A stretch of DNA of 64,000 nucleotides from an uncultured Candidatus Rokubacteria bacterium (lineage in GTDB: Bacteria > Methylomirabilota > Methylomirabilia > Rokubacteriales > DASRDR01), in the NCBI GenBank assembly GCA_963708025.1, contig CAVPSB010000044.1, positions 64,001 to 128,000 of the forward strand. The letters are read 5' to 3'. Under the pieces are notes generated by a model. The model saw only the letters and a program-made list of their open reading frames with translations, had not been told where the DNA came from and searched no databases. Position numbers and translations under genes: made by a program. This document shows, in pieces, positions 1-64,000 of the stretch. Within the stretch, counting starts at the first letter, position 1; each line of letters begins with the position of its first letter.

Positions 1-704
1 TGCCGGCGCACCTCGCCCGGGATCGCCTCCCGTTCCGAGCCGGCGACGCCGGTGAGGACCAGGAGCTGGGCTCGACCGAGTGCCGCCGGCGGCTCCCGGA
101 GGCTCCCGCGCGGGAGGAGGCCCCGGTGACCCCAGGGCGCGCGCGCGTCCAGGCAGACGATGTCCACGTCGGTGGCGAGCCCGCGCTGCTGGAAGCCGTC
201 GTCGAGGAGAAGGACGTCCGGGCCGAAGCGCGGCAGCGCCCAGGCGCCCGCCCGATAGCGGTCACGCCCGACGACGACCGGGACGCCGGCCAGCCGGCGG
301 GCGAGGAGAACCGGCTCGTCGCCCGCATCCCGGGGGGACAGGAGGACCTGGCGCCCGTCCGACACCAGAAGGACGTCCCCGGCTCCGCGGCGGCCGTAGC
401 CCCGACTCAGGATCACGACGCGACGGCCCCGGGCCGTCAGCTCGCGCGCGAGCCACTCCACCAGGGGGGTCTTCCCGGTGCCGCCGACCGTGAGGTTGCC
501 GACGGCCACCACGTGGCACGGCAGGCGCCGTGTTCGGAGGACGCCGACCGCGTATGCCGCCCGGTGGAGGGTAAGCCCGCCACGATACGCGACGGCGGCC
601 CCGGCCAGCAGCGCGTCCCACGGGGCGGGCAGGCCTTCCCGCCACGCGCGGAGGAGGCGGGCCCGGCGAGTCGGGGTCAATATCGACACCTCCCACCTAC
701 CCAT
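1..704 (-). CDS. lpxK: Tetraacyldisaccharide 4'-kinase (5' part; runs off window start)
   Basis: Manual translation gives LPCHVVAVGNLTVGGTGKTPLVEWL, the LpxK P-loop. In-frame ATG at 704 and TTG at 680, each preceded by GGGAGG. Not in the ORF track because it is truncated. Confidence 0.93.
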   Translation of the reverse strand, partial: MGRWEVSILTPTRRARLLRAWREGLPAPWDALLAGAAVAYRGGLTLHRAAYAVGVLRTRRLPCHVVAVGNLTVGGTGKTPLVEWLARELTARGRRVVILSRGYGRRGAGDVLLVSDGRQVLLSPRDAGDEPVLLARRLAGVPVVVGRDRYRAGAWALPRFGPDVLLLDDGFQQRGLATDVDIVCLDARAPWGHRGLLPRGSLREPPAALGRAQLLVLTGVAGSEREAIPGEVRR

Positions 705-794
705 CGGGACCTCCCGCCTACCCCCCCCGCCCCCCTCCCCCACGGCGAGACGGCCTCCGGCCTTTGGCCGGGGGGGAGGGGGGAGCCGGAGCCC
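704..794. repeat. Family C element, copy 1
   Basis: TCGGGACCTCCCGCCTACCC plus C-run/G-run hairpin plus CGGAGCCC; upstream of lpxK. Confidence 0.8.
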
Positions 795-859
795 GCGGCG
801 GCATCACACACGGTCCTCTGGGGAGAGGGAACGCTGGACGAACCGATTGCATCACCCTC

Positions 860-2143
860 TCACGACGGATCGCCGGCGCTTCCCTCCGGGTGGAGGAGCG
901 CCTCCAGGGCCTCGATCGTCCGGGCGCAGGCACCCTGGTGGGCCCGCACCGCCGTCCACGCGGCCTCGCCCAGCCGCTGGCGCGCCCCGGGGTCCCCGAG
1001 GAGCGTCCGAAGCGTCGGGGCCAGCTCCGCGGCGTCCCGGAGCTGGATGCCGGCGCCGGCCTTCAAGAGCAGGGTGGCCGCGTCGCGGAAGTTCCCCATG
1101 TAGGGCCCGAAGACGACGGGCTTGGCGTGCAGTGCCGGCTCGATCACGTTGTGGCCGCCGATCGGCACCAGGCTCCCACCGACGAAGATGACGTCGGCCA
1201 CCGCGTACAGGGCAGCCAGCTCACCGACCGTGTCGAGGAGGATCACGTCGCTCGGCGCGGCGCCGGCGAGCCGGCTCCGCCGGACCGGCGCGAATCCCCG
1301 CTCGCGCGCCAGCGCCTCGACCTCGTCGACCCGCTCCGGATGGCGCGGGGCCAGGATGAGACAGAGCGCCTCCCCGCCCCGCCGCAGCTCGCCGAAGGCG
1401 TCGAGGACCGTCGCCTCCTCTCCCCGGTGGGTGCTCCCCGCGATCCAGATGCGCTCCGTGCCGAGATGAAGGAGATTCCGCCACAGGCGGTCGGCGCCCG
1501 CCTCGCCGTGCGGCGCTTCCATCTTGAGGTTCCCCGTCACCACCACGCGGTCGGGTCGCGCGCCGAGGGCGATGATCCGGCGGGCGTCTTCCTCGGACTG
1601 CATGGCACAAAGGGCCACATGATCGAGCACGCGGCGAAAGAGTCGCCGGACCCGCAGGTAGCGCCGGAACGAGCGATCCGAGATCCGCCCGTTGGCGAGC
1701 ACGGCCGGCACCCCGCCGGTGTGCAGCGCCCGCAGGAGGTTTGGCCACAGCTCGGTCTCCAGCGCGATGAAGCAGCGGGGCCGGACACGCCGGACGGCGC
1801 GCCGCATCGCGCCGCCCAGGTCCAGCGGGAAGACGAACGCCGCCGCCGCGTCGGAGAGGCGCGCGCGGGCCACCCGGTCCCCGGTCGCGGTCACGGTGGA
1901 GAGCACGACCTCCACATTGGGCCAGCGCCGGCGGAGGGCGTGGACGAGAGGGACGGCCGCCATCACCTCTCCCACCGAGACGGCATGGACCCAGAAGCGC
2001 TGCGGGCCCGGCGCCAGCGGCACGAAGCCGAATCGCTCGGCGAGCGCCAGCGGATAGCCGCCCCGCCACACCTTCCGGACCAGGAAGACTGGCAGGTAGC
2101 CGAGACCCAGCAGCGTGAGACCGGCGCTATAGAGCGCGTACAC
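860..2143 (-). CDS. waaA: Kdo transferase
   Basis: WVHAVSVGE, ETELWPN, GNLK, IAGSTH, APRHPER and GGHNVIEPA motifs. Confidence 0.96.
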   Translation of the reverse strand: MYALYSAGLTLLGLGYLPVFLVRKVWRGGYPLALAERFGFVPLAPGPQRFWVHAVSVGEVMAAVPLVHALRRRWPNVEVVLSTVTATGDRVARARLSDAAAAFVFPLDLGGAMRRAVRRVRPRCFIALETELWPNLLRALHTGGVPAVLANGRISDRSFRRYLRVRRLFRRVLDHVALCAMQSEEDARRIIALGARPDRVVVTGNLKMEAPHGEAGADRLWRNLLHLGTERIWIAGSTHRGEEATVLDAFGELRRGGEALCLILAPRHPERVDEVEALARERGFAPVRRSRLAGAAPSDVILLDTVGELAALYAVADVIFVGGSLVPIGGHNVIEPALHAKPVVFGPYMGNFRDAATLLLKAGAGIQLRDAAELAPTLRTLLGDPGARQRLGEAAWTAVRAHQGACARTIEALEALLHPEGSAGDPS

Positions 2144-2900
2144 GGCAGACGCCGGCCAAGCGGTCGGCCTCGGTGGTGAGACGGTGGAGGGACTCCTCGA
2201 GGCGACGGCGGCAGGCCTCGATGGTCTCCCGGTCGGCGTCCTCCGGCACCACCAGCGGATCGCCGAAGACCACCACGACGCGGGCGAACGGGTGCGGGAC
2301 GACGAAGGCGTCCCAGGAGCCGAGGACCGTGCTCCGCGACACCCCCAAGCCTACCGGGATGATCGGCGCCCGACCGAGCTTGGCCAGCAGCACGGCACCC
2401 GGCTGCGCCACGTACCGGGGGCCGCGGGGACCGTCGGAGGCCACCGCCACCTCGGCGCTCTCGTCCCGGAGGAGGCGGGCCAGAGCCCGGAGCGCCGTGG
2501 ACGCGCCGCGCGAGGACGAGCCGCGCACGACGCGAAAGCCGAAGGCGCCGGCGAAGCGGCTCATCAGCTCGCCGTCGCGCGATCGGCTCGCCAGCATGTA
2601 GACGGAGCGCCGCCGCCCGTAGAAGTACGGGAACATCAGCAACCGGCCGTGCCAGACCGCGTAGACCACGGGGGCTCCGGCGGCCCACAGCCGGTCGATG
2701 GTCTCGCGGTTCGCCTCGGTCAGACGGAGGGTCGCCCCGAGGAGCCGGACCGCGCGAATGCCGAGGGCCAAGCTCACACCCAGCGTGAGTCGCTCGCGCC
2801 AGCTGAGGGGCCGCCCAGCGGTCGGCAGGGCCCGGCGCCCCCGTCGGGCCGCAGCGCTCGTCACCACCTCACCCGATCGTCGGTCCTCACCCCCGCTCAT
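2127..2900 (-). CDS. DUF374 / lysophospholipid acyltransferase-family protein
   Basis: WHGR, SRSRDGE, VRGSSSRG and DGPRGP motifs, typical neighbour of waaA. The longer ORF start lies inside a repeat, so the start is uncertain. Confidence 0.85.
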   Translation of the reverse strand: MSGGEDRRSGEVVTSAAARRGRRALPTAGRPLSWRERLTLGVSLALGIRAVRLLGATLRLTEANRETIDRLWAAGAPVVYAVWHGRLLMFPYFYGRRRSVYMLASRSRDGELMSRFAGAFGFRVVRGSSSRGASTALRALARLLRDESAEVAVASDGPRGPRYVAQPGAVLLAKLGRAPIIPVGLGVSRSTVLGSWDAFVVPHPFARVVVVFGDPLVVPEDADRETIEACRRRLEESLHRLTTEADRLAGVCRVRAL

Positions 2901-2977
2901 GACCGCTCGCCACCAGGTGTTCGACTCCAGGGTCCTCGAAGCGCCGACGACGTGGCCGCTGAGTTCAAGTTCGCAGG

Positions 2978-3118
2978 GCAGGGCCGAGGAGCGAGCAGCG
3001 CTAGGACGCAGGGCGTCGCCGACCGCAGGCGTATGCCGCATACGCCGAGGATGGGCGACGACCCCAGAGGCCGAAGGCCGTCCGATCGACGACGCGATGC
3101 GAAGCTCATCGGCCCTGC
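2978..3118. repeat. Family A palindromic element, copy 1
   Basis: Terminal IR GCAGGGCCGA / TCGGCCCTGC; near-identical to 27022 and 61525; contains the lpxB stop. Confidence 0.92.
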
Positions 3119-4251
3119 GCGCTCTCCCGCAGCACCGCCCGGGCCGCGCGCTCTATCGCGCCGCTGGGTCCCAGCCGCGCCCGCACGTCCCGGAGCGCCG
3201 CGCGCTGGGCGACCCGGGCCGCGTCGTCCTGCAGGAGGCCGAGCGCGACCTCGGCGAGGCGGGCGGGCGTGGCCCGGCCCTGGATCAGCTCTGGCACCGC
3301 AGCCCGTCCGGCGATGATGTTGGGGAGGCTGATCGCCGACACCCCACGCACGAGCACGCGGGCCAGCGCGTAAGTCAGGGTCGACAGCCGGTAGAGGACG
3401 ACCATCGGTGTCCCGTAGCAGGCGGCCTCGAGCGTCGCGGTGCCGGAGGCGACGAGGAGGAGGTCGGCCGCGGCCATCACCCGATGGGCCTGGCCGTCGA
3501 GGACGGACACGCCCAGCCCCGACGCCTCCACCGGCCCCGCCACCGCCGCGGTCGGGATCGTGGAGGCTCGGGGCAGGACGAAGCGAGCCCGGGGCAGCTC
3601 CCGGCGGATGTGGGTGGCGGCGCCCAGCAGCACCGGCAGGTGGCGGCGGACCTCCTCGGCGCGGCTGCCCGGCAGGAGCCCGATCAGGAGAGCCCGCTTG
3701 CCGCCGAGGCCGCGCCGGGCCTCGGCACGCTCGAGGACCGGCAGCTCGTCGAGCAGCGGATGCCCGACGAACTCCACCGGGACTCCGGCCTCCTGGTAGA
3801 GCGGGACCTCGAACGGGAAGACCGCGAGCACGCGGGAGACGTCGCGAGCCATGCTCCGCACCCGCCCCGGTCGCCACGCCCACACCTGGGGCGCCATGAA
3901 GTACACGACCGGGATGCCGAGGATCCGGGCCCGGCGCGCCAGCCGCAGGTTGAACTCCGGGAAGTCGATGGGGACCAGCACCCTCGGGCGATCGGTCGCG
4001 AGGCACCGGGCCAGATCGCGGAAGATTCTCCAGAGCGCCGGGAGCCGGCCCAGCACCTCGGTCCCCCCGACCACCGCCGCCCGCTCGATGCCGTGGAGGA
4101 TCCGCACGCCGGCGGCTTCCATCCCGGCGCCGCCCATGCCGGCCAGCGCGAGACCCGGCGCCAGGCCGGTGAGCGCGCGGGCGAGCGTGGCGCCGTGGAG
4201 ATCGCCGGAGGCTTCCCCGGCGACGAGGAGCACGTCAATCGGTCGCGCCAC
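3106..4251 (-). CDS. lpxB: Lipid-A-disaccharide synthase
   Basis: VAGEASGDLHG, IDFPEFN, PQVWAWR, FVGHPL, LPGSR and SGTATLE motifs. Confidence 0.96.
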   Translation of the reverse strand: MARPIDVLLVAGEASGDLHGATLARALTGLAPGLALAGMGGAGMEAAGVRILHGIERAAVVGGTEVLGRLPALWRIFRDLARCLATDRPRVLVPIDFPEFNLRLARRARILGIPVVYFMAPQVWAWRPGRVRSMARDVSRVLAVFPFEVPLYQEAGVPVEFVGHPLLDELPVLERAEARRGLGGKRALLIGLLPGSRAEEVRRHLPVLLGAATHIRRELPRARFVLPRASTIPTAAVAGPVEASGLGVSVLDGQAHRVMAAADLLLVASGTATLEAACYGTPMVVLYRLSTLTYALARVLVRGVSAISLPNIIAGRAAVPELIQGRATPARLAEVALGLLQDDAARVAQRAALRDVRARLGPSGAIERAARAVLRESAQGR

Positions 4252-5053
4252 CCCCGGCGACCCCGACAATGCTGATGCCCGCCTGCTCCGCGTGAGCGGC
4301 GATCACATCCCGGTCCAGGAGCAGCACGCGGCCGGCTTCCACGGCCACCGCGGCGGCCCGCCCCTCGGCGCAGAGGGCGAGAGTGGCGGCGCCGACGGCG
4401 GGCACGTCGAACCGGTAGTCGTGACCCGGGGCGGTGGCCTTCGCCACGACCGCGCCGGGCCCGGCCAGCCGGAGGCCCCGCCGAATGGCCTCGTCCGTCC
4501 CCTCCATGGCCTCGACGGCGGCCACGGAGCCGGCGCGGACAACGACGGTCTGGCCGATCCCCAGGCGGGCCAGCTCGCGAGCCACTGCGAGGGCGCGTCC
4601 GATGTCGCTCCAGACGGCGTCCGCCGGGGACGGCCCCGCCACCAGCCCGGGCGGAGCCAGCCACGGCTCGAGGAAGCGACGCTGGTCGAGCAGCTCGATG
4701 CCCAGCTCGGCGAGCGCCGAGGTCGCCGTGCGCAGGAGGGCCTCGTCGGTCCAGTCCGGGCTCCGGTCCACCAGCGCCCGCGCGGTCGCGTCGATTGCCA
4801 TTCCCTGGAACAGGCCGTCCTTGCTGAGACCACCGGCGAGCACGACGTGGCGGATGCGCTCCCCGGTCAGGACGTCGAAGATCGGGCCAACCTCCCCCAG
4901 GTGGACCGGCACCACCCGGTCCGCCGCGTCCCGGAGCGGGCCCGGCTCGCTGAGCGCGAAGGCGACGACCCGCCAGCCGGCCCGCCGCGCCTCCCGGGCC
5001 ATCAGGGCGGGCAGGCCGCCGGCCCCGCCGACCAGCCCGAGGCTATCCGACAT
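4235..5053 (-). CDS. lpxI: UDP-2,3-diacylglucosamine hydrolase LpxI
   Basis: GLVGGAGGLP, IGQTVVV, AVEAMEGTD and RFDVPAVG motifs; lipid A context. Confidence 0.9.
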   Translation of the reverse strand: MSDSLGLVGGAGGLPALMAREARRAGWRVVAFALSEPGPLRDAADRVVPVHLGEVGPIFDVLTGERIRHVVLAGGLSKDGLFQGMAIDATARALVDRSPDWTDEALLRTATSALAELGIELLDQRRFLEPWLAPPGLVAGPSPADAVWSDIGRALAVARELARLGIGQTVVVRAGSVAAVEAMEGTDEAIRRGLRLAGPGAVVAKATAPGHDYRFDVPAVGAATLALCAEGRAAAVAVEAGRVLLLDRDVIAAHAEQAGISIVGVAGGGATD

Positions 5054-5110
5054 GGTCCTGTCCGAGCCGACACGGCAGCCGGCCGGACGTGGTACCGGGC
5101 CACCCCCCGC

Positions 5111-6115
5111 TCATCGCGGCGGCCACCGCAAGTGCGGCTGCCCCCCGGCCAGCATCTCCTCGATCGCCAGGGCGACCCCGAGCGACCGCACGTCGTCGTG
5201 CTCGCTGAGGTCCACCCGGCCGGTCCGTTGGCGCTCGCGGACGGCGGTGAGGAGGTGGAGGATCTCCAGCTTGAGCGGGTTCTCCTTGTGGACGAACAGG
5301 TGCTCCACCAGGGACTCCTGGCGGTAACGGATGGATTCGCGGTTCAGGATGTACTCGGAGGCTGCCCGCCGATGGATCTGGATGTCCTGGTCGGTGTAGT
5401 TGAGGAAGATGTAGGCGTCCGGCTGGGTGATGGCCAGGGTGCGGATCTTCTGCTCGGTGGCCCGGCTGCCGGTGATGATGGCCAGGGCGCCGTTCTCGAA
5501 GACGATCTGCACGTTCGCGACGTCGGGCCGATCCGAGTGGACCCGGACCCCGGTGACCATGATCTCCCGGATCTCGGCGTCGACGAGGCCAAGCACGATG
5601 TCGATGTCGTGGATCATGAGGTCCATGATCACCGTGTCGTGCTGAACGCGGGGAACGAACGGCCCCAGGCGGCGGGACTCCACGAGGATCGGGCTGACGA
5701 CGATCTTTCGCAGCTCCTGCACCGCCCCGTTGAAGCGCTCCACGTGGCCGACATGCAGCACGACGTTCTGCTCCCGGGCGATGCGGAACAGCTCCCAGGC
5801 CTCTTCGAGCGTCGGCGTTAGAGGTTTCTCGACGAGGACGTGGATCCCTGCCTCCATGAACTCCCGGGCGATCGGGAAGTGGAGCGGCGTCGGCACCGCG
5901 ATGGACACGACGTCCACCTTGCCGAAGAGATCGCGGTAGTCGCTGAAGGCCTGCGTGTCGTACTGGGCGGCCAGCCGGGTGACGGTGGCCGCGTCGACGT
6001 CCATCAGACCGACCAGGTCGACGTCCCACAGTTCCGCGTAGACCAGGATGTGGTACTGCCCCATGTGCCCGGCGCCCACGACTCCGGCGCGGATCCGCTT
6101 CTGTTCTCTTTTCAC
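5111..6115 (-). CDS. Gfo/Idh/MocA oxidoreductase (GnnA-like position)
   Basis: GVVGAGHMG, HVLVEKP, GHVERFN and DLMIHDID motifs. Confidence 0.9.
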   Translation of the reverse strand: MKREQKRIRAGVVGAGHMGQYHILVYAELWDVDLVGLMDVDAATVTRLAAQYDTQAFSDYRDLFGKVDVVSIAVPTPLHFPIAREFMEAGIHVLVEKPLTPTLEEAWELFRIAREQNVVLHVGHVERFNGAVQELRKIVVSPILVESRRLGPFVPRVQHDTVIMDLMIHDIDIVLGLVDAEIREIMVTGVRVHSDRPDVANVQIVFENGALAIITGSRATEQKIRTLAITQPDAYIFLNYTDQDIQIHRRAASEYILNRESIRYRQESLVEHLFVHKENPLKLEILHLLTAVRERQRTGRVDLSEHDDVRSLGVALAIEEMLAGGQPHLRWPPR

Positions 6116-6151
6116 GCTCGCCAGTCTCCCAAGCGATGGGTCGTTGGCGGC

Positions 6152-6940
6152 CTAACAGATGCCGCGTTTGGACGAGGCGATGAACTCGACGAGGTGGTCG
6201 ATGTACGGCGAGGGCCCCAGCTCCGTCCGGATGCGCTCGAGAGCCTGGGCCGGGGTGTGCCCCGAGCGATAGAGGAGCTTGTACGCCCGCTGCAGCTCGA
6301 GCCGGGCCGGGGCCTCGACGCCGGCGCGCCGGAGACCCACGATGTTGACACCCCGCACCTTGGATGGGTTCCCCTCCACGATGAAGTACGGCGGCACGTC
6401 CTGGGACAGCCGCGTGCAGCCGCCCACCAGGGCAAGGGTGCCGATTCGCCCGAACTGGTGGATGGACGACAGGCCCGAGATGAAGGCTCGGTCCCCGACC
6501 TCGACGAATCCGGTCAGGCCCGAGTAGCTGGTCAGCACCACCCCGTTGCCGACCCGGCAGTCGTGGGCCACGTGCGAGGTGGCCATGAAGAAGCACCCGT
6601 CGCCGATGACGGTCCAGCCCTCCTCCAGCGACGAGCGGTGGATCGTGACGTACTCCCGGATCAGGGTGTCGGCGCCGATCCGCACCCCCGACGGGGTGCC
6701 CGGCTTCCACTTGACGTCCTGGGGAGGATAGCCGACCACCGCCCCAGCGAAGATCCGGCACCGCGGCCCGACCTCCAGCTGGCCTTCGAGCACCGCGTGG
6801 GGGCCGACCTCGGTGCCCTCGCCGAGCCGGACACCCTCGCCGATCACCGCGTAGGGGCCGATGCGGACGCCGGGGCCGAGCTCGGTCTTGGGATGGACGA
6901 TGGCGGTGGGATGGATCTCGTGCGCGATCTCCCCGGACAT
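6152..6940 (-). CDS. lpxA: UDP-N-acetylglucosamine acyltransferase
   Basis: IHPTAIV, hexapeptide repeats, REYVTIHR, HVAHDC, DVPPY and NIVGLRR. ATG at 6940 overlaps the lpxD stop. Confidence 0.94.
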   Translation of the reverse strand: MSGEIAHEIHPTAIVHPKTELGPGVRIGPYAVIGEGVRLGEGTEVGPHAVLEGQLEVGPRCRIFAGAVVGYPPQDVKWKPGTPSGVRIGADTLIREYVTIHRSSLEEGWTVIGDGCFFMATSHVAHDCRVGNGVVLTSYSGLTGFVEVGDRAFISGLSSIHQFGRIGTLALVGGCTRLSQDVPPYFIVEGNPSKVRGVNIVGLRRAGVEAPARLELQRAYKLLYRSGHTPAQALERIRTELGPSPYIDHLVEFIASSKRGIC

Positions 6941-7992
6941 CAGCGCCCTTCCTGCTCCAGGCGCCGGGCCAGGTCGTCGATCCGCTGCGAGAGCCGGCGG
7001 ACGGCCCGAAGCACCTCGGGCAGCCGCGGAAAGGCGGCCATGCTCCGGCGGGCCTCGGCAACAGGGATGGCGGGCGCGCCGAGCATCGTGGCACCCGGCG
7101 GCACGTCCCGGTGCACGCCCGACTGGGCGCCGATCTGCGCCCCGTCGCCGATGGTCACGTGATCCGCGACGCCGACCTGACCGGCGAGGACCACCCGGCT
7201 CCCGACCCGACACGATCCGGAGATGCCCGTCTGCGCCACGATGATGGTGTCCGCGCCAACCACGGTATTATGGCCGATCTGCACGAGGTTGTCGATCTTC
7301 GTCCCGCGCCCGATGACCGTCTCGCCCAGCATGGCGCGGTCGATGGCCACGTTCGCGCCGATCTCGACGTCGTCCTCGACGACGACCCGGCCGACCTGCG
7401 GGATCTTCTGGTGGCGGGCGCCGTCGAAGAGATAGCCGAAGCCATCGGCCCCGAGGACGCTCCCGGCGTGGATTACCACGCGGCGACCAACCTCCACGTC
7501 CCCGTGGAGGACGACGTGCGCGTGGAGGACGCTGCCCTCCCCCACCCGGCAGCGCGGCCCGACCACCACGTGGGGGTGGAGGACGGCGCCCGCCCCCACG
7601 ACGCTGCCCGCGGCCACCACGACGTAGGCCATGATCGTGGCGTCGGCGGCGACCTCGGCCGACTCGGCCACCACGGCCGTTGGATGCACGCCCGGGGTGG
7701 GCGCCGGCTCGGGATGAAAGACGCGAAGGAGCCGGGCCACGGCCGCGATGGGATGGCCGACCCGGACGATGGCCTTCCCGGGCAGCTCGAGGTCGGGCGG
7801 TGCCAGGAACGCGGAGGCCGCGCTCTGCTCGGCCGCCGCCTGGTGCTTGGGCCCGGTCACGAAGGAGAGGTCGCCGGGCCCGGCCTGCTCGAGGCTGGCC
7901 AGACCGCGAATCGGCGTCGCCGGATCGCCGGTCAGCTCGCCCTCCACCAGCCGGGCCAGCTCGCCGAGCGAGCGCGTGCCCACGCCCTGCAT
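6940..7992 (-). CDS. lpxD: UDP-3-O-acylglucosamine N-acyltransferase
   Basis: [23 protein letters not shown] and [11 protein letters not shown] motifs. Confidence 0.96.
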
Positions 7993-8013
7993 GACGGCGC
8001 CCGCGGCCCCCCC

Positions 8014-8544
8014 CTACGGTTTCTTGGCCTTCATCTGGTCGTAGAGCTTGATGATGTCCTCGGTGATGTCGGCCTCGACGTCGCCGTAGATGACGCTGGC
8101 GCCCCGCTTCTCGAGGATCAGGAGGTAGCCGCGCTCCTTCCCGATCTGCTCGATGACCCCGGTCAGCTCCTGCAGGATCCGGCCGGTCGCCCCCTGCTCC
8201 TTCTTCTCCAGCTCTTTCTGGAAATCGTCCACCAGGCGGCGGAGGTCCCGCACCTTGCGCTGGAGCGTCTCGTCCTTCTCGCGCTTGGCCTCCGACGACA
8301 GCACCAGCCCCTTCTTCTCGAGCTCCTCCCGCAGCTTGTCGACCTCGACCCGGCGTGTGTCGACGTCCTTTTGCATGGCGGCCTTCTCGCGCTCGAGCTG
8401 TTCCCGGGCCGCCACGCCGGCCACCGACCGGACCAGGACCTTCTGGATGTCCACGAAGCCGATCTTCGACGCGGCCTCCGCGCCGACTCCCAGCAGCAGG
8501 AGCACCACCGCGCCGATCCCCCCCAGCACGCTCACCATCCTCAT
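8014..8544 (-). CDS. skp: OmpH/Skp periplasmic chaperone
   Basis: Signal peptide, KIGFVDIQKV, coiled coil and DITEDII; lies between bamA and lpxD; GAGG upstream of ATG 8544. Confidence 0.9.
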   Translation of the reverse strand: MRMVSVLGGIGAVVLLLLGVGAEAASKIGFVDIQKVLVRSVAGVAAREQLEREKAAMQKDVDTRRVEVDKLREELEKKGLVLSSEAKREKDETLQRKVRDLRRLVDDFQKELEKKEQGATGRILQELTGVIEQIGKERGYLLILEKRGASVIYGDVEADITEDIIKLYDQMKAKKP

Positions 8545-8698
8545 CGCCGCACCTCTCGTCACTGCGCCACGCGTCTGGTGGCGCTTCATTGCATGCCTCT
8601 CCACGCACTCCCAGCCGAAGCCCTTCGAGCGCGGGGTCTGCCCCGCGCACCCCCTCCCGGGGAAGGAATCGGAGGGGGCATCCGCCCGCCTCCGGAGA

Positions 8699-10973
8699 TC
8701 AAAATGGCGCACCGACCGCAAAGTGGATCTGGTAGGCCTTCTCGTCCGGCTCCCTATCGAGATTGTAGCCCAGGTCCAGGCGCAACGGCCCGAGCGGCGA
8801 GAAGAAGCGGAAGCCGATCCCCGCGCCCAGCCGCAGGTCCGTGGGATCGAAGTTCGTCCCGAAGCCGTAGGCGTTCCCGGCGTCGAAGAAGAAGGCCAGC
8901 CGGAAGCGCGGGAAGACCGGGATGAGCAGCTCCACGCTGAACAGGATCTCCGACGTGCCCCCGATGACCGCCCCGGTCGAGTCCTTGGGACCCACCGACC
9001 GCGTCCGCTGGCCCCGCAGGGTGGTGCCGCCGCCCAGGAAGAAGCGCTCGAAGATCGGGACCTCTTGGCCACCCCAGCCCTCGACGACGCCGGCCAGGGC
9101 GCGCGTTCCCAGCACCCAGTTGAAGATCGGCAGCGGGAAGAACCACGTCGAACTCGCCGACCACGCGGTAGTACTGGGTGTCCCCGCCCAGGCCGGCGAA
9201 GGCGAAGTCGAGGATGTTCCGGCTCCCGGTGGTGGGCTCGAAGTAGTTGTCGCGGGTGTCCCGGCTCAGCGAGAGCTCGATGACCGAGTTGAGCTTGGTC
9301 CCCAGCTCCTGCTTGAGGTCGTCGCTCGCCTCCTCGGAGACGTCGCTGATCGTCACGTTCTCCAGCCGGTAGCTGCCGGCCAGCGTGACGTACTCCGCCA
9401 GGGGGTAGGACGCCCGGATGTCGCCGCCGAGCCGCTCTTCCGTGAAGTCGGGGTATTCGCGCAGCCGGTCGTAGACGTCGAATCCGGCCCGGAGCGGGAT
9501 GTCGAGGAAGTAGGGGTCGGTGAACCCGACAAGGCCGAGTCGGCTCTGGGAGCCGATCCGGAAGCGCGCGAAGGCCTCGTAGCCGCGGCCGAACAGGTTC
9601 CGCTGGGTGACGTCGATGGTCGCGAAGACGTTGTCCAGGGAGCTGTAGCCGGCGCCGACGCTGAAGAGTCCGGTGGCCCGCTCCTTGACGTCGACGTTGA
9701 CGACCACCTTGTCGGGCGCCGTGCCCGGCTCGATCGAGACGTTCACCTCCTCGAAGTAGCCGAGGTTGAACAGCCGCTGCCGGCTGCGGACGAGCTTCTG
9801 GTTGGTGAACAGCTCCCCCTCGACCACCCGCAGCTCGCGACGGAGGATCTTCTCCGAGCTCTTGGTGTTGCCGGTGATGTTGATCCGCTCGACGTAGACC
9901 TCGGGCCCTTCCTTGATGTTGAGGCCGACCGTGACCCGGAGGGCGTCGGGGTCGACATCGGTGGCGGGCGTCACCTCGGCCCGGGCCCGGCCGATCTCGG
10001 AGTAGCGATCGGTGATGCTCCGGACCGACCCTCGCAGGAGGCTCCGGTTGAAGACGTCGCCCTCCTTGATGCGAATCAGGCGCTGCACGTCTTCGTTGGA
10101 CAGGATCTCGTTGCCCTTGAAGGTCACGGGCCCGGTGCGGAACTGGGGGCCCTCGACCAGCCGGGTGCGCAGGGTGACCTTGCCTCGCTCGAAGTTCGGG
10201 ATGATCTCGTGCGACTCGATCCGGGTCTGGAGGTAGCCGTTGTCGGCGTAGAGGTTGATGATCCGCTCGGCGTCCTCCTCGAAGACACGGCGGTGCACCT
10301 TGGAGAAGGGCAGGATGAACAGGATCCGCTCCTTGGTGAGCATCACGTCCTTGATCTGCTTGGCGGTGAGCGCCTGGTTCCCCTCGATGACGATCCGGTC
10401 GATGTACATCTTCCGGCCCTCGTCGATCCGGAAGACGACCCGGATGTCCCCCTCGGGCGTCCGCTCGGTCCGCGGGGAGATCGTCACCCCGAAGAAGCCT
10501 TCCTCCTCGTACTTCTGGCGGATCGTATCGACCGCCCGCTGCACCTCCACCGGGTTGTATAGGACGCCGACCCGCACCGCGGCGGCTTCCCGCAGCTCTT
10601 CCGTCTTCAGCCCCTGGTTCCCCTCGAAGCTGACCTCCCGGGCCAGCGGGCGCTCGACCACCACGAAGATGAGGCGGACGCCGCCCTCGAACTCCTCCAC
10701 CCGGACCTGGACGTCGTCGAAGAACCCCAGCGCGAAGATGGAGCGGACGTCCTCCCGGACGGCGCTCGGTGAGAAGGCGTCGCCGATCCGTGTCTGGACC
10801 CGGTTCACGATGACCGGGGACTGGATGCGGCGGTTGCCCTCGACGGCGATGTCGCGGACGGTGGGGGTGGCGGGGGTCGGGGGAGTCGGCCGTTCCTGGG
10901 CGTGGAGGAGGCCGGCCCAGCCGACCAGCATCAGGAGCCAGACGACGGAGAGGCGGTTCCCTCCGTAAGTCAC
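8699..10973 (-). CDS. bamA: Outer-membrane assembly factor BamA, with an apparent +1 insertion at about 9151
   Basis: POTRA repeats and barrel in ORF 8754..10973. The C-terminal barrel (ERFFLGG, LRG, SPLGP, terminal F) is in ORF 8699..9115. Removing one T restores GESTWFFPLPIFNWVL. Confidence 0.93.
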
Positions 10974-11105
10974 CGGGGCCCTCCCGTTTGCCCGGGGGAA
11001 CGCCTCGGCCGGCTGGCTTGGCGCCGAGGGCGCTCGGCTCCCGACAGCCTCCGGTGCCGCCCCTCCCGGCGAGCCCTCACCGGCCTCGCGGCACCGGGCG
11101 AGGAC

Positions 11106-13547
11106 TCAGCGTTCCGCGAGATTCAGCGATGGTTCCGCGAGCGGGGCGAAGTCGAAGCTCTCGCCGTTGGCGCGGACCTCGATCCGCGCGCCCTCGTGGA
11201 TCTGGCCGCCGACGATGGATTCCGCGAGCGGATCCTCGATGTGCTTCTGGATGGTCCGCCGGAGCTGGCGGGCCCCGTAGGTCTGGTCGTACCCCTTGCG
11301 GAGGAGCAGGTCCTCGGCCTCAGGAGTCAACTCGATCCGGATCGTCTTCTCCTCGAGTTGCTTGTTCACGGCGTCGATCATCAGCCGGACGATCCCCTTG
11401 ATGTGCTCCTCGGACAGCGGGTGGAACACGATCACGTCGTCGATCCGGTTGATGAATTCCGGGCGGAACGCACGCTTCAGCTCCTCCAGCACCCGCTCCT
11501 TCATCCGCTCGTAGTTCTCGTCGGCCGACTCCGAGAGGAACCCCGGGCTGACTCGCTTCCCGATCAGGTTCGTCCCGAGGTTGGACGTCATGATGAGGAT
11601 CGTGTTCTTGAAGTCCACGACGTGCCCGAGCGAATCGGTCAGGCGCCCGTCGTCGAGAACCTGGAGCAGCATGTTGAAGACGTCGGGGTGGGCCTTCTCG
11701 ATCTCGTCGAAAAGGACGACCGAGTACGGCCGCCGGCGCACCTTCTCGGTCAGGTAGCCGCCCTCCTCGTAGCCGACGTAGCCCGGCGGGGCACCGAGGA
11801 GGCGCGAGACCGAGAATTTCTCCATGTATTCCGACATGTCGATGCGGATCAGGGCGTTCTCGTCGCCGAACAGGAACTCGGCCAGGGCGCGGGCCAGCTC
11901 GGTCTTCCCGACGCCGGTGGGGCCCAGGAAGATGAAGGAGCCGACCGGCCGCTTGGCGTTCTTCAGACCGGCCCGCGAGCGGCGGATCGCCCGCGAGACC
12001 GCCCGCACCGCGTCGTCCTGCCCGACAATGCGACCGTGGAGCGCCTCCTCCATGCGGGACAGCTTGGCCGATTCCTTCTCCTCGAGGCGAGAGAGCGGGA
12101 TGCCCGTCCAGCGGGAGACGATGTACTCCACGTCCTCTTCGGTGACGATCAACGTCTGCCGGCCCTTGTTCTTCTCCCACTCGCGCTTGAGCTCTTCGTC
12201 CCGGCCCCGCAGCACCTTCTCCTTCTCGCGGAGGGAGGCGGCCTTCTCGAACTCCTGGGCCTCCAGGAACATGTCCTTCTCCCGGACGACCCGCTCGATC
12301 TCCTTGTCGAGCTCCTTCAGCTCGGTGGGCGGCGTCATGGACTGCAGCCGCGTGCGGCTGGCCGCCTCGTCGATCACGTCGATGGCCTTGTCCGGGAGCT
12401 GGCGCTCGGTGATGTGCCGGTCGGCGAGCTTGACCGCGGCGTCGATCGCCTGGTCGGTGATCTTCACCCGGTGGTGCGCCTCGTACTTCGGGCGCAGGCC
12501 CTTGATGATCTCCACCGATTCCTGCACCGACGGGGCGCGGACGATGATCGGCTGGAAGCGCCGCTCCAGCGCCCCGTCCTTCTCGATGTGCTTCCGGTAC
12601 TCGTCGAGGGTGGTGGCCCCGATGCACTGGATCTCGCCCCGTGACAGGGCGGGCTTGAGCATGTTGGAGGCGTCGATCGCCCCCTCGGCGGCGCCGGCGC
12701 CGATCAGGGTGTGTAGCTCGTCGAGGAACAGGATCACGTTCTCCGACTGGCGGATCTCCTTCATGACCGCCTTCAGCCGCTCCTCGAACTGGCCGCGGTA
12801 CTTGGTCCCGGCCACCAGGGCGCCGAGGTCGAGCTGGAGGAGTCGCTTGCCGGCCAGCACGTCGGGGACGTCGTGGTTGACGATCTTCTGGGCCAGCCCC
12901 TCGACGATGGCCGTCTTGCCGACCCCGGGCTCCCCGATGAGGACCGGGTTGTTCTTGGTCCGGCGGGAGAGGATCTGGATGACCCGCTCGATCTCCGTCT
13001 CGCGCCCGATGACCGGATCGAGCTTGCCCTCCCGGGCGAACTGGGTGAGATCACGGGCGAACTCGTCCAGCACCGGCGTCTGGCTGCGCTTCTTCGGCCG
13101 CGGGTAGTACTGGTCGCCGAGCAGCGCCAGCGTCTCCTGGCGGACCTCGTCGAGCCGCGCGCCCAGCGATTCCAGGATCTTGGCGGCGATCGACTGGCCT
13201 TCCTTCATGATCCCGAGGAGCAGGTGCTCGGTCCCGATGTAGTTGTGACCGAGCTGGCGGGCCTCCTCGATGGACAGCTCCAGGACCCGCTTGGCCTGAG
13301 GGGTGAACGGCACCTCGCCGAACGTCAGCGTCTTGGGGAAGCCGGCCAGGGCCCGCTCGACCTCCGACTTGACCGTCTCCAGGCGAAGGCCGAGCCGCTG
13401 GAGCACCGCGGTGGCGATCCCCTCCCCGTCTCGGATCAGACCCAGGAGGATGTGCTCGGTCCCGACGAAGTCGTGTCGGAACCGGCCAGCCTCCTCGCGG
13501 GCCAGGATGATGACTCGCCGCGCGCGCTCCGTGAACCGTTCAAACAC
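11106..13547 (-). CDS. clpC: ATP-dependent Clp protease ATPase ClpC
   Basis: [12 protein letters not shown], two Clp-N repeats, two AAA modules and a UVR-like middle domain. Confidence 0.95.
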
Positions 13548-13698
13548 GCTGTCCCTCCAGCCGGCCGTCCAGCCAGCCCCCGTCGGGCTCGACGAGAGTG
13601 CCTCCCCTTCGGTCCGGCACCCTCATGATACCCCAGCCGGACAGGTTGTCACGGAAAAAATGCTTCACGTCGAGGAACTTACGCCTCGGACGCGAGTG

Positions 13699-14397
13699 TC
13701 AGCTTTCCACCACGGCCCGGCCGTCCACCAGCCGGACGAGGCGGTCCGCGCGGCGGGCCAGCTCCATGTTGTGGGTCGCGATCACGAACGTGACGCCGCG
13801 CTCCGCCTGCAGCCGTCCGAACAGCTCGAACACGCCCTCGCTGGTCTTGGCATCGAGGTTCCCGGTCGGCTCGTCGGCCACGATGACCTTCGGGCGACCC
13901 ACCAGGGCTCGGGCCAGGGCGACCCGCTGCTGCTCGCCGCCGGACAGCTCGCCCGGGCGGTGACCGGTCCGCTCGGAGAGCCCGACCTCGCGCAGGGCGT
14001 CGAGGGCCGCCACCCGCGCCTCCGCCATCGCCCGACGCTGCACCAGGGCGGGCAGCATGGCATTCTCGAGCGCGGTGAACTCGGACAGTAGATTGTAGAG
14101 TTGGAAGACGAACCCCACCTCGTGGCGGCGAAAGCGCGTCAGCTCGGTGTCGGTGCGGGCGAACAGGTCCTGGCCCCGGAACAGCACCCGGCCCGTCGTC
14201 GGCCGGTCCAGCGCCCCCAGGACGTGGAGGAGGGTGGACTTGCCGACGCCCGACGCGCCCACCACCGCCACCAGCTCCCCGGTGTGGACGGTGAGGTTGA
14301 CGCCCTTGAGGACCCGCACCGCCTCGCCACCCGTTCGGTACTCCTTCTCGACCTGCTCGGCGACGATCAGGGTGGGTCGGGGCTCGACCTCACTCAT
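13699..14397 (-). CDS. lolD: Lipoprotein-releasing ABC ATPase
   Basis: GASGVGKS, LSGGEQQR and DEPTGNLD motifs; adjacent to lolC/E. Confidence 0.88.
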   Translation of the reverse strand: MSEVEPRPTLIVAEQVEKEYRTGGEAVRVLKGVNLTVHTGELVAVVGASGVGKSTLLHVLGALDRPTTGRVLFRGQDLFARTDTELTRFRRHEVGFVFQLYNLLSEFTALENAMLPALVQRRAMAEARVAALDALREVGLSERTGHRPGELSGGEQQRVALARALVGRPKVIVADEPTGNLDAKTSEGVFELFGRLQAERGVTFVIATHNMELARRADRLVRLVDGRAVVES

Positions 14398-15622
14398 AGC
14401 GGAGCACCTCGACCGGGTCGAGCCGGGCCGCCTGGCGGGAGGGGTAGAGCGTGGCCAGGAACGAGAGCACCAGCGCGGAGACGGAGATCAGGGTCAGGTC
14501 GAGCGAGTACAGGCGCATGGGGAGGACCGAGAGCTGGTAGACGTCTCCGGGGATCTTGACGATGTGGTACGTTTCCTGGATCCAGCCGATGGTCACCCCG
14601 AGCCCCGTCCCGACCAGGGTGCCGACCAGGCCGATGAGGACGCCCTCGGCCATGAAGATCAGCATGACGCTGCGCGCGTCGGCGCCCAGCGTGCGGAGGA
14701 CGCCGATCTCCCGGCGTTTCTCGGCGACCATGAGGATCAGGTGGCTGATGATCGCGAACGCCGCCACGAAGACGATCAGGGTCAGGATCACGAACATCGC
14801 GGTCTTCTCGAGCTGGATGGCCGAGAAGAGGTTGCGGTTCATCTCCATCCAGTCCCGCGTCCAGAACGGGAAGCCGAGCGCCTTCCCGAGGTCGAGCGCC
14901 ACCCGGCGCGCCCGGTAGGGGTCGCCGACCCGCACCTCGATCCCCGAGACCCGGCCGCCGAGGTCGGCGAACTGCTGGGCGGTGGCCAGCGAGGTGTAGG
15001 CCAGCGCCGAGTCGTACTCGTAGAGGCCGACCTCGAAGATTGCCACCACCCGGAACGGGCGCATCTTGGGGATGGTCCCGACGGCGGTGACGGCGCCCTT
15101 CGGGGAGATCGCCATCACGGTGCTGCCGACGAAGGCGCCGAGGTTCCGCGCCAGCTCGCGGCCGAGGACGATCCCCGGCTCGCCCTCGGCGAGGTCGGCC
15201 AGGCTGCCCTGCTTGACCCGGCGGGCCAGCTCGGCCTGGCCGACCTCCGGATCGATGCCGCGGAGGACGACGCCGGTCGCCGCCCCCTCGTGGGAGAGCA
15301 TGACCTGCTGGACGACGAACGGCGCAGCGGCCTTGACTTCCGGGTGCTGGCGGACCACGCGGACGGCTCCGTCCGGATCCTGGATACCCTGGCCCAGGGT
15401 GTCGAGGACCAGGACGTGGGCGGTGGTCCCGAGGATCTTCCCCCGCAGCTCCTCCTCGGCTCCCGACATGACGCCGATCACGACGATCAGCGCCATCACC
15501 CCCAGGGCCATGCCGGCCATCGCGATCAGCGTGAGGAGCGACAGGGCGCCCCGCCGGCCCTTCGACCGGAGGTAGCGGAGGCCGACGAACAGCTCGAAGG
15601 GGAGCCCGCGGCCCGAGATCAC
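14390..15622 (-). CDS. lolC: Lipoprotein-releasing ABC permease LolC/E
   Basis: GLRYL, DWMEMN, EKRREIG and [10 protein letters not shown] motifs. Confidence 0.9.
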
Positions 15623-17169
15623 GCGCCCTCCTCGGAGGTTTCCGGCCGGAGGAGCGGGAAGAGGATCACCTCACGGATCGAGGCCTTGTCGGCGAACAGC
15701 ATCACCAGCCGATCGATCCCGACGCCTTCCCCGGCCGTCGGCGGCAGCCCGTACTCGAGGGCGCGCACGTAGTCCTCGTCGAGGGGATGCGCCTCATCGT
15801 CACCTCGCTCGCGCTCGCGGTGCTGGAGCTCGAAGCGGCGCCGCTGCTCCATCGGGTCGTTCAGCTCCGAATAGGCGTTGGCCAGCTCCAGGCGCGCGAT
15901 GAAGAGCTCGAACCGGTCGACCAGCCGCGGGTCCTCCCGCTTCTGCCGGGCCAGTGGCGAGAGCTCGATGGGAAAGTCGACCACGAATGTCGGCTGGACG
16001 AGCTCAGGCTCGATGAAGGCCTCGAACACGTCCTTCCACATCTGGAAGAGGGGCGTCTCGGAGCCCCATCGCCACTCGCCAGCGTCCATGCCACGCTGGC
16101 CGGCGACCGCCCAGGCTTGCCGGCGAACCTCCTCCGTGATGTAGACCGCATTCCGGCCGAGGCTCAGCGCTTGACCGATGGCGTCGAGATAGCGGAGGCG
16201 GCGCCAGGGGGGCGTCAAGTCGATCGTCTCGCCCTGGTAGGTGAGCGTGGTTCCGCCCCGGAGGGTCTGGCCCAGCTCGACGAAGAGCTGCTCGGTCAGC
16301 TCCATCAGGTCGCCGTAGTCGGCGTAGGCCTGGTAGAACTCCAGCATCGTGAACTCGGGGTTGTGCTCGGTGGAGATCCCCTCGTTCCGGAAAATCCGGC
16401 CGATCTCGTACACCCGGTCGATCCCGCCGACGACGAGACGCTTGAGGTGCAGCTCGAGCGCGATCCGGAGGTAGAGCTCGAGGTCGAGCGCGTTGTGGTG
16501 GGTCTTGAAGGGCCGGGCGGTCGCCCCGCCGGCGACGGCCTGCATCGTCGGCGTCTCCACCTCCAGGAAGCCCCGGGCGTCGAGAAACGCGCGAATCGTC
16601 TGGATCGCCCGCGAGCGGAGCCGGAAGACCTCGCGCACCTCCGGATTGACCACGAGGTCGACGTACCGCTGGCGGAAGCGGGTCTCCACGTCCTTGAGCC
16701 CGTGCCACTTCTCGGGCAGCGGCCGGAGCGACTTGGTCAGGAAGGTCCAGGCCTTCACCTGGACCGTCAGCTCGCCCGTCCGCGTCCGGAACAGCTCGCC
16801 GGTCACCCCGACGAAGTCACCGACGTCCAGCCCGGTGAACGCCTCGTATTCCTGGCCCAGGAGGTCGGCACGGGCGTAGACCTGGATGGTGCCGGTGCCG
16901 TCCAGGAGGCTGGCGAAGCAGGACTTGCCGAAGTGTCGGAGCGCCAGCACCCGGCCGGCCACGCTGACCGGACCGGCCTCCTTCAGCGCGTCGTCGGTGG
17001 CGACGTCCCCGTGGGCGTGGAGCGCACCCGCCCGGTGGGAGACGGGGAAGCGCGTGCCGAACGGGTCAACGCCGGCGACCCGGAGGGCCTCCAGCTTCTC
17101 GTGCCGGCGCCGGACCAGCTCGTTCGCCGGGAGACCCTCGTCCCTGGCTTCCCGGGGCCCCGGGCTCAT
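15619..17169 (-). CDS. lysS: Lysyl-tRNA synthetase, class II
   Basis: [26 protein letters not shown] and [15 protein letters not shown] motifs. Confidence 0.97.
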
Positions 17170-18264
17170 GGCTTGTCCTTACGGAACAGGTAGGCCTCGA
17201 TGAACGGGTCGATGTCGCCGTCCATCACGGCGTCAACGTTGCCGACCTCGAGGTTGGTCCGGTGGTCCTTGATGAGCTGGTAGGGGGCGAAGACGTAGGA
17301 GCGGATCTGACTGCCGAAGGCGATCCCCTTCTTCTCGCCGGTCAGCTTCTCCATCTCGGCCTTTCGCTCCTGGTCGGCGATCTGATACAGGCGCGCGCGG
17401 AGGACCCGGAGGGCGGTGTCGCGGTTCCGGAGCTGGGAGCGCTCGTTCTGGCACGAGACGACGATACCGGTCGGCAAGTGGGTGATGCGGACGGCGGAAT
17501 CGGCGGTGTTGACCCCCTGCCCGCCCGGCCCCGAGGAGCGGAAGACGTCGACCCGGAGGTCGTCGTCGCGGACGACCACCTCGACGTCCTCGACCTCCGG
17601 CATCACCGATACCGACGCGAACGACGTGTGCCGCCGGCGGGCGGCGTCGAACGGCGAGATTCGCACCAGGCGGTGGACGCCGGTCTCGCCCTTGAGGTAG
17701 CCATAGGCGTAGTCGCCGGTCAGCGTGAGGGTGGCCGACTTGATGCCCGCCTCCTCGCCCGGCAGCAGATCCACCACCTCGATCTTGTAGCCGTGGCGCT
17801 CGGCCCAGCGCGTGTACATGCGCAGGAGCATCTGGGCCCAGTCCTGGGACTCGGTGCCGCCGGCCCCGGCGTGGATGGAGACAATCGCGGTCTTCCGGTC
17901 GTGCTCACCCGACAGGACGGCGGTGAGCTCGAACTCCCGGAGTGCCGACTGCAGGCGTCGCAGCCCGTCCTGGAGCTCCGGCTCGAGACTCTCGTCGCCC
18001 TCCTCGAGCGCCATCTCCCAGAGCAGGCGCAGCTCACCCAGCTCCCGGCCGAGCACCTTGGCTCGATCGACCAGGCCGCCCAGCTCGTTGCGCTCGCGGA
18101 TCAACCCCTGGGCGCGCCGGGCGTCGTCCCAGAAGCTCGGGGCCCCCATCTCCGCCTCGATGGCGGCCACGCGCGCCTCCTTGCCGGCGAGGTCAAAGAT
18201 GCCCCCGGAGATCTTCGAGCCGCCGCTCGAGGTCGGTGAGGTCGCGTCGGAGGTCGCCGAGCAC
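17166..18264 (-). CDS. prfB: Peptide chain release factor 2, with programmed +1 frameshift
   Basis: SPF and GGQ motifs. GTG at 18264 follows GGAGG, and frame 0 ends at CTT-TGA. Confidence 0.96.
18192..18207 (-). promoter_or_regulatory. prfB +1 frameshift site (internal SD GGGGG followed by CTT TGA C)
   Basis: Minus strand reads CGGGGGCATCTTTGAC, matching the canonical RF2 slippery site. Confidence 0.95.
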
Positions 18265-18267
18265 CGG

Positions 18268-19806
18268 CTACCTCCGGCGCCCGGCCCAGGCCCGCGCGGC
18301 GAGCGCGGCCAGCGTGGCGGCGGCGCAGCCGTACGCGAAGACGTCCCCGAAGCGGGTGTAGAAGGTCGGCCGGCCGGCCAGCGGCGCCTCGACCCGGAGG
18401 ACGCCCCGGCGAGAGAGCGCCAGCTCGGGGCCGATCCGACCGTCGGGGCCGACCAGCGCGGAGACGCCGGTGTTGGCGGCCCGCACGACGGCCACACCGT
18501 TCTCGACGGCCCGCAGCGGCACCATGGCCAGATGCTGGAGGGGGCCGCTCGACTCCCCGAACCAGGCGTCGTTCGTGATGTTCACCATGAACCTCGCGCC
18601 CTCCCGGACGAACCCACGGAAGAGGTCCGGGAAGATGACCTCGTAGCAGATGACCGTTCCGAACGGCGCCCCCTCGAGGGGGAACACCACCCGGTCGCGA
18701 CCGGGGGTGAAGTCGCCGATCTCGGCCGCAAGCGCTTCCACGAAGAACAGCAGTCCTCTCAGGGGCACGTATTCCCCGAAAGGCACGAGATGGATTTTAT
18801 CATAGCGGGTCTGGAGACCCTCCGCGCGGACCAGGAACGCGCTGTTGAGGAAGTGGGTCGTCGCGCCCTCTTGGCGGGCGTCGGGGGCGCCGACGAGGAG
18901 CGGGGTGCCCAGTTCGCCGGCCAGTCGGGTCAGCCAGTCGATGACCCCCGGCTCGTAGGTGAGGTAGGCCGGCACCGCCGCTTCCGGCCAGACGACCAGC
19001 CGGCTCCCGGGGGTGACCTGCCGGGTCAGCTCGGCGTGGGTCTCGAGCGTGGCCCACCGGGAGGCCTTCTCCCACTTGATGGCCTGGTCGATGTGCCCCT
19101 GCACGATGCCGACCGGAACCGTCCCGGTCTCCGGCGCCGACCGGGACGCGCCGACCGCCAGCGTGGCACCGACGGCGACCCCGACGACCGCCGCGCTCAC
19201 CGCCATGGCCGGCCGACTGCGCCGCACGAGCACCCACGCCAGCGCCGTGTTGCTCAGCGCGAGCAGGAACGAGACGCCGTACACGCCCGTCCAGGCGGCG
19301 ATCCCGATCAGCTCGAGCCGTCGGTACGGGACGTAGCCGAGCAGGCCCCACGGGAAGCCGCTGAAGACATAGGTGCGGGCCAGCTCGCTCGATACCCAGA
19401 ACGGCGGGGTCAGCCACACCGCCCCTGGGCCCAGGCGCGTCCCCAGCAACGCGACCGCGAAGGCCACCGCGCCCACGTAGAGCGCGCAGTAGGCGGCGAG
19501 CGCGAGCAGCAGCAGGATCGCCAGAGGCCCGGAGAGGCTCGAATAGTGGGTCATCGAGTGGGTGATCCAGCGGAGGAGCGGGAGGAAGAACCCGAGGCCC
19601 GCGAGCCAGCCTTCGAGGAAGGCCCGGCCCGGCGACCGGGCGGTGGCGGCGAGGGCGAACACGGGAGCGAGCGCCACCCAGCCGAGCAGATCCCACGCGG
19701 GTCGCGGATAGGCGAGGTGCAGAGCGAGCCCGGCGCCGGTTGCCACGAGGACCCGCCTGATCGATTCGGCTCCGCTGCCCCCTTCCCGTGTGATGTGAGG
19801 ACTCAA
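18268..19806 (-). CDS. lnt: Apolipoprotein N-acyltransferase
   Basis: GFPW, WPE, YDKIHLVPFGEY, ICYE, TNDAWF and RAANTG motifs; start uncertain. Confidence 0.95.
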   Translation of the reverse strand: MSPHITREGGSGAESIRRVLVATGAGLALHLAYPRPAWDLLGWVALAPVFALAATARSPGRAFLEGWLAGLGFFLPLLRWITHSMTHYSSLSGPLAILLLLALAAYCALYVGAVAFAVALLGTRLGPGAVWLTPPFWVSSELARTYVFSGFPWGLLGYVPYRRLELIGIAAWTGVYGVSFLLALSNTALAWVLVRRSRPAMAVSAAVVGVAVGATLAVGASRSAPETGTVPVGIVQGHIDQAIKWEKASRWATLETHAELTRQVTPGSRLVVWPEAAVPAYLTYEPGVIDWLTRLAGELGTPLLVGAPDARQEGATTHFLNSAFLVRAEGLQTRYDKIHLVPFGEYVPLRGLLFFVEALAAEIGDFTPGRDRVVFPLEGAPFGTVICYEVIFPDLFRGFVREGARFMVNITNDAWFGESSGPLQHLAMVPLRAVENGVAVVRAANTGVSALVGPDGRIGPELALSRRGVLRVEAPLAGRPTFYTRFGDVFAYGCAAATLAALAARAWAGRRR

Positions 19807-19846
19807 GCCGTCAGACCGGATGCGCCGGCTCCCATTCCCGCCGACC

Positions 19847-19990
19847 GTCGGCTTCTCGCAACGGGTTGATTGCCGTTCTCACGCTCGAGGAGTCCCACTC
19901 CGGGCCGCGGCCCAAAGGCCGAAGGCCGTCCATCAGTCGCGGCCTCCGAGGAGGGGGCAGCGGGGGGTCTTCCGAGACCCCCCGGAGAAA
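19847..19990. repeat. Family B element, copy 1
   Basis: GGCTTCTCGCA...GCCGCGGC stem...GGGGGGTCTTCCGAGACCCCCC; abuts the stop at 19991. Confidence 0.85.
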
Positions 19991-20728
19991 CTATCGCCCA
20001 TGGAGGAGACGGTCTCCGAGGACAAGCGGGAGGCCGACCGCGTGGATCCGCCGACGGGCCTCGGCGGTGTCGTACGGCACGCGACGGATCTCCACCCACC
20101 CGCCGTCGAGATCCCACAAGGCATAGGCGGCCATCGGGTCCCCGTCGCGCGGCTGACCCACGCTGCCAACGTTGACGATGTAGCGCTCGCCCGGATGCGC
20201 GTCGATCCGCACCGCGCCCCGGGCGAAGTCGACACGCCCGTCCTCGCCCAGGGCCCACGCCGCCGGCAGGTGCGAGTGCCCGACGAAGCAGAAGGGGGTC
20301 GAGAAGGCGGGAAACGCCCGGGCCCCGTCGCGGGGCGCCACCAGGTAGGGCCACTCGCCGGGATCCCGGGGCGAGGCGTGGACCAGCGTGGCGCCGGCAT
20401 GCTCCCGCACTAGCGGCAGCGTCGTCAGGTAGCGGGCCTGCGCAGGGTGGAGCCGCCCCGCGGTCCACTCGGCGGCGGCGCGGGCGAAGGGGTTGAACCA
20501 CTCGAGATCCATGAGCCCGGCCGCGGCGTGGTCGTGGTTGCCGGCGACGGCGATCGCGTCGTAGCCGAGCAAGAGGTCGACGACGAGGTCGGGATCCGCG
20601 CCGTAGCCGACCATGTCGCCGAGGCAGAGGAGGCCGCCGACGCCGACGCCCGAGCGGGCGAGGTCGACCAGCACCGCGGCCAGCGCCGGCTCGTTGCCGT
20701 GGATGTCGGAGAGGACCCCGTACCTTAC
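19991..20728 (-). CDS. Metallophosphoesterase (calcineurin-like)
   Basis: SDIHGN, GDMVGYG, GNHD, GHSH and NVGSVGQPRD motifs. The expected start position holds GTA, overlapping the nusB TAA. Confidence 0.88.
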   Translation of the reverse strand, partial: VRYGVLSDIHGNEPALAAVLVDLARSGVGVGGLLCLGDMVGYGADPDLVVDLLLGYDAIAVAGNHDHAAAGLMDLEWFNPFARAAAEWTAGRLHPAQARYLTTLPLVREHAGATLVHASPRDPGEWPYLVAPRDGARAFPAFSTPFCFVGHSHLPAAWALGEDGRVDFARGAVRIDAHPGERYIVNVGSVGQPRDGDPMAAYALWDLDGGWVEIRRVPYDTAEARRRIHAVGLPLVLGDRLLHGR

Positions 20729-21135
20729 GGGCAGAGCTCCCGGCGGACGCGATCCAGTAGTCCGTTGATGAAGCGCGTGGACTCCTCGGTGGAGAACTTC
20801 CGGGCCACCTCGAGCGCCTCGTTGATCGCGACCTTCGGCGGCACGTCTCCCGCCCACAAGAGCTCGAAGATCCCGGCCCGGAGGATGTTGCGGTCGACCA
20901 CGGCCATGCGGTCGAGGTCCCACCGTTCGGCGAAGCGGGTGATCAGCTCGTCGATCTTGTCCTGGTGCGCCTTGGTGCCCCGGACGAGGGTCTCGGCGAA
21001 GCTCCGGACCTCGTCGGGCGCCGGCTGCCGCTGCCAGAACTCGTCGAGCGCTTCGCCGGGATCGGCGGCCCCCCGGAGATCCAGCTCGTACAGGAGCTGG
21101 AGGGCCAGCTCGCGCGCCTTCCGCCGCTTCCCCAT
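20725..21135 (-). CDS. nusB: Transcription antitermination factor NusB
   Basis: RRKARELALQ, VDRNILR, NEALEVA and FINGLLD motifs. Confidence 0.96.
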   Translation of the reverse strand: MGKRRKARELALQLLYELDLRGAADPGEALDEFWQRQPAPDEVRSFAETLVRGTKAHQDKIDELITRFAERWDLDRMAVVDRNILRAGIFELLWAGDVPPKVAINEALEVARKFSTEESTRFINGLLDRVRRELCP

Positions 21136-21138
21136 GGG

Positions 21139-21174
21139 CTGTTCGGGACCTCCCGCCTACCCGATCCTTCGACC
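21139..21174. repeat. Family C element, copy 2 (partial)
   Basis: CTGTTCGGGACCTCCCGCCTACCCGATCCTTCGAC upstream of nusB. Confidence 0.75.
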
Positions 21175-21245
21175 TTTTTCCGAGACCCCACGAATGTTCT
21201 CAGAGTCTGCGAACCAATGCCTCAGGCTCCTTGATCCCACCACGC

Positions 21246-21356
21246 GTCGGCTTCTCGCAACCCTCTGACTCTGGCCCCGCGGCCGTGGCGTTCCACTTCG
21301 AGCCGCGGCTTCGCCGCGGCGTCCGAGGGGGGGCTTCCGAGACCCCCCCGGAGATC
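21246..21356. repeat. Family B element, copy 2
   Basis: Same blocks as copy 1; abuts the ribH stop. Confidence 0.85.
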
Positions 21357-21863
21357 TCAGCCCCGGGCCGGGCGCCGGCGCGGGCGGCCGCCCAGGCTCT
21401 GGAAGAGTCCGACCAGCTCCAGCGCGGCCAGCGCCGCCTCCTCGCCGCGATTGCCGACGCGGCCCCCGGCCCGCTCGACGGCCTGCTCCTGAGTGTTGGC
21501 GGTGATGACCCCGAAGGTCGCCGGCACGCCGGTCAGCCGTGCCACCTCCCCGATCCCCCGGGCCGCCTCGCCGGCCACGTACTCGAAGTGCGGTGTCTCG
21601 CCCCGGATCACGCAGCCGACGCAGACCAGCGCGTCGACCGCCCGATGCCGCGCCAGGGCCAGGGCGACCTGCGGGAGCTCGAAGGCGCCCGGCACCCAGA
21701 CGACCAGGACGTCCTTGTCGGCCACGCCGTGCCGGCGGAGCGTCTCGCGGGCGCCGTCGACCAGACGCTTGCCGATCTCCTCGTGAAAGCGCGAGGCGAC
21801 GATCGCGAAGCGCCGGCCGCGGGCCGACAGCCCGGCCCGGGCCCCGGGGGCTCTTCCCGCCGT
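21357..21863 (-). CDS. ribH: 6,7-dimethyl-8-ribityllumazine synthase
   Basis: VPGAFELP and IRGETPHFEYV. The frame extends upstream of the called GTG (GLSARGRRFAIVASRFHEEI); putative ACG start at 21863. Confidence 0.92.
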   Translation of the reverse strand, partial: TAGRAPGARAGLSARGRRFAIVASRFHEEIGKRLVDGARETLRRHGVADKDVLVVWVPGAFELPQVALALARHRAVDALVCVGCVIRGETPHFEYVAGEAARGIGEVARLTGVPATFGVITANTQEQAVERAGGRVGNRGEEAALAALELVGLFQSLGGRPRRRPARG

Positions 21864-21864
21864 T

Positions 21865-21950
21865 TGGGACCTCCCTCCTACCCGATCCTTCGACGGCCTT
21901 CGGCCTTTGGCCCCCCTCCCCCACCCACTGGGGGGAGGGGGGGGCCGGAG
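21865..21950. repeat. Family C element, copy 3
   Basis: GGGACCTCCCTCCTACCCGATCCTTCGAC plus module plus C/G hairpin; upstream of ribH. Confidence 0.8.
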
Positions 21951-21994
21951 AAGCTGTCGGGACGAGCGCGAGGAGACGATTCGTTCACGGGCCC

Positions 21995-23251
21995 TCAGAA
22001 CGAGAAGAGGTGGCCGAGCTTGTCCTGCTTCGTCTTCAGGTAGAAGCGGTTCTGCTCGGACGGGAGGATCTCGATCGGCACCCGCTCGGCCACCGTGAGG
22101 CCGTAGCCCTCGAGGCCCACGATCTTCTTGGGGTTGTTCGTCAAGAGCCGCATGGTGCGGATCCCGAGGTCCACCAGGATCTGGGCCCCGATTCCGTAGT
22201 CGCGGAGGTCCGCCTTGAAGCCGAGGGCCTCGTTGGCCTCGACCGTGTCCTTGCCCGCATCCTGCAGCTCGTAGGCCTTGACCTTGTTCAGGAGCCCGAT
22301 GCCACGGCCCTCCTGCCGCATGTAGACGAGGGCGCCGCGCCCGGCACTGGCGATGATGGCCAGTGCCTTACGGAGCTGATCCCCGCAATCACAGCGGAGC
22401 GACTGGAAGACGTCGCCGGTCAGGCACTCGGAGTGGACGCGGACGAGCACCGGATCGTCCCCCCGGATCTCGCCCATGACCAGGGCCGGCACCACGCGGT
22501 CGTCCACCGTCGTCTCGTAGGCGATCGCGGTGAACGTGCCGTACGGCGTCGGCAGGACCGTGGTGGCCGCGCGGTGAATCAGCTTGTCCTTCTGGATCCG
22601 GTACCGGATCAGGTCCCTGATCGTGATCATCCGGAGCCCGTGCGCCTCGGCCAGGGCCAGCAGCTGGGGCATCCGGGCCATCCGGCCTTCTTCGTCCATC
22701 ACCTCGCAGATGACGCCGGCCGGCAGGCATCCGGCCAGCCGCGCGAGGTCCACGGCGGCCTCGGTGTGCCCGGCGCGGCGCAGCACGCCGCCCGGCATCG
22801 AGCGGAGCGGGAAGATGTGGCCGGGCCGGGCCAGGTCCTCGGCCCGGGTCGCGGGGTCGAGCAGGGCGCGGATCGTCAGCGCGCGATCGTACGCGGAGGT
22901 GCCGGTGGTGACGCCCCGCTTGGCGTCCACGCTGACTGTGAACGCCGTGCCCATGCTCGCGGTGTTCTCGCTCACCATCATGGCGATCCGCAGCTCGTCC
23001 AGCCGCTCGCCGGTCAGGGGGACGCAGATGAGGCCCCGGCCGTGCTTCGCCATGAAGTTGACCGCCTCCGGCGTCGCGCGGTCGGCGGCCATGAGGAGGT
23101 CGCCCTCGTTCTCGCGATCCTCGTCGTCGACCACGACGAGCATCCGCCCCTGCCGGATCTCCTGGATGGCCTCCTCGATGGCTACGAAGGGCGCCGGCCG
23201 CGGGTCGCGGTCGTCGTCCGCTCGCTCGCGCGGATCAGTTGACGGTGTCAT
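21995..23251 (-). CDS. ribBA: DHBP synthase / GTP cyclohydrolase II
   Basis: [28 protein letters not shown] and QEGRGIG motifs. Confidence 0.96.
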
Positions 23252-23970
23252 CCGGAGGCCTCCCCTGTCGGCGCCAGCAAGCCGTGGCGCTCGAGGAACT
23301 CGCGGGCTTCTCCAGCTTTCGTCTTTCGTCCGCGCCCGGCTCCCTTGGCGCCGGTTCTAGGGCGAGCTGCCCGGCGCGGACTGGCTGGCAAGAGCGCCCG
23401 CACGTACTTGCCGATCACGTCCATCTCCAGGTTGACGCGGGCGCCGACGCCGCGGCGACCGAGCGTCGTCGCCGCCAGCGTGTGGGGGATGAGGGCCACG
23501 CTGAACGTGGCCTCCCCCAGCGCGGCGATGGTCAGGCTCACCCCGTCCACCGCGACCGAGCCCTTCGGGATCAGGAGCGGCCGCAGCCCGCCCGGTATCG
23601 CGATCGTCAGCCGGCGGCCCGCCCCTTCGGCGTCGGCCGCCGCCACCCGGCCCACGCCGTCCACGTGGCCGAGCACCAGGTGGCCTCCGAGGCGCGCCCC
23701 GAGGCGAAGCGGCCGCTCCAGGTTGACCGCGTCGCCCGTCACGAGGTCGCCGAGCGTCGTCACCCGAAGCGTCTCGTCCGCCAGATCGAACATTAGGCGC
23801 TCGGACTCGACCGTCACCGCCGTCAGGCACACGCCGCTGACCGCGATGCTGTCGCCCCGGGCGGTTTCCCCGCTCCACCCACGGGGCACCCGCACGGTGA
23901 GGCGGTGCCCCGCCCCGCCGGAGCTCACGCTCTCCGCTTCGCCGAGCGCCTCGACCAGCCCCGTGAACAT
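23248..23970 (-). CDS. ribE: Riboflavin synthase
   Basis: [22 protein letters not shown] and [12 protein letters not shown] motifs. Confidence 0.95.
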
Positions 23971-25121
23971 CAGCGCGCCACGTCCCCTTCGATCAGGAGG
24001 TCTTCGCCGATGGAGCGATAGGTTACCCCCGTCACATTCACAGCCTCCTTGAGAGCTCGCCCGACCCCGCCGAGCGGCCCGGGCGCCGTGCGCCCCCCGA
24101 GGAGACGGGGCGCTACGAAGAAGGCTACCCGGTTGACCAGCCCGGCGTCCAGTAGGCCGGCGCCGAGCTCAGCCCCGCCCTCGGCCAGCACCGCCACCAC
24201 GTCGAGCTCCGCCAGCTTCGCCAGGAGGGCCGGGAGGCTGACCCGGCGGCTCTCCCGCTCGCGGGGCAGCTCGAGCACCTGAACCCCCAGGCTCCGCAGG
24301 GCATCCGCCCGCCGCCGGGGGATCGGCGCCGCCCCGGCGACGATCGTCCGCGCCGGGGTCCCGGCCCGGAGGATCTGGGCGGCGGGCGGCGTCCTCAGTC
24401 GGCTGTCGGCCACGACCCGGAGCGGCTCCTTGGGCGGCACCTCGGGCAGCCGCACGGTGAGCGCGGGGTCGTCGCGGAGGACGGTGCCGATCCCCACCAG
24501 GACGGCGTCCGCGAGGAAGCGGAGCCGATGGCCCTCCCGGCGGGCGGCCTCACCGGTGATCCAGCGGGAGGTGCCGTCCCAGGCGGCGATCTTTCCGTCG
24601 AGCGTCATCGCCGCCTTCAGGGTAACGTGGGGCCGGCCGGTCGTGACGCGCGTGAAGAACGCGCGGTTGACGGCCCGCGCCTCGGCTTCGCCGACGCCGA
24701 CCGTGACGGCGATGCCCGCTTCCGCGAGGGCCGCGAGGCCCCGCCCGTTCACCCGTGGGTTCGGATCCTGGCAGGCGGCGACGACGCGCGCGACGCCCGC
24801 CGCGATGAGCGCCTCCACGCACGGCGGGGTGCGTCCGTGGTGGGCACAGGGCTCGAGGGTGACGTAGCACGTCGCGCCCCGCGCGGCGTCCCCGGCCTGG
24901 GCCAGGGCGGCCACCTCGGCGTGCGGTCCACCAGCGCGCAGGTGGGCGCCTTCGGCGACGAGGCCGCCGGCCCGGACGAGGACGGCACCGACCGCGGGGT
25001 TCGGAGAGGTGAGGCCCAGCCCCCGGGCCGCGAGCGACAGGGCTCGTGCCATCCAGACGTGGTCGCCCCCGTCAGGCTCCGAGGAGGGGGCTCCGGCCTG
25101 GCCCGGTATGCTTACCGGCAT
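23970..25121 (-). CDS. ribD: Riboflavin deaminase/reductase RibD
   Basis: PNPAVG, HAE, TLEPCAH, TPPC, LDGKIA and EGG motifs; start approximate. Confidence 0.95.
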   Translation of the reverse strand: MPVSIPGQAGAPSSEPDGGDHVWMARALSLAARGLGLTSPNPAVGAVLVRAGGLVAEGAHLRAGGPHAEVAALAQAGDAARGATCYVTLEPCAHHGRTPPCVEALIAAGVARVVAACQDPNPRVNGRGLAALAEAGIAVTVGVGEAEARAVNRAFFTRVTTGRPHVTLKAAMTLDGKIAAWDGTSRWITGEAARREGHRLRFLADAVLVGIGTVLRDDPALTVRLPEVPPKEPLRVVADSRLRTPPAAQILRAGTPARTIVAGAAPIPRRRADALRSLGVQVLELPRERESRRVSLPALLAKLAELDVVAVLAEGGAELGAGLLDAGLVNRVAFFVAPRLLGGRTAPGPLGGVGRALKEAVNVTGVTYRSIGEDLLIEGDVAR

Positions 25122-25144
25122 GGGGAGACCTGCATCCGCGACGC

Positions 25145-26059
25145 TCAGCCGACGAGGGCGGTAACGAAGGCGTCGGGGTCGAAGGGGGCGAGATCCTCGG
25201 GTCGCTCGCCGGTGCCGATCAGCTTGATCGGCAACCCCAGCTCGCGGACGATGCGGACGACGATCCCGCCCTTGGCGGTCCCGTCGAGCTTCGTCAGCAC
25301 GAGACCGCTGAGGGTGAGTGCCTCGTGGAAGAGGCGGGCCTGGGCGATCCCGTTCTGCCCGGTGGTCGCGTCGAGCACGAGCAGCGTCTCGTGCGGCGCC
25401 CCCGGAAGCTGCCGGCCCACGACGCGCTTCACCTTCTCCAGCTCGGTCATGAGGTTCGTCTTGGTGTGAAGCCGTCCCGCGGTGTCGATGATCAGGACGT
25501 CGACGCGCCGCGCCTGCGCGGCCTTCACCGCGTCGAACGCCACCGCGGACGGGTCCGCGCCCGGCCCCTGCTTGACGACGGGCACGCCCACCCGCTCGCC
25601 CCACCGCTCGAGCTGCTCGATGGCCGCGGCGCGGAACGTGTCGCCGGCCGCCAGCAAGACTTGGTGCCCCGAGGCCTTGAGCTGCCCGGCGAGCTTCCCG
25701 CACGTCGTCGTCTTGCCGGAGCCGTTCACCCCGAGGACGAGCAGGACCGCCGGTCGCGCGTCGAGGGCGAGCGGCGCGCCCCCGCCCTTGAGCGCGGTCC
25801 GCAGGTGGGCGGCCAGGGCTTCCCTGACGTCACCGCCGGTCAGGCGGCCTCGCCGCGCCTGGTCACGCACCGCCTCGATGAACGCCTCGGTCGTCTCGAC
25901 ACCGAGATCCGCCTGGATCAGGATCTCCTCGAGATCCTCGATCGTCGCCGGCTGGAGCTCCTCGCCCTTGAAGACGCGGTCCAGTCCCTCCTGGACGGCA
26001 TCCCGAGTCTTGGCCAGCGTCTGGCGGAAGCGCTCGGTGAGTCCGGAGAAGAGCTTCAC
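25145..26059 (-). CDS. ftsY: SRP receptor FtsY
   Basis: GVNGSGKTT, DTFRAAA, DTAGR and TKLDGTAKGG motifs. GTG at 26059 overlaps the rodZ stop. Confidence 0.96.
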   Translation of the reverse strand: MKLFSGLTERFRQTLAKTRDAVQEGLDRVFKGEELQPATIEDLEEILIQADLGVETTEAFIEAVRDQARRGRLTGGDVREALAAHLRTALKGGGAPLALDARPAVLLVLGVNGSGKTTTCGKLAGQLKASGHQVLLAAGDTFRAAAIEQLERWGERVGVPVVKQGPGADPSAVAFDAVKAAQARRVDVLIIDTAGRLHTKTNLMTELEKVKRVVGRQLPGAPHETLLVLDATTGQNGIAQARLFHEALTLSGLVLTKLDGTAKGGIVVRIVRELGLPIKLIGTGERPEDLAPFDPDAFVTALVG

Positions 26060-26832
26060 GGACCGGGCTCGCGGGGGAGCATCAGGTCCCAGACGACCTG
26101 GCCCCGGGCCCCGAGCGGGGGGAGCGCCACGCCGTCCAGCTCCAGGCTCAGCCCCCCCGCGTTCCCCACCGTGACCGTGAAGCGCCCGGGGCTGCGCCAC
26201 TCGCGCACGGTCCCGGGCTCCAGCATTTCCTGCTGCACCGCCCCATCCGCCGGGCGAACCCAGACCCAGGTCGACTCGTGAGCCCGCGCGACTAGAGTGT
26301 GGGCGGCGGCTTCCTGCGCCGGATCGAGCCGCGTCCCCGGCCGATCCGCGGCCGGCGCCGTGGGCGGGTCGCCGGGCCGGGCGGGCACCCCGCCCTCGCT
26401 GGCCGGGCGGGGAGGCTCCGCGGGACCGGTCGCCGCGGACGAGGCCAGGAGGTAAACGGCGCCGCCGACGACGATCAGGATTCCGGCCACGAGGAGGTGC
26501 GGCGCGAGCGACCGCCAGGTGAGCCACGACCCAGACCCCGGCGCCGCTTTGAGGACGCTGGCCGGCAGCTTCGCCGCCGGCCGCTCGTTGACCCGCACCC
26601 AGGCATTGAAGAGCGCGAGGGCCCGGTCCGGCGGCTCGGCCACGGCGGCACAGAAGGATCGAATGAAGCCGCGGACGAACACAGGAGCCGGCAGGTCCCG
26701 CAAGCGGCCTTCCTCGAGGGCTACGACGAAACGCGGGGGGACCCGGGTGGCGCGCGAGAGATCGTCGAGCGACGATCTCTTAGCCTCTCGGCATTCGCGA
26801 AGTAGCGCGCCGAGTTCCGCGCCGTCCGGCAT
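26056..26832 (-). CDS. rodZ: RodZ-like HTH / TM / DUF4115 protein
   Basis: N-terminal HTH (ALEEG...FVRGFIR), a TM segment and a C-terminal GNAGG domain. Confidence 0.8.
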   Translation of the reverse strand: MPDGAELGALLRECREAKRSSLDDLSRATRVPPRFVVALEEGRLRDLPAPVFVRGFIRSFCAAVAEPPDRALALFNAWVRVNERPAAKLPASVLKAAPGSGSWLTWRSLAPHLLVAGILIVVGGAVYLLASSAATGPAEPPRPASEGGVPARPGDPPTAPAADRPGTRLDPAQEAAAHTLVARAHESTWVWVRPADGAVQQEMLEPGTVREWRSPGRFTVTVGNAGGLSLELDGVALPPLGARGQVVWDLMLPREPGP

Positions 26833-27021
26833 GATGGATCGTAGTCTAGCACAGGGGTCCGCTGCAGCCACAAAACCAGGGCCGCTCGCCCCCGGCGGCA
26901 GCCCGTCCCCCCCCGCGGGGGACCTGGCCCTCTGGGCGGTAGCTGTCGGACCCTTCCGTCTCCTCCCCCCTGCTCACCAAGTCCGTCGGGGGCGGTCCGG
27001 AAGACCCCCGCAAAAGTGCTC

Positions 27022-27147
27022 GCGGCGGGGCCGAGGAGCGAGCAGCGCTAGGACGCAGGGAGTCGCCCACCGCAGGCGTATGCCGCATACGCCGAGGATG
27101 GGCGACGACCGAGGACGACGCGATGCGAAGCTCATCGGCCCCGCCGC
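27022..27147. repeat. Family A palindromic element, copy 2
   Basis: 13-bp terminal IR abutting the smc stop codon. Confidence 0.92.
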
Positions 27148-30100
27148 CTACGCGAGGCTGACGGAGACCAGGCGGGACAGCCCCGGCTCCTCCATCGTCA
27201 CCCCGTACAGCACGTCCGCTGCTTCCATGGTCTTGCGGTTGTGAGTGATCACCAGGAACTGGGTCTGGCCGGACAGCTCGCGCAGGACCCGGGTGAAGCG
27301 GTGGATGTTCGCGTCGTCGAGCGGGGCGTCCACCTCGTCGAGGAGGCAGAACGGGCTCGGCCGGTAGTAGAAGATGGCGAACAGGAGGGCGAGCCCCGTC
27401 AGGGCCTTCTCCCCGCCCGAGAGCAGCGAGATCGACTGGAGCCGCTTTCCGCGCGGCTGGGCCACCATGTCGATGCCGGTCTCCAGCGGGTCCCCGTCCT
27501 CGGGGGCCTCGACCATGCGCAGCTCGGCCCGGCCGCCCTCGAAGAGCCGGCCGAAGAGCTCCTGGAAGTTCCGGTTGATCGCCTCGAACGCCGCGGCGAA
27601 CCGCTCCTGGGCCGTCCGGGTCATCCCGCGCAGTGCGCGATCGAGATCCTTCATCGAGGCGGTCAGGTCGTCGTGCTGCGCCCGCAGGAACGTCAGGCGC
27701 TCGTCCAGCTCGCGGTACTCGTCGTCGGCGATCAGGTTGACCGGCTCCAGGCCCGTGATCTTCGCCGTCAGCTCATCGATCCGAGCCCGGGTCGCCGCGA
27801 CGTCGCGCTCGGGCTCGTGGGCCGCCCGGAGCCCGTCGGGCGTGACCTCGAACTGGCGGCGAGCGTCCGCCTCCACGTCCTGCCGCCGCACCCGAACCTC
27901 GGCCGCCCGCACCGTGAGCTCACGCAGGCTCTGCGTCACCCGCGACAGCTCGGTCTCGGTCGCGCGGGCCTCCTCCCCCAGCGCGCGCAGCCGCTCGGTG
28001 AGGGTCTGGAGCTCGTCGGCCGCCAGCTGGGCGGCGGCCTGGGCCTCGTCCCGGACCCGGACCAGCTCGGCCGCACGCGCCTCGAGCCGCACGTGCTCGG
28101 CCGCGCTCTCCCGAGCGCGCTCGCCAAGCCCACGGGCGCGGGACTCGCCCGTCGCGATCCGGGCCCGCGTGTCGGCCTCGTCGGCGCCCAGGCGCTCCAG
28201 CTCCGATTCCGCGGCGTCGATGCGGCCGGCCAGGCCGGCGAGATCCACCTGCGCCTGCAGGAAGGCCTGCGCCCGCTCGGTCTCGGCGGCGGCGTCGGTC
28301 TCGATCGCGGTCAGCAGGCGGGCGACTTCGGCCTCCGACGCGCGGGCGGCGGCCTCGATCCCCGCCAGCTCCTCTCGCTGGTCGCGGAGCTGACCCTCGA
28401 CCTCCGCCACCTCGGCGGTGAGCTGGGAGGCCTCGATGCCGAGCGTCCGGGCGAACAGCTCCCCCCGCTCGGCGTCCTGGCCGACGCGTTCCAGATCCTT
28501 GGCGGCGCCCAGCCGATCGACATCCGCCGTCTCGCGTTCGCCGGCGACCCGCTTCTGCTCGACGCCGAGCGCGGCGAGCGCCGCCTCGGCGGCCTGGAGC
28601 CGCTCGAGGGCCGCCGCCAGCCGAGCCTCGAGCCCGGTCACCATCGCACGCAGATCTCGGATCGCCCGCTTGCGGGCGAGCAGCGAGGCGTCCCCAGCTC
28701 CGGTGGCCCGGCCGCCACCGACGGCCCCGGGCGGGCTGACCAACTCGCCCTCCACGGTCACGTAGCTCGTGCCGTTGCCGTTCTGACTCCAGAGGCGCTC
28801 GGCGGCGCCGAGGTCCCGGACCACCACCACGGCGCCGAGGAGGTTCTGGAGAAGCGCGGGATACGGCGAGCCGATGAGACCCGGGGCCACGCCCACCACG
28901 CCGTCGTCCTCGGGAACGTGAACCTTGGGCCCGCCGTTCAGCCAGTCGAGCGGCAGGAACGTCGCTTGCCCGCCCCCGTCGGCGCCGCCGTCCCTCAGCA
29001 TCGCGAGCGCCTGCTTGGCGGTGGCGACGGTGTCCACCACGACCCACTGGAGGCGGTCGCCGAGCGCCGCCTCGGCTGCCCGCTCGAGGTCGCGCGGGAC
29101 ATCGAGGAGATCCGCGACGGTGCCGACGATGCCGGCCAGCCGGGCCTCACCGGCGGCGGCGAACACCGTCTGCACGCCGCGACCGTACCCCGCGCGCTGG
29201 GCCTCGAGCTCCTCGAGCGCGGCCAGGCTCGACCGCCGCGAAGCCAGGGTGACGCGACACTCCTCGGCGGCCCCCGCCGCCTTGGCGCGCTCCGCCCCGG
29301 CCGTCTCGCTGCGCGCGGCGAGGTCGTCGAGGGCAGCGTGCAGCTCCGCCGCCCGGGCAGCGGCCACCGCGAGCCGGGTCTCGGCGGCCACCCGCGCCGC
29401 TGCCAGCCGCTCCCGCTCCGCCTCCGCCCCCTGTTGCTCGGTCGCGAGGCGCGCGAGCCGCCGGCCCAGCTCCTCGCGGCGCTCCTCGCGGCCGCCGAGG
29501 GCCTGGCCCAGCTCGGTCCGCCGCCCGGCCAGCCCGACCTGGTCGCGCCGGAGGCGCTCGGCCTCCTCGCGGGCCTGGCGGAGTCGCCCCCGGATCGCCT
29601 CGATCGCCGTTTCCTCGGCCGCCGCCCCGGCCTGCACGGCGCCGAACTCCTCGCGCAGCGCGGCGGCGAGCGTTCGCTTCGCGTCCCGCTCCCCGCCGAG
29701 CGCCGTCAGGCGCCCGGCGAGCGCAGCGGCCTCGGCGGCCAGCTGTGCCAGCTCCGCGGTCACCTCCTGCTGGGCCTGGCGGAGCTGCACGGCCCGGGTC
29801 AGCGCCGTTTCCAGCTCCAGCTCGGCGCGCTCCCGGGCGTGGCGGAGGTCGCTCGCCCGGTGCTCGGCGGCCATCGCCTCGGCTCTCACGACCTCCTGCT
29901 CGGCGCCCACGGTCGCCGCCCGGGTCTCCAGCTGCGCCGCGCGATCGGTGGCTGCGGCCTCGCGCTCGGCGAGGCTGGCTTCCTCGGCGACGAGCGCCGC
30001 GTACTCCACAGCCAGGAGCGCCAGCTCGAGAGCGCGCCGCTCGGCCTGGAGCGCCTTGTACTGCTTGGCCTTTCGGGCCTGGCGCTCCAGCGAGGCGAGC

Positions 30101-30699
30101 TGTCGCTTGACCTCGTCCATCACGTCCCGCACCCGGAGGAGGTTCTGACGCGTGGCCTCGAGCTTGGCGACCGTCTCGGCTCGCTGCTGCTTGTAGCGGG
30201 TGATCCCGGCCGCTTCCTCGATGAAGATCCGGCGGTCGAGTGGGCGCGCCGTCAGGATGTGGGCGAGCCGCTCCTGTTCCATGAGCGCGTAGGCCCTGGG
30301 GTTGACGCCGGTCCCCATGAACAGGTCGTGGACGTCCTTGAGGCGACACACCGTCTTGTTGAGCAGGTACTCCGACTCGCCGTCCCGGTAGAGGCGCCGG
30401 CCGACGGCGACCTCGCTCCACGGCACCGCCACGTCGCCGTCATTGGAGAAGGTCAGGAGCGCCTCGGCGAACCCGAGCGGGCGCCGGGAGGTCGAGCCGT
30501 GGAAGATGACGTCTTCCATCCGGTGGCCGCGCAGGGTCTTCGGGCTCTGCTCGCCGAGGGCCCACCGGAGGGCGTCCGCGATGTTGGTCTTCCCGCAGCC
30601 GTTGGGGCCGACGATGGCGGTGATACCGGGAAGGATCTTCACATCCGTCCGGTCGGCGAACGACTTGAAGCCGAACAACGTCACCGACGTGAGCCGCAT
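27148..30699 (-). CDS. smc: Chromosome segregation protein SMC
   Basis: FKSF, GPNGCGK, hinge, LSGGE and LDEVDAPLD motifs. Confidence 0.97.
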   Translation of the reverse strand: MRLTSVTLFGFKSFADRTDVKILPGITAIVGPNGCGKTNIADALRWALGEQSPKTLRGHRMEDVIFHGSTSRRPLGFAEALLTFSNDGDVAVPWSEVAVGRRLYRDGESEYLLNKTVCRLKDVHDLFMGTGVNPRAYALMEQERLAHILTARPLDRRIFIEEAAGITRYKQQRAETVAKLEATRQNLLRVRDVMDEVKRQLASLERQARKAKQYKALQAERRALELALLAVEYAALVAEEASLAEREAAATDRAAQLETRAATVGAEQEVVRAEAMAAEHRASDLRHARERAELELETALTRAVQLRQAQQEVTAELAQLAAEAAALAGRLTALGGERDAKRTLAAALREEFGAVQAGAAAEETAIEAIRGRLRQAREEAERLRRDQVGLAGRRTELGQALGGREERREELGRRLARLATEQQGAEAERERLAAARVAAETRLAVAAARAAELHAALDDLAARSETAGAERAKAAGAAEECRVTLASRRSSLAALEELEAQRAGYGRGVQTVFAAAGEARLAGIVGTVADLLDVPRDLERAAEAALGDRLQWVVVDTVATAKQALAMLRDGGADGGGQATFLPLDWLNGGPKVHVPEDDGVVGVAPGLIGSPYPALLQNLLGAVVVVRDLGAAERLWSQNGNGTSYVTVEGELVSPPGAVGGGRATGAGDASLLARKRAIRDLRAMVTGLEARLAAALERLQAAEAALAALGVEQKRVAGERETADVDRLGAAKDLERVGQDAERGELFARTLGIEASQLTAEVAEVEGQLRDQREELAGIEAAARASEAEVARLLTAIETDAAAETERAQAFLQAQVDLAGLAGRIDAAESELERLGADEADTRARIATGESRARGLGERARESAAEHVRLEARAAELVRVRDEAQAAAQLAADELQTLTERLRALGEEARATETELSRVTQSLRELTVRAAEVRVRRQDVEADARRQFEVTPDGLRAAHEPERDVAATRARIDELTAKITGLEPVNLIADDEYRELDERLTFLRAQHDDLTASMKDLDRALRGMTRTAQERFAAAFEAINRNFQELFGRLFEGGRAELRMVEAPEDGDPLETGIDMVAQPRGKRLQSISLLSGGEKALTGLALLFAIFYYRPSPFCLLDEVDAPLDDANIHRFTRVLRELSGQTQFLVITHNRKTMEAADVLYGVTMEEPGLSRLVSVSLA

Positions 30700-30836
30700 G
30701 ACCCTGAAGTCTTAGTAGCACAGGGCCCGGGGTTCGCCAAGAAAAAAATACCATGCGTGGTCCCGGGACGGTCTCCCGGGCCCCAGATGTAGATGTTGCG
30801 TCCGGCGCCGGCCCAGGTCCCTCGCGGACCCCCAAC

Positions 30837-31631
30837 CTACCAGTCCGCGAGGCCAGCGAGCACAGCGACGGCGTTGACCACCGCATGGCCCACCATCGCC
30901 GGGGCCAGCGAGCCGCTCCACTCCACGACGATGGCGAGGACGATCCCGACCGGCAGGATGGGGAGCCAGGCGCCGGGGTCGAGGCCGTGGACCAGCGCGA
31001 AGATCAGTGCGCTGCCGCCGATGGCGACCCCGACACCGAGTCGCGCCCGGAGCAGGCGGTAGGCGAAACCCCTGAAGAAGATCTCCTCGCCGATGGCGAC
31101 CGGGAGGGTCACCGCGACCAGGACGAGCAGCACCTCCCGGACGCCGTCGGCCCGGGCCAGGACCGATTCGACCGGATGGGGCGGAACCGGTGCCCCCGCC
31201 TGCTCGATGGCGGCGCTCACGAGCCACGCGAGGACGGCGGCGGCCAGACCGGCCCCGGCGCCGATCGGGTACCAGCGCGGAGGGACGGGGCGGATGCCGA
31301 GGCCCGCCCATGAGCCGGGAAACCGGAGGCGGCCGAACAGCAGGGCGACGCCGATCAGGATGCCGTCGTCCAGCGTCTGAAGCCGGAGGAAGGCCCACGG
31401 ATCGCTCTCGGCCCGGTCGAGGATCTCGACGTCGGTCAGGTAGACGAGCCAGAGCATCCCGGCGTAGAGGGCGCCGGCGGCCGCGAGATACCAGAGGCTC
31501 GGCTCGAGGCCGTCGAAGGACGGCGCCGCCAGCGGCGCGCGTGCGGGCTCGGGAACGGGCTTGGTTAGCCCGGGAGGCTCCGGCGCGTCACCCGGCGGCA
31601 GCGCGTCGGTCTCGTCGTCGGGCACGGGCAT
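30837..31631 (-). CDS. CPBP (CAAX/Abi-family) intramembrane metalloprotease
   Basis: EEIFFRG, FALVH and HAVVN motifs; multiple TM segments. Confidence 0.88.
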   Translation of the reverse strand: MPVPDDETDALPPGDAPEPPGLTKPVPEPARAPLAAPSFDGLEPSLWYLAAAGALYAGMLWLVYLTDVEILDRAESDPWAFLRLQTLDDGILIGVALLFGRLRFPGSWAGLGIRPVPPRWYPIGAGAGLAAAVLAWLVSAAIEQAGAPVPPHPVESVLARADGVREVLLVLVAVTLPVAIGEEIFFRGFAYRLLRARLGVGVAIGGSALIFALVHGLDPGAWLPILPVGIVLAIVVEWSGSLAPAMVGHAVVNAVAVLAGLADW

Positions 31632-31644
31632 TCGCCCGGGCTAC

Positions 31645-34422
<2,778 letters not shown>

Positions 34423-34500
34423 CGCGTCCACATTCTAACATCCCGTCCGGCTGGCCGGGTCCAACCGCGCGAAGCTGGCCGGTCCTCGCCGGGAAACGAC

Positions 34501-34528
34501 GACCCCCGGTGGCGTCGCACCGGGGGTC
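34501..34528 (-). terminator. GC hairpin downstream of csp (possible terminator)
   Basis: GACCCCCGGTG...CACCGGGGGTC inverted repeat about 27 nt after the stop; no clear U-tract. Confidence 0.45.
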
Positions 34529-34554
34529 TATGTCGTGGAGGGGAGAACGCGAGC

Positions 34555-34758
34555 CTAGAGCTTCATGACGCGCGTGGCCTGCAGCCCCTTCGGACCCTGG
34601 GTCACCTCGAACTCGACCTTCTGGCCCTCGGAGAGGGTCTTGAAGCCCTCGCCCTGGATCGCCGAGTAGTGAACGAAGACGTCCTCCCCGTCCTCCTGTT
34701 CGATGAACCCGTAGCCCTTGGCGTCGCTGAACCACTTGACCTTGCCCGTCTTGCCCAT
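34555..34758 (-). CDS. cspA: Cold-shock protein
   Basis: [15 protein letters not shown] and DVFVHYSAI motifs; SD before ATG 34758. Confidence 0.95.
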
Positions 34759-34825
34759 CGTCTGCCTTCCCTCCCCTGTGTTGCTGGTGAACACCCGGGC
34801 GACAAACCCGGGCTAAAACGGCGCG

Positions 34826-34855
34826 ATTATAAGGAACGCCGTTTTCGAGTGTCAA
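34826..34855 (-). promoter_or_regulatory. Consensus sigma-70 promoter of csp
   Basis: TTGACA-N18-TATAAT on the minus strand. Confidence 0.85.
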
Positions 34856-34950
34856 GAAAAATACGTGGCGAGCAGATGCGAAGAAGGTCGAAGAATCAGG
34901 GGGTTTCCCGGCCCGGATGGGGCCGAGACGGCTGGGCGGCGCCGGGCGGC

Positions 34951-36663
34951 CTACCGCCCGCGGGCCTGGTTCAGCAGCTCCATCGCGTGCTGGAGGCTCG
35001 TGTCGGTGACCGACTCGCCCCCGAGCATCCGGGCGACCTCCCGGACGCGCTCCTCCTTGCCGAGCACGCCGACCGCCGTCAGGGTCCGCTCGCCCTCCAC
35101 GCGCTTCTCGGTCCGCAGGTGGTGGTCCGCGAAGCAGGCGATCTGCGGGAGATGGGTGATGCAGAGCACCTGGCGGGTGCGGCTCACCTGCCGGAGCTTG
35201 CGGCCAACCGAATCGGCGGTCTTGCCCCCGATGCCGGCATCCACCTCGTCGAAGATCAGGATGGGCACGGCGTCGGTGGCCGCCAGGATCACCTTGAGCG
35301 CGAGCATCGTCCGGGACAGCTCCCCGCCGGAGGCGATCCGGGCCAGCGCCCGCGGCTCCTCCCCCGGGTTCGGCGAGAAGAGGAACTCGGCCTGGTCGAC
35401 GCCGCGGCCGGAGAGCCGCCAGCCCTCCGGGCCGACGGCGATCTCGCCCGCGCCGGCCGGCTCCCGGAGGAAGCGGACCCGGAACACGGGCTTCTCGATA
35501 CCCAGCTCGTTCAGCTCGGCGGTGACCAGGTTCTCGAGCTTGGTGGCGGCCTGCTCCCGCCGGGTCGAGAGGTCGGCCCCACGGGTCACCAGCTCGCCGC
35601 GGAGCTTTTCCATGCGCTCCCGGAGCTCCTGGCTGCGCTCGTCGCCACGACCGAGCTTCTCCAGCTCGAGGGCCATCTGGGTGTGCGCGGCCAGGACCGC
35701 CTCGACGGTCTCGCCGTACTTGCGCTTGAGGCGGCCGATCTCGTCCAGTCGCCGCTCGATCTCGTCGAGCCGGGGCGGATCGAAGACGATCCCGTCCCGG
35801 TACGTCCGGACGCCACGTACCGCCTCGTCGAGCTGGACCGCCACGACGTCCAGCGCCTCCACGGTCGGCCCGAGCTTCCCATCGACCTTGGCCAGCTCGC
35901 GGAGGGCGGAGATGGCCTGCCCCACGCGGGCCGCCGCCGCGCTCGGGTCCTCGTAGAGGTGCTGGTACGCCGCCGTCGCCCCCTCGGCCAGGCGCTCGGC
36001 GTTCTGCAGCCGCTTGCGCTCCTCCCGCAGCGTCTCGTCCTCTCCCGGCCGCAGGCGAGCCGCGTCGATCTCGGCGATCTGCTCCCGGTACTGGTCCAGG
36101 CGGTACGACTTGTCGCGGGACGCGGTCTCGAGCTCCGAGAGCTCCGCGGCCAGCGTCCGCCACTCCTCGTAGCGCTGCCGCAGCTTGTCCCGGAGGATGC
36201 CGAGGCCGGCGAAGGCGTCGAGCAGGTCGAGGTGACGGCTCGGGCGAAGCAGGGCCTGGGCCTCGTGCTGGCCGTGGACCTCGACCAGGGCTTCGCCGAG
36301 CTTCTCGGCCACCGCCAGGGTCGCGTTGGAGTCGTTGAGGAAGACCCGCCCACGGCCATTGCGGACCAGCTCGCGGCGCACGATGAGCTGACCCTCGTCC
36401 ACCTTGAAGCCGTGAGCGTCGAGCAGGGCGGGGATCGGACTCTTCTTCGGAAGGGCGAAGATCGCCTCGATCGTCGCGGTGTCGGCGCCGGTCCGGATGG
36501 TCTCGGCCGGCTGGGCCCGCTCGCCGAGCAGGAGCGTCAGGGCGTCGATCATGATCGACTTGCCGGCGCCCGTCTCGCCCGTCAGGATGTTCAGGCCGGG
36601 CCCGAAGGGGATGGTGACGGAATCGAAGACCGCGAGGTTCCGAATCCGCAGCTCTTTCAGCAC
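34951..36663 (-). CDS. recN: DNA repair protein RecN
   Basis: TGETGAGKS, ASGGELSR, FDEVDAG and ITHLPQIA motifs. Confidence 0.96.
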   Translation of the reverse strand: MLKELRIRNLAVFDSVTIPFGPGLNILTGETGAGKSIMIDALTLLLGERAQPAETIRTGADTATIEAIFALPKKSPIPALLDAHGFKVDEGQLIVRRELVRNGRGRVFLNDSNATLAVAEKLGEALVEVHGQHEAQALLRPSRHLDLLDAFAGLGILRDKLRQRYEEWRTLAAELSELETASRDKSYRLDQYREQIAEIDAARLRPGEDETLREERKRLQNAERLAEGATAAYQHLYEDPSAAAARVGQAISALRELAKVDGKLGPTVEALDVVAVQLDEAVRGVRTYRDGIVFDPPRLDEIERRLDEIGRLKRKYGETVEAVLAAHTQMALELEKLGRGDERSQELRERMEKLRGELVTRGADLSTRREQAATKLENLVTAELNELGIEKPVFRVRFLREPAGAGEIAVGPEGWRLSGRGVDQAEFLFSPNPGEEPRALARIASGGELSRTMLALKVILAATDAVPILIFDEVDAGIGGKTADSVGRKLRQVSRTRQVLCITHLPQIACFADHHLRTEKRVEGERTLTAVGVLGKEERVREVARMLGGESVTDTSLQHAMELLNQARGR

Positions 36664-36694
36664 CGTCTGTTCCTCCCGCGATCCGGCGAACCCC

Positions 36695-37553
36695 TCAACG
36701 TTCGCCCCATTTTAGCTTGGTGCGCAGGACCTGGAAGTAAGATTTGTTCGGGTCCCGGATGAGACGGATCCGGGACGTCCGCCCGCCGGGCCCGTACCGT
36801 GTCCTTCGCCGTCAACGGAAGCCCCGGCTGCCCGTCGAGCCAGAGCGTCACGTCCGGCATGTCGGTCCGGAGCCGCACCTCGAGCCGGGCCGTGCCCGGC
36901 AGGACGATCGGCCGGTTGGTGAGGGCGTGCGACGAGATCGGCGTGAGGACGACGGCGTCCATCGTCGGAAAGAGGATCGGGCCCGCCGCCGACAGGTTGT
37001 AGGCCGTGGAGCCGGTCGGGGTCGCGATGATCAGGCCGTCAGCGCGGTAGGCGGTCACCATCTGACCATCGACCGAGACCTCCAGGTCGATCAGGCGGCC
37101 GACGGACCCCTTGGCGATCACGACGTCGTTGAGCGCCTGGTACTCGGCGAGGACGTCGTCTCCCCGGGCGAGCGCGGCGGCGAGGACCATCCGCTCCTCC
37201 GCCGTGTACTCCCCCCGGAGCACCGTCTCCAGCGTGGGGTAGAGCGCTTCGAGGGTCGTCGCGGTGAGGAAGCCCAGCCCGCCCAGGTTCACGCCGAGGA
37301 TCGGGACGTCGAGGCCGTCCACCAGGCGCGCCACCGACAGCAGGGTGCCATCCCCGCCGAGGACGACGATGAGGTCGACCTGGCCGGGGACCTCGCTCCG
37401 CTCGACCACACTGGCGCCCTCAGGCAGGAGCCCGCCCGTCTGGCGGTCGACGACGACCCGGCGGCCGCGGGCGGTGAGCCACCCGGTCAGCTCGCACACG
37501 ACCGCCCGGGCGTCCGGGCGATCCACGCGGGCGATCACGCCGATGCGCTGCAA
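36695..37553 (-). CDS. nadK: NAD kinase, with an apparent +1 insertion at about 36773
   Basis: GGDGT, GLGFL, ND and TPTGSTAY motifs. Removing one C restores IRLIRDPNKSYFQVLRTKLKWGER*, with the stop at 36695. Confidence 0.93.
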
Positions 37554-37564
37554 CGCTCCGGTCC

Positions 37565-38407
37565 TCAGCGGCTCTCACCCGTCGCCGCCAGCACGGCGGC
37601 CTCGAGCGGCTCCCGCTCGATCGGCGCCCGGCCGGGCTGGCAGTGGAGAAAGAACTCGCGGTTGCCCTTCGGGCCCCTGAGGGGCGAGGCCACGACGCCG
37701 CGCGGCCCGAGCCCGTGGGCGGCGGCGAAGCCGGCGAGGCGGAGGAGCACCTCCCGGTGCCGCTCGGCATCCCGCACCACCCCGCCCTTCCCCACCTGGC
37801 CCCGGCCGACCTCGAACTGGGGCTTGACCAGGGCGACGAGATCGGGCGGCGTTCCAGCGGCGGGCGGTGTCAGGCAGGCGGCCACGGCCGGAAGCACCTT
37901 CTCGAGGGAGATGAACGAGACGTCGATGGTCGCAAGGCTCACCGGCTCGACGAAGGCGGTCGGCGCCAGGTCCCGGGCATGGCAGCCCTCGAGCACCGTG
38001 ACCCGAGGGTCGGACCGGAGCCGCGGGTGAAGCTGGCCGTGCCCCACGTCCACCGCGTAGACATGCCGGGCCCCGTGCTGGAGCAGGCAGTCGGTGAAGC
38101 CGCCGGTCGAGGCGCCGACGTCCAGGCAGACCCGATCGCGCGGAGAGACGGCCTGGGCCGCCAGCGCGGCCTCGAGCTTCTCCCCACCGCGGCCGACGTA
38201 GCGGCGGCCGGCCTCGATCTCGACGGCGGCGTCGGCCCGGACCGGGCGCCCGGCCTTGTCGGCCCGCTCCCCCCCGAGCCGGACCCGCCCGGCCAGGATG
38301 AGCCGGGCCGCCTCCGCGCGGGTCGCCGCGAGGCCCCGGGCGACCACCAATTCGTCCAGCCGCACCCTCGGCGACTTCGAGGTAGACGCGGCGTGATTCC
38401 CGCTCAC
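37565..38407 (-). CDS. tlyA: TlyA rRNA 2'-O-methyltransferase
   Basis: S4 domain, DVGASTGGFTD, DVSFISL, KPQFE and GPKGNREF motifs. Confidence 0.95.
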   Translation of the reverse strand: MSGNHAASTSKSPRVRLDELVVARGLAATRAEAARLILAGRVRLGGERADKAGRPVRADAAVEIEAGRRYVGRGGEKLEAALAAQAVSPRDRVCLDVGASTGGFTDCLLQHGARHVYAVDVGHGQLHPRLRSDPRVTVLEGCHARDLAPTAFVEPVSLATIDVSFISLEKVLPAVAACLTPPAAGTPPDLVALVKPQFEVGRGQVGKGGVVRDAERHREVLLRLAGFAAAHGLGPRGVVASPLRGPKGNREFFLHCQPGRAPIEREPLEAAVLAATGESR

Positions 38408-38429
38408 CGGTGCCGGTCTCCGGTGTCCT

Positions 38430-38666
38430 CGTCCCGGGCCGCGGCCCGGGCCCCGCCCGTAGGCCGAAGGCCGTCCGAAGGACGCTGCGACGAGGCGGGC
38501 CGAGGCGTGGGCCGCGATCGACCACCTGCTCGCGACGTCTCGGGGCAGCGGCCCTCGCGACGTCGCTCACCTGTGGGAGACCCGCCGACGGCCCCACAGG
38601 CCGGGACGTCCGCGGCCCGGCCGAGATGAACGGACGACGCGGGGCGACGGGCCCCGGCCCGGGACG
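38430..38666. repeat. Large multi-stem palindromic element (A-like architecture)
   Basis: CGTCCCGGGCCG / CGGCCCGGGACG ends, 3 nt from a stop codon; contains the 20-nt module core. Confidence 0.7.
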
Positions 38667-38669
38667 CGC

Positions 38670-41168
38670 TCAACGGCGCCAGCTCTCGATCAGCCCCTTG
38701 TACCGATCGGCCAGCTCCTGGGCGCGGGCCCGCGTGCTCGCCTCGGCGATGACGTGGAACAGCGCCCGGTCGGGGTCCGGGATGGCGGCCACCCAGTCGT
38801 CCCCCAGGCGGACCCGGACCCCCTCGACCAGCTCGATGACCTCGTCCCGGGTCAGCTCCAGCAGGCGGCGCATGACCGTGCCCTTCCGCTCGTGGGGGCA
38901 CGGCACGTGGTCGCGGATCAGGTGGCTGGCCGGCACCGAGCGGGCCAGCGCGTGGAGCCGCACCTCGGTCCGGGCCATCATGTCGAGGAGCTTCACGGTG
39001 GCCAGCATGCCGTCGAACGCCGGCTGGAAGGCCGGGAAGATGCAGCCCCCGCGCTCCTCCCCGACGAAGACCATCCCCTTCTGCGCCGCCTGCTCCATCA
39101 GGGCCCGGGGGCTGGCCCGGGTGTGGAGGAGGCTGAATCCGTGGGCGGCGGTGAGCTGGTCGATGGCGCGCGAGGAGGTGACCGGGACGGCGATGGTGCC
39201 GCGCTCGTGGGTCTGCATGGTGAGCAGCACGACCAGGGCCAGCGAGAGATCGCCCGAGAGGACCTCGCCCTTGTCGTCCACGAGGAAGAGCTTCTCGGCG
39301 CCGGTGTCGAGCAGGATCCCCAGGTCGGCGGCGAGGGTCCGCACGATGTTGGAGAGCTGCTCGAGCGAGCGCCGGAACTCCTCGGCGGTCTTCGAGATGC
39401 GCGCCTCGTCCAGGTAAGCGTTGAGCGAGATGACGTCCACGCCCAGCTCGCCGAGCACCGAGGGGAAGATCGCCGAGGCGGCCCCGAAGGCATAGTCGAG
39501 GACGACCCGGAACCGGGCGCGGCGGATGGCCTCCCGGTCGACGAAGCGGAGGAGGCCGTCGCGGTAGCGCTCGGTGCCCTGGTGGGGAAAGGACAGCGTG
39601 CCGACCTCGGCCATCGGAGCCCGCTGGAAGTCCTCGCGGAAGAACAGCCGCTCGACCGACTTCTCGCGATCGGGGGCGAAGTCCATGCCGCGCTGGTCCA
39701 TCACCTTGATGTCCAGCAGCTCCGGGTCGTAGGGCGATTTCCGGACGTGGGTGCCGGCGGCCAGTCCCAGGGCCGGGATCTGATAGCGCACGACCGGGAT
39801 GGGCGCCACGCCCAGGTCCTGCACCTCGACGCCGACCGAGAGGAGGCCGGACATGAGGGCGCGGTTGATCATCCGCGACGCCTTGTGGTGGTCGCGGCTG
39901 GTGATGACGATCCGGCGACGCCCCAGGGAGGCGCCGACGGCGGCGCCGACCTTGGAGGCCAGCTCGGGCGAGATCTCGTGCCCGGCGAGGCCGGTGATGC
40001 CGTAGCGGCCGAAGAGGTTCTTGGTCCAGCGCTCGCCCCAGACCAGGCTCACCGCCAGCGTCGCCCCGTCCTCGACCTCCTTGGACGGCCACACCTTCAC
40101 GTTGGCGCGGATGACCGCCTCCGCCCCGATCTTGCAGAAGTCGCTGATGACGGCGCCTTCCTGGATGGTGGCGTGAGCGCGGATCACCGCCCGGCGGCCC
40201 ACCACGCACTCCTTCAGGACCGCGCGCGGCCCGACCTCGGCGCCCTCCCAGAGGACGCAGCCGTCGAGCACCGCTCCCTCCCCGATCACGCAGTCGGGGC
40301 CGATCACGGAGTAGGCGAGACGGGCGTTCGGCTCGATGCGCGCCCCCCGACCGACGATCACCGCGCCGGTCAGGTGGGCCGTGAAATCGGCCCGGGCGCC
40401 GTCGTCGAGCCAGACGTCCCGGTCGAGGCCTTCCACCTTCCGGCCGGGCGGGGTGAGACGCACGCGACCCTGGAGGAGGTCGAGGTGGGCCAGGCGGTAC
40501 TCCACCAGGTCGCCGACATCGCGCCAGTACCCGTCGGCGATGTGCCCCGCCACCACCCGCCCGTCCCGGAGGAGCGCGGGGTAGAGGTCCTTGCCGAAGT
40601 CGTACTCCCGCCCGGCCGGGATCGCGGCGAACACCGACGGCTCCAGGAGGTAGATGCCGGTGTTGATGGTGTCGCTGAAGACCTCACCCCAGCTCGGCTT
40701 CTCCAGGAAGCGGGTGATCCGCCCGGCCTGGTCGGTGATCACGATGCCGTAGGCCAGCGGGTTCTCGACCCGCGTCAGCACCATGGTGGCCTCGGCCTTG
40801 GCCGCCGCGTGGAAGGCGACGGCGGCGCCGAGGTCGAAGTCGGTCACGATGTCCCCGGAGATGACGAGGATCGGTTCCCCGAACGATTCGGCGGCAAACT
40901 TCACGGCGCCGGCGGTGCCGAGGTCGGCGGCGGGCGTCACGTACGAGATGCGAACGCCCCAGCGGCTGCCGTCCCCGAAGTGCTCGGTGATCGCCTCCGG
41001 CAGGAAGTAGAGCAGCATGACGATGTCGTCGAAGCCGTGGGCCCGGAGCAGCTCGACGGTGTGCTCCACGATGGGCTTGTTCCCGAGGGGGACCATCGGC
41101 TTCGGCACGTTGGCGGTCAAGGGCCGAAGTCGCGTCCCGAATCCGCCGGCCATGATCACGGCTTTCAC
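38670..41168 (-). CDS. Mannose-1-phosphate guanylyltransferase / LbH / phosphomannomutase-like fusion
   Basis: MAGGFGTRLRPLT, FLEKP, hexapeptide repeats and a C-terminal PMM-like domain. Confidence 0.88.
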   Translation of the reverse strand: MKAVIMAGGFGTRLRPLTANVPKPMVPLGNKPIVEHTVELLRAHGFDDIVMLLYFLPEAITEHFGDGSRWGVRISYVTPAADLGTAGAVKFAAESFGEPILVISGDIVTDFDLGAAVAFHAAAKAEATMVLTRVENPLAYGIVITDQAGRITRFLEKPSWGEVFSDTINTGIYLLEPSVFAAIPAGREYDFGKDLYPALLRDGRVVAGHIADGYWRDVGDLVEYRLAHLDLLQGRVRLTPPGRKVEGLDRDVWLDDGARADFTAHLTGAVIVGRGARIEPNARLAYSVIGPDCVIGEGAVLDGCVLWEGAEVGPRAVLKECVVGRRAVIRAHATIQEGAVISDFCKIGAEAVIRANVKVWPSKEVEDGATLAVSLVWGERWTKNLFGRYGITGLAGHEISPELASKVGAAVGASLGRRRIVITSRDHHKASRMINRALMSGLLSVGVEVQDLGVAPIPVVRYQIPALGLAAGTHVRKSPYDPELLDIKVMDQRGMDFAPDREKSVERLFFREDFQRAPMAEVGTLSFPHQGTERYRDGLLRFVDREAIRRARFRVVLDYAFGAASAIFPSVLGELGVDVISLNAYLDEARISKTAEEFRRSLEQLSNIVRTLAADLGILLDTGAEKLFLVDDKGEVLSGDLSLALVVLLTMQTHERGTIAVPVTSSRAIDQLTAAHGFSLLHTRASPRALMEQAAQKGMVFVGEERGGCIFPAFQPAFDGMLATVKLLDMMARTEVRLHALARSVPASHLIRDHVPCPHERKGTVMRRLLELTRDEVIELVEGVRVRLGDDWVAAIPDPDRALFHVIAEASTRARAQELADRYKGLIESWRR

Positions 41169-41201
41169 GGCGTGGTCACCGTGCAGGATTATAGCCCGGG
41201 A

Positions 41202-41966
41202 TCACCCCGGATAGCGCCGGTAAGCGACGCGGTCCGGCCGGCGAAAGAGGAAGAGGAGGGCCATGCCGGCCACGAAGCCGCCCACGTGGGCGAGGAAGGC
41301 GATGCCCCCCGCCTCGCCTCGACCCAGGGCGCCGCTGCCGAAGGTGAAGAGCCCGTTGATGACCTGGAGCACGACCCAGAAGCCGAGCACGACGAGGGCC
41401 GGGATGGGCACCAGCCGCACGAAGAAGCCGAAGATGACCAGGGTCCACACCCGGGCGTTCGGGTACAGGAGGAGGTAAGCGCCGAGCGCGCCCGAGACCG
41501 CCCCGCTGGCGCCCACCATGGGGACGGTCGCGCGGGGGTCGCTCAGGTACTGGGCGAAGGCGGCCGCCACCCCGCACAGGAGGTAGAAGACGAGGAAGCG
41601 GACCTTGCCCATCGCGTCCTCGACGTTGTCGCCAAAGATCCAGAGGTAGAGCATGTTGCCGCCCACGTGGAAGAGGCCGCCGTGGAGGAACATGGACGTG
41701 AAGATCGTGAGCCAGGGTGGCGGCGCCGTGGCTAGCGCGGTGCCCAGGCTGGCGGGGCAGACGTCCCCCAGCCGGCACGGGATGAGCCCGAACTCGTAGA
41801 TGAACGCCTGGTAGGCGCGCTCGGCGGTGGCGGCGGTCTCTGGGCTGGCCGCCCCCGGGAAGCCGAGCACGAACTCGTAGAGGTAGACGAGAACGTTGGC
41901 GACGATCAGCCCGATGGTGACGAGAGGGAACGACTGGACCGGCGCGTCGTCCTTCAGCGGGAACAC
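41202..41966 (-). CDS. Rhomboid intramembrane serine protease
   Basis: HGGLFHVGGN, GASG and AHVGGF motifs. Confidence 0.92.
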   Translation of the reverse strand: MFPLKDDAPVQSFPLVTIGLIVANVLVYLYEFVLGFPGAASPETAATAERAYQAFIYEFGLIPCRLGDVCPASLGTALATAPPPWLTIFTSMFLHGGLFHVGGNMLYLWIFGDNVEDAMGKVRFLVFYLLCGVAAAFAQYLSDPRATVPMVGASGAVSGALGAYLLLYPNARVWTLVIFGFFVRLVPIPALVVLGFWVVLQVINGLFTFGSGALGRGEAGGIAFLAHVGGFVAGMALLFLFRRPDRVAYRRYPG

Positions 41967-41990
41967 GTCGGGCTCCCGGTCGGGCCGGTT

Positions 41991-43250
41991 CTAGTCCGGG
42001 CCGACGACGACGACGGTGGGCTCTGTCAGGTAGCGCCGAGCGACGTGCTGGACGTCCGCGCTCGTGACCGCCAGGAGGCGGTCGCGGTAGCCCTGGACGT
42101 ACTGGTAACCGACGCCCATCAGCTCGAAGAAGCCGAGGTAGAAGCTCTGGCGCTCGTTCGTCCGGAGATCCAGGTCGAACGACCCGGCCAGGAACGCCTT
42201 GCCGCGAGCCAGCTCCTCGGCGGGGACCGGCTCATCCCGCAGCCGGGCGAGCTCGCGCATCATTCCTTCCTCGGCCGGCTCCCGGTTGGTCGGAGCCGTC
42301 CCGATGTAGACCACGACCCGGCTCGCCTCCCGGCGGGTCGGGTAGAACGAGCCGACGGCGTAGGCCAGCCCCGCCTCGTCGCGCAACGTGCGAAAGAGGC
42401 GGCCCGACATCCCGCCCCCCAGGATCGCGTTGGCGAGCTTGAGGGGCAGATGATCGGGATGGTCGATCGGCGGCGCCAGGAACCCGACCAGGACCTGGGT
42501 CTGGTGGATGGGCCGGGTCTCGGCGAGCCTTGGCGTCGCCGGGCGCGCGGGTGGCGGCGGGAGCGCCGGCGCGGCGCCGCGTCGGGGCAGGTCGCCGAAG
42601 ACGCGGGCCACCTCGTCGAGAACGTCGGCGGCGGCCACCTGCCCCGAGATCGCGAGGACCATGCGCTCGGGATCCGTGGAGGCCTCGAAGTGCCGCACCA
42701 AGTCGTCGCGCGAGAGGCGACGGACGGTGTCGGGCGAGCCGGGCACCGGCAACCCGTAGGGATGCTCGCCGAAGAGGGCCCGGCTCAGGAGCCGGTTGGC
42801 AACCTGGAAGGGCTGGTCCTCGAGTCCCCGGATCTGGGCCAGCAGGGTCTCCCGCTCCCGCTCGATCTCGTCGGGCGCGAACGCCGGCGCCGTCGCGACG
42901 TCGTGGAGCAGGTCGAGCAGCGTCCGCCAGTGCCGGGCCAGGCCGCGCGTCCGCAGCTCCGAGTACTCCTGGTCGGTCGCGCTCTCCAGCGCGCCGCCGG
43001 CGTCCTCGGCGGCCTGGGCGAGCGCCAGGGCCGGGCGCGAGTGCGTGCCCTTGATGAGGACTCGGCCCAGGAGCGTGCTGACCCCGCTCGTGGCGGCCGA
43101 CTCGTCGCGCGAGCCCGCGCCGAGGAACAGGGTCAGGGCGGCGACCGGCGCTGCGCGGTTCTCACGGACGACCACGGTCAAGCCGTTGGGGAGCCGCGCA
43201 CGCGCGACCCCTGCCGGCGCGGGAGCGACGGTCGCGCCGAGGTGCCGATC
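41991..43250 (-). CDS. M16 peptidase, non-catalytic subunit or C-terminal half
   Basis: RLPNGLTVV and LRDEAGLAY motifs, no HXXEH; start unresolved (see findings). Confidence 0.85.
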   Translation of the reverse strand, partial: DRHLGATVAPAPAGVARARLPNGLTVVVRENRAAPVAALTLFLGAGSRDESAATSGVSTLLGRVLIKGTHSRPALALAQAAEDAGGALESATDQEYSELRTRGLARHWRTLLDLLHDVATAPAFAPDEIERERETLLAQIRGLEDQPFQVANRLLSRALFGEHPYGLPVPGSPDTVRRLSRDDLVRHFEASTDPERMVLAISGQVAAADVLDEVARVFGDLPRRGAAPALPPPPARPATPRLAETRPIHQTQVLVGFLAPPIDHPDHLPLKLANAILGGGMSGRLFRTLRDEAGLAYAVGSFYPTRREASRVVVYIGTAPTNREPAEEGMMRELARLRDEPVPAEELARGKAFLAGSFDLDLRTNERQSFYLGFFELMGVGYQYVQGYRDRLLAVTSADVQHVARRYLTEPTVVVVGPD

Positions 43251-44544
43251 ATGGGGGCCCGTCCGGCGTCAGGACGGCGACCGTGAAGCGATCGGGCACG
43301 AGGTAGCGCTCGGCCACCTCCTGGATCCGCTCCCGGGTGACCTTCCGGATCTCGTCGAGGTAGCGGAGCTCGAACTCCAGGGTCCACACCGATTCCGCCA
43401 GCCCGTACGAGTACGCCACCCCTTCGGCGGTCTCGTGACCGAAGGCATAGCCCGCTTCCACCGCGGTGAGGGCCCGGGCCAGCTCCGCCTCGCTGACCGG
43501 GGCGCGGCGGACACGCTCCAGCTCCTCGAGGAGAGCCCCCTCGACCTCGCGCGCCCGCCCGGCGTCGGTCCGCGCGGTCACCGCGATGGTGCCCGCCTCG
43601 CGCTGGGCCCAGTAGCTGGCGCCGATGGTCGAGACCAGGCCCCGTTGCTCCTTCAGCGCCTGGTAGAGGCGCGAGGTCCGGCCCCGGCCCAGGATCGACG
43701 CCAAGAGGTCCGCGGCGTACATGTCGGGGCCCGGCGCCGCCGGACCGCGCCACGCGACCCCGACGTAGGCCTGCTGGAGGGGCCGCGGCTCCTCGACGCG
43801 CTCGACGACGGCCAGGTCGGGAGGCACGGCGCGCGGCCTTGGCGCGAGCCGGCTCGGCGTCCAGCCCCCGAACGCCTCGCGGACCTGCGCCAGTGTCCGG
43901 GCGGGGTCCAGGTTGCCGATGACGACGACCGTCGCGTTGCCCGGGGCGTAGTGGCGCCGGTAGTAGTCGAGGATGCGCTCGCGGGGCGCCTCGCCGATCG
44001 ACTCCGGAGTCCCTAGCACGTCCTTGGCGTACGGGTGGCCGGCGAAGTGGTGGCGGGTCAGGACCCGCCAGAGATACCCGCTCGGATTGTCCCGCGAGCG
44101 CCGGATCTCCTCCAGCACGACGAGCCGCTCGCGCTCGAGCTCGCCGGCGTCGAAGGCGGCGTGCCTGGCGGCGTCGGCGACCACGTCGAGGGCGGTGTCG
44201 AGATGCCGGGCCGGCAGCACCACGTGGTAGTAGGTGAAGTCCTGCGAGGTGGCGGCGTTCATCTCGCCGCCGAGGGCAGAGATCGTCCGGTCGATCTCCC
44301 CCGGCACCCGGGTGGGGGTGCCCTTGAAGAGGAGGTGCTCGATGAAGTGTGACAGCCCGGCCTCGTCCTCGGCCTCGTCCCGGGCGCCGACCCCGAACCA
44401 GAGCTGAACGGCGGCGACGTCGGCCGCCGGGTGCTCGCGGAAGATGACGGTCAGGTCGTTGTCGAGCCGGGTCCGCTGGGGCACCGGGGCATCGGCGGCC
44501 GTGGCCACGGCCATAGCCGCGCCCGAGGCGAGAAGATTGGACAA
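43249..44544 (-). CDS. M16 zinc peptidase, catalytic part
   Basis: GLSHFIEHLLFKGT, NAATS and ERLVVLEE motifs. Confidence 0.92.
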   Translation of the reverse strand: MSNLLASGAAMAVATAADAPVPQRTRLDNDLTVIFREHPAADVAAVQLWFGVGARDEAEDEAGLSHFIEHLLFKGTPTRVPGEIDRTISALGGEMNAATSQDFTYYHVVLPARHLDTALDVVADAARHAAFDAGELERERLVVLEEIRRSRDNPSGYLWRVLTRHHFAGHPYAKDVLGTPESIGEAPRERILDYYRRHYAPGNATVVVIGNLDPARTLAQVREAFGGWTPSRLAPRPRAVPPDLAVVERVEEPRPLQQAYVGVAWRGPAAPGPDMYAADLLASILGRGRTSRLYQALKEQRGLVSTIGASYWAQREAGTIAVTARTDAGRAREVEGALLEELERVRRAPVSEAELARALTAVEAGYAFGHETAEGVAYSYGLAESVWTLEFELRYLDEIRKVTRERIQEVAERYLVPDRFTVAVLTPDGPP

Positions 44545-44722
44545 CGCCGTGTGGGCTCCCGTGATGGTGTGAGACCGCTGCGGGCCTGCTCCCGCTCGCT
44601 ACCGCGCCGACACGACCAGCCTAGCAGACGCCTCCGGGGCCCGCAAGACAGCGCCTTTCCTGTGCCTTTCCTGCCCACTCCGCGCCCGAGCCGAAGTGCC
44701 CGCGATCCCTCTCCGGCCGATT

Positions 44723-44847
44723 GGCTTCTCGCAGCGTGCTTCTGCCGGCCTCGCGGCTATGGTGTTCCGCTCCGCGCCGCGGCTTCGCCGCGGCCTCTGA
44801 GGGGGGGGGGGAATCGGGGGGGTCTTCCGAGACCCCCCCGAAAGGTT
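44723..44847. repeat. Family B element, copy 3
   Basis: Same blocks as copy 1; abuts the HIT gene stop. Confidence 0.85.
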
Positions 44848-45198
44848 CTAGCGGCGCTCGACCCGCCGCTCCTGCAGGCGGCCCGCCATGAAGTGCAGGT
44901 GGAGGTGGTGGACGTGCTGGCCGCCCTCGGGCCCGCAGTTGATCGCCAGCCGGTAGCCTCGCTCGGCAAAGCCCAGCGCCTCGCCCAGGTGCTTGGCCGT
45001 CAGGACGAGCCGCGCCACGACGTCGGCGTCGGCAGGGGTGAGGGTCATGACCGACTCGACGTGGCGCTTCGGGATGACGAGGAGGTGAACCGGCGCCTTG
45101 GGGTAGATGTCCCGGAAGGCGAGGACCTGGTCGTCCTCGTACTCGATGTCGGCGGGCGCCTGGCGCGCGACGATCTGGCAGAAGAGGCAGGTCGCCAC
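44848..45198 (-). CDS. HIT-family nucleotide-binding protein
   Basis: CLFC, HLLVIPKRH and HLHLH motifs; GTG start at 45198. Confidence 0.92.
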   Translation of the reverse strand: MATCLFCQIVARQAPADIEYEDDQVLAFRDIYPKAPVHLLVIPKRHVESVMTLTPADADVVARLVLTAKHLGEALGFAERGYRLAINCGPEGGQHVHHLHLHFMAGRLQERRVERR

Positions 45199-45208
45199 GC
45201 CCTCGGCC

Positions 45209-46192
45209 TCAGGGCGCGTGCCGCTCGCGCCCGGCCTCCGTCCGGATCTCCATGAACGCCCGCACGATCTCGGGATCGAGCTGGCCGGTCCGCGCCCCCT
45301 CCAGCAGGATCCGGAGCGCCTCCGCCTCTTCGAGGGGTGGCTTGTAGGGGCGCCGCGTCCGCAGGGCGTCGTAGACGTCCACCACCGCCATGAGGCGGGC
45401 CAGGTGGGGGATCTCCTCACCGACCAGCTTGTCGGGGTAGCCGTGGCCGTCGATCCGCTCGTGGTGGTGGCGGATGAGCGGCCGGACCAGGGACAGCGTG
45501 CGCATGGGCGTGGCGAGCCGATCGCCGGCGTCGGGGTGCTCCCGGATCATCCGCCACTCGTCGGGGGTGAGGGGCCCCGCTTTCAGCAGCACGGCGTCCG
45601 GCACTCGGATCTTCCCCAGATCGTGCAGGAAGCCGCCCAGCCGGAGCGCGCTCAGCTCTTCGTGGCCGAGCCCCAGCCGCTCGCCCAGCTCCACCGCGTA
45701 GCTGGCCAGCCGGACGCAGTGGCCGGCGGTGTAGGTGTCGCGCGCCTCGATGGTCAGGGCGAGCGTCGTGATCATGCTCTCCGCCTGCTCCAGCTCCTCG
45801 ACCACCCGCTTGAGGCGGATCAGGGCGCGGAGGCGGGCGCGCAGCTCCCGCAGGTGGACGGGCTTGGTGAAGTAGTCGTCGGCGCCGGCCTCGAGCCCGG
45901 CCACCCGGGTGTCCAGCTCGCCCTGGGCGGTCAGGAGCACGACCGGGATGAGGTGGGTCGCCTGGTCGGCCTTGAGCTGGCGGCAGAGCTCGATTCCGGT
46001 GATCCCGGGCATGCGGACGTCGAGGAGGATGAGGTCGGGCAGCTCGCCGGTGATGTTGGCGAGGGCTTCTTCCGCGGACCCCGCCTCGCGGGTTGCGTAC
46101 CCCAGGTGCTCGACGGAATCCCGGATCGTCTCGCGGACCACCGGGTCGTCGTCGACGATCAGGACGCGGGCCCGGCCGGGCGTGGTGCTCAT
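45209..46192 (-). CDS. Response regulator with HD-GYP phosphodiesterase domain
   Basis: REC domain (VDDD, LLDVRMP, KP) followed by HDLGK and HHERIDGHGYP. Confidence 0.92.
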   Translation of the reverse strand: MSTTPGRARVLIVDDDPVVRETIRDSVEHLGYATREAGSAEEALANITGELPDLILLDVRMPGITGIELCRQLKADQATHLIPVVLLTAQGELDTRVAGLEAGADDYFTKPVHLRELRARLRALIRLKRVVEELEQAESMITTLALTIEARDTYTAGHCVRLASYAVELGERLGLGHEELSALRLGGFLHDLGKIRVPDAVLLKAGPLTPDEWRMIREHPDAGDRLATPMRTLSLVRPLIRHHHERIDGHGYPDKLVGEEIPHLARLMAVVDVYDALRTRRPYKPPLEEAEALRILLEGARTGQLDPEIVRAFMEIRTEAGRERHAP

Positions 46193-46239
46193 GACCGGGA
46201 CCGTGGCGGCGCCGGGCACGAGCGCGGAGCGGATGGTCT

Positions 46240-46334
46240 CTGTTCGGGACCTCCCGCCCACCCCCCAGCCCCCCGTCCCCCAGTGTCTGGACGGCCTTCG
46301 GCCTGTGGCGGGGGGGAGGGGGGTATCGGAGCCC
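46240..46334. repeat. Family C element, copy 4
   Basis: CTGTTCGGGACCTCCCGCCCACCC...CGGAGCCC upstream of the HD-GYP gene. Confidence 0.8.
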
Positions 46335-46344
46335 CTGCCTACTC

Positions 46345-48783
46345 TCACGATTTGACGGGGAGGTTGACGGTGAACCAGGTGCCCCGGTCCACCTCGCTCT
46401 CGACGGAGATCTTGCCGCCCAGGAGCTGGACCAGACGCCGGGTCACTGTCAGCAGCAGGCCGGTTCCCGGCAGCTTCCGGGTGCCCCGGGGGGCCACCAG
46501 GAGAAACGGCTCGAAGAGCTTCGCCTGCTCCTCGGTGGTGAAGCCGGCGCCGTCGTCCGCCACCGTCAGCACGACCTCGGGGCCCTTGAGGTAGCAGCTG
46601 ACGCGGATCTCGCCGAGCTCGGTGTACTTCGCCGATGTCGTCACGAGGTTCGTGAGGATCTGCTCGACGCGCCGGGCGTCGGAGACCACCTGGCCGACCT
46701 CGGGCTTGACGTCGGTCACGATGCGATTGCCGCGGGCGGCCGCCCGCGGCTGGAGGGTCCGCACGATCCGCTGGACCATCTCGGGCAGGTTGAACGACGC
46801 CCTGGCCGTCTTGAGCTGCTGGCCGTTGATGGCGGAGAGCGTCACCAGGTTGTCGATCAGCTCGATGATCTCCTCGCCGCGGGTGTGCAGGATCTCGAGC
46901 TGCTGCTGGGCCTCGGCCCCCAGCGGCTTCTGGATCCCGTCGAGCAGGAAGCGTGGCAGGTCGAGGAGTGCCGTGAGCGGGCCTCGCAGCTCCTCGCTGA
47001 CCGTCTTCTGGAGCTGCGCCCGCATCCGCTTGGCCTCCTCCGCCGCCGGGTCCATCCGGATGACTTCTTTGATCTGCACCGTGGGCTGGACCTGCATCCG
47101 GATCGTCTGCTGCAGCTCCTCGGTCTGGCGCCGGGCCGCCTGGGCCTGCCGGTCCGCCTCCGCTTTCTCCATCGCGGCCTTCTGCAAGGCCTCCATCTGC
47201 TCGGCGACCTTCGCCTCGAGGCCCACGGTGTTCCGGCGGACGTCCTCCAGCGCCCGCTCGTGCTCGAGGGCCTGGGTCGTGCGGCGCGCCATCGCCTCCA
47301 ACCGCTGGACCTCGCCGTCGGTGAAGGTGTGGGGGTTCCGGTAGCCGACCTCCACCGCCCCGATCACCCGCTCCCCCGAGAGAACCGGCACGGCGGCGAG
47401 GGAGCGCAGGCCGATCGCCCTGATGTAGGGCTCCTCGACCCGGTAGTCGCCCTCGACGTCTTCGATGAGGATCGCCTCCCGCCCGCCCATCACGGCGCCC
47501 GCCAGCCCCTGGCCGCGTCGGAGCACGCCGTCCGTCGGCGTGGCGCCGAAGCCGACCGCCGCCTTGGTGACCAGCCCGGCGTCCTCCTGCACGACGAGGA
47601 CGCCGGCGTCGGCTCCCATGCCGACCACCATCTTCCGGAGCAGCTCCGGCAGCACGGCGCTGACCGAGCGATCGCTGCCGATCGCGGCGCCGGCCGCCTC
47701 CTCGACCTGGCTGACGGCCTCGTGCTCGCGCTGCTTGTTCCGGAGCCAGCCGACCACCCGGTTGAAGGATTCGGTGAGGGCGCCGACCTCGCCGCCGGCC
47801 GTGAGCGGGATGGTCGTCGGGAGGTCACCCGTCTCCAGCCGGCTCATGGCGGCGCGCAGCCGGCCCATCCCGGCCGCGGTCCGCCGGGCCATGGCGAGGG
47901 CGAGGGCCAGACTCAGGACCGCGATGACCGCCACACCCCCGGCGACCTGGGCCAGCAGGCTCCGCGCATCCGCGAGGACCTGCGCCGAGGGATGGCCGAC
48001 CGCCAGCACCCAGCCGACCGGACGGATCGGCGCCGTCCCGCCTAGCCGCATCTCGCCGTCCGCGAACACGATCTCCCCGGTCGTCTGGCGCTCCCGGGTC
48101 TCGGCCCCGCCCGGGACGCTCTGCATGAGGAAGAGGCTGGGCTGGCGGGCGACGACCACGCCCCGGTCCGTCATAACCTCCGCGACCGTGCCCTCCCGCA
48201 GGCGGCCGCGGGCGAGGAGATCCTGGAAGCGTCGCAGGTTGAGGTCGCCCGCGACGACTCCCCGGAACTGGTTGTCGGCGGTGCGGACCGCGGTGTAGAC
48301 GCCGACGGTGACGTCCTGGCCCGGTTGCCGGGGCTCGCCGATGAAGGGCTGGGTCGAGGTCGCCGCCCGCTTGAACCACTCCTGGTCGCCCAGCACCGGT
48401 CGACGACCCTCCGGCTGGCCACCGGCGGCGGCGATTACCGCGCCGACGGGGTCCAGCACCAGCACCTGGTCGAAGTCGGGGTAGGTCTGGCGGAGGCGGC
48501 GGGCCTGAGCCTCGGCGGCGGCCGGGGTAGCGCCGGCGGCGGCGACCGCGTCCGCGGCGGCGCCGATGCCGTCGACTCGCGCGGTCAGATGCCCCTCGAG
48601 CTGGGTCGCCAGCGCGCGGGCCTGGCTCAGGCCCTCCTGCTGGACGCGCCCCTTCTCCCGGCCGACCTGGGCGTAGCCGAAATAGGAGAAGAGCGCAAGG
48701 AAGGGGAGGATGCTGGCGAGCGCGACCGCCAGAAAGGTCCGGCGGAGCGAGCCGCGGCCCCCTCCCCCGGCCGCCCTCGGCAT
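46345..48783 (-). CDS. Membrane sensor with Cache-like, HAMP, GAF and degenerate HisKA/HATPase domains
   Basis: Two TM segments, HAMP (EVGALTESFN), GAF, H-box SEELRGPL, DDGAG and GTWF. Confidence 0.85.
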   Translation of the reverse strand: MPRAAGGGGRGSLRRTFLAVALASILPFLALFSYFGYAQVGREKGRVQQEGLSQARALATQLEGHLTARVDGIGAAADAVAAAGATPAAAEAQARRLRQTYPDFDQVLVLDPVGAVIAAAGGQPEGRRPVLGDQEWFKRAATSTQPFIGEPRQPGQDVTVGVYTAVRTADNQFRGVVAGDLNLRRFQDLLARGRLREGTVAEVMTDRGVVVARQPSLFLMQSVPGGAETRERQTTGEIVFADGEMRLGGTAPIRPVGWVLAVGHPSAQVLADARSLLAQVAGGVAVIAVLSLALALAMARRTAAGMGRLRAAMSRLETGDLPTTIPLTAGGEVGALTESFNRVVGWLRNKQREHEAVSQVEEAAGAAIGSDRSVSAVLPELLRKMVVGMGADAGVLVVQEDAGLVTKAAVGFGATPTDGVLRRGQGLAGAVMGGREAILIEDVEGDYRVEEPYIRAIGLRSLAAVPVLSGERVIGAVEVGYRNPHTFTDGEVQRLEAMARRTTQALEHERALEDVRRNTVGLEAKVAEQMEALQKAAMEKAEADRQAQAARRQTEELQQTIRMQVQPTVQIKEVIRMDPAAEEAKRMRAQLQKTVSEELRGPLTALLDLPRFLLDGIQKPLGAEAQQQLEILHTRGEEIIELIDNLVTLSAINGQQLKTARASFNLPEMVQRIVRTLQPRAAARGNRIVTDVKPEVGQVVSDARRVEQILTNLVTTSAKYTELGEIRVSCYLKGPEVVLTVADDGAGFTTEEQAKLFEPFLLVAPRGTRKLPGTGLLLTVTRRLVQLLGGKISVESEVDRGTWFTVNLPVKS

Positions 48784-48849
48784 GCTACCGGCTCGCGCGG
48801 GTAGTCGATGTCGCGAAAATCACGGGCTCAGGCTACCACGACAGGGGCG

Positions 48850-49125
48850 CTAGCCGGAAAGGTCGGCGACCGCGCCTGCCCGCGCCCCCGCACGGAAGAC
48901 CTGGAGATGGCGGAGCTCCGTCCACGCGGCGCGCTCGGTGGGCTCGAGCAGGCGCCGGCGATCCGTCGCCCGGCGCTCCACCCCCTCGTGGCGTCCGCCC
49001 CGCCGGCGCTCGCCCAGGCGGCGATCGAACAGCACCTCGGCGGTGCCGGCGTAGCGGCGGCAGAGCGCTGCGAAGAGGCTCCGCTGATGTCGCTGGACGA
49101 TGACCAGGCACTCGGCGTGATCCAT
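48850..49125 (-). CDS. Small protein with DRR/ERR arginine repeats
   Basis: GGAGGG SD before ATG 49125; DRRLGERRR...ERRATDRRR; own promoter upstream. Confidence 0.65.
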   Translation of the reverse strand: MDHAECLVIVQRHQRSLFAALCRRYAGTAEVLFDRRLGERRRGGRHEGVERRATDRRRLLEPTERAAWTELRHLQVFRAGARAGAVADLSG

Positions 49126-49180
49126 GGCACCCTCCCTCGCCGGCGGGTTTCCTCCTGTGGCTAAGCGGCCGGGTGCGCTG

Positions 49181-49209
49181 ACGATACGCTTGGCGAGGCC
49201 GGGCGTCAA
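49181..49209 (-). promoter_or_regulatory. Sigma-70-like promoter
   Basis: TTGACG-N17-TATCGT. Confidence 0.6.
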
Positions 49210-49249
49210 GCCGATCGGCGCCGTATCGGCGCCCGGGCAGCCCCCCTGC

Positions 49250-49783
49250 CTACCGCCCGAGTACCCTCTCCACAGTCAACCGCAGGACGTCGAGACTCAC
49301 CGGCTTTTCCAGCCGAGCGACGACATTCGCCTGCGAGGCGACCTCATCGGGCAGATCACCGAGGAATCCGGAGAGCACGACGATCGGGACTCCGCGCGAC
49401 CGGGCGAGAAACTCCACACCGGACAGGCGCGGCATCCGGAGGTCGAGGAGGATCAGGTGAGGCAGCAGCTCCTTGGTGAGATCCAGCGCCTCGACCCCAT
49501 CCTCGGCCGTCAGGACCGAGTAGCCGACGGCGGTCAGCACGCGCCCGAGAAGCAGCCGGATCGACCGGTCGTCCTCGGCGACCAGGATCCACTTCCGGGC
49601 CCTGATGCCTTCCCCTTTGGTAACCGGCTCCAGCTGTCGCCGCGACGCGCCGATCGGTCCGGACTCGCGGGTGGAGGGTCCTCGGCGGAGCCGGGAGAGG
49701 CGGAGACAGGCCGGTCCCAGGAGCGCCCGGCTTGAGCGCCGCAGGTGAGCCGTCCGCTGGCGTGACGTGGAACGAGAGATCAT
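49250..49783 (-). CDS. Single-domain response regulator (start uncertain)
   Basis: ILVAEDD, LLDLRMP, VLSG and EKP in the last ~115 aa. Confidence 0.8.
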   Translation of the reverse strand: MISRSTSRQRTAHLRRSSRALLGPACLRLSRLRRGPSTRESGPIGASRRQLEPVTKGEGIRARKWILVAEDDRSIRLLLGRVLTAVGYSVLTAEDGVEALDLTKELLPHLILLDLRMPRLSGVEFLARSRGVPIVVLSGFLGDLPDEVASQANVVARLEKPVSLDVLRLTVERVLGR

Positions 49784-49960
49784 GTGACCCATTCCCTTCG
49801 AAACCGCGTGGATAGAGCAAACCGAATGCCAGACGCGGGCGTGACCCGCATCGCATTGATTTTCCGTCAACGATCAGAGTCCCGGCCCCCGTGCTGACAC
49901 GCCGGCGGTGAGTTCCTGACCGGTCTGGCGAGATTCCCTCCGCCCTCGGGCGGGGGGCGA

Positions 49961-50347
49961 TCAGCCACGCGGCTCGCCCGTCCTGGCCGGCAGTGCCGCG
50001 CGCACCGCGGCCACCAGCCGCTCGAGCGAGATCGGCTTCTCGAGCACGGCGGCGACGCCGAAGTCCCGCGCCTGCGCGGCCAGCTCCGGGGTCATCGATC
50101 CCGAGTAGAGGATCAGCGGGAAGTCCGCGTCGGTCCCGCGCAGCGCGGCGAGCAGGTTCAGCCCATTCATGCCCGGGAGCTGGTAGTCGGCGAGGACCAG
50201 GTTGAACCGGCGGTGCGCCAGCGCGTCCAGCGCTTCCGTGGCATCGGCGACGGCGACCGCCTCGAGCCCGGCGTCCGTCAGGGCCCCCATGAGCGCGGCG
50301 CGGACGGTCCGGGAGTCCTCGACCACGAGGACACGAGGGGGACTCAC
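49961..50347 (-). CDS. Single-domain response regulator
   Basis: VLVVEDS, LADYQLPGMNG, YSG and EKP motifs; GTGA overlap with the upstream gene. Confidence 0.85.
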   Translation of the reverse strand: MSPPRVLVVEDSRTVRAALMGALTDAGLEAVAVADATEALDALAHRRFNLVLADYQLPGMNGLNLLAALRGTDADFPLILYSGSMTPELAAQARDFGVAAVLEKPISLERLVAAVRAALPARTGEPRG

Positions 50348-50565
50348 CTCACGCCTGCTCTGCGCGTCCCGGGCGGCGGCGAGGGGGCGCGGGTCTCCAG
50401 CAGCCACCCGACCCCCCAGAGCATGAGCCCACCCATGATGAGGCCGACGAGGGTTCCGGACACGAACGTGGCCGCCCCCGTGAACACCCAGGCGGTCACC
50501 GACCAGACGAGCACGCCGGTGAGCATGAGGCCGACGAGCAAGGTGATGACGTCGCGACCACTCAT
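50344..50565 (-). CDS. Small two-TM membrane protein
   Basis: GGGAGG SD, two hydrophobic helices; stop overlaps the start of the regulator. Confidence 0.65.
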   Translation of the reverse strand: MSGRDVITLLVGLMLTGVLVWSVTAWVFTGAATFVSGTLVGLIMGGLMLWGVGWLLETRAPSPPPGTRRAGVR

Positions 50566-50738
50566 GGATGGGGTCCCCTCCCGGGCTACCAAGCTACCCC
50601 AGAGGGCCCCGGAAAAAGAAGGAAAACCGCCCGGCCCCAGGAGTCCCGCGCGGGTAGCGCCGCCTGATCCCATCCCGGGGTTTCGCGTCTAATGGTTCCC
50701 CCAGTGGTAGCATCCGGTCAAACTCGAAGGGAGGGCAC

Positions 50739-50999
50739 ATGACGACACCGTTCGCGTTCCTGGCGAAGCCTTACAAGGACTTCACCAGCCTCAAGGGGGC
50801 CGAGGTCATGAAGAAGTACCGCGACGGCGTCGTGGTCAGCGGTCCGGTGCTCCGGACGTTGAAGGAGATCGGTGCTGCACGACGCCAGTTCCGAAGTGAG
50901 CGATCTGCGCGTGTGAGGACAACGCCAGCAGCTAGGATAGACCAAGACTGCCGACGACATCCTCGCGAGCCTAGACCGCTTTTGTCATCGAACCTCTAA
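50739..50999 (+). CDS. Hypothetical small protein or gene fragment
   Basis: TGgTAGCAT extended -10 and GGGAGG SD; coding-like first ~45 codons. Confidence 0.45.
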   Translation: MTTPFAFLAKPYKDFTSLKGAEVMKKYRDGVVVSGPVLRTLKEIGAARRQFRSERSARVRTTPAARIDQDCRRHPREPRPLLSSNL

Positions 51000-51018
51000 C
51001 TCGGGACACTAGCGCCGA

Positions 51019-51549
51019 ATGCCCACATTCGTCGGCCACGCGGCGGTGATCGCGACGGCCGGTGTGCTCGCCCGCGCCCGGCTGAAGGTCGTCCTGTGGG
51101 CGATCGGCTGCGCCGTCCTGCCCGATCTCGACGTGTTCGCTTATGGTTTCGGCGTGCCGTGGGACAGCATGCTCGGCCACCGAGGCTTCACCCATACCGT
51201 GCTCTTCGCGCTCCTTCTCGGCCCCGCCGCCGCCTGGCTCGGTTTTCGCGCCCGGCCCCGCCGCGGGTTCTGGCGGCTCACGGCGGTGTTCTCGGCCGCG
51301 ACGCTGTCGCACCCGGTGCTCGACGCCTTCACCAACGGCGGTCTCGGCATCCCCTTCTTCTGGCCGCTCGACGACACGCGATACTTCATGCCGTGGAGGC
51401 CGCTCGAGGTCTCGCCGTTCCTGCGCGGATTCTTCTCCGGGCGCGGCGCCGAGGTGGCGCTGAGCGAGCTGAAATGGATCGGTGTGCCGTGCGCGCTCGC
51501 GCTCGCCCTGTACGGCTTGCGCCGCCTGGCGGCGCGGCGGAGCAGATGA
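51019..51549 (+). CDS. YbcI/YdjM-type membrane metal-dependent hydrolase
   Basis: GH, LPDLD, GHRGFTH, SHPVLD and FFWP motifs. Confidence 0.85.
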   Translation: MPTFVGHAAVIATAGVLARARLKVVLWAIGCAVLPDLDVFAYGFGVPWDSMLGHRGFTHTVLFALLLGPAAAWLGFRARPRRGFWRLTAVFSAATLSHPVLDAFTNGGLGIPFFWPLDDTRYFMPWRPLEVSPFLRGFFSGRGAEVALSELKWIGVPCALALALYGLRRLAARRSR

Positions 51550-51690
51550 AGATCCGCATCCTCTCCGACCTGCACCTCGAGGCGGTCCCGTTCAACCCGC
51601 CACCGCGCCGGCGGACGTCGTGGTGCTGGCGGGCGACATCGACAACGGCGCGGAGGATCGAATGGGCGAAGGCGCGGTTCGACGCACCTC
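51546..51690 (+). pseudogene. Truncated, doubly frameshifted metallophosphoesterase
   Basis: MKIRILSDLHLE, then ADVVVLAGDID in another frame, then IEWAKARF, after which similarity ends. Confidence 0.75.
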
Positions 51691-51869
51691 AGCGGGCACA
51701 AGACGGCCAGCGTCTATCGCCGGTACCGGATCGTTGACGAGGACGACGTCCGCCAAGCCTTCGCCCGAATGCAGGCGGACCTAACGGAGCGGACGGTGGG
51801 AACGGTGGTGCCGCTCAGCGAGGCTCGCGGGTCCATCCGAACGGCGACCCGCACAAATCCCGCACACCA

Positions 51870-51896
51870 GAAGGGGCGGCTCGTCGCCGCCCCTTC
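51870..51896 (-). terminator. Hairpin downstream of the tRNA
   Basis: GAAGGGGCGGC-tcgtc-GCCGCCCCTTC. Confidence 0.5.
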
Positions 51897-51913
51897 TAAC
51901 TACACGGGATACT

Positions 51914-51989
51914 TGGTGGAGGGTAAGGGAGTTGAACCCTCGACCTCTGGAGTGCGATTCCAGCGCTCTCCCAACTGAGCTAACCCCCC
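51914..51989 (-). tRNA. tRNA-Ala(CGC)
   Basis: 76-nt cloverleaf with G3:U70, anticodon arm CTGGA-AT-CGC-AC-TCCAG and encoded CCA; TGGACA-N18-TATCGT upstream. Confidence 0.96.
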
Positions 51990-52309
51990 GGACGGACCTT
52001 ACGATACACCGGGGTCCGCGGGCTTGTCCACTCCGCGGCCGGTCCGGCCGGCAGGAGGCGCTGGCGACGAAGAAATGGACCTCCCTCCGTGCATGCCAAC
52101 AGCCCCGCGATGACGCCGGTCAGGAACACGCCGTCGAAGGTGCCGGCGCCGCCGATCGAGACCACCGGCGCTCCCAGCGCGGCGATGCGCTCGAGGTTGA
52201 GGAGGTCCGCGCCGATCAGGGTGCCCTGGGACCCCGCGACGTAGGCCACCGGTGGCGCCCGCCGAAACGCCATCACCAGGGCGACCGCCGCCGCGACGAT
52301 GGGGGGCAC
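51980..52309 (-). pseudogene. DUF1614-family C-terminal fragment
   Basis: GTLIGADLLNL and SIGGAGTFDGVFLTG present; N-terminal part absent; reads through into the tRNA. Confidence 0.7.
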
Positions 52310-52385
52310 GGATCATCGGAGTCGATCACCCCACTCGCCCGATCGAGCCGGTCGCGCCGAGGCGCGTAGTCTTTCCGGCGGTCGG

Positions 52386-53153
52386 TCAGGACCCCGCCGG
52401 CGGCTGCATGGCCCGCAGGAACGGGCTGAAGAGGTCGATCGGGACCGGGAAGAAGGTGGTCGTGTTGCGCTCGGAGGCCACCTCGCGCATGGTCTGGAGG
52501 AAGCGGAGCTGCACGGCGATGGGCGTGGCGGCCAGGACGGTGGCCGCCTGGGCCAGCTTCTCGGCGGCCTGGAACTCGCCCTCGGCGTTGATGACCTTGG
52601 CCCGCCGCTCGCGCTCGGCCTCGGCCTGCTTGGACATGGCGCGCTGCATGTCCTGGGGCAGGTCCACGTGTTTGACCTCCACGTTGCTGACCTTCACCCC
52701 CCAGGGGTCGGTCTGCTCGTCGATGATCCGCTGGAGCTGTTGGTTGATCTTGTCCCGCGAGGACAGGAGGTCGTCCAGCTCCACCTGGCCGAGCACGCTC
52801 CGGAGCGTGGTCTGGGCGATCTGGGAGGTCGCGTAGAGGTAGTCCTCGACCTGGACCACTGCCTGCCGGGGGTCGATCACGCGGAAGAAGATGACCGCGT
52901 TCACCTTGACCGAGACGTTGTCCCGGGTGATGACGTCCTGGGGCGGCACGTCCATCGCGATGGTCCGCAGGCTCACCTTGACCATCTTGTCCACGAACGG
53001 GATCAGGAGGATGATCCCCGGCCCCTTGGCGGCGATCAGGCGGCCGAGCCGGAAGATGACCCCCCGCTCGTACTCCCGGAGGATCTTGATCGCCGAGAAG
53101 AGGAAGTAGAGGACGACGACGATGGCCGCGACCAGCGAGATGCTCAGTTCCAT
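52386..53153 (-). CDS. SPFH/slipin (stomatin-like) protein
   Basis: [20 protein letters not shown] and [11 protein letters not shown] motifs. Confidence 0.94.
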
Positions 53154-53181
53154 GATGTCCCCCGGTTTCTCCGCTTCCCGG

Positions 53182-54489
53182 CTAGACGCGCTTCACGCGC
53201 ACGGTCAGGCCGTCGACGCCGACGATCCGGACCTGCTCGCCCTCCCCGATGCGGTCGCCCTCCGACACCGCGCGCCAGATCTCGCCGCGCACGAAGACCT
53301 GGCCGTCGGGGTCGATCGGCGTCCGCACCATCCCCACCTGCCCGATCAGGCCGTCGGAGCCGGTCGCCGGCCGCTGGAGCTGAGCCCGGATCCCGGCCGA
53401 GATGGCGAAGACGAAGATCCCCGCGGTGGCCGCCACCACCGGGACGATGACCTTCCACGAGACCGACAGCGGCAGCTCGGGGGTGTTGACCAGCATGAGC
53501 GAGCCGAGCACGATGGCGATGATGCCGCCGATCGTCAGCACGCCGTGGCTCACGATCTTGATCTCGGCGACCAGCAGGACGATGCCGAAGAGGATCAGCA
53601 GGAGCCCGGCGTAGTTGATCGGCAGGCTCTGGAAGGCGAAGAAGGCCAGGATCAGCGAGATGCCCCCGATGACGCCGGGCAGGATGACGCCGGGGTTGGC
53701 CAGCTCGAAGAAGAGCCCCAGCATCCCGAGCATCATGAGGACGTAGGCGACGTTCGGGTCGGTGATCAGGGCGAGGAAGCGATCGCGCCAGCCGACGTCG
53801 ATGGGCCGGGCGGTGGCGTCCTTCGTCCGGAGCGTCACCATCCCGGCGGTCGTCTTGACCTGCCGCCCGTCGATCTTGGCGAGGAGGTCGGGCAGGCTGT
53901 CGGCGACGAGGTCGATGATCCCGAGCTTGAGGGCCTCCCGCTCGGTGGCCGAGACGCTCTGGCGGACGGCCTTCTCGGCCCACTCGACGTTCCGGCCCCG
54001 CTCCAGCGCCACCGTCCGGATGAAGGCGGCGGCGTCGTTCTCGATCTTCTTCATCGACTCCTTGTCGATCTGCCCGCCCCCGGCGGCCACCGGGTGGGCC
54101 GCGCCGATGTTGGTGGCCGGCGCCATGGCGGCGACGTGGGCGGCCATCGTGATGAAGGCCCCGGCCGAGGCGGCCCGGGCGCCGGTGGGCGAGACGTAGA
54201 CGACCACCGGGATGGGCGCGTTCAGCATGTCCCGGACGATGGAGCGCATCGACCGCTCGAGGCCCCCGGGGGTGTCGAGCTGGATGACCAGGGCCGCGGC
54301 CCCCTCGGCCTTGGCCTGCTGGATGGCGCCGCTGACCAGCCGGACCGCGATCGGGCTGATGACCCCGTCGAGCTGGAGGGTGGAGACCGTGGCCGCGCCG
54401 GCCGGCCCGGCCGCGGCGAGCGCCAGGGCCAGGCCCAGGGCGGCCGGGAGTCGCCATCCGAGAGAGACAGCGAGGCCGCGTGGCGTCAT
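53182..54489 (-). CDS. nfeD: NfeD-family membrane protease
   Basis: LDTPGG, RAASAG, NIGAAHP and a C-terminal OB domain (GEIWRA). Confidence 0.92.
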
Positions 54490-54536
54490 GGGTGACCTCA
54501 TGATAGCACGCGGCCGGCCCCCCGGGCCGCCGTCCG

Positions 54537-55478
54537 TCAGCGGTTCAGGGCCACCAGCGAGATGAACTCGAAGAGCAGGTTGGCCCCCAGGAGCGCGGTG
54601 ATCTGCCCCGGGCCGTCGTACTGCGGCGCCACCTCGACGAGGTCGAAGCCGACGAAGTCGAGGCCCCGGAGCCCTCGCACGAGGCTCAGCGCCTCGTACG
54701 AGGTCAGCCCCCCGACCTCGGGAGTGCCGGTCCCGGGCGCGTAGGCCGGATCGACGGCGTCGATGTCGAACGAGAGATAGACCTTGCCGCCCCGGAGCCG
54801 GCTGTACTGCTCGACGGCCCAGCCGACCCCCTGCTCCTTGAGGGCCTCCACCCGCAGGACCGTGAACCCGTGCTGGGCCTGGAAGTCGAAATCTTGCGCG
54901 CTGTAGAGCGGTCCGCGGATCGCGACCTGGAAGGTCCGCCGCGGGTCGATCAGGTTCTCCTCGACGGCCCGCCGGAACATGGTGCCGTGAAAGTACCGGG
55001 AGCCGAAGTACTGGTCCCAGGTGTCGGGGTGGGAGTCGAAGTGGACCAGGGCCACCGGGCCGTGGCGCTTGGCGAGGGCCCGCAGGATCGGGAGCGCGAT
55101 CGAGTGGTCGCCGCCGATGGAGACGGGGATGCAGCCGGCGGCCAGGATGGCGGTCACCTCCTGCTCGACGATCTCGTTGGTCCGCTCGATCGAGACCGGC
55201 GAGATGTCGATGTCCCCGTAGTCGGCGATCCGCAGCGCCTCGAAGGGTGAGACCTTGAGCACGGGATTCCACGGCCGGATCATGGATGACTGCGAGCGGA
55301 TCTCGCGCGGGCCGAAGCGGGCCCCCGCCCGGTAGGAGGTGCCCCCGTCGTAGGGGATGCCGACCAGGGCCACGTCGAGGTCGGCCGGGTTCCGGTGGTG
55401 GGGCAGCCGCATGAAGGTCGGGATCTGGGAGAAGCGCGGGGACTTGAAGGCGTCGATCGGCTGGAACGGGTTGGTCAT
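54537..55478 (-). CDS. speB: Agmatinase-family ureohydrolase
   Basis: GARFGP, GGDHS, DSHPD, SFDIDAVDP and PGTGT motifs; substrate not certain. Confidence 0.85.
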   Translation of the reverse strand: MTNPFQPIDAFKSPRFSQIPTFMRLPHHRNPADLDVALVGIPYDGGTSYRAGARFGPREIRSQSSMIRPWNPVLKVSPFEALRIADYGDIDISPVSIERTNEIVEQEVTAILAAGCIPVSIGGDHSIALPILRALAKRHGPVALVHFDSHPDTWDQYFGSRYFHGTMFRRAVEENLIDPRRTFQVAIRGPLYSAQDFDFQAQHGFTVLRVEALKEQGVGWAVEQYSRLRGGKVYLSFDIDAVDPAYAPGTGTPEVGGLTSYEALSLVRGLRGLDFVGFDLVEVAPQYDGPGQITALLGANLLFEFISLVALNR

Positions 55479-56273
55479 CTTCCCTCCGGCGCGGCAGCTT
55501 CCAGTGTGCGCAGGGCCTCCTCGCGGATGAGCTGCATGACCCGGCGCTTGAGCATGACGAAGGCCTCCGAGGTCAGGTGGTCCACGGTGCGGGGCCGGGG
55601 CAGCGGGACCTGGATCTCCTCGCGGATCCGCCCCGGCCGGGCGGTCATGACGAGGACGCGGTCGGCCAGGAACAGCGCCTCGTCGATGTCGTGGGTGACG
55701 AAGAGCACGGTCTTCGCGGCCTCCCCCCAGACGCGGAGGAGCAGCTCCCCCATCAGGGCGCGGGTCTGGGCGTCCAGCGCGCCGAAGGGCTCGTCCATGA
55801 GGAGCACGGCCGGGTCGTTGGCCAGCGCGCGGGCGATCGCCACCCGCTGCATCATGCCCCCGGACAGCTCCCGGGGGTAGACGTGCTCGAAGCCGCGGAG
55901 GCCGACCTGGCCGATGTAGCGGTGGGCCAGGGTCTCCCGCTCGCCGGCCGGCAGCCCCCGGAGGCGCGGCCCGAACTCGACGTTGCGCTTGACGGTGAGC
56001 CAGGGGAAGAGCGTGTAGGCCTGGAAGACCATCCCGCGGTCGGCCCCGGGGTCGGTGACCGGACGGCCGTCGAGGAGGACGCGGCCGCTGGACGGCGGGA
56101 CGAGCCCGGCCACCAGGCGGAGGATCGTCGACTTGCCGCAGCCCGAGGTGCCCACCAGGACGGCGAACTCCTGGTCTTCGACCTCGAAGCTCACGTCGTC
56201 CAGCGCGGTGATCGACCTCGCCCCGGCGCGTCCGGTACCGCATCGTGAGCCGCTCGAGGGTCAGCCGCGCCAC
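55475..56273 (-). CDS. NitT/TauT ABC ATPase, with an apparent +1 insertion at about 56214
   Basis: [13 protein letters not shown] and DEPFGALD motifs. The N-terminus [13 protein letters not shown] is in the adjacent frame. Confidence 0.9.
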
Positions 56274-56298
56274 GGACCGCGCTCCGGCGCCGGGAAGG

Positions 56299-57784
56299 CT
56301 AGCCGGTCTGCTGCCGGGGATGGTCGGCGGCGACCTCGGCCCACGGACTGCCGCCGAGGAGCCGTTCCAGCACGCGCTCGACATCCGCGAGCGGCACGCG
56401 GATCTGCTCCATCGAGTCCCGGTCGCGGATGGTCACCTTCCCGTCCCCCTGCTCTCCCTTGGCCGCGTCGCCCACCGTCTGGACGTCCACGGTGACGCAG
56501 TAGGGCGTGCCGACCTCGTCCTGGCGCCGGTAGAGCCGCCCGATGGCGGCGGTGTCGTCGTAGACGGCGACCCAGCGCCGGGCGAGCCGGTCCCGGAGCG
56601 CCCAGGCCCGGGCGACGATGTCGTCCCGCTTCTTGAGGAGCGGCAGCACGGCGATCTTCACCGGCGCGATCTCGGGATGGAAGCGGAGGACCACGCGCTT
56701 CTCCCCGCGCACCTCCTCGGCGTGGTAGGCGTCGGTCAGGAAGGCCAGGAGGCTCCGGTCCACCCCGGCCGCCGGCTCGATGACGAACGGGACGACGTGG
56801 GTCTTCCGCTCGTCGTCGAAGTAGCGTGAGCGACTTCCCGCTCACCTCGGCGTGGCGGCGGAGGTCGTAGTCGGTGCGGTTGGCGATCCCCTCCAGCTCG
56901 CTCCAGCCGATGGCGAAGTGGTACTCGACGTCCACGCACCGCTTGGCGTAGTGGGCCAGCTCGTCCTTGCCGTGCTCGCGGAGCCGGATGTTGTCGGCCT
57001 GGATGCCGTAACGCTGGTACCAGGCGAAGCGCTCCTGGATCCAGACGTCGTGCCAGTGCTCGTCGGCCGGCTGGCCGTCCACGGTGTCGAGCGGGCTCAC
57101 GAAGAACTCCAGCTCCATCTGCTCGAACTCGCGGGTGCGGAAGATGAAGTTCCCCGGCGTGATCTCGTTCCGGAAGCTCCGGCCGATCTGGGCGATGCCG
57201 AACGGGAGCTTGCGCCGCGTGGCCTGCAGCACGTTGTCGAAGTTGACGAACATGCCCTGGGCCGTCTCCGGCCGGAGGTAGGTCGCGGCCGCCTCGTCCT
57301 CCACCGGGCCCAGGAAGGTCTTCAGCATCAGGTTGAACTGCCGGGGCTCGGTCAGCTCGCCCTTGCCACACTCGGGGCAGAGCGTCCGCCGGGCGCCGCA
57401 GTGCTTGCACGGCTCGCCGGCCGGCACCTCGAACTTGTTGTCCTTCTTGGCCGGGCAGTAGTGCACCCACGTCTGGCTGTCCAGGTGGTCGGCCCGGAAG
57501 CGGCGCTTGCAGGCCCGGCAGTCCACCATCGGGTCGCTGAACCGCTCGACGTGGCCGCTGGCCTGCCAGACCCGGGGGTGCATGAGAATGGCCGCTTCCA
57601 GCCCGACCACGTCGCGGCGGAGGTGCACCGTGTCGCGCCACCAGAGGTTCCGGATGTTGCGGCGCAGCTCGACGCCCAGCGGGCCGTAGTCCCATGAGGA
57701 GCCGAGGCCGCCGTAGATCTCGCTGGACTGGAAGACGAAGCCCCGCCGCTTGCACAGCGAGACGAGCGTGTCCATGTCGACCAT
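56299..57784 (-). CDS. glyQS: Glycyl-tRNA synthetase, alpha2 type, with an apparent +1 insertion at about 56825
   Basis: [22 protein letters not shown] and REFEQME. The C-terminal RRQDEVGTP is in a second frame. Confidence 0.94.
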
Positions 57785-57836
57785 GAGGGAGAGCCTAGCA
57801 CACGGGGCGAGCGCCCGCCACGCGGGCCGCTCCATT

Positions 57837-57932
57837 CCCTCTCCCCCGCCGGGGGACAGGGTCAGGGTGAGGGGGTCCTCCCGCGCCACGCATCGACCCT
57901 CACCCCGACTCTCTCCCTGGAAGGGAGAGGGA
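57837..57932. repeat. Family D (CCCTCACCC...CTCTCCC...GGGAGAGGG) inverted pair
   Basis: Oppositely oriented copies at 57837-57875 and 57897-57932. Confidence 0.8.
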
Positions 57933-57940
57933 GAGGAGGG

Positions 57941-58732
57941 TCAGCCCGCCTTGGGGGACCAGGGCAGGAGCCAGCGGTGGAGGTACTTGAAGCACTGGTC
58001 GGTGGCGAGGCCGAGGAGCCCGATCACCATGATGCCCACGAAGATGCGATCGACGAAGAACCCGCGCATGGAGTTCAGGATCATGTAGCCGAGGCCCCGC
58101 TGAGCCGCGACCAGCTCGGCCACCACCAGGTACGTCCAGGCCCAGCCCATGGTGATGCGGAGGGTGTCCATCACCCCGGGCAGAGTCGCCGGGATGAGCA
58201 CCCGGGACACCACCTGCCCCCGGCCCGCGCCCAGGGTGTACGAGACGTCGAGGAGGTCGCGCGAGACGTGGGCCGAGACGTCCGCGATGAGGATCATCTG
58301 CTGGAAGAAGGTGCCGATGAAGATGACGGCGACGCGGGCCTCGTAGTCGATCCCGACCCACAGGATCAGGAGGGGGATCATGGCGCTGACCGGCAGGTAG
58401 CGGACGAAGTTCACGACCGGCTCCAGCGTGGCCTCGGCCAGCGGGAACGAGCCCATGAGGATGCCGAGCGGGACGGCCAGGATCGAGGCCATGGCGAAGC
58501 CGGTGAAGATCACGAAGCAGGACGCGCGGATGTGGATCCACAGGGTGCCGTCGCCGACGAGCTCGATCCCGGTCTCCACCACCCGGTGGGGTGCGGGCAG
58601 GAAGTCGGCCCGCACGAGGCCGCCGTAGGTGAGGAGCGCCCAGCCACCGAGCATCGCCACGACCGTGAGGCCGCTGGCCGCCAGGTAGACGCGCGGCGGG
58701 ATCGGCTCCTTCGGCTTGAGCCAGGAGGTCAT
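57941..58732 (-). CDS. NitT/TauT ABC permease
   Basis: FLPAP, RYLP, TLGA and WTYLVVAE motifs. Confidence 0.9.
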   Translation of the reverse strand: MTSWLKPKEPIPPRVYLAASGLTVVAMLGGWALLTYGGLVRADFLPAPHRVVETGIELVGDGTLWIHIRASCFVIFTGFAMASILAVPLGILMGSFPLAEATLEPVVNFVRYLPVSAMIPLLILWVGIDYEARVAVIFIGTFFQQMILIADVSAHVSRDLLDVSYTLGAGRGQVVSRVLIPATLPGVMDTLRITMGWAWTYLVVAELVAAQRGLGYMILNSMRGFFVDRIFVGIMVIGLLGLATDQCFKYLHRWLLPWSPKAG

Positions 58733-58737
58733 CGAGC

Positions 58738-58777
58738 CCCCTCACCCTGCCCTCTCCCCCGAGGCGGGGGAGAGGGA
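58738..58777. repeat. Family D single copy
   Basis: CCCTCACCCTGCCCTCTCCCCC-gaggc-GGGGGAGAGGG between the SBP and permease genes. Confidence 0.8.
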
Positions 58778-58796
58778 TTCGATCGCAGGGCGAGCG

Positions 58797-59768
58797 CTAC
58801 TTCACGAAGGAGTGGTTGACCAGGTCCTTGGCGGTGACGCCCTTGGCCTGGAGCTTGCCGAAGCTCGCCCAGATGTCGAGGGCGTTCTGGACCACCTTGT
58901 TGATGTCCCCCGGCTTCTGGGCGGTCCCGAAGAACTTGACGTTGCCGTCCCGGTTGTAGAACTTCACGCCGTCGAGCGTCTCGGCGAAGACCTTCGGGTC
59001 CTTCAGCCAGTCGCCGAGGCCCTTGGACATGATCTCGAGCGACTCCGGCTTGTTCTTCTCGTAGTAGGCCACCGCCTTGTTCCAGGCGTTGACCACGCCC
59101 TGGATCTCCTTGCCGCGCTTGGCGATCACCTCGCGGGGGAAGATCAGGACGTCGCTGATGAGCCCGGGCGTCTTCGACGAGTCCACCAGGATCTGGCCGT
59201 GGGGGGCGTTCTTGCTCTTGGTGAGCCAGGGCTCCCAGGTGACGGCGGCGTCCACCTTCTCGGCGACGAACGCGGCGCCGGCATCCCCCTGCTTCATGTT
59301 GACGACCTCGATGTCCTTCTGCGACATCCCGGATTCCTTCAGGATCACGTTCAGGAAGAACTGGGAGACCGAGCCCTCGTTGACCGCGACCTTCTTGCCC
59401 TTCAGGTCCTTGACCGACTTGATCTCCTTGCGGGCCACGATGCCGTCCCCGCCGGCCGAGTCGTCCAGGGCCAGGACGTACTGGTACTCCTTGCCGGTCT
59501 TCAGGTAGAGGACCATGGTGTCGATCGTCGAGACCACGCCGTCGAGCCGCCCGGCGGCCAGGGCGAAGAAGCCCTCCTTGGGGTCCTCGATGTTGACCAG
59601 GTCGACGTCGACCTTCTCTTCCTTGAAGAAGCCCTTCTCCTTGGCGATGAAGAGCGGGCCGTACCCCACCCAGATCGAGTACCGGATCTTCAGGGGCTCG
59701 GCCGCCGCCACCGTCGACAGACCGGCGACCACCACGACCACCAGCACCCACGCGAGCCATCGTTTCAT
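58797..59768 (-). CDS. NitT/TauT/NMT1-type ABC substrate-binding protein
   Basis: Signal peptide, WVGYGPLFIA, SAGGDG and TWEPW motifs. Confidence 0.9.
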   Translation of the reverse strand: MKRWLAWVLVVVVVAGLSTVAAAEPLKIRYSIWVGYGPLFIAKEKGFFKEEKVDVDLVNIEDPKEGFFALAAGRLDGVVSTIDTMVLYLKTGKEYQYVLALDDSAGGDGIVARKEIKSVKDLKGKKVAVNEGSVSQFFLNVILKESGMSQKDIEVVNMKQGDAGAAFVAEKVDAAVTWEPWLTKSKNAPHGQILVDSSKTPGLISDVLIFPREVIAKRGKEIQGVVNAWNKAVAYYEKNKPESLEIMSKGLGDWLKDPKVFAETLDGVKFYNRDGNVKFFGTAQKPGDINKVVQNALDIWASFGKLQAKGVTAKDLVNHSFVK

Positions 59769-59794
59769 GGCGTTCCTCCCTTGGAGACGGACGG

Positions 59795-61036
59795 TCAGTG
59801 AACGGAGGGCCGGAGCCCGAACACATCGTGGGCCCGCCGCAGCCCGGCGGCCAGCGCCTCGATGTCCTGGGGCGTCGTGTAGACGGAGAAGCTCGCGCGG
59901 GTCGTGCCGGCCACGCCGAGCCGCCGCGCCAGCGGCTGCGCGCAGTGGTGCCCGGCCCGCACGGCGATGCCTTCGGTATCCAGCGCGGCCGCCAGGTCGT
60001 GCGGGTGGATGCCAGCCAAGTTGAACGAGACCACCCCCACGCGCAGCGCCGGGTCCCGCGGGCCGTAGAGCGTGAGGTCCTCCACCTCGCCGAGCTCGGC
60101 CAGCGCCTGGCGAGTCAGCGCGGCCTCGTGGGACTGGATCGCGTCCCAGCCCAGGGCCTCGAGGTAGTCGATGGCCGCGCCGAGGCCGATCGCCTGGGCG
60201 ATCGGGGGCGTGCCCGGCTCGAAGCGCCACGGGAGGTCGTTCCAGGTGACCCGATCCAGCCAGACCTCCTTGATGATCTCGCTCCCGCCGAAGGCGGGCT
60301 CGAGCGGCTCCATGATCTCCCGGCGGCCGTAGAGGACGCCAATCCCGGTCGGCGCGCCCAGCTTGTGACCCGACAGCGCGTAGAAGTCGACGCCGAGGCC
60401 GGCCACGTCCAGCGGCAGGTGCGGCGCGGCCTGGGCCCCGTCGATCAGGACCCGCGCCCCCGCGGCCTGGGCGCGCTCGACCAGCTCGGCCACCGGGTTC
60501 ACGGTGCCCAGCACGTTCGACACGTGCGTGAGCGCCACCAGCCGGGTCCGCCGCCCGAGTAGCTGGTCGAGCCCCGACAGGTCCAGCAGCCCGTCGTCGG
60601 TGACTGGGATGTAGCGGAGCTTCAGCTTGAGCTCGCGGGCCAGGAGGTACCAGGGCACCAGGTTCGAGTGGTGCTCCATCTCGGTGAGGAGGATCTCGTC
60701 CCCTTCGACCAGGGCCCGCCGGGCCCAGGTGTGGGCGACCAGGTTGATCGCCTCGGTCGTCCCCTTGGTGAAAACGATCTCCTCGCGGTGGCGAGCGCCG
60801 AGGAAGCCCCGGACCCGGTCCCGGGCCGCCTCGAACATCTCCGTCGCCTCTTCGCCGAGCGTGTGGATCGAGCGATGGACGTTGGCGTTGGAGCGCTCGT
60901 AGTAGGCGCGCAAGACGTCGAGGACGGCCCGCGGCTTTTGGGCGGTCGCCGCCGAGTCGAGGTAGACGAGCCGCCGCCCCCCGATGGTCCGCTCGAGGAT
61001 CGGGAAGTCGCCGCGAACCCGCTCGCCGAGCGTCAC
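59795..61036 (-). CDS. sufS: SufS-type cysteine desulfurase
   Basis: YLDSAAT, EHHSN, DGAQ, SGHK and RAGHHCA motifs. Confidence 0.93.
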   Translation of the reverse strand: MTLGERVRGDFPILERTIGGRRLVYLDSAATAQKPRAVLDVLRAYYERSNANVHRSIHTLGEEATEMFEAARDRVRGFLGARHREEIVFTKGTTEAINLVAHTWARRALVEGDEILLTEMEHHSNLVPWYLLARELKLKLRYIPVTDDGLLDLSGLDQLLGRRTRLVALTHVSNVLGTVNPVAELVERAQAAGARVLIDGAQAAPHLPLDVAGLGVDFYALSGHKLGAPTGIGVLYGRREIMEPLEPAFGGSEIIKEVWLDRVTWNDLPWRFEPGTPPIAQAIGLGAAIDYLEALGWDAIQSHEAALTRQALAELGEVEDLTLYGPRDPALRVGVVSFNLAGIHPHDLAAALDTEGIAVRAGHHCAQPLARRLGVAGTTRASFSVYTTPQDIEALAAGLRRAHDVFGLRPSVH

Positions 61037-61413
61037 GCCCGCACGGGAGCGCCGGCCAGGGCGGCGCGCAGGACGTCCAGGGGCAGCGTCACGCAGCGGA
61101 GCCGTGAGGAGCGGATCTCGGCCTGGAGGGCGCGGAGGAGCGTGTCCCGGTCCACCCGCAGGGCCTCCCGCACCGGCCGGCCCTCCACCATCTCGGCCAG
61201 CAGGTCGGCGGACGCCAGCGCGATCGCGCAGGCGTCGCCCCGGTAGCGGACCGCCCCGATCTCGGCGCCGGGATCGAGCCGCACCTCGACCCGGATCCGG
61301 TCGCCGCAGAGCGGGTTCACGTCCTCGTGGACCGCGTCGGGAGCGTCCAGCTCGCCGAGGTAGCGGGGGTGCCTGAAGCGGTCGAGGATGACGTCGCTGT
61401 AAAGCGTGGCCAC
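61033..61413 (-). CDS. sufU: SufU/IscU-like scaffold or sulfur acceptor
   Basis: NPLCGD, CAIALAS and RLRC motifs; GTG start at 61413. Confidence 0.85.
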   Translation of the reverse strand: MATLYSDVILDRFRHPRYLGELDAPDAVHEDVNPLCGDRIRVEVRLDPGAEIGAVRYRGDACAIALASADLLAEMVEGRPVREALRVDRDTLLRALQAEIRSSRLRCVTLPLDVLRAALAGAPVRA

Positions 61414-61524
61414 GGGGTCACCGTAGCACACACGTCCCGTTCGGGCAACTCGGGAGCGGAGTTACGACGCGGAGTGCCTAGACGGTTTGAAGTCTCAAAG
61501 CCCTCGCAGAGTCACGTTTTCGTG

Positions 61525-61691
61525 GGGCAGGGCCGAGGAGTGAGCAGCGCCCACAGGCCGAAGGCCGTCCCGAAGGACGCAGGGAGTCGCCGACCGCGGG
61601 CGTACTCCTGTACGCCGAGGATCGGCGACGACCCCAAAGGCCGAAGGCCGTCCGAAACGACGACGCGATGCGAAGCTCATCGGCCCTGCCC
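61525..61691. repeat. Family A palindromic element, copy 3
   Basis: 12-bp terminal IR abutting the TAG at 61691-61693; carries two 20-nt modules. Confidence 0.92.
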
Positions 61692-62734
61692 TACTCGGGG
61701 AGCGCGCCGCGGTCCTGGCCGGCCCGGTACGGCGGGAAGCGAAAGGCCATGTCGCGGTTGAGGAGACCGCCGTGGCCGAAGGCGGCCAGCTCGCTCGCTC
61801 CCACCGGTTCCCCGACCAGGAGGCGCGGCAGGACGAGGTCGAACATCGTGGCCTGGGAGAACATCCCGCAGGACGGCATGCCGAGGACCGGCAGCGGGCC
61901 GAGCGCGGCGACCCAGAGGAGGCTCCCGGGATGGGCCGGCACCCCCCGCCGGAGGAATCGGCCGCCGAGGCGCTCGAGGGCGCCGAAGACCGGGTCGAGC
62001 GGGTCCAGCGCGTTGGCGCCGGCCGCGACCACGAGATCCGCGCCGCCCACGCGGGCCGTCTCGATGGCGCGGGCCAGCGCCGCGGGATCGGCATCGACGA
62101 ACTCGAGGTGGCCGAGTCGCGCGCCGAACCAGGCCAGCTTCTCGCGCAACGCCGCTTCGAACCGGGACCGGGCCGACGGCTGGAGGCTCGCCGGCGCCAC
62201 TGCGGCGACGGTGAGCGCCCGGAAGCTCCGGACCGTGACGAGGCCCCCGGCGGTCCCACAGCGCGCCTCGGCGTCGCGGACCGTGGCCTCGGGAATGACC
62301 AGTGGCGTCACCTTTGCCCGCGCCACCACCTCGCCTGCGTCCACCACCTGGGCGTCGTAGAGCGTGTACACGGCGATGCCGTCGAGGCCGTTGACCCCGG
62401 CCAGCCCCTCGATGCGCACTCCGAGCAGCCCGCGGTGTTCGGCGACCAGCGCCCACTGACCGCCGGCCGCGTCGCGGACGCGCACGCCCGGCCCCGCCGC
62501 CGCCCGCGCCAGCCGCTCGCCGGCCGGATCCTCGTGGAGGTCACCCGGCTCCATCTCGATGAGGTGAACGTCGCCCTGAGCGATGTCGGCGAGCCGGGCG
62601 GCCGCCGCCGCGTCCAGCACCTGGCCCTTCCGGAGGGCGGGCTTCCCCGCCCCGTCGTGGACGTCGTGGCAGAGGACCCAGCCGGCCAGACGCTCGGGGC
62701 CGAGCTCGGCGGGGCGAACCGCGTGGGTCTTCAC
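61691..62734 (-). CDS. Molybdopterin-binding (MoeA-like) protein
   Basis: LHEDPAG, DPLDP, GVPAHPG, LGMPSC and FDLVLPR motifs; next to xdhC. Confidence 0.7.
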   Translation of the reverse strand: MKTHAVRPAELGPERLAGWVLCHDVHDGAGKPALRKGQVLDAAAAARLADIAQGDVHLIEMEPGDLHEDPAGERLARAAAGPGVRVRDAAGGQWALVAEHRGLLGVRIEGLAGVNGLDGIAVYTLYDAQVVDAGEVVARAKVTPLVIPEATVRDAEARCGTAGGLVTVRSFRALTVAAVAPASLQPSARSRFEAALREKLAWFGARLGHLEFVDADPAALARAIETARVGGADLVVAAGANALDPLDPVFGALERLGGRFLRRGVPAHPGSLLWVAALGPLPVLGMPSCGMFSQATMFDLVLPRLLVGEPVGASELAAFGHGGLLNRDMAFRFPPYRAGQDRGALPE

Positions 62735-63837
62735 GCGGCGCTACCTCGCCGCTCAGCCACCAGCGGGCGGCCGGTGGCGCCGTAGCGAGTCGCCACGATC
62801 TCGGCCAGGATGGCGAGCGCGATCTCCGGCGCGCTCCGGGCGCCGAGATCCAGGCCGATCGGCACCCGGATCCGGGCCAGCGCGTCCTCAGCCACGCCCT
62901 CTTCGCGGAGGAGCTTCAGGATCGCCTCGCCCCGGCGGCGACTCCCGAGCATGCCGACGTAGCCGGCGGGCGTGGCCAGGACGTGACGGAGGACAGGAAG
63001 GTCGTACTTGTAGTCGTGGGCGACGAGCACCACCGCCGTGGACGGCAGCAGCACGACGCGGCTGGTCACCTCGGACGGGATCCCGACGACCAGCTCGTCG
63101 ACGTCGGGGAAGCGCTCCCCGGTCGCCAGGCGGGGCCGCCCGTCCACGACCACGGTGCGGAAGCCGAGGGTCCTGGCCAGGGTCACCAGTGGCATCGCCA
63201 CGTGGCTGGCGCCGACGACCAGGAGCGTGGGCGGCGGCATGTGGATCTCGAGGAAGCACCGGACCCCGGGCTCGGATCCGAGCACGACCGTCCGTGAGGC
63301 GCCGGTGGCGAAGCCCGCCGTGGCCTCGCGCTCGGCCGCGGTGTCCAGCGCCGAATCCCCCAGCGTGCCGACCCGCCGGCCGTCGTCCAGGAGGAGGAGC
63401 TTGGCGCCGGCGTTGGGGGCATCCATCCGGGTCAGCAGGGCGCCGGCGCGGCCGCCGGCCACGTGGCCCCGCAGCGTCTCGTAGAACGGCAGCGCGCCGC
63501 CCGGCTCGTCCCTGTCCTCCCCGAGCGCGACCGGCTCGAGGAAGACCTCGATGGTCCCGCCGCAGGTGAGGCCGATCTCCCAGGCGTCCTCGTCTCCCAG
63601 CGACAGCTCCAAGAGGCGCGGGGAAGACGCGGCCAGGACGTCCTCGGCCTCCGCCATCACCTCGGCGTCCACGCAGCCGCCGATCGTGACCGAGCCGAGG
63701 ATCCGCCCGTCCTCCCCCACCCACATCTTGGCGCCTTCCTTGCGAGGCGTGGTGCCCCGGGTGCTGACGAGCGTCGCGAGGGCGGCGCGCCCCTCGACGT
63801 GGCGAAGCTGGTCGATCTGATCGAAGAACTCGCTCAC
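62731..63837 (-). CDS. xdhC: XdhC/CoxI/CoxF-family Moco accessory protein
   Basis: GTTPR, GGCVD, GLTCGG, YVGMLGS and PIGLDLGA motifs. Confidence 0.9.
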   Translation of the reverse strand: MSEFFDQIDQLRHVEGRAALATLVSTRGTTPRKEGAKMWVGEDGRILGSVTIGGCVDAEVMAEAEDVLAASSPRLLELSLGDEDAWEIGLTCGGTIEVFLEPVALGEDRDEPGGALPFYETLRGHVAGGRAGALLTRMDAPNAGAKLLLLDDGRRVGTLGDSALDTAAEREATAGFATGASRTVVLGSEPGVRCFLEIHMPPPTLLVVGASHVAMPLVTLARTLGFRTVVVDGRPRLATGERFPDVDELVVGIPSEVTSRVVLLPSTAVVLVAHDYKYDLPVLRHVLATPAGYVGMLGSRRRGEAILKLLREEGVAEDALARIRVPIGLDLGARSAPEIALAILAEIVATRYGATGRPLVAERRGSAA

Positions 63838-63867
63838 GCTGCCCATTCTACTCCTCGTCAGTATCGC

Positions 63868-64000
63868 TCAGGGCTTCAGATGACGGGCGAGCGCCTTGAG
63901 CGATTCCAGGTTGTGCGCCGGCAGGAACGCGTCGCACGTGCGGGAGCGCGGCCACCATGCCCTGGGTGAGCGGCTGGTAGTCGGGGCTGCCGAGCAGCGG
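63868..64000 (-). CDS. CoxE-like VWA protein (3' end only), with an apparent +1 insertion at about 63934
   Basis: PLLGSPDYQPLTQGMVAALPHV, then DAFLPAHNLESLKALARHLKP* in the next frame. Confidence 0.78.
   Translation of the reverse strand, partial: RCSAAPTTSRSPRAWWPRSRTCDAFLPAHNLESLKALARHLKP

Follow-up and report, generated by a model that had tools for sequence, protein, structure and literature searches.

A 20-nt hairpin cassette, probably host-borne, in mosaic intergenic repeats of a Candidatus Rokubacteria clade

The BOX elements of Streptococcus pneumoniae follow a boxA-boxB(n)-boxC layout. They are described as modular, oriented relative to the transcribed strand, MITE-like and non-autonomous (PMC3184786), and the BIMEs of enterobacteria as mosaics of REP or palindromic units and short variable linker motifs (PMC2817692, PMC3184786). 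REPINs are inverted doublets, which account for 93% of 430 doublets in one study (PMC3116915), and the rayt gene is described as flanked by its own REPs (PMC2817692). For the MIRUs of mycobacteria, -4-nt coupling is reported (PMC12548453). At the scale of a single hairpin, d(GCGAAGC)-type DNA mini-hairpins have C-GAA-G as their closing pair and loop (PMC13037366).

Mosaic intergenic repeats are known well from a few cultured groups, namely enterobacteria, pseudomonads, pneumococci and mycobacteria. Here we describe a very dense system from an uncultured soil phylum, with ~700 host elements in three families and ~530 cassette copies in the 8.2 Mb of a Candidatus Rokubacteria MAG (uncultured soil bacterium, 71% G+C, 99.67% complete). 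A single 20-nt hairpin is common to unrelated hosts and to a second genus, with no HUH enzyme present. No description of these repeats was found in the literature on Rokubacteria intergenic repeats or Methylomirabilota palindromic repeats, subscription journals and supplements being outside the scope of that search. Our starting point was a 64,000-nt stretch of the genome, called the window below.

The module and its slots in three host families

The module is a 20-nt hairpin-forming sequence with the consensus CCA(A/C)AGGCC-GAA-GGCCGTC(C/G). Its 11-nt core, GGCCGAAGGCC, has 7 copies in the window, where 0.23 would be expected, a count reached by 0 of 100 shuffles, and the 20-mer at up to 3 mismatches has 9 matches against 0.13 expected. 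Eight of these are the copies that the first-pass annotation had listed as intergenic, and our recount likewise places 8 of 8 between predicted genes; the ninth, a 3-mismatch match at 60922-60941 (-), lies inside a predicted gene and is regarded as chance. The genome-wide count that had been proposed as a check shows enrichment as well, with 633-634 cores and 501 exact 15-mers, compared with 71-164 occurrences of the same stem with seven other loops (and 0 and 8 with two more). Conserved flanks accompany 529 of 633 core copies, and the repeat-borne copies are intergenic in nearly all cases. The logo of the 633 copies gives the unit a sharp 5' edge; the module often runs to ~27 nt and then adds a second small GAA hairpin. 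Within this genome, stem covariation across 452 canonical stems is uninformative, short anchors picking up noise. Viral contigs hold 0 module matches.

The module is an optional cassette in three families of intergenic structured repeats: family A, with ~163 copies bounded by terminal inverted repeats; family B, with ~80-90 copies; and family C, with 441 intercistronic copies that end in a Shine-Dalgarno (SD)-like motif. The elements are composites in which the palindromic unit and other conserved short motifs occur in variable combinations. Only in family A were terminal inverted repeats seen, its arms GGGCGGGGCCGAGGAGCG and CGCTCATCGGCCCCGCCC pairing in the folds.

The filled and empty versions of one slot that the first-pass annotation had reported are both found in the same slots, and its descriptions of the three families hold. 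Family A carries no module at 27028-27141 (+), where both slots are empty; one at 2981-3115 (+), an element with 2981-3000 and 3099-3115 as its inverted-repeat arms, in which slot A1 is empty (GCGC-TA-GGACG) and slot A2 holds the copy at 3064-3083 (+); and two at 61530-61686 (+), with A1 filled at 61551-61570 (+) and A2 at 61634-61653 (+), 83 nt later, which is the second most common spacing genome-wide. After a further copy, at 38457-38476 (+) and with a divergent 5' end (CCGTA), come GAAGGACG and a block resembling X1, an arrangement shared with variants of family A. In family B, the module replaces the TTC loop of the GCCGCGGC hairpin at 19850-19990 (+), where it occupies 19912-19931 (+); the TTC is kept in the empty elements at 21249-21360 (+) and 44723-44850 (+), which read GCCGCGGC-TTC-GCCGCGGC at 21302-21320 and 44776-44794. 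In family C, the module lies in slot C1, the apical loop of the C-run/G-run hairpin, in two elements. One, at 695-810 (-), has a GGCGGGAGGTCCCGAT tail at 703-718, upstream of a gene starting near 680, and carries a copy with the loop variant GGA at 748-767 (-); the other, at 46236-46345 (-), lies between the stop of a gene ending at 46345 and the next gene and carries its copy at 46289-46308 (-). In the third element, at 21856-21960 (-), the loop slot is empty (AGTGGGT) and slot C2, after the G-run and before the SD-like tail, is filled at 21891-21910 (-).

Genome-wide, five slots or junction classes hold 443 of the 529 module-like copies, and ~4 contexts are unique. Elements with 0, 1, 2, 3 and 4 modules number 55, 54, 40, 6 and 1 among 156 copies of family A, and those with 0, 1, 2 and 3 number 288, 98, 49 and 6 among the 441 of family C. 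Across two slots and two host subtypes all 8 combinations occur, as befits the combinatorial repeat system that had been suggested. Orientation relative to the host is invariant, with 395 forward and 0 reverse copies (A, 161/0; C, 211/0; B, 23/0). In filled slots the module stands in place of a 2-7-nt linker, which is replaced rather than split; the target duplication envisaged for filled versus empty sites is absent from all five slots. Junction microhomology, read by eye, is weak (AGGAC at the A slots, GGT at C1). Predicted folds of 10 window elements show the module only in single-stranded parts of its hosts, either an apical loop or a multiloop junction.

Related genomes and orthologous sites

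The module and its hosts are separable. The family C tail, found 307 times here, has 0-6 occurrences in each of 40 relatives. Two genomes (G002 and G005) with 0 module 15-mers carry 8 and 12 copies of the family A arm, and in 12 of 12 elements fetched from them both slots are empty; empty family A slots are the state of the two genera without the module. Conversely, 14 of 15 genomes of a sister genus carry the module in a different, MIRU-like host, such that an identical 19-mer is found in two genera with differing host families. In 18 of 32 copies, the sister-genus host has an internal open reading frame (ORF) with an (A/G)TGA overlap at its start and a GTGA overlap at its end; control frames give 2 and 0.

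At 19.9 kb, the entire 231-nt spacer with its family B element is missing in a related strain, where 19759 joins 19991 with ~18 nt between them that are not legible base by base; this is the only record spanning a repeat locus. Short-read contigs are for the most part broken at repeats. Two other joints, 3001 to 3068 and 21162 to 21910, come from paralogous copies and are uninformative on orthologous sites. Between haplotypes of the assembly, 4 repeat loci were compared. One clean case is an insertion of 131 nt that resembles family B and comes with a duplicated CTA; at another locus one haplotype has a family A element that the other lacks, the indel being a replacement of 24 nt. The one orthologous flip in occupancy (C13:387.5k versus C40:12.5k) has flanks that are 99.75-100% identical and involves the whole host copy, which differs throughout and holds 0 versus 2 modules; it speaks for exchange between copies. 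Because only these 4 loci are comparable, indels of the module alone may have gone unnoticed. How such genomes are assembled and binned is also affected by the repeats and by the second-haplotype contigs.

How the module may have spread

We favor, with a probability of about 60%, the reading that the module is a portable hairpin cassette within mosaic intergenic structured repeats, like BIMEs, BOX elements and MIRUs, of one Candidatus Rokubacteria clade, and that few entries were followed by host-borne spread. The module seems to spread mostly with its host repeats and not by its own jumping. The cassette would have entered each slot only a few times, the first entry probably occurring when hairpin-rich repeats underwent template switching or illegitimate recombination with one another as DNA was replicated or repaired. 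Its hundreds of copies could subsequently have been gained as the host elements, which are MITE-like and polymorphic for insertion/deletion, were amplified, and by exchange or conversion among copies of one host family, which would reshuffle occupancy. Replication slippage might produce the 20-21-nt tandem arrays: such spacings were found in 32 cases, and the longest array has 16 units. Neighboring modules are direct repeats: 143 of 170 neighbor pairs belong to the 12 commonest spacing classes, all of which are same-strand. Sequence identity, at 0.976-0.982 for the module, 0.978 for the right arm and 0.927 for block X1, gives no clear age difference. Three features of the sequences count against this explanation: the microhomology at the junctions is weak, the 19-mer identity across two genera and the ~98% conservation of the module within slots are easier to explain by a trans-acting reader, and the free assortment of occupancy would also fit recurrent site-specific insertion.

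Alternatively, and in our estimate rather improbably, the module may be kept by selection as a DNA protein-binding tag or as an intercistronic or 3' RNA stem-loop that affects processing, stability or translation, with its distribution reflecting function more than mobility. Consistent with this notion, the hosts are strongly oriented with respect to genes on our own crude gene map (207 sense versus 26 antisense for family C, 132 versus 22 for A, 24 versus 4 for B), and in family C and the sister-genus host the module has a stop codon before it and an SD-like motif after it. For 88 of 441 family C copies, the tail is followed by a predicted start at a distance of 4-14 nt, which, with crude start-codon calls, is only a hint of an SD role. 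The conservation of the sequence across two genera, the pairing kept by the variant stem GGTC-GAA-GACC in some sister-genus copies, and the place of C-GAA-G among very stable DNA mini-hairpins (PMC13037366) point in the same direction. However, on the same gene map the module is sense in family C and antisense in families A and B, and a one-strand, sequence-specific RNA role is therefore unlikely. Furthermore, the module is optional at every slot, and its predicted hairpin is modest, at -3.4 kcal/mol as DNA under standard DNA parameters (z -1.6) and -6.0 as RNA. It also has no match in Rfam, either in a gathering scan of the whole window or in an E-value scan of 600-3300; the sole results of these scans were a tRNA and, below threshold, a plant miRNA match, which we take as chance.

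The module could instead be an actively mobile mini-element, which a structure-specific enzyme outside the HUH class copies or inserts, in one orientation, into the single-stranded loops of other structured repeats; we consider this unlikely. The first-pass annotation had proposed a minimal mobile unit that targets palindromes, and part of that proposal stands: the module is discrete and separable from its hosts, always lies in loops or junctions in a fixed orientation, assorts freely among filled slots and empty ones that represent the state without it, and has the same sequence in two genera whose hosts differ. Targeting of palindromes in general is not supported, with only ~7-10 slots overall. 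The variants are specific to slots, with CCACA in 82 of 100 copies at A1, CCAAA in 46 of 56 at A2, and at C2 CCAAA in 75 and GTCG in 71 of 85, and therefore argue for descent within slots. Nor do linker replacement without target duplication, the direct rather than inverted arrangement of neighbors, or the change of the whole host copy at the sole orthologous flip speak for independent movement. Y1 (PF01797), TnpB, RVT_1 and DUF559 have no match in the 99.67%-complete genome; a DUF559-type nuclease had been suggested as a module-flanked candidate. IS110 (7 genes) and DDE_Tnp_1 are present, but 0 of 7 IS110 genes have a module within 2.5 kb, and 29 genes have modules on both sides, not one of them multicopy, with at most 2 paralogues each. 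In a doubtful further version, the cassette would be the hairpin recognized by a trans-acting factor, undescribed, non-HUH and common to two Rokubacteria genera, that copies it in a strand-specific manner into the single-stranded loops of other structured repeats and leaves no target duplication. If true, the cassette would represent a novel type of minimal mobile module, with DNA structure setting its targets.

An origin of the recurrences by chance or from coding sequence, given 71% G+C, would suit the 68 of 633 cores without repeated flanks (53 of them in predicted genes) and the single, coding-like matches in 27 loci of unrelated taxa, but this reading is refuted for the repeat-borne copies by the ~30-fold or greater enrichment over shuffles in the window, by the conserved flanks of the great majority of copies, and by control patterns with 0-1 matches.

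The filled and empty slots offer a clean natural series for studying how a short hairpin moves from repeat to repeat, with template switching, conversion and an as yet undescribed enzyme as possible routes, and whether such hairpins alter the fate of operon transcripts.

Comparison with described repeat systems

Like REPs and REPINs, the module is a short hairpin-forming repeat with hundreds of extragenic copies and tandem higher-order clusters, and the first-pass annotation had linked it to HUH (RAYT) nucleases. The system is not REP/RAYT. Module pairs are direct rather than inverted doublets, the genome lacks Y1, and the single-copy Y1 gene of 4 of 7 sister-genus genomes has module-like sequence at 0 of 5 fetched loci. 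The GT(A/G)G head 5' of the palindrome is absent; in the logo the stem is preceded by CC-A-(A/C)-A and followed by GTC, and GTGG appears on the opposite strand only, 3' of the stem, in the CCACA variant only.

BIMEs resemble the present repeats in being intergenic, abundant and G+C-rich and in combining a small palindromic unit with short motifs into composites of variable make-up. BIME units, however, are regularly spaced and alternate, whereas module neighbors here are direct repeats in fixed orientation, GT(A/G)G head and RAYT are lacking, and the module is nested in loops or junctions of larger, unrelated repeats rather than alternating with linkers. The module core shares C-GAA-G with d(GCGAAGC)-type mini-hairpins, which represent a physical property of oligonucleotides and not a genetic element; standard parameters give the module only the stability stated above. 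As for MITEs, the module itself shows no target-site duplication, and no association with a transposase was found among the module-flanked genes or for IS110; family A hosts have terminal inverted repeats.

The family C and sister-genus hosts recall MIRUs in being intercistronic, co-oriented with operons, tandemly variable and placed at stop/start overlaps, and the ORF coupling of the sister-genus host matches the -4-nt coupling described for MIRUs. This likeness concerns the hosts and not the 20-nt cassette, and family C has in-frame stops together with its SD-like tail and no coupled ORF. BOX elements, like the repeats described here, have constant ends and a short internal module whose copy number differs. 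Yet boxB is limited to one element family, whereas the cassette described here is common to at least three unrelated host families and to a host in a second genus.

A shared cassette in three host families

The window contains 7 copies of the module's 11-nt core, GGCCGAAGGCC, where 0.23 would be expected, and 9 matches to the 20-mer at a tolerance of 3 mismatches, where 0.13 would be. All eight copies listed in the first-pass annotation were recovered, each of them between predicted genes; a ninth 20-mer match (3 mismatches; 60922-60941) falls within a predicted gene and was treated as chance. The genome-wide enrichment that the annotation had proposed to look for is present. The window's own assembly (8.17 Mb, 49 contigs, 71% G+C) contains 634 cores, compared with 71-164 for each of seven variants that pair the same stem with another loop; two further variants occur 0 and 8 times. 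Exact 15-mers number 501, divided almost evenly between the strands (248 and 253). Aligned over 633 copies, the module reads CC-A-(A/C)-A-GGCC-GAA-GGCC-G-T-C-(C/G), with a sharp 5' edge; past the 3' edge, ~8 further bases are more weakly conserved and often form a second hairpin, CGTCC-GAA-GGACG. Only 68 of the 633 cores lack repeated flanks, and 53 of these 68 are in predicted genes.

Clustering of the flanks, together with searches using host anchors that excluded the module sequence, resolved three main hosts. In family A (~163 copies), terminal inverted arms surround the hairpin block X1 together with other blocks, and the module sits at the joints. Where both ends are present (n=156), 55, 54, 40, 6 and 1 copies hold 0, 1, 2, 3 and 4 modules, respectively, and the window copies at 2981-3115, 27028-27141 and 61530-61686 hold the 1, 0 and 2 modules described in the first-pass annotation. 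X1 itself (for example, 3010-3063 and 61582-61633) comes in two subtypes, set apart by linked differences that keep the pairing intact (GTACTCCGAGTAC versus GTATGCCGCATAC; GCCGACC...GGATCGGC versus GCCCACC...GGATGGGC), a pattern that suggests selection or conversion preserving the hairpin. Family B (82-91 copies, depending on the anchor) is a GCCGCGGC hairpin in which the module takes the place of the triloop in 23 of 91 copies; as previously noted, the copy at 19.9 kb has exchanged the TTC loop kept by those at 21.3 and 44.8 kb.

Family C is the largest, at 441 copies, of which 288, 98, 49 and 6 carry 0, 1, 2 and 3 modules. It runs from the TGA of the upstream gene through a C-run/G-run hairpin to the tail GGGCGGGAGGTCCCGAAC, an SD-like motif that by its sequence resembles a ribosome-binding site. 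In 88 of the 441 copies a start codon is predicted 4-14 nt downstream of the element, and at one locus, where a TGA flanks the element at either end, the site seems to be a former ATGA stop/start overlap. The three window elements (695-810, 21856-21960 and 46236-46345, all on the minus strand) are intercistronic, and the module sits where the earlier description placed it: at 0.75 and 46.3 kb it occupies the hairpin loop, and at 21.9 kb it follows the G-run. That loop can also hold a different cassette of ~70 nt with nested hairpins, including GGGCC-GTA-GGCCC (e.g., contig C12:84704 of this genome, G000); thus, more than one cassette occupies the slot. The sole above-threshold Rfam match in the window is a tRNA gene (51917-51989, minus strand).

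Slot anatomy and orientation

Comparison of filled with empty sites shows that every slot holds either the module or a short linker, with 2-7 bases replaced on filling and no target duplication in any module slot examined. In family A, slot A1 is GCGC-TA-GGACG when empty and GCGC-[module]-GAA-GGACG when filled, and slot A2 is GACC-GAG-GACGACG or GACC-[module]-GAAC-GACGACG. In family C, slot C1, in the hairpin loop, alternates between RG-TG-GGT and RG-[module]-CAAC-GGT, and slot C2, after the G-run, between YTGGGG and [module]-GAAGGATC. Five junction classes account for 443 of 529 module-like copies; most others join one module to another or represent these slots with indels, and ~4 contexts are unique. 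Orientation relative to the host is constant, at 161 forward and 0 reverse in A, 211 and 0 in C, and 23 and 0 in B. In predicted folds of ten window elements, the module folds into a separate 4-bp hairpin, within a multiloop in A and an apical loop in B and C, and leaves every host helix uninterrupted.

Slots differ in the module variants that they hold: CCACA accounts for 82 of 100 in A1 and CCAAA for 46 of 56 in A2, while C2 has CCAAA in 75 and GTCG in 71 of 85. Thus, copies descend within slots and not from a single pool. Occupancy of the two family A slots assorts freely. For A1/A2, the X1 subtype ACT is empty/empty in 25 copies, empty/filled in 8, filled/empty in 18 and filled/filled in 21; the corresponding numbers for subtype ATG are 10, 4, 4 and 7. 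Adjacent modules are direct repeats with preferred spacings of 38, 83 and 21 nt, and the 12 commonest spacing classes, same-strand throughout, comprise 143 of 170 neighbour pairs. One composite family A-like element (G000 C15:314285-314668) contains a tandem array of 16 21-nt units, a module variant ending in GGAT.

On our own rough gene map (7342 ORFs), with counts restricted to co-directional spacers, modules are sense in family C (207, against 26 antisense) and antisense in families A (132 against 22) and B (24 against 4). The hosts are therefore oriented with transcription while the strand of the module is not constant, which speaks against the module itself acting strand-specifically as RNA.

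Haplotypes and relatives

The assembly includes contigs that are 88-99% identical to stretches of large contigs (small C46, C41, C39, C40, C4 and C36; large C13, C17, C16 and C33). They resemble sequence from a second strain or haplotype within the bin, probably the reason for the contamination figure of 8%. Haplotypes were compared at four repeat loci. One family C locus is empty in both and as conserved as its flanks. At another, flanks of 99.75-100% identity enclose elements that differ throughout, with 0 versus 2 modules and a TGA at either side; occupancy can thus flip by exchange of a whole host copy. At the third, one haplotype has a family A element where the other has 24 nt instead. 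The fourth is an IS110-family insertion of ~1.3 kb, confined to one haplotype (C13:384217-385520 versus C40:10301-10495); a second copy, at C15:73 kb, is 98.7% identical. Apart from these four, a family-B-like element of 131 nt has inserted cleanly, duplicating 3 bp (CTA) within CTAG (C13:381873-382002 versus C40:8086); it adjoins a convergent gene at its stop codon. In a public run from a related strain, ~18 nt versus 231 nt separate the two genes at 19.9 kb. Together these differences mark the hosts as mobile or unstable entities.

Comparison with relatives shows that the module is independent of its hosts. The 15-mer is found in 14 of 15 genomes of the sister genus g5 (7-68 copies) and 0-1 times in the other 25 relatives searched. 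The family C tail does not exceed control level in any of 40 relatives. G002 and G005, two relatives without the module, have variants of the family A arm; in all 12 elements fetched from them both slots are empty, so that the filled state in the window's genome is most simply derived. The relatives' counts for the 15-mer, C tail and A arm include an unpublished genome, G038 (0, 1 and 0 matches), on which no claim rests. The g5 host differs from A, B and C: the module immediately follows a stop codon in a ~56-nt unit bounded by (A/G)TGAGC and GTGAGC (loci L081-L110; genomes G010, G013 and G016). Of 32 copies, 18 have an internal frame that stays open from overlap to overlap; the control frames give 2 and 0. 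To either side, half-units of the module recur every ~10-13 nt.

Origin of the mosaic and known systems

The evidence best supports a mosaic repeat system whose hosts share a loop cassette. This cassette would have been gained in a few slots and multiplied as its hosts amplified, while exchange between host copies reshuffled it and slippage expanded it locally. Its initial entry into each slot would probably have come about through template switching, or through illegitimate recombination among repeats rich in hairpins. The cassette, identical in two genera with different hosts, may be read by a protein.

The first-pass annotation was right in its observation and partly so in its interpretation: an autonomous mobile unit targeting palindromes is mostly not borne out, given the few slots, their slot-specific variants and the lack of a candidate enzyme. 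We found no Y1, TnpB, RVT_1 or DUF559 gene in the genome (99.67% complete). No module lies closer than 2.5 kb to any of its seven IS110 genes, and none of the 29 genes with modules on both sides exceeds 2 paralogues. Four of seven g5 genomes (G004, G007, G009 and G010; loci L117-L121) have a single-copy, syntenic Y1-domain gene of ~320 aa. At the five loci fetched, neither a module nearby nor a flanking repeat was found, so this gene looks domesticated, not mobile.

We found no published description of these repeats in the phylum, subscription journals and supplementary files being outside our reach. Three features that define REP/RAYT systems (PMC2817692, PMC3116915) are missing here: a GT(A/G)G head, the arrangement in inverted doublets, and a rayt gene with the repeat at its flanks. 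The likeness to BIME and BOX systems lies in their combinatorial working, and the Rokubacteria host elements resemble MIRUs and MITEs. In particular, the architecture described for MIRUs matches that of the g5 host, with a frame open between overlaps (PMC12548453).
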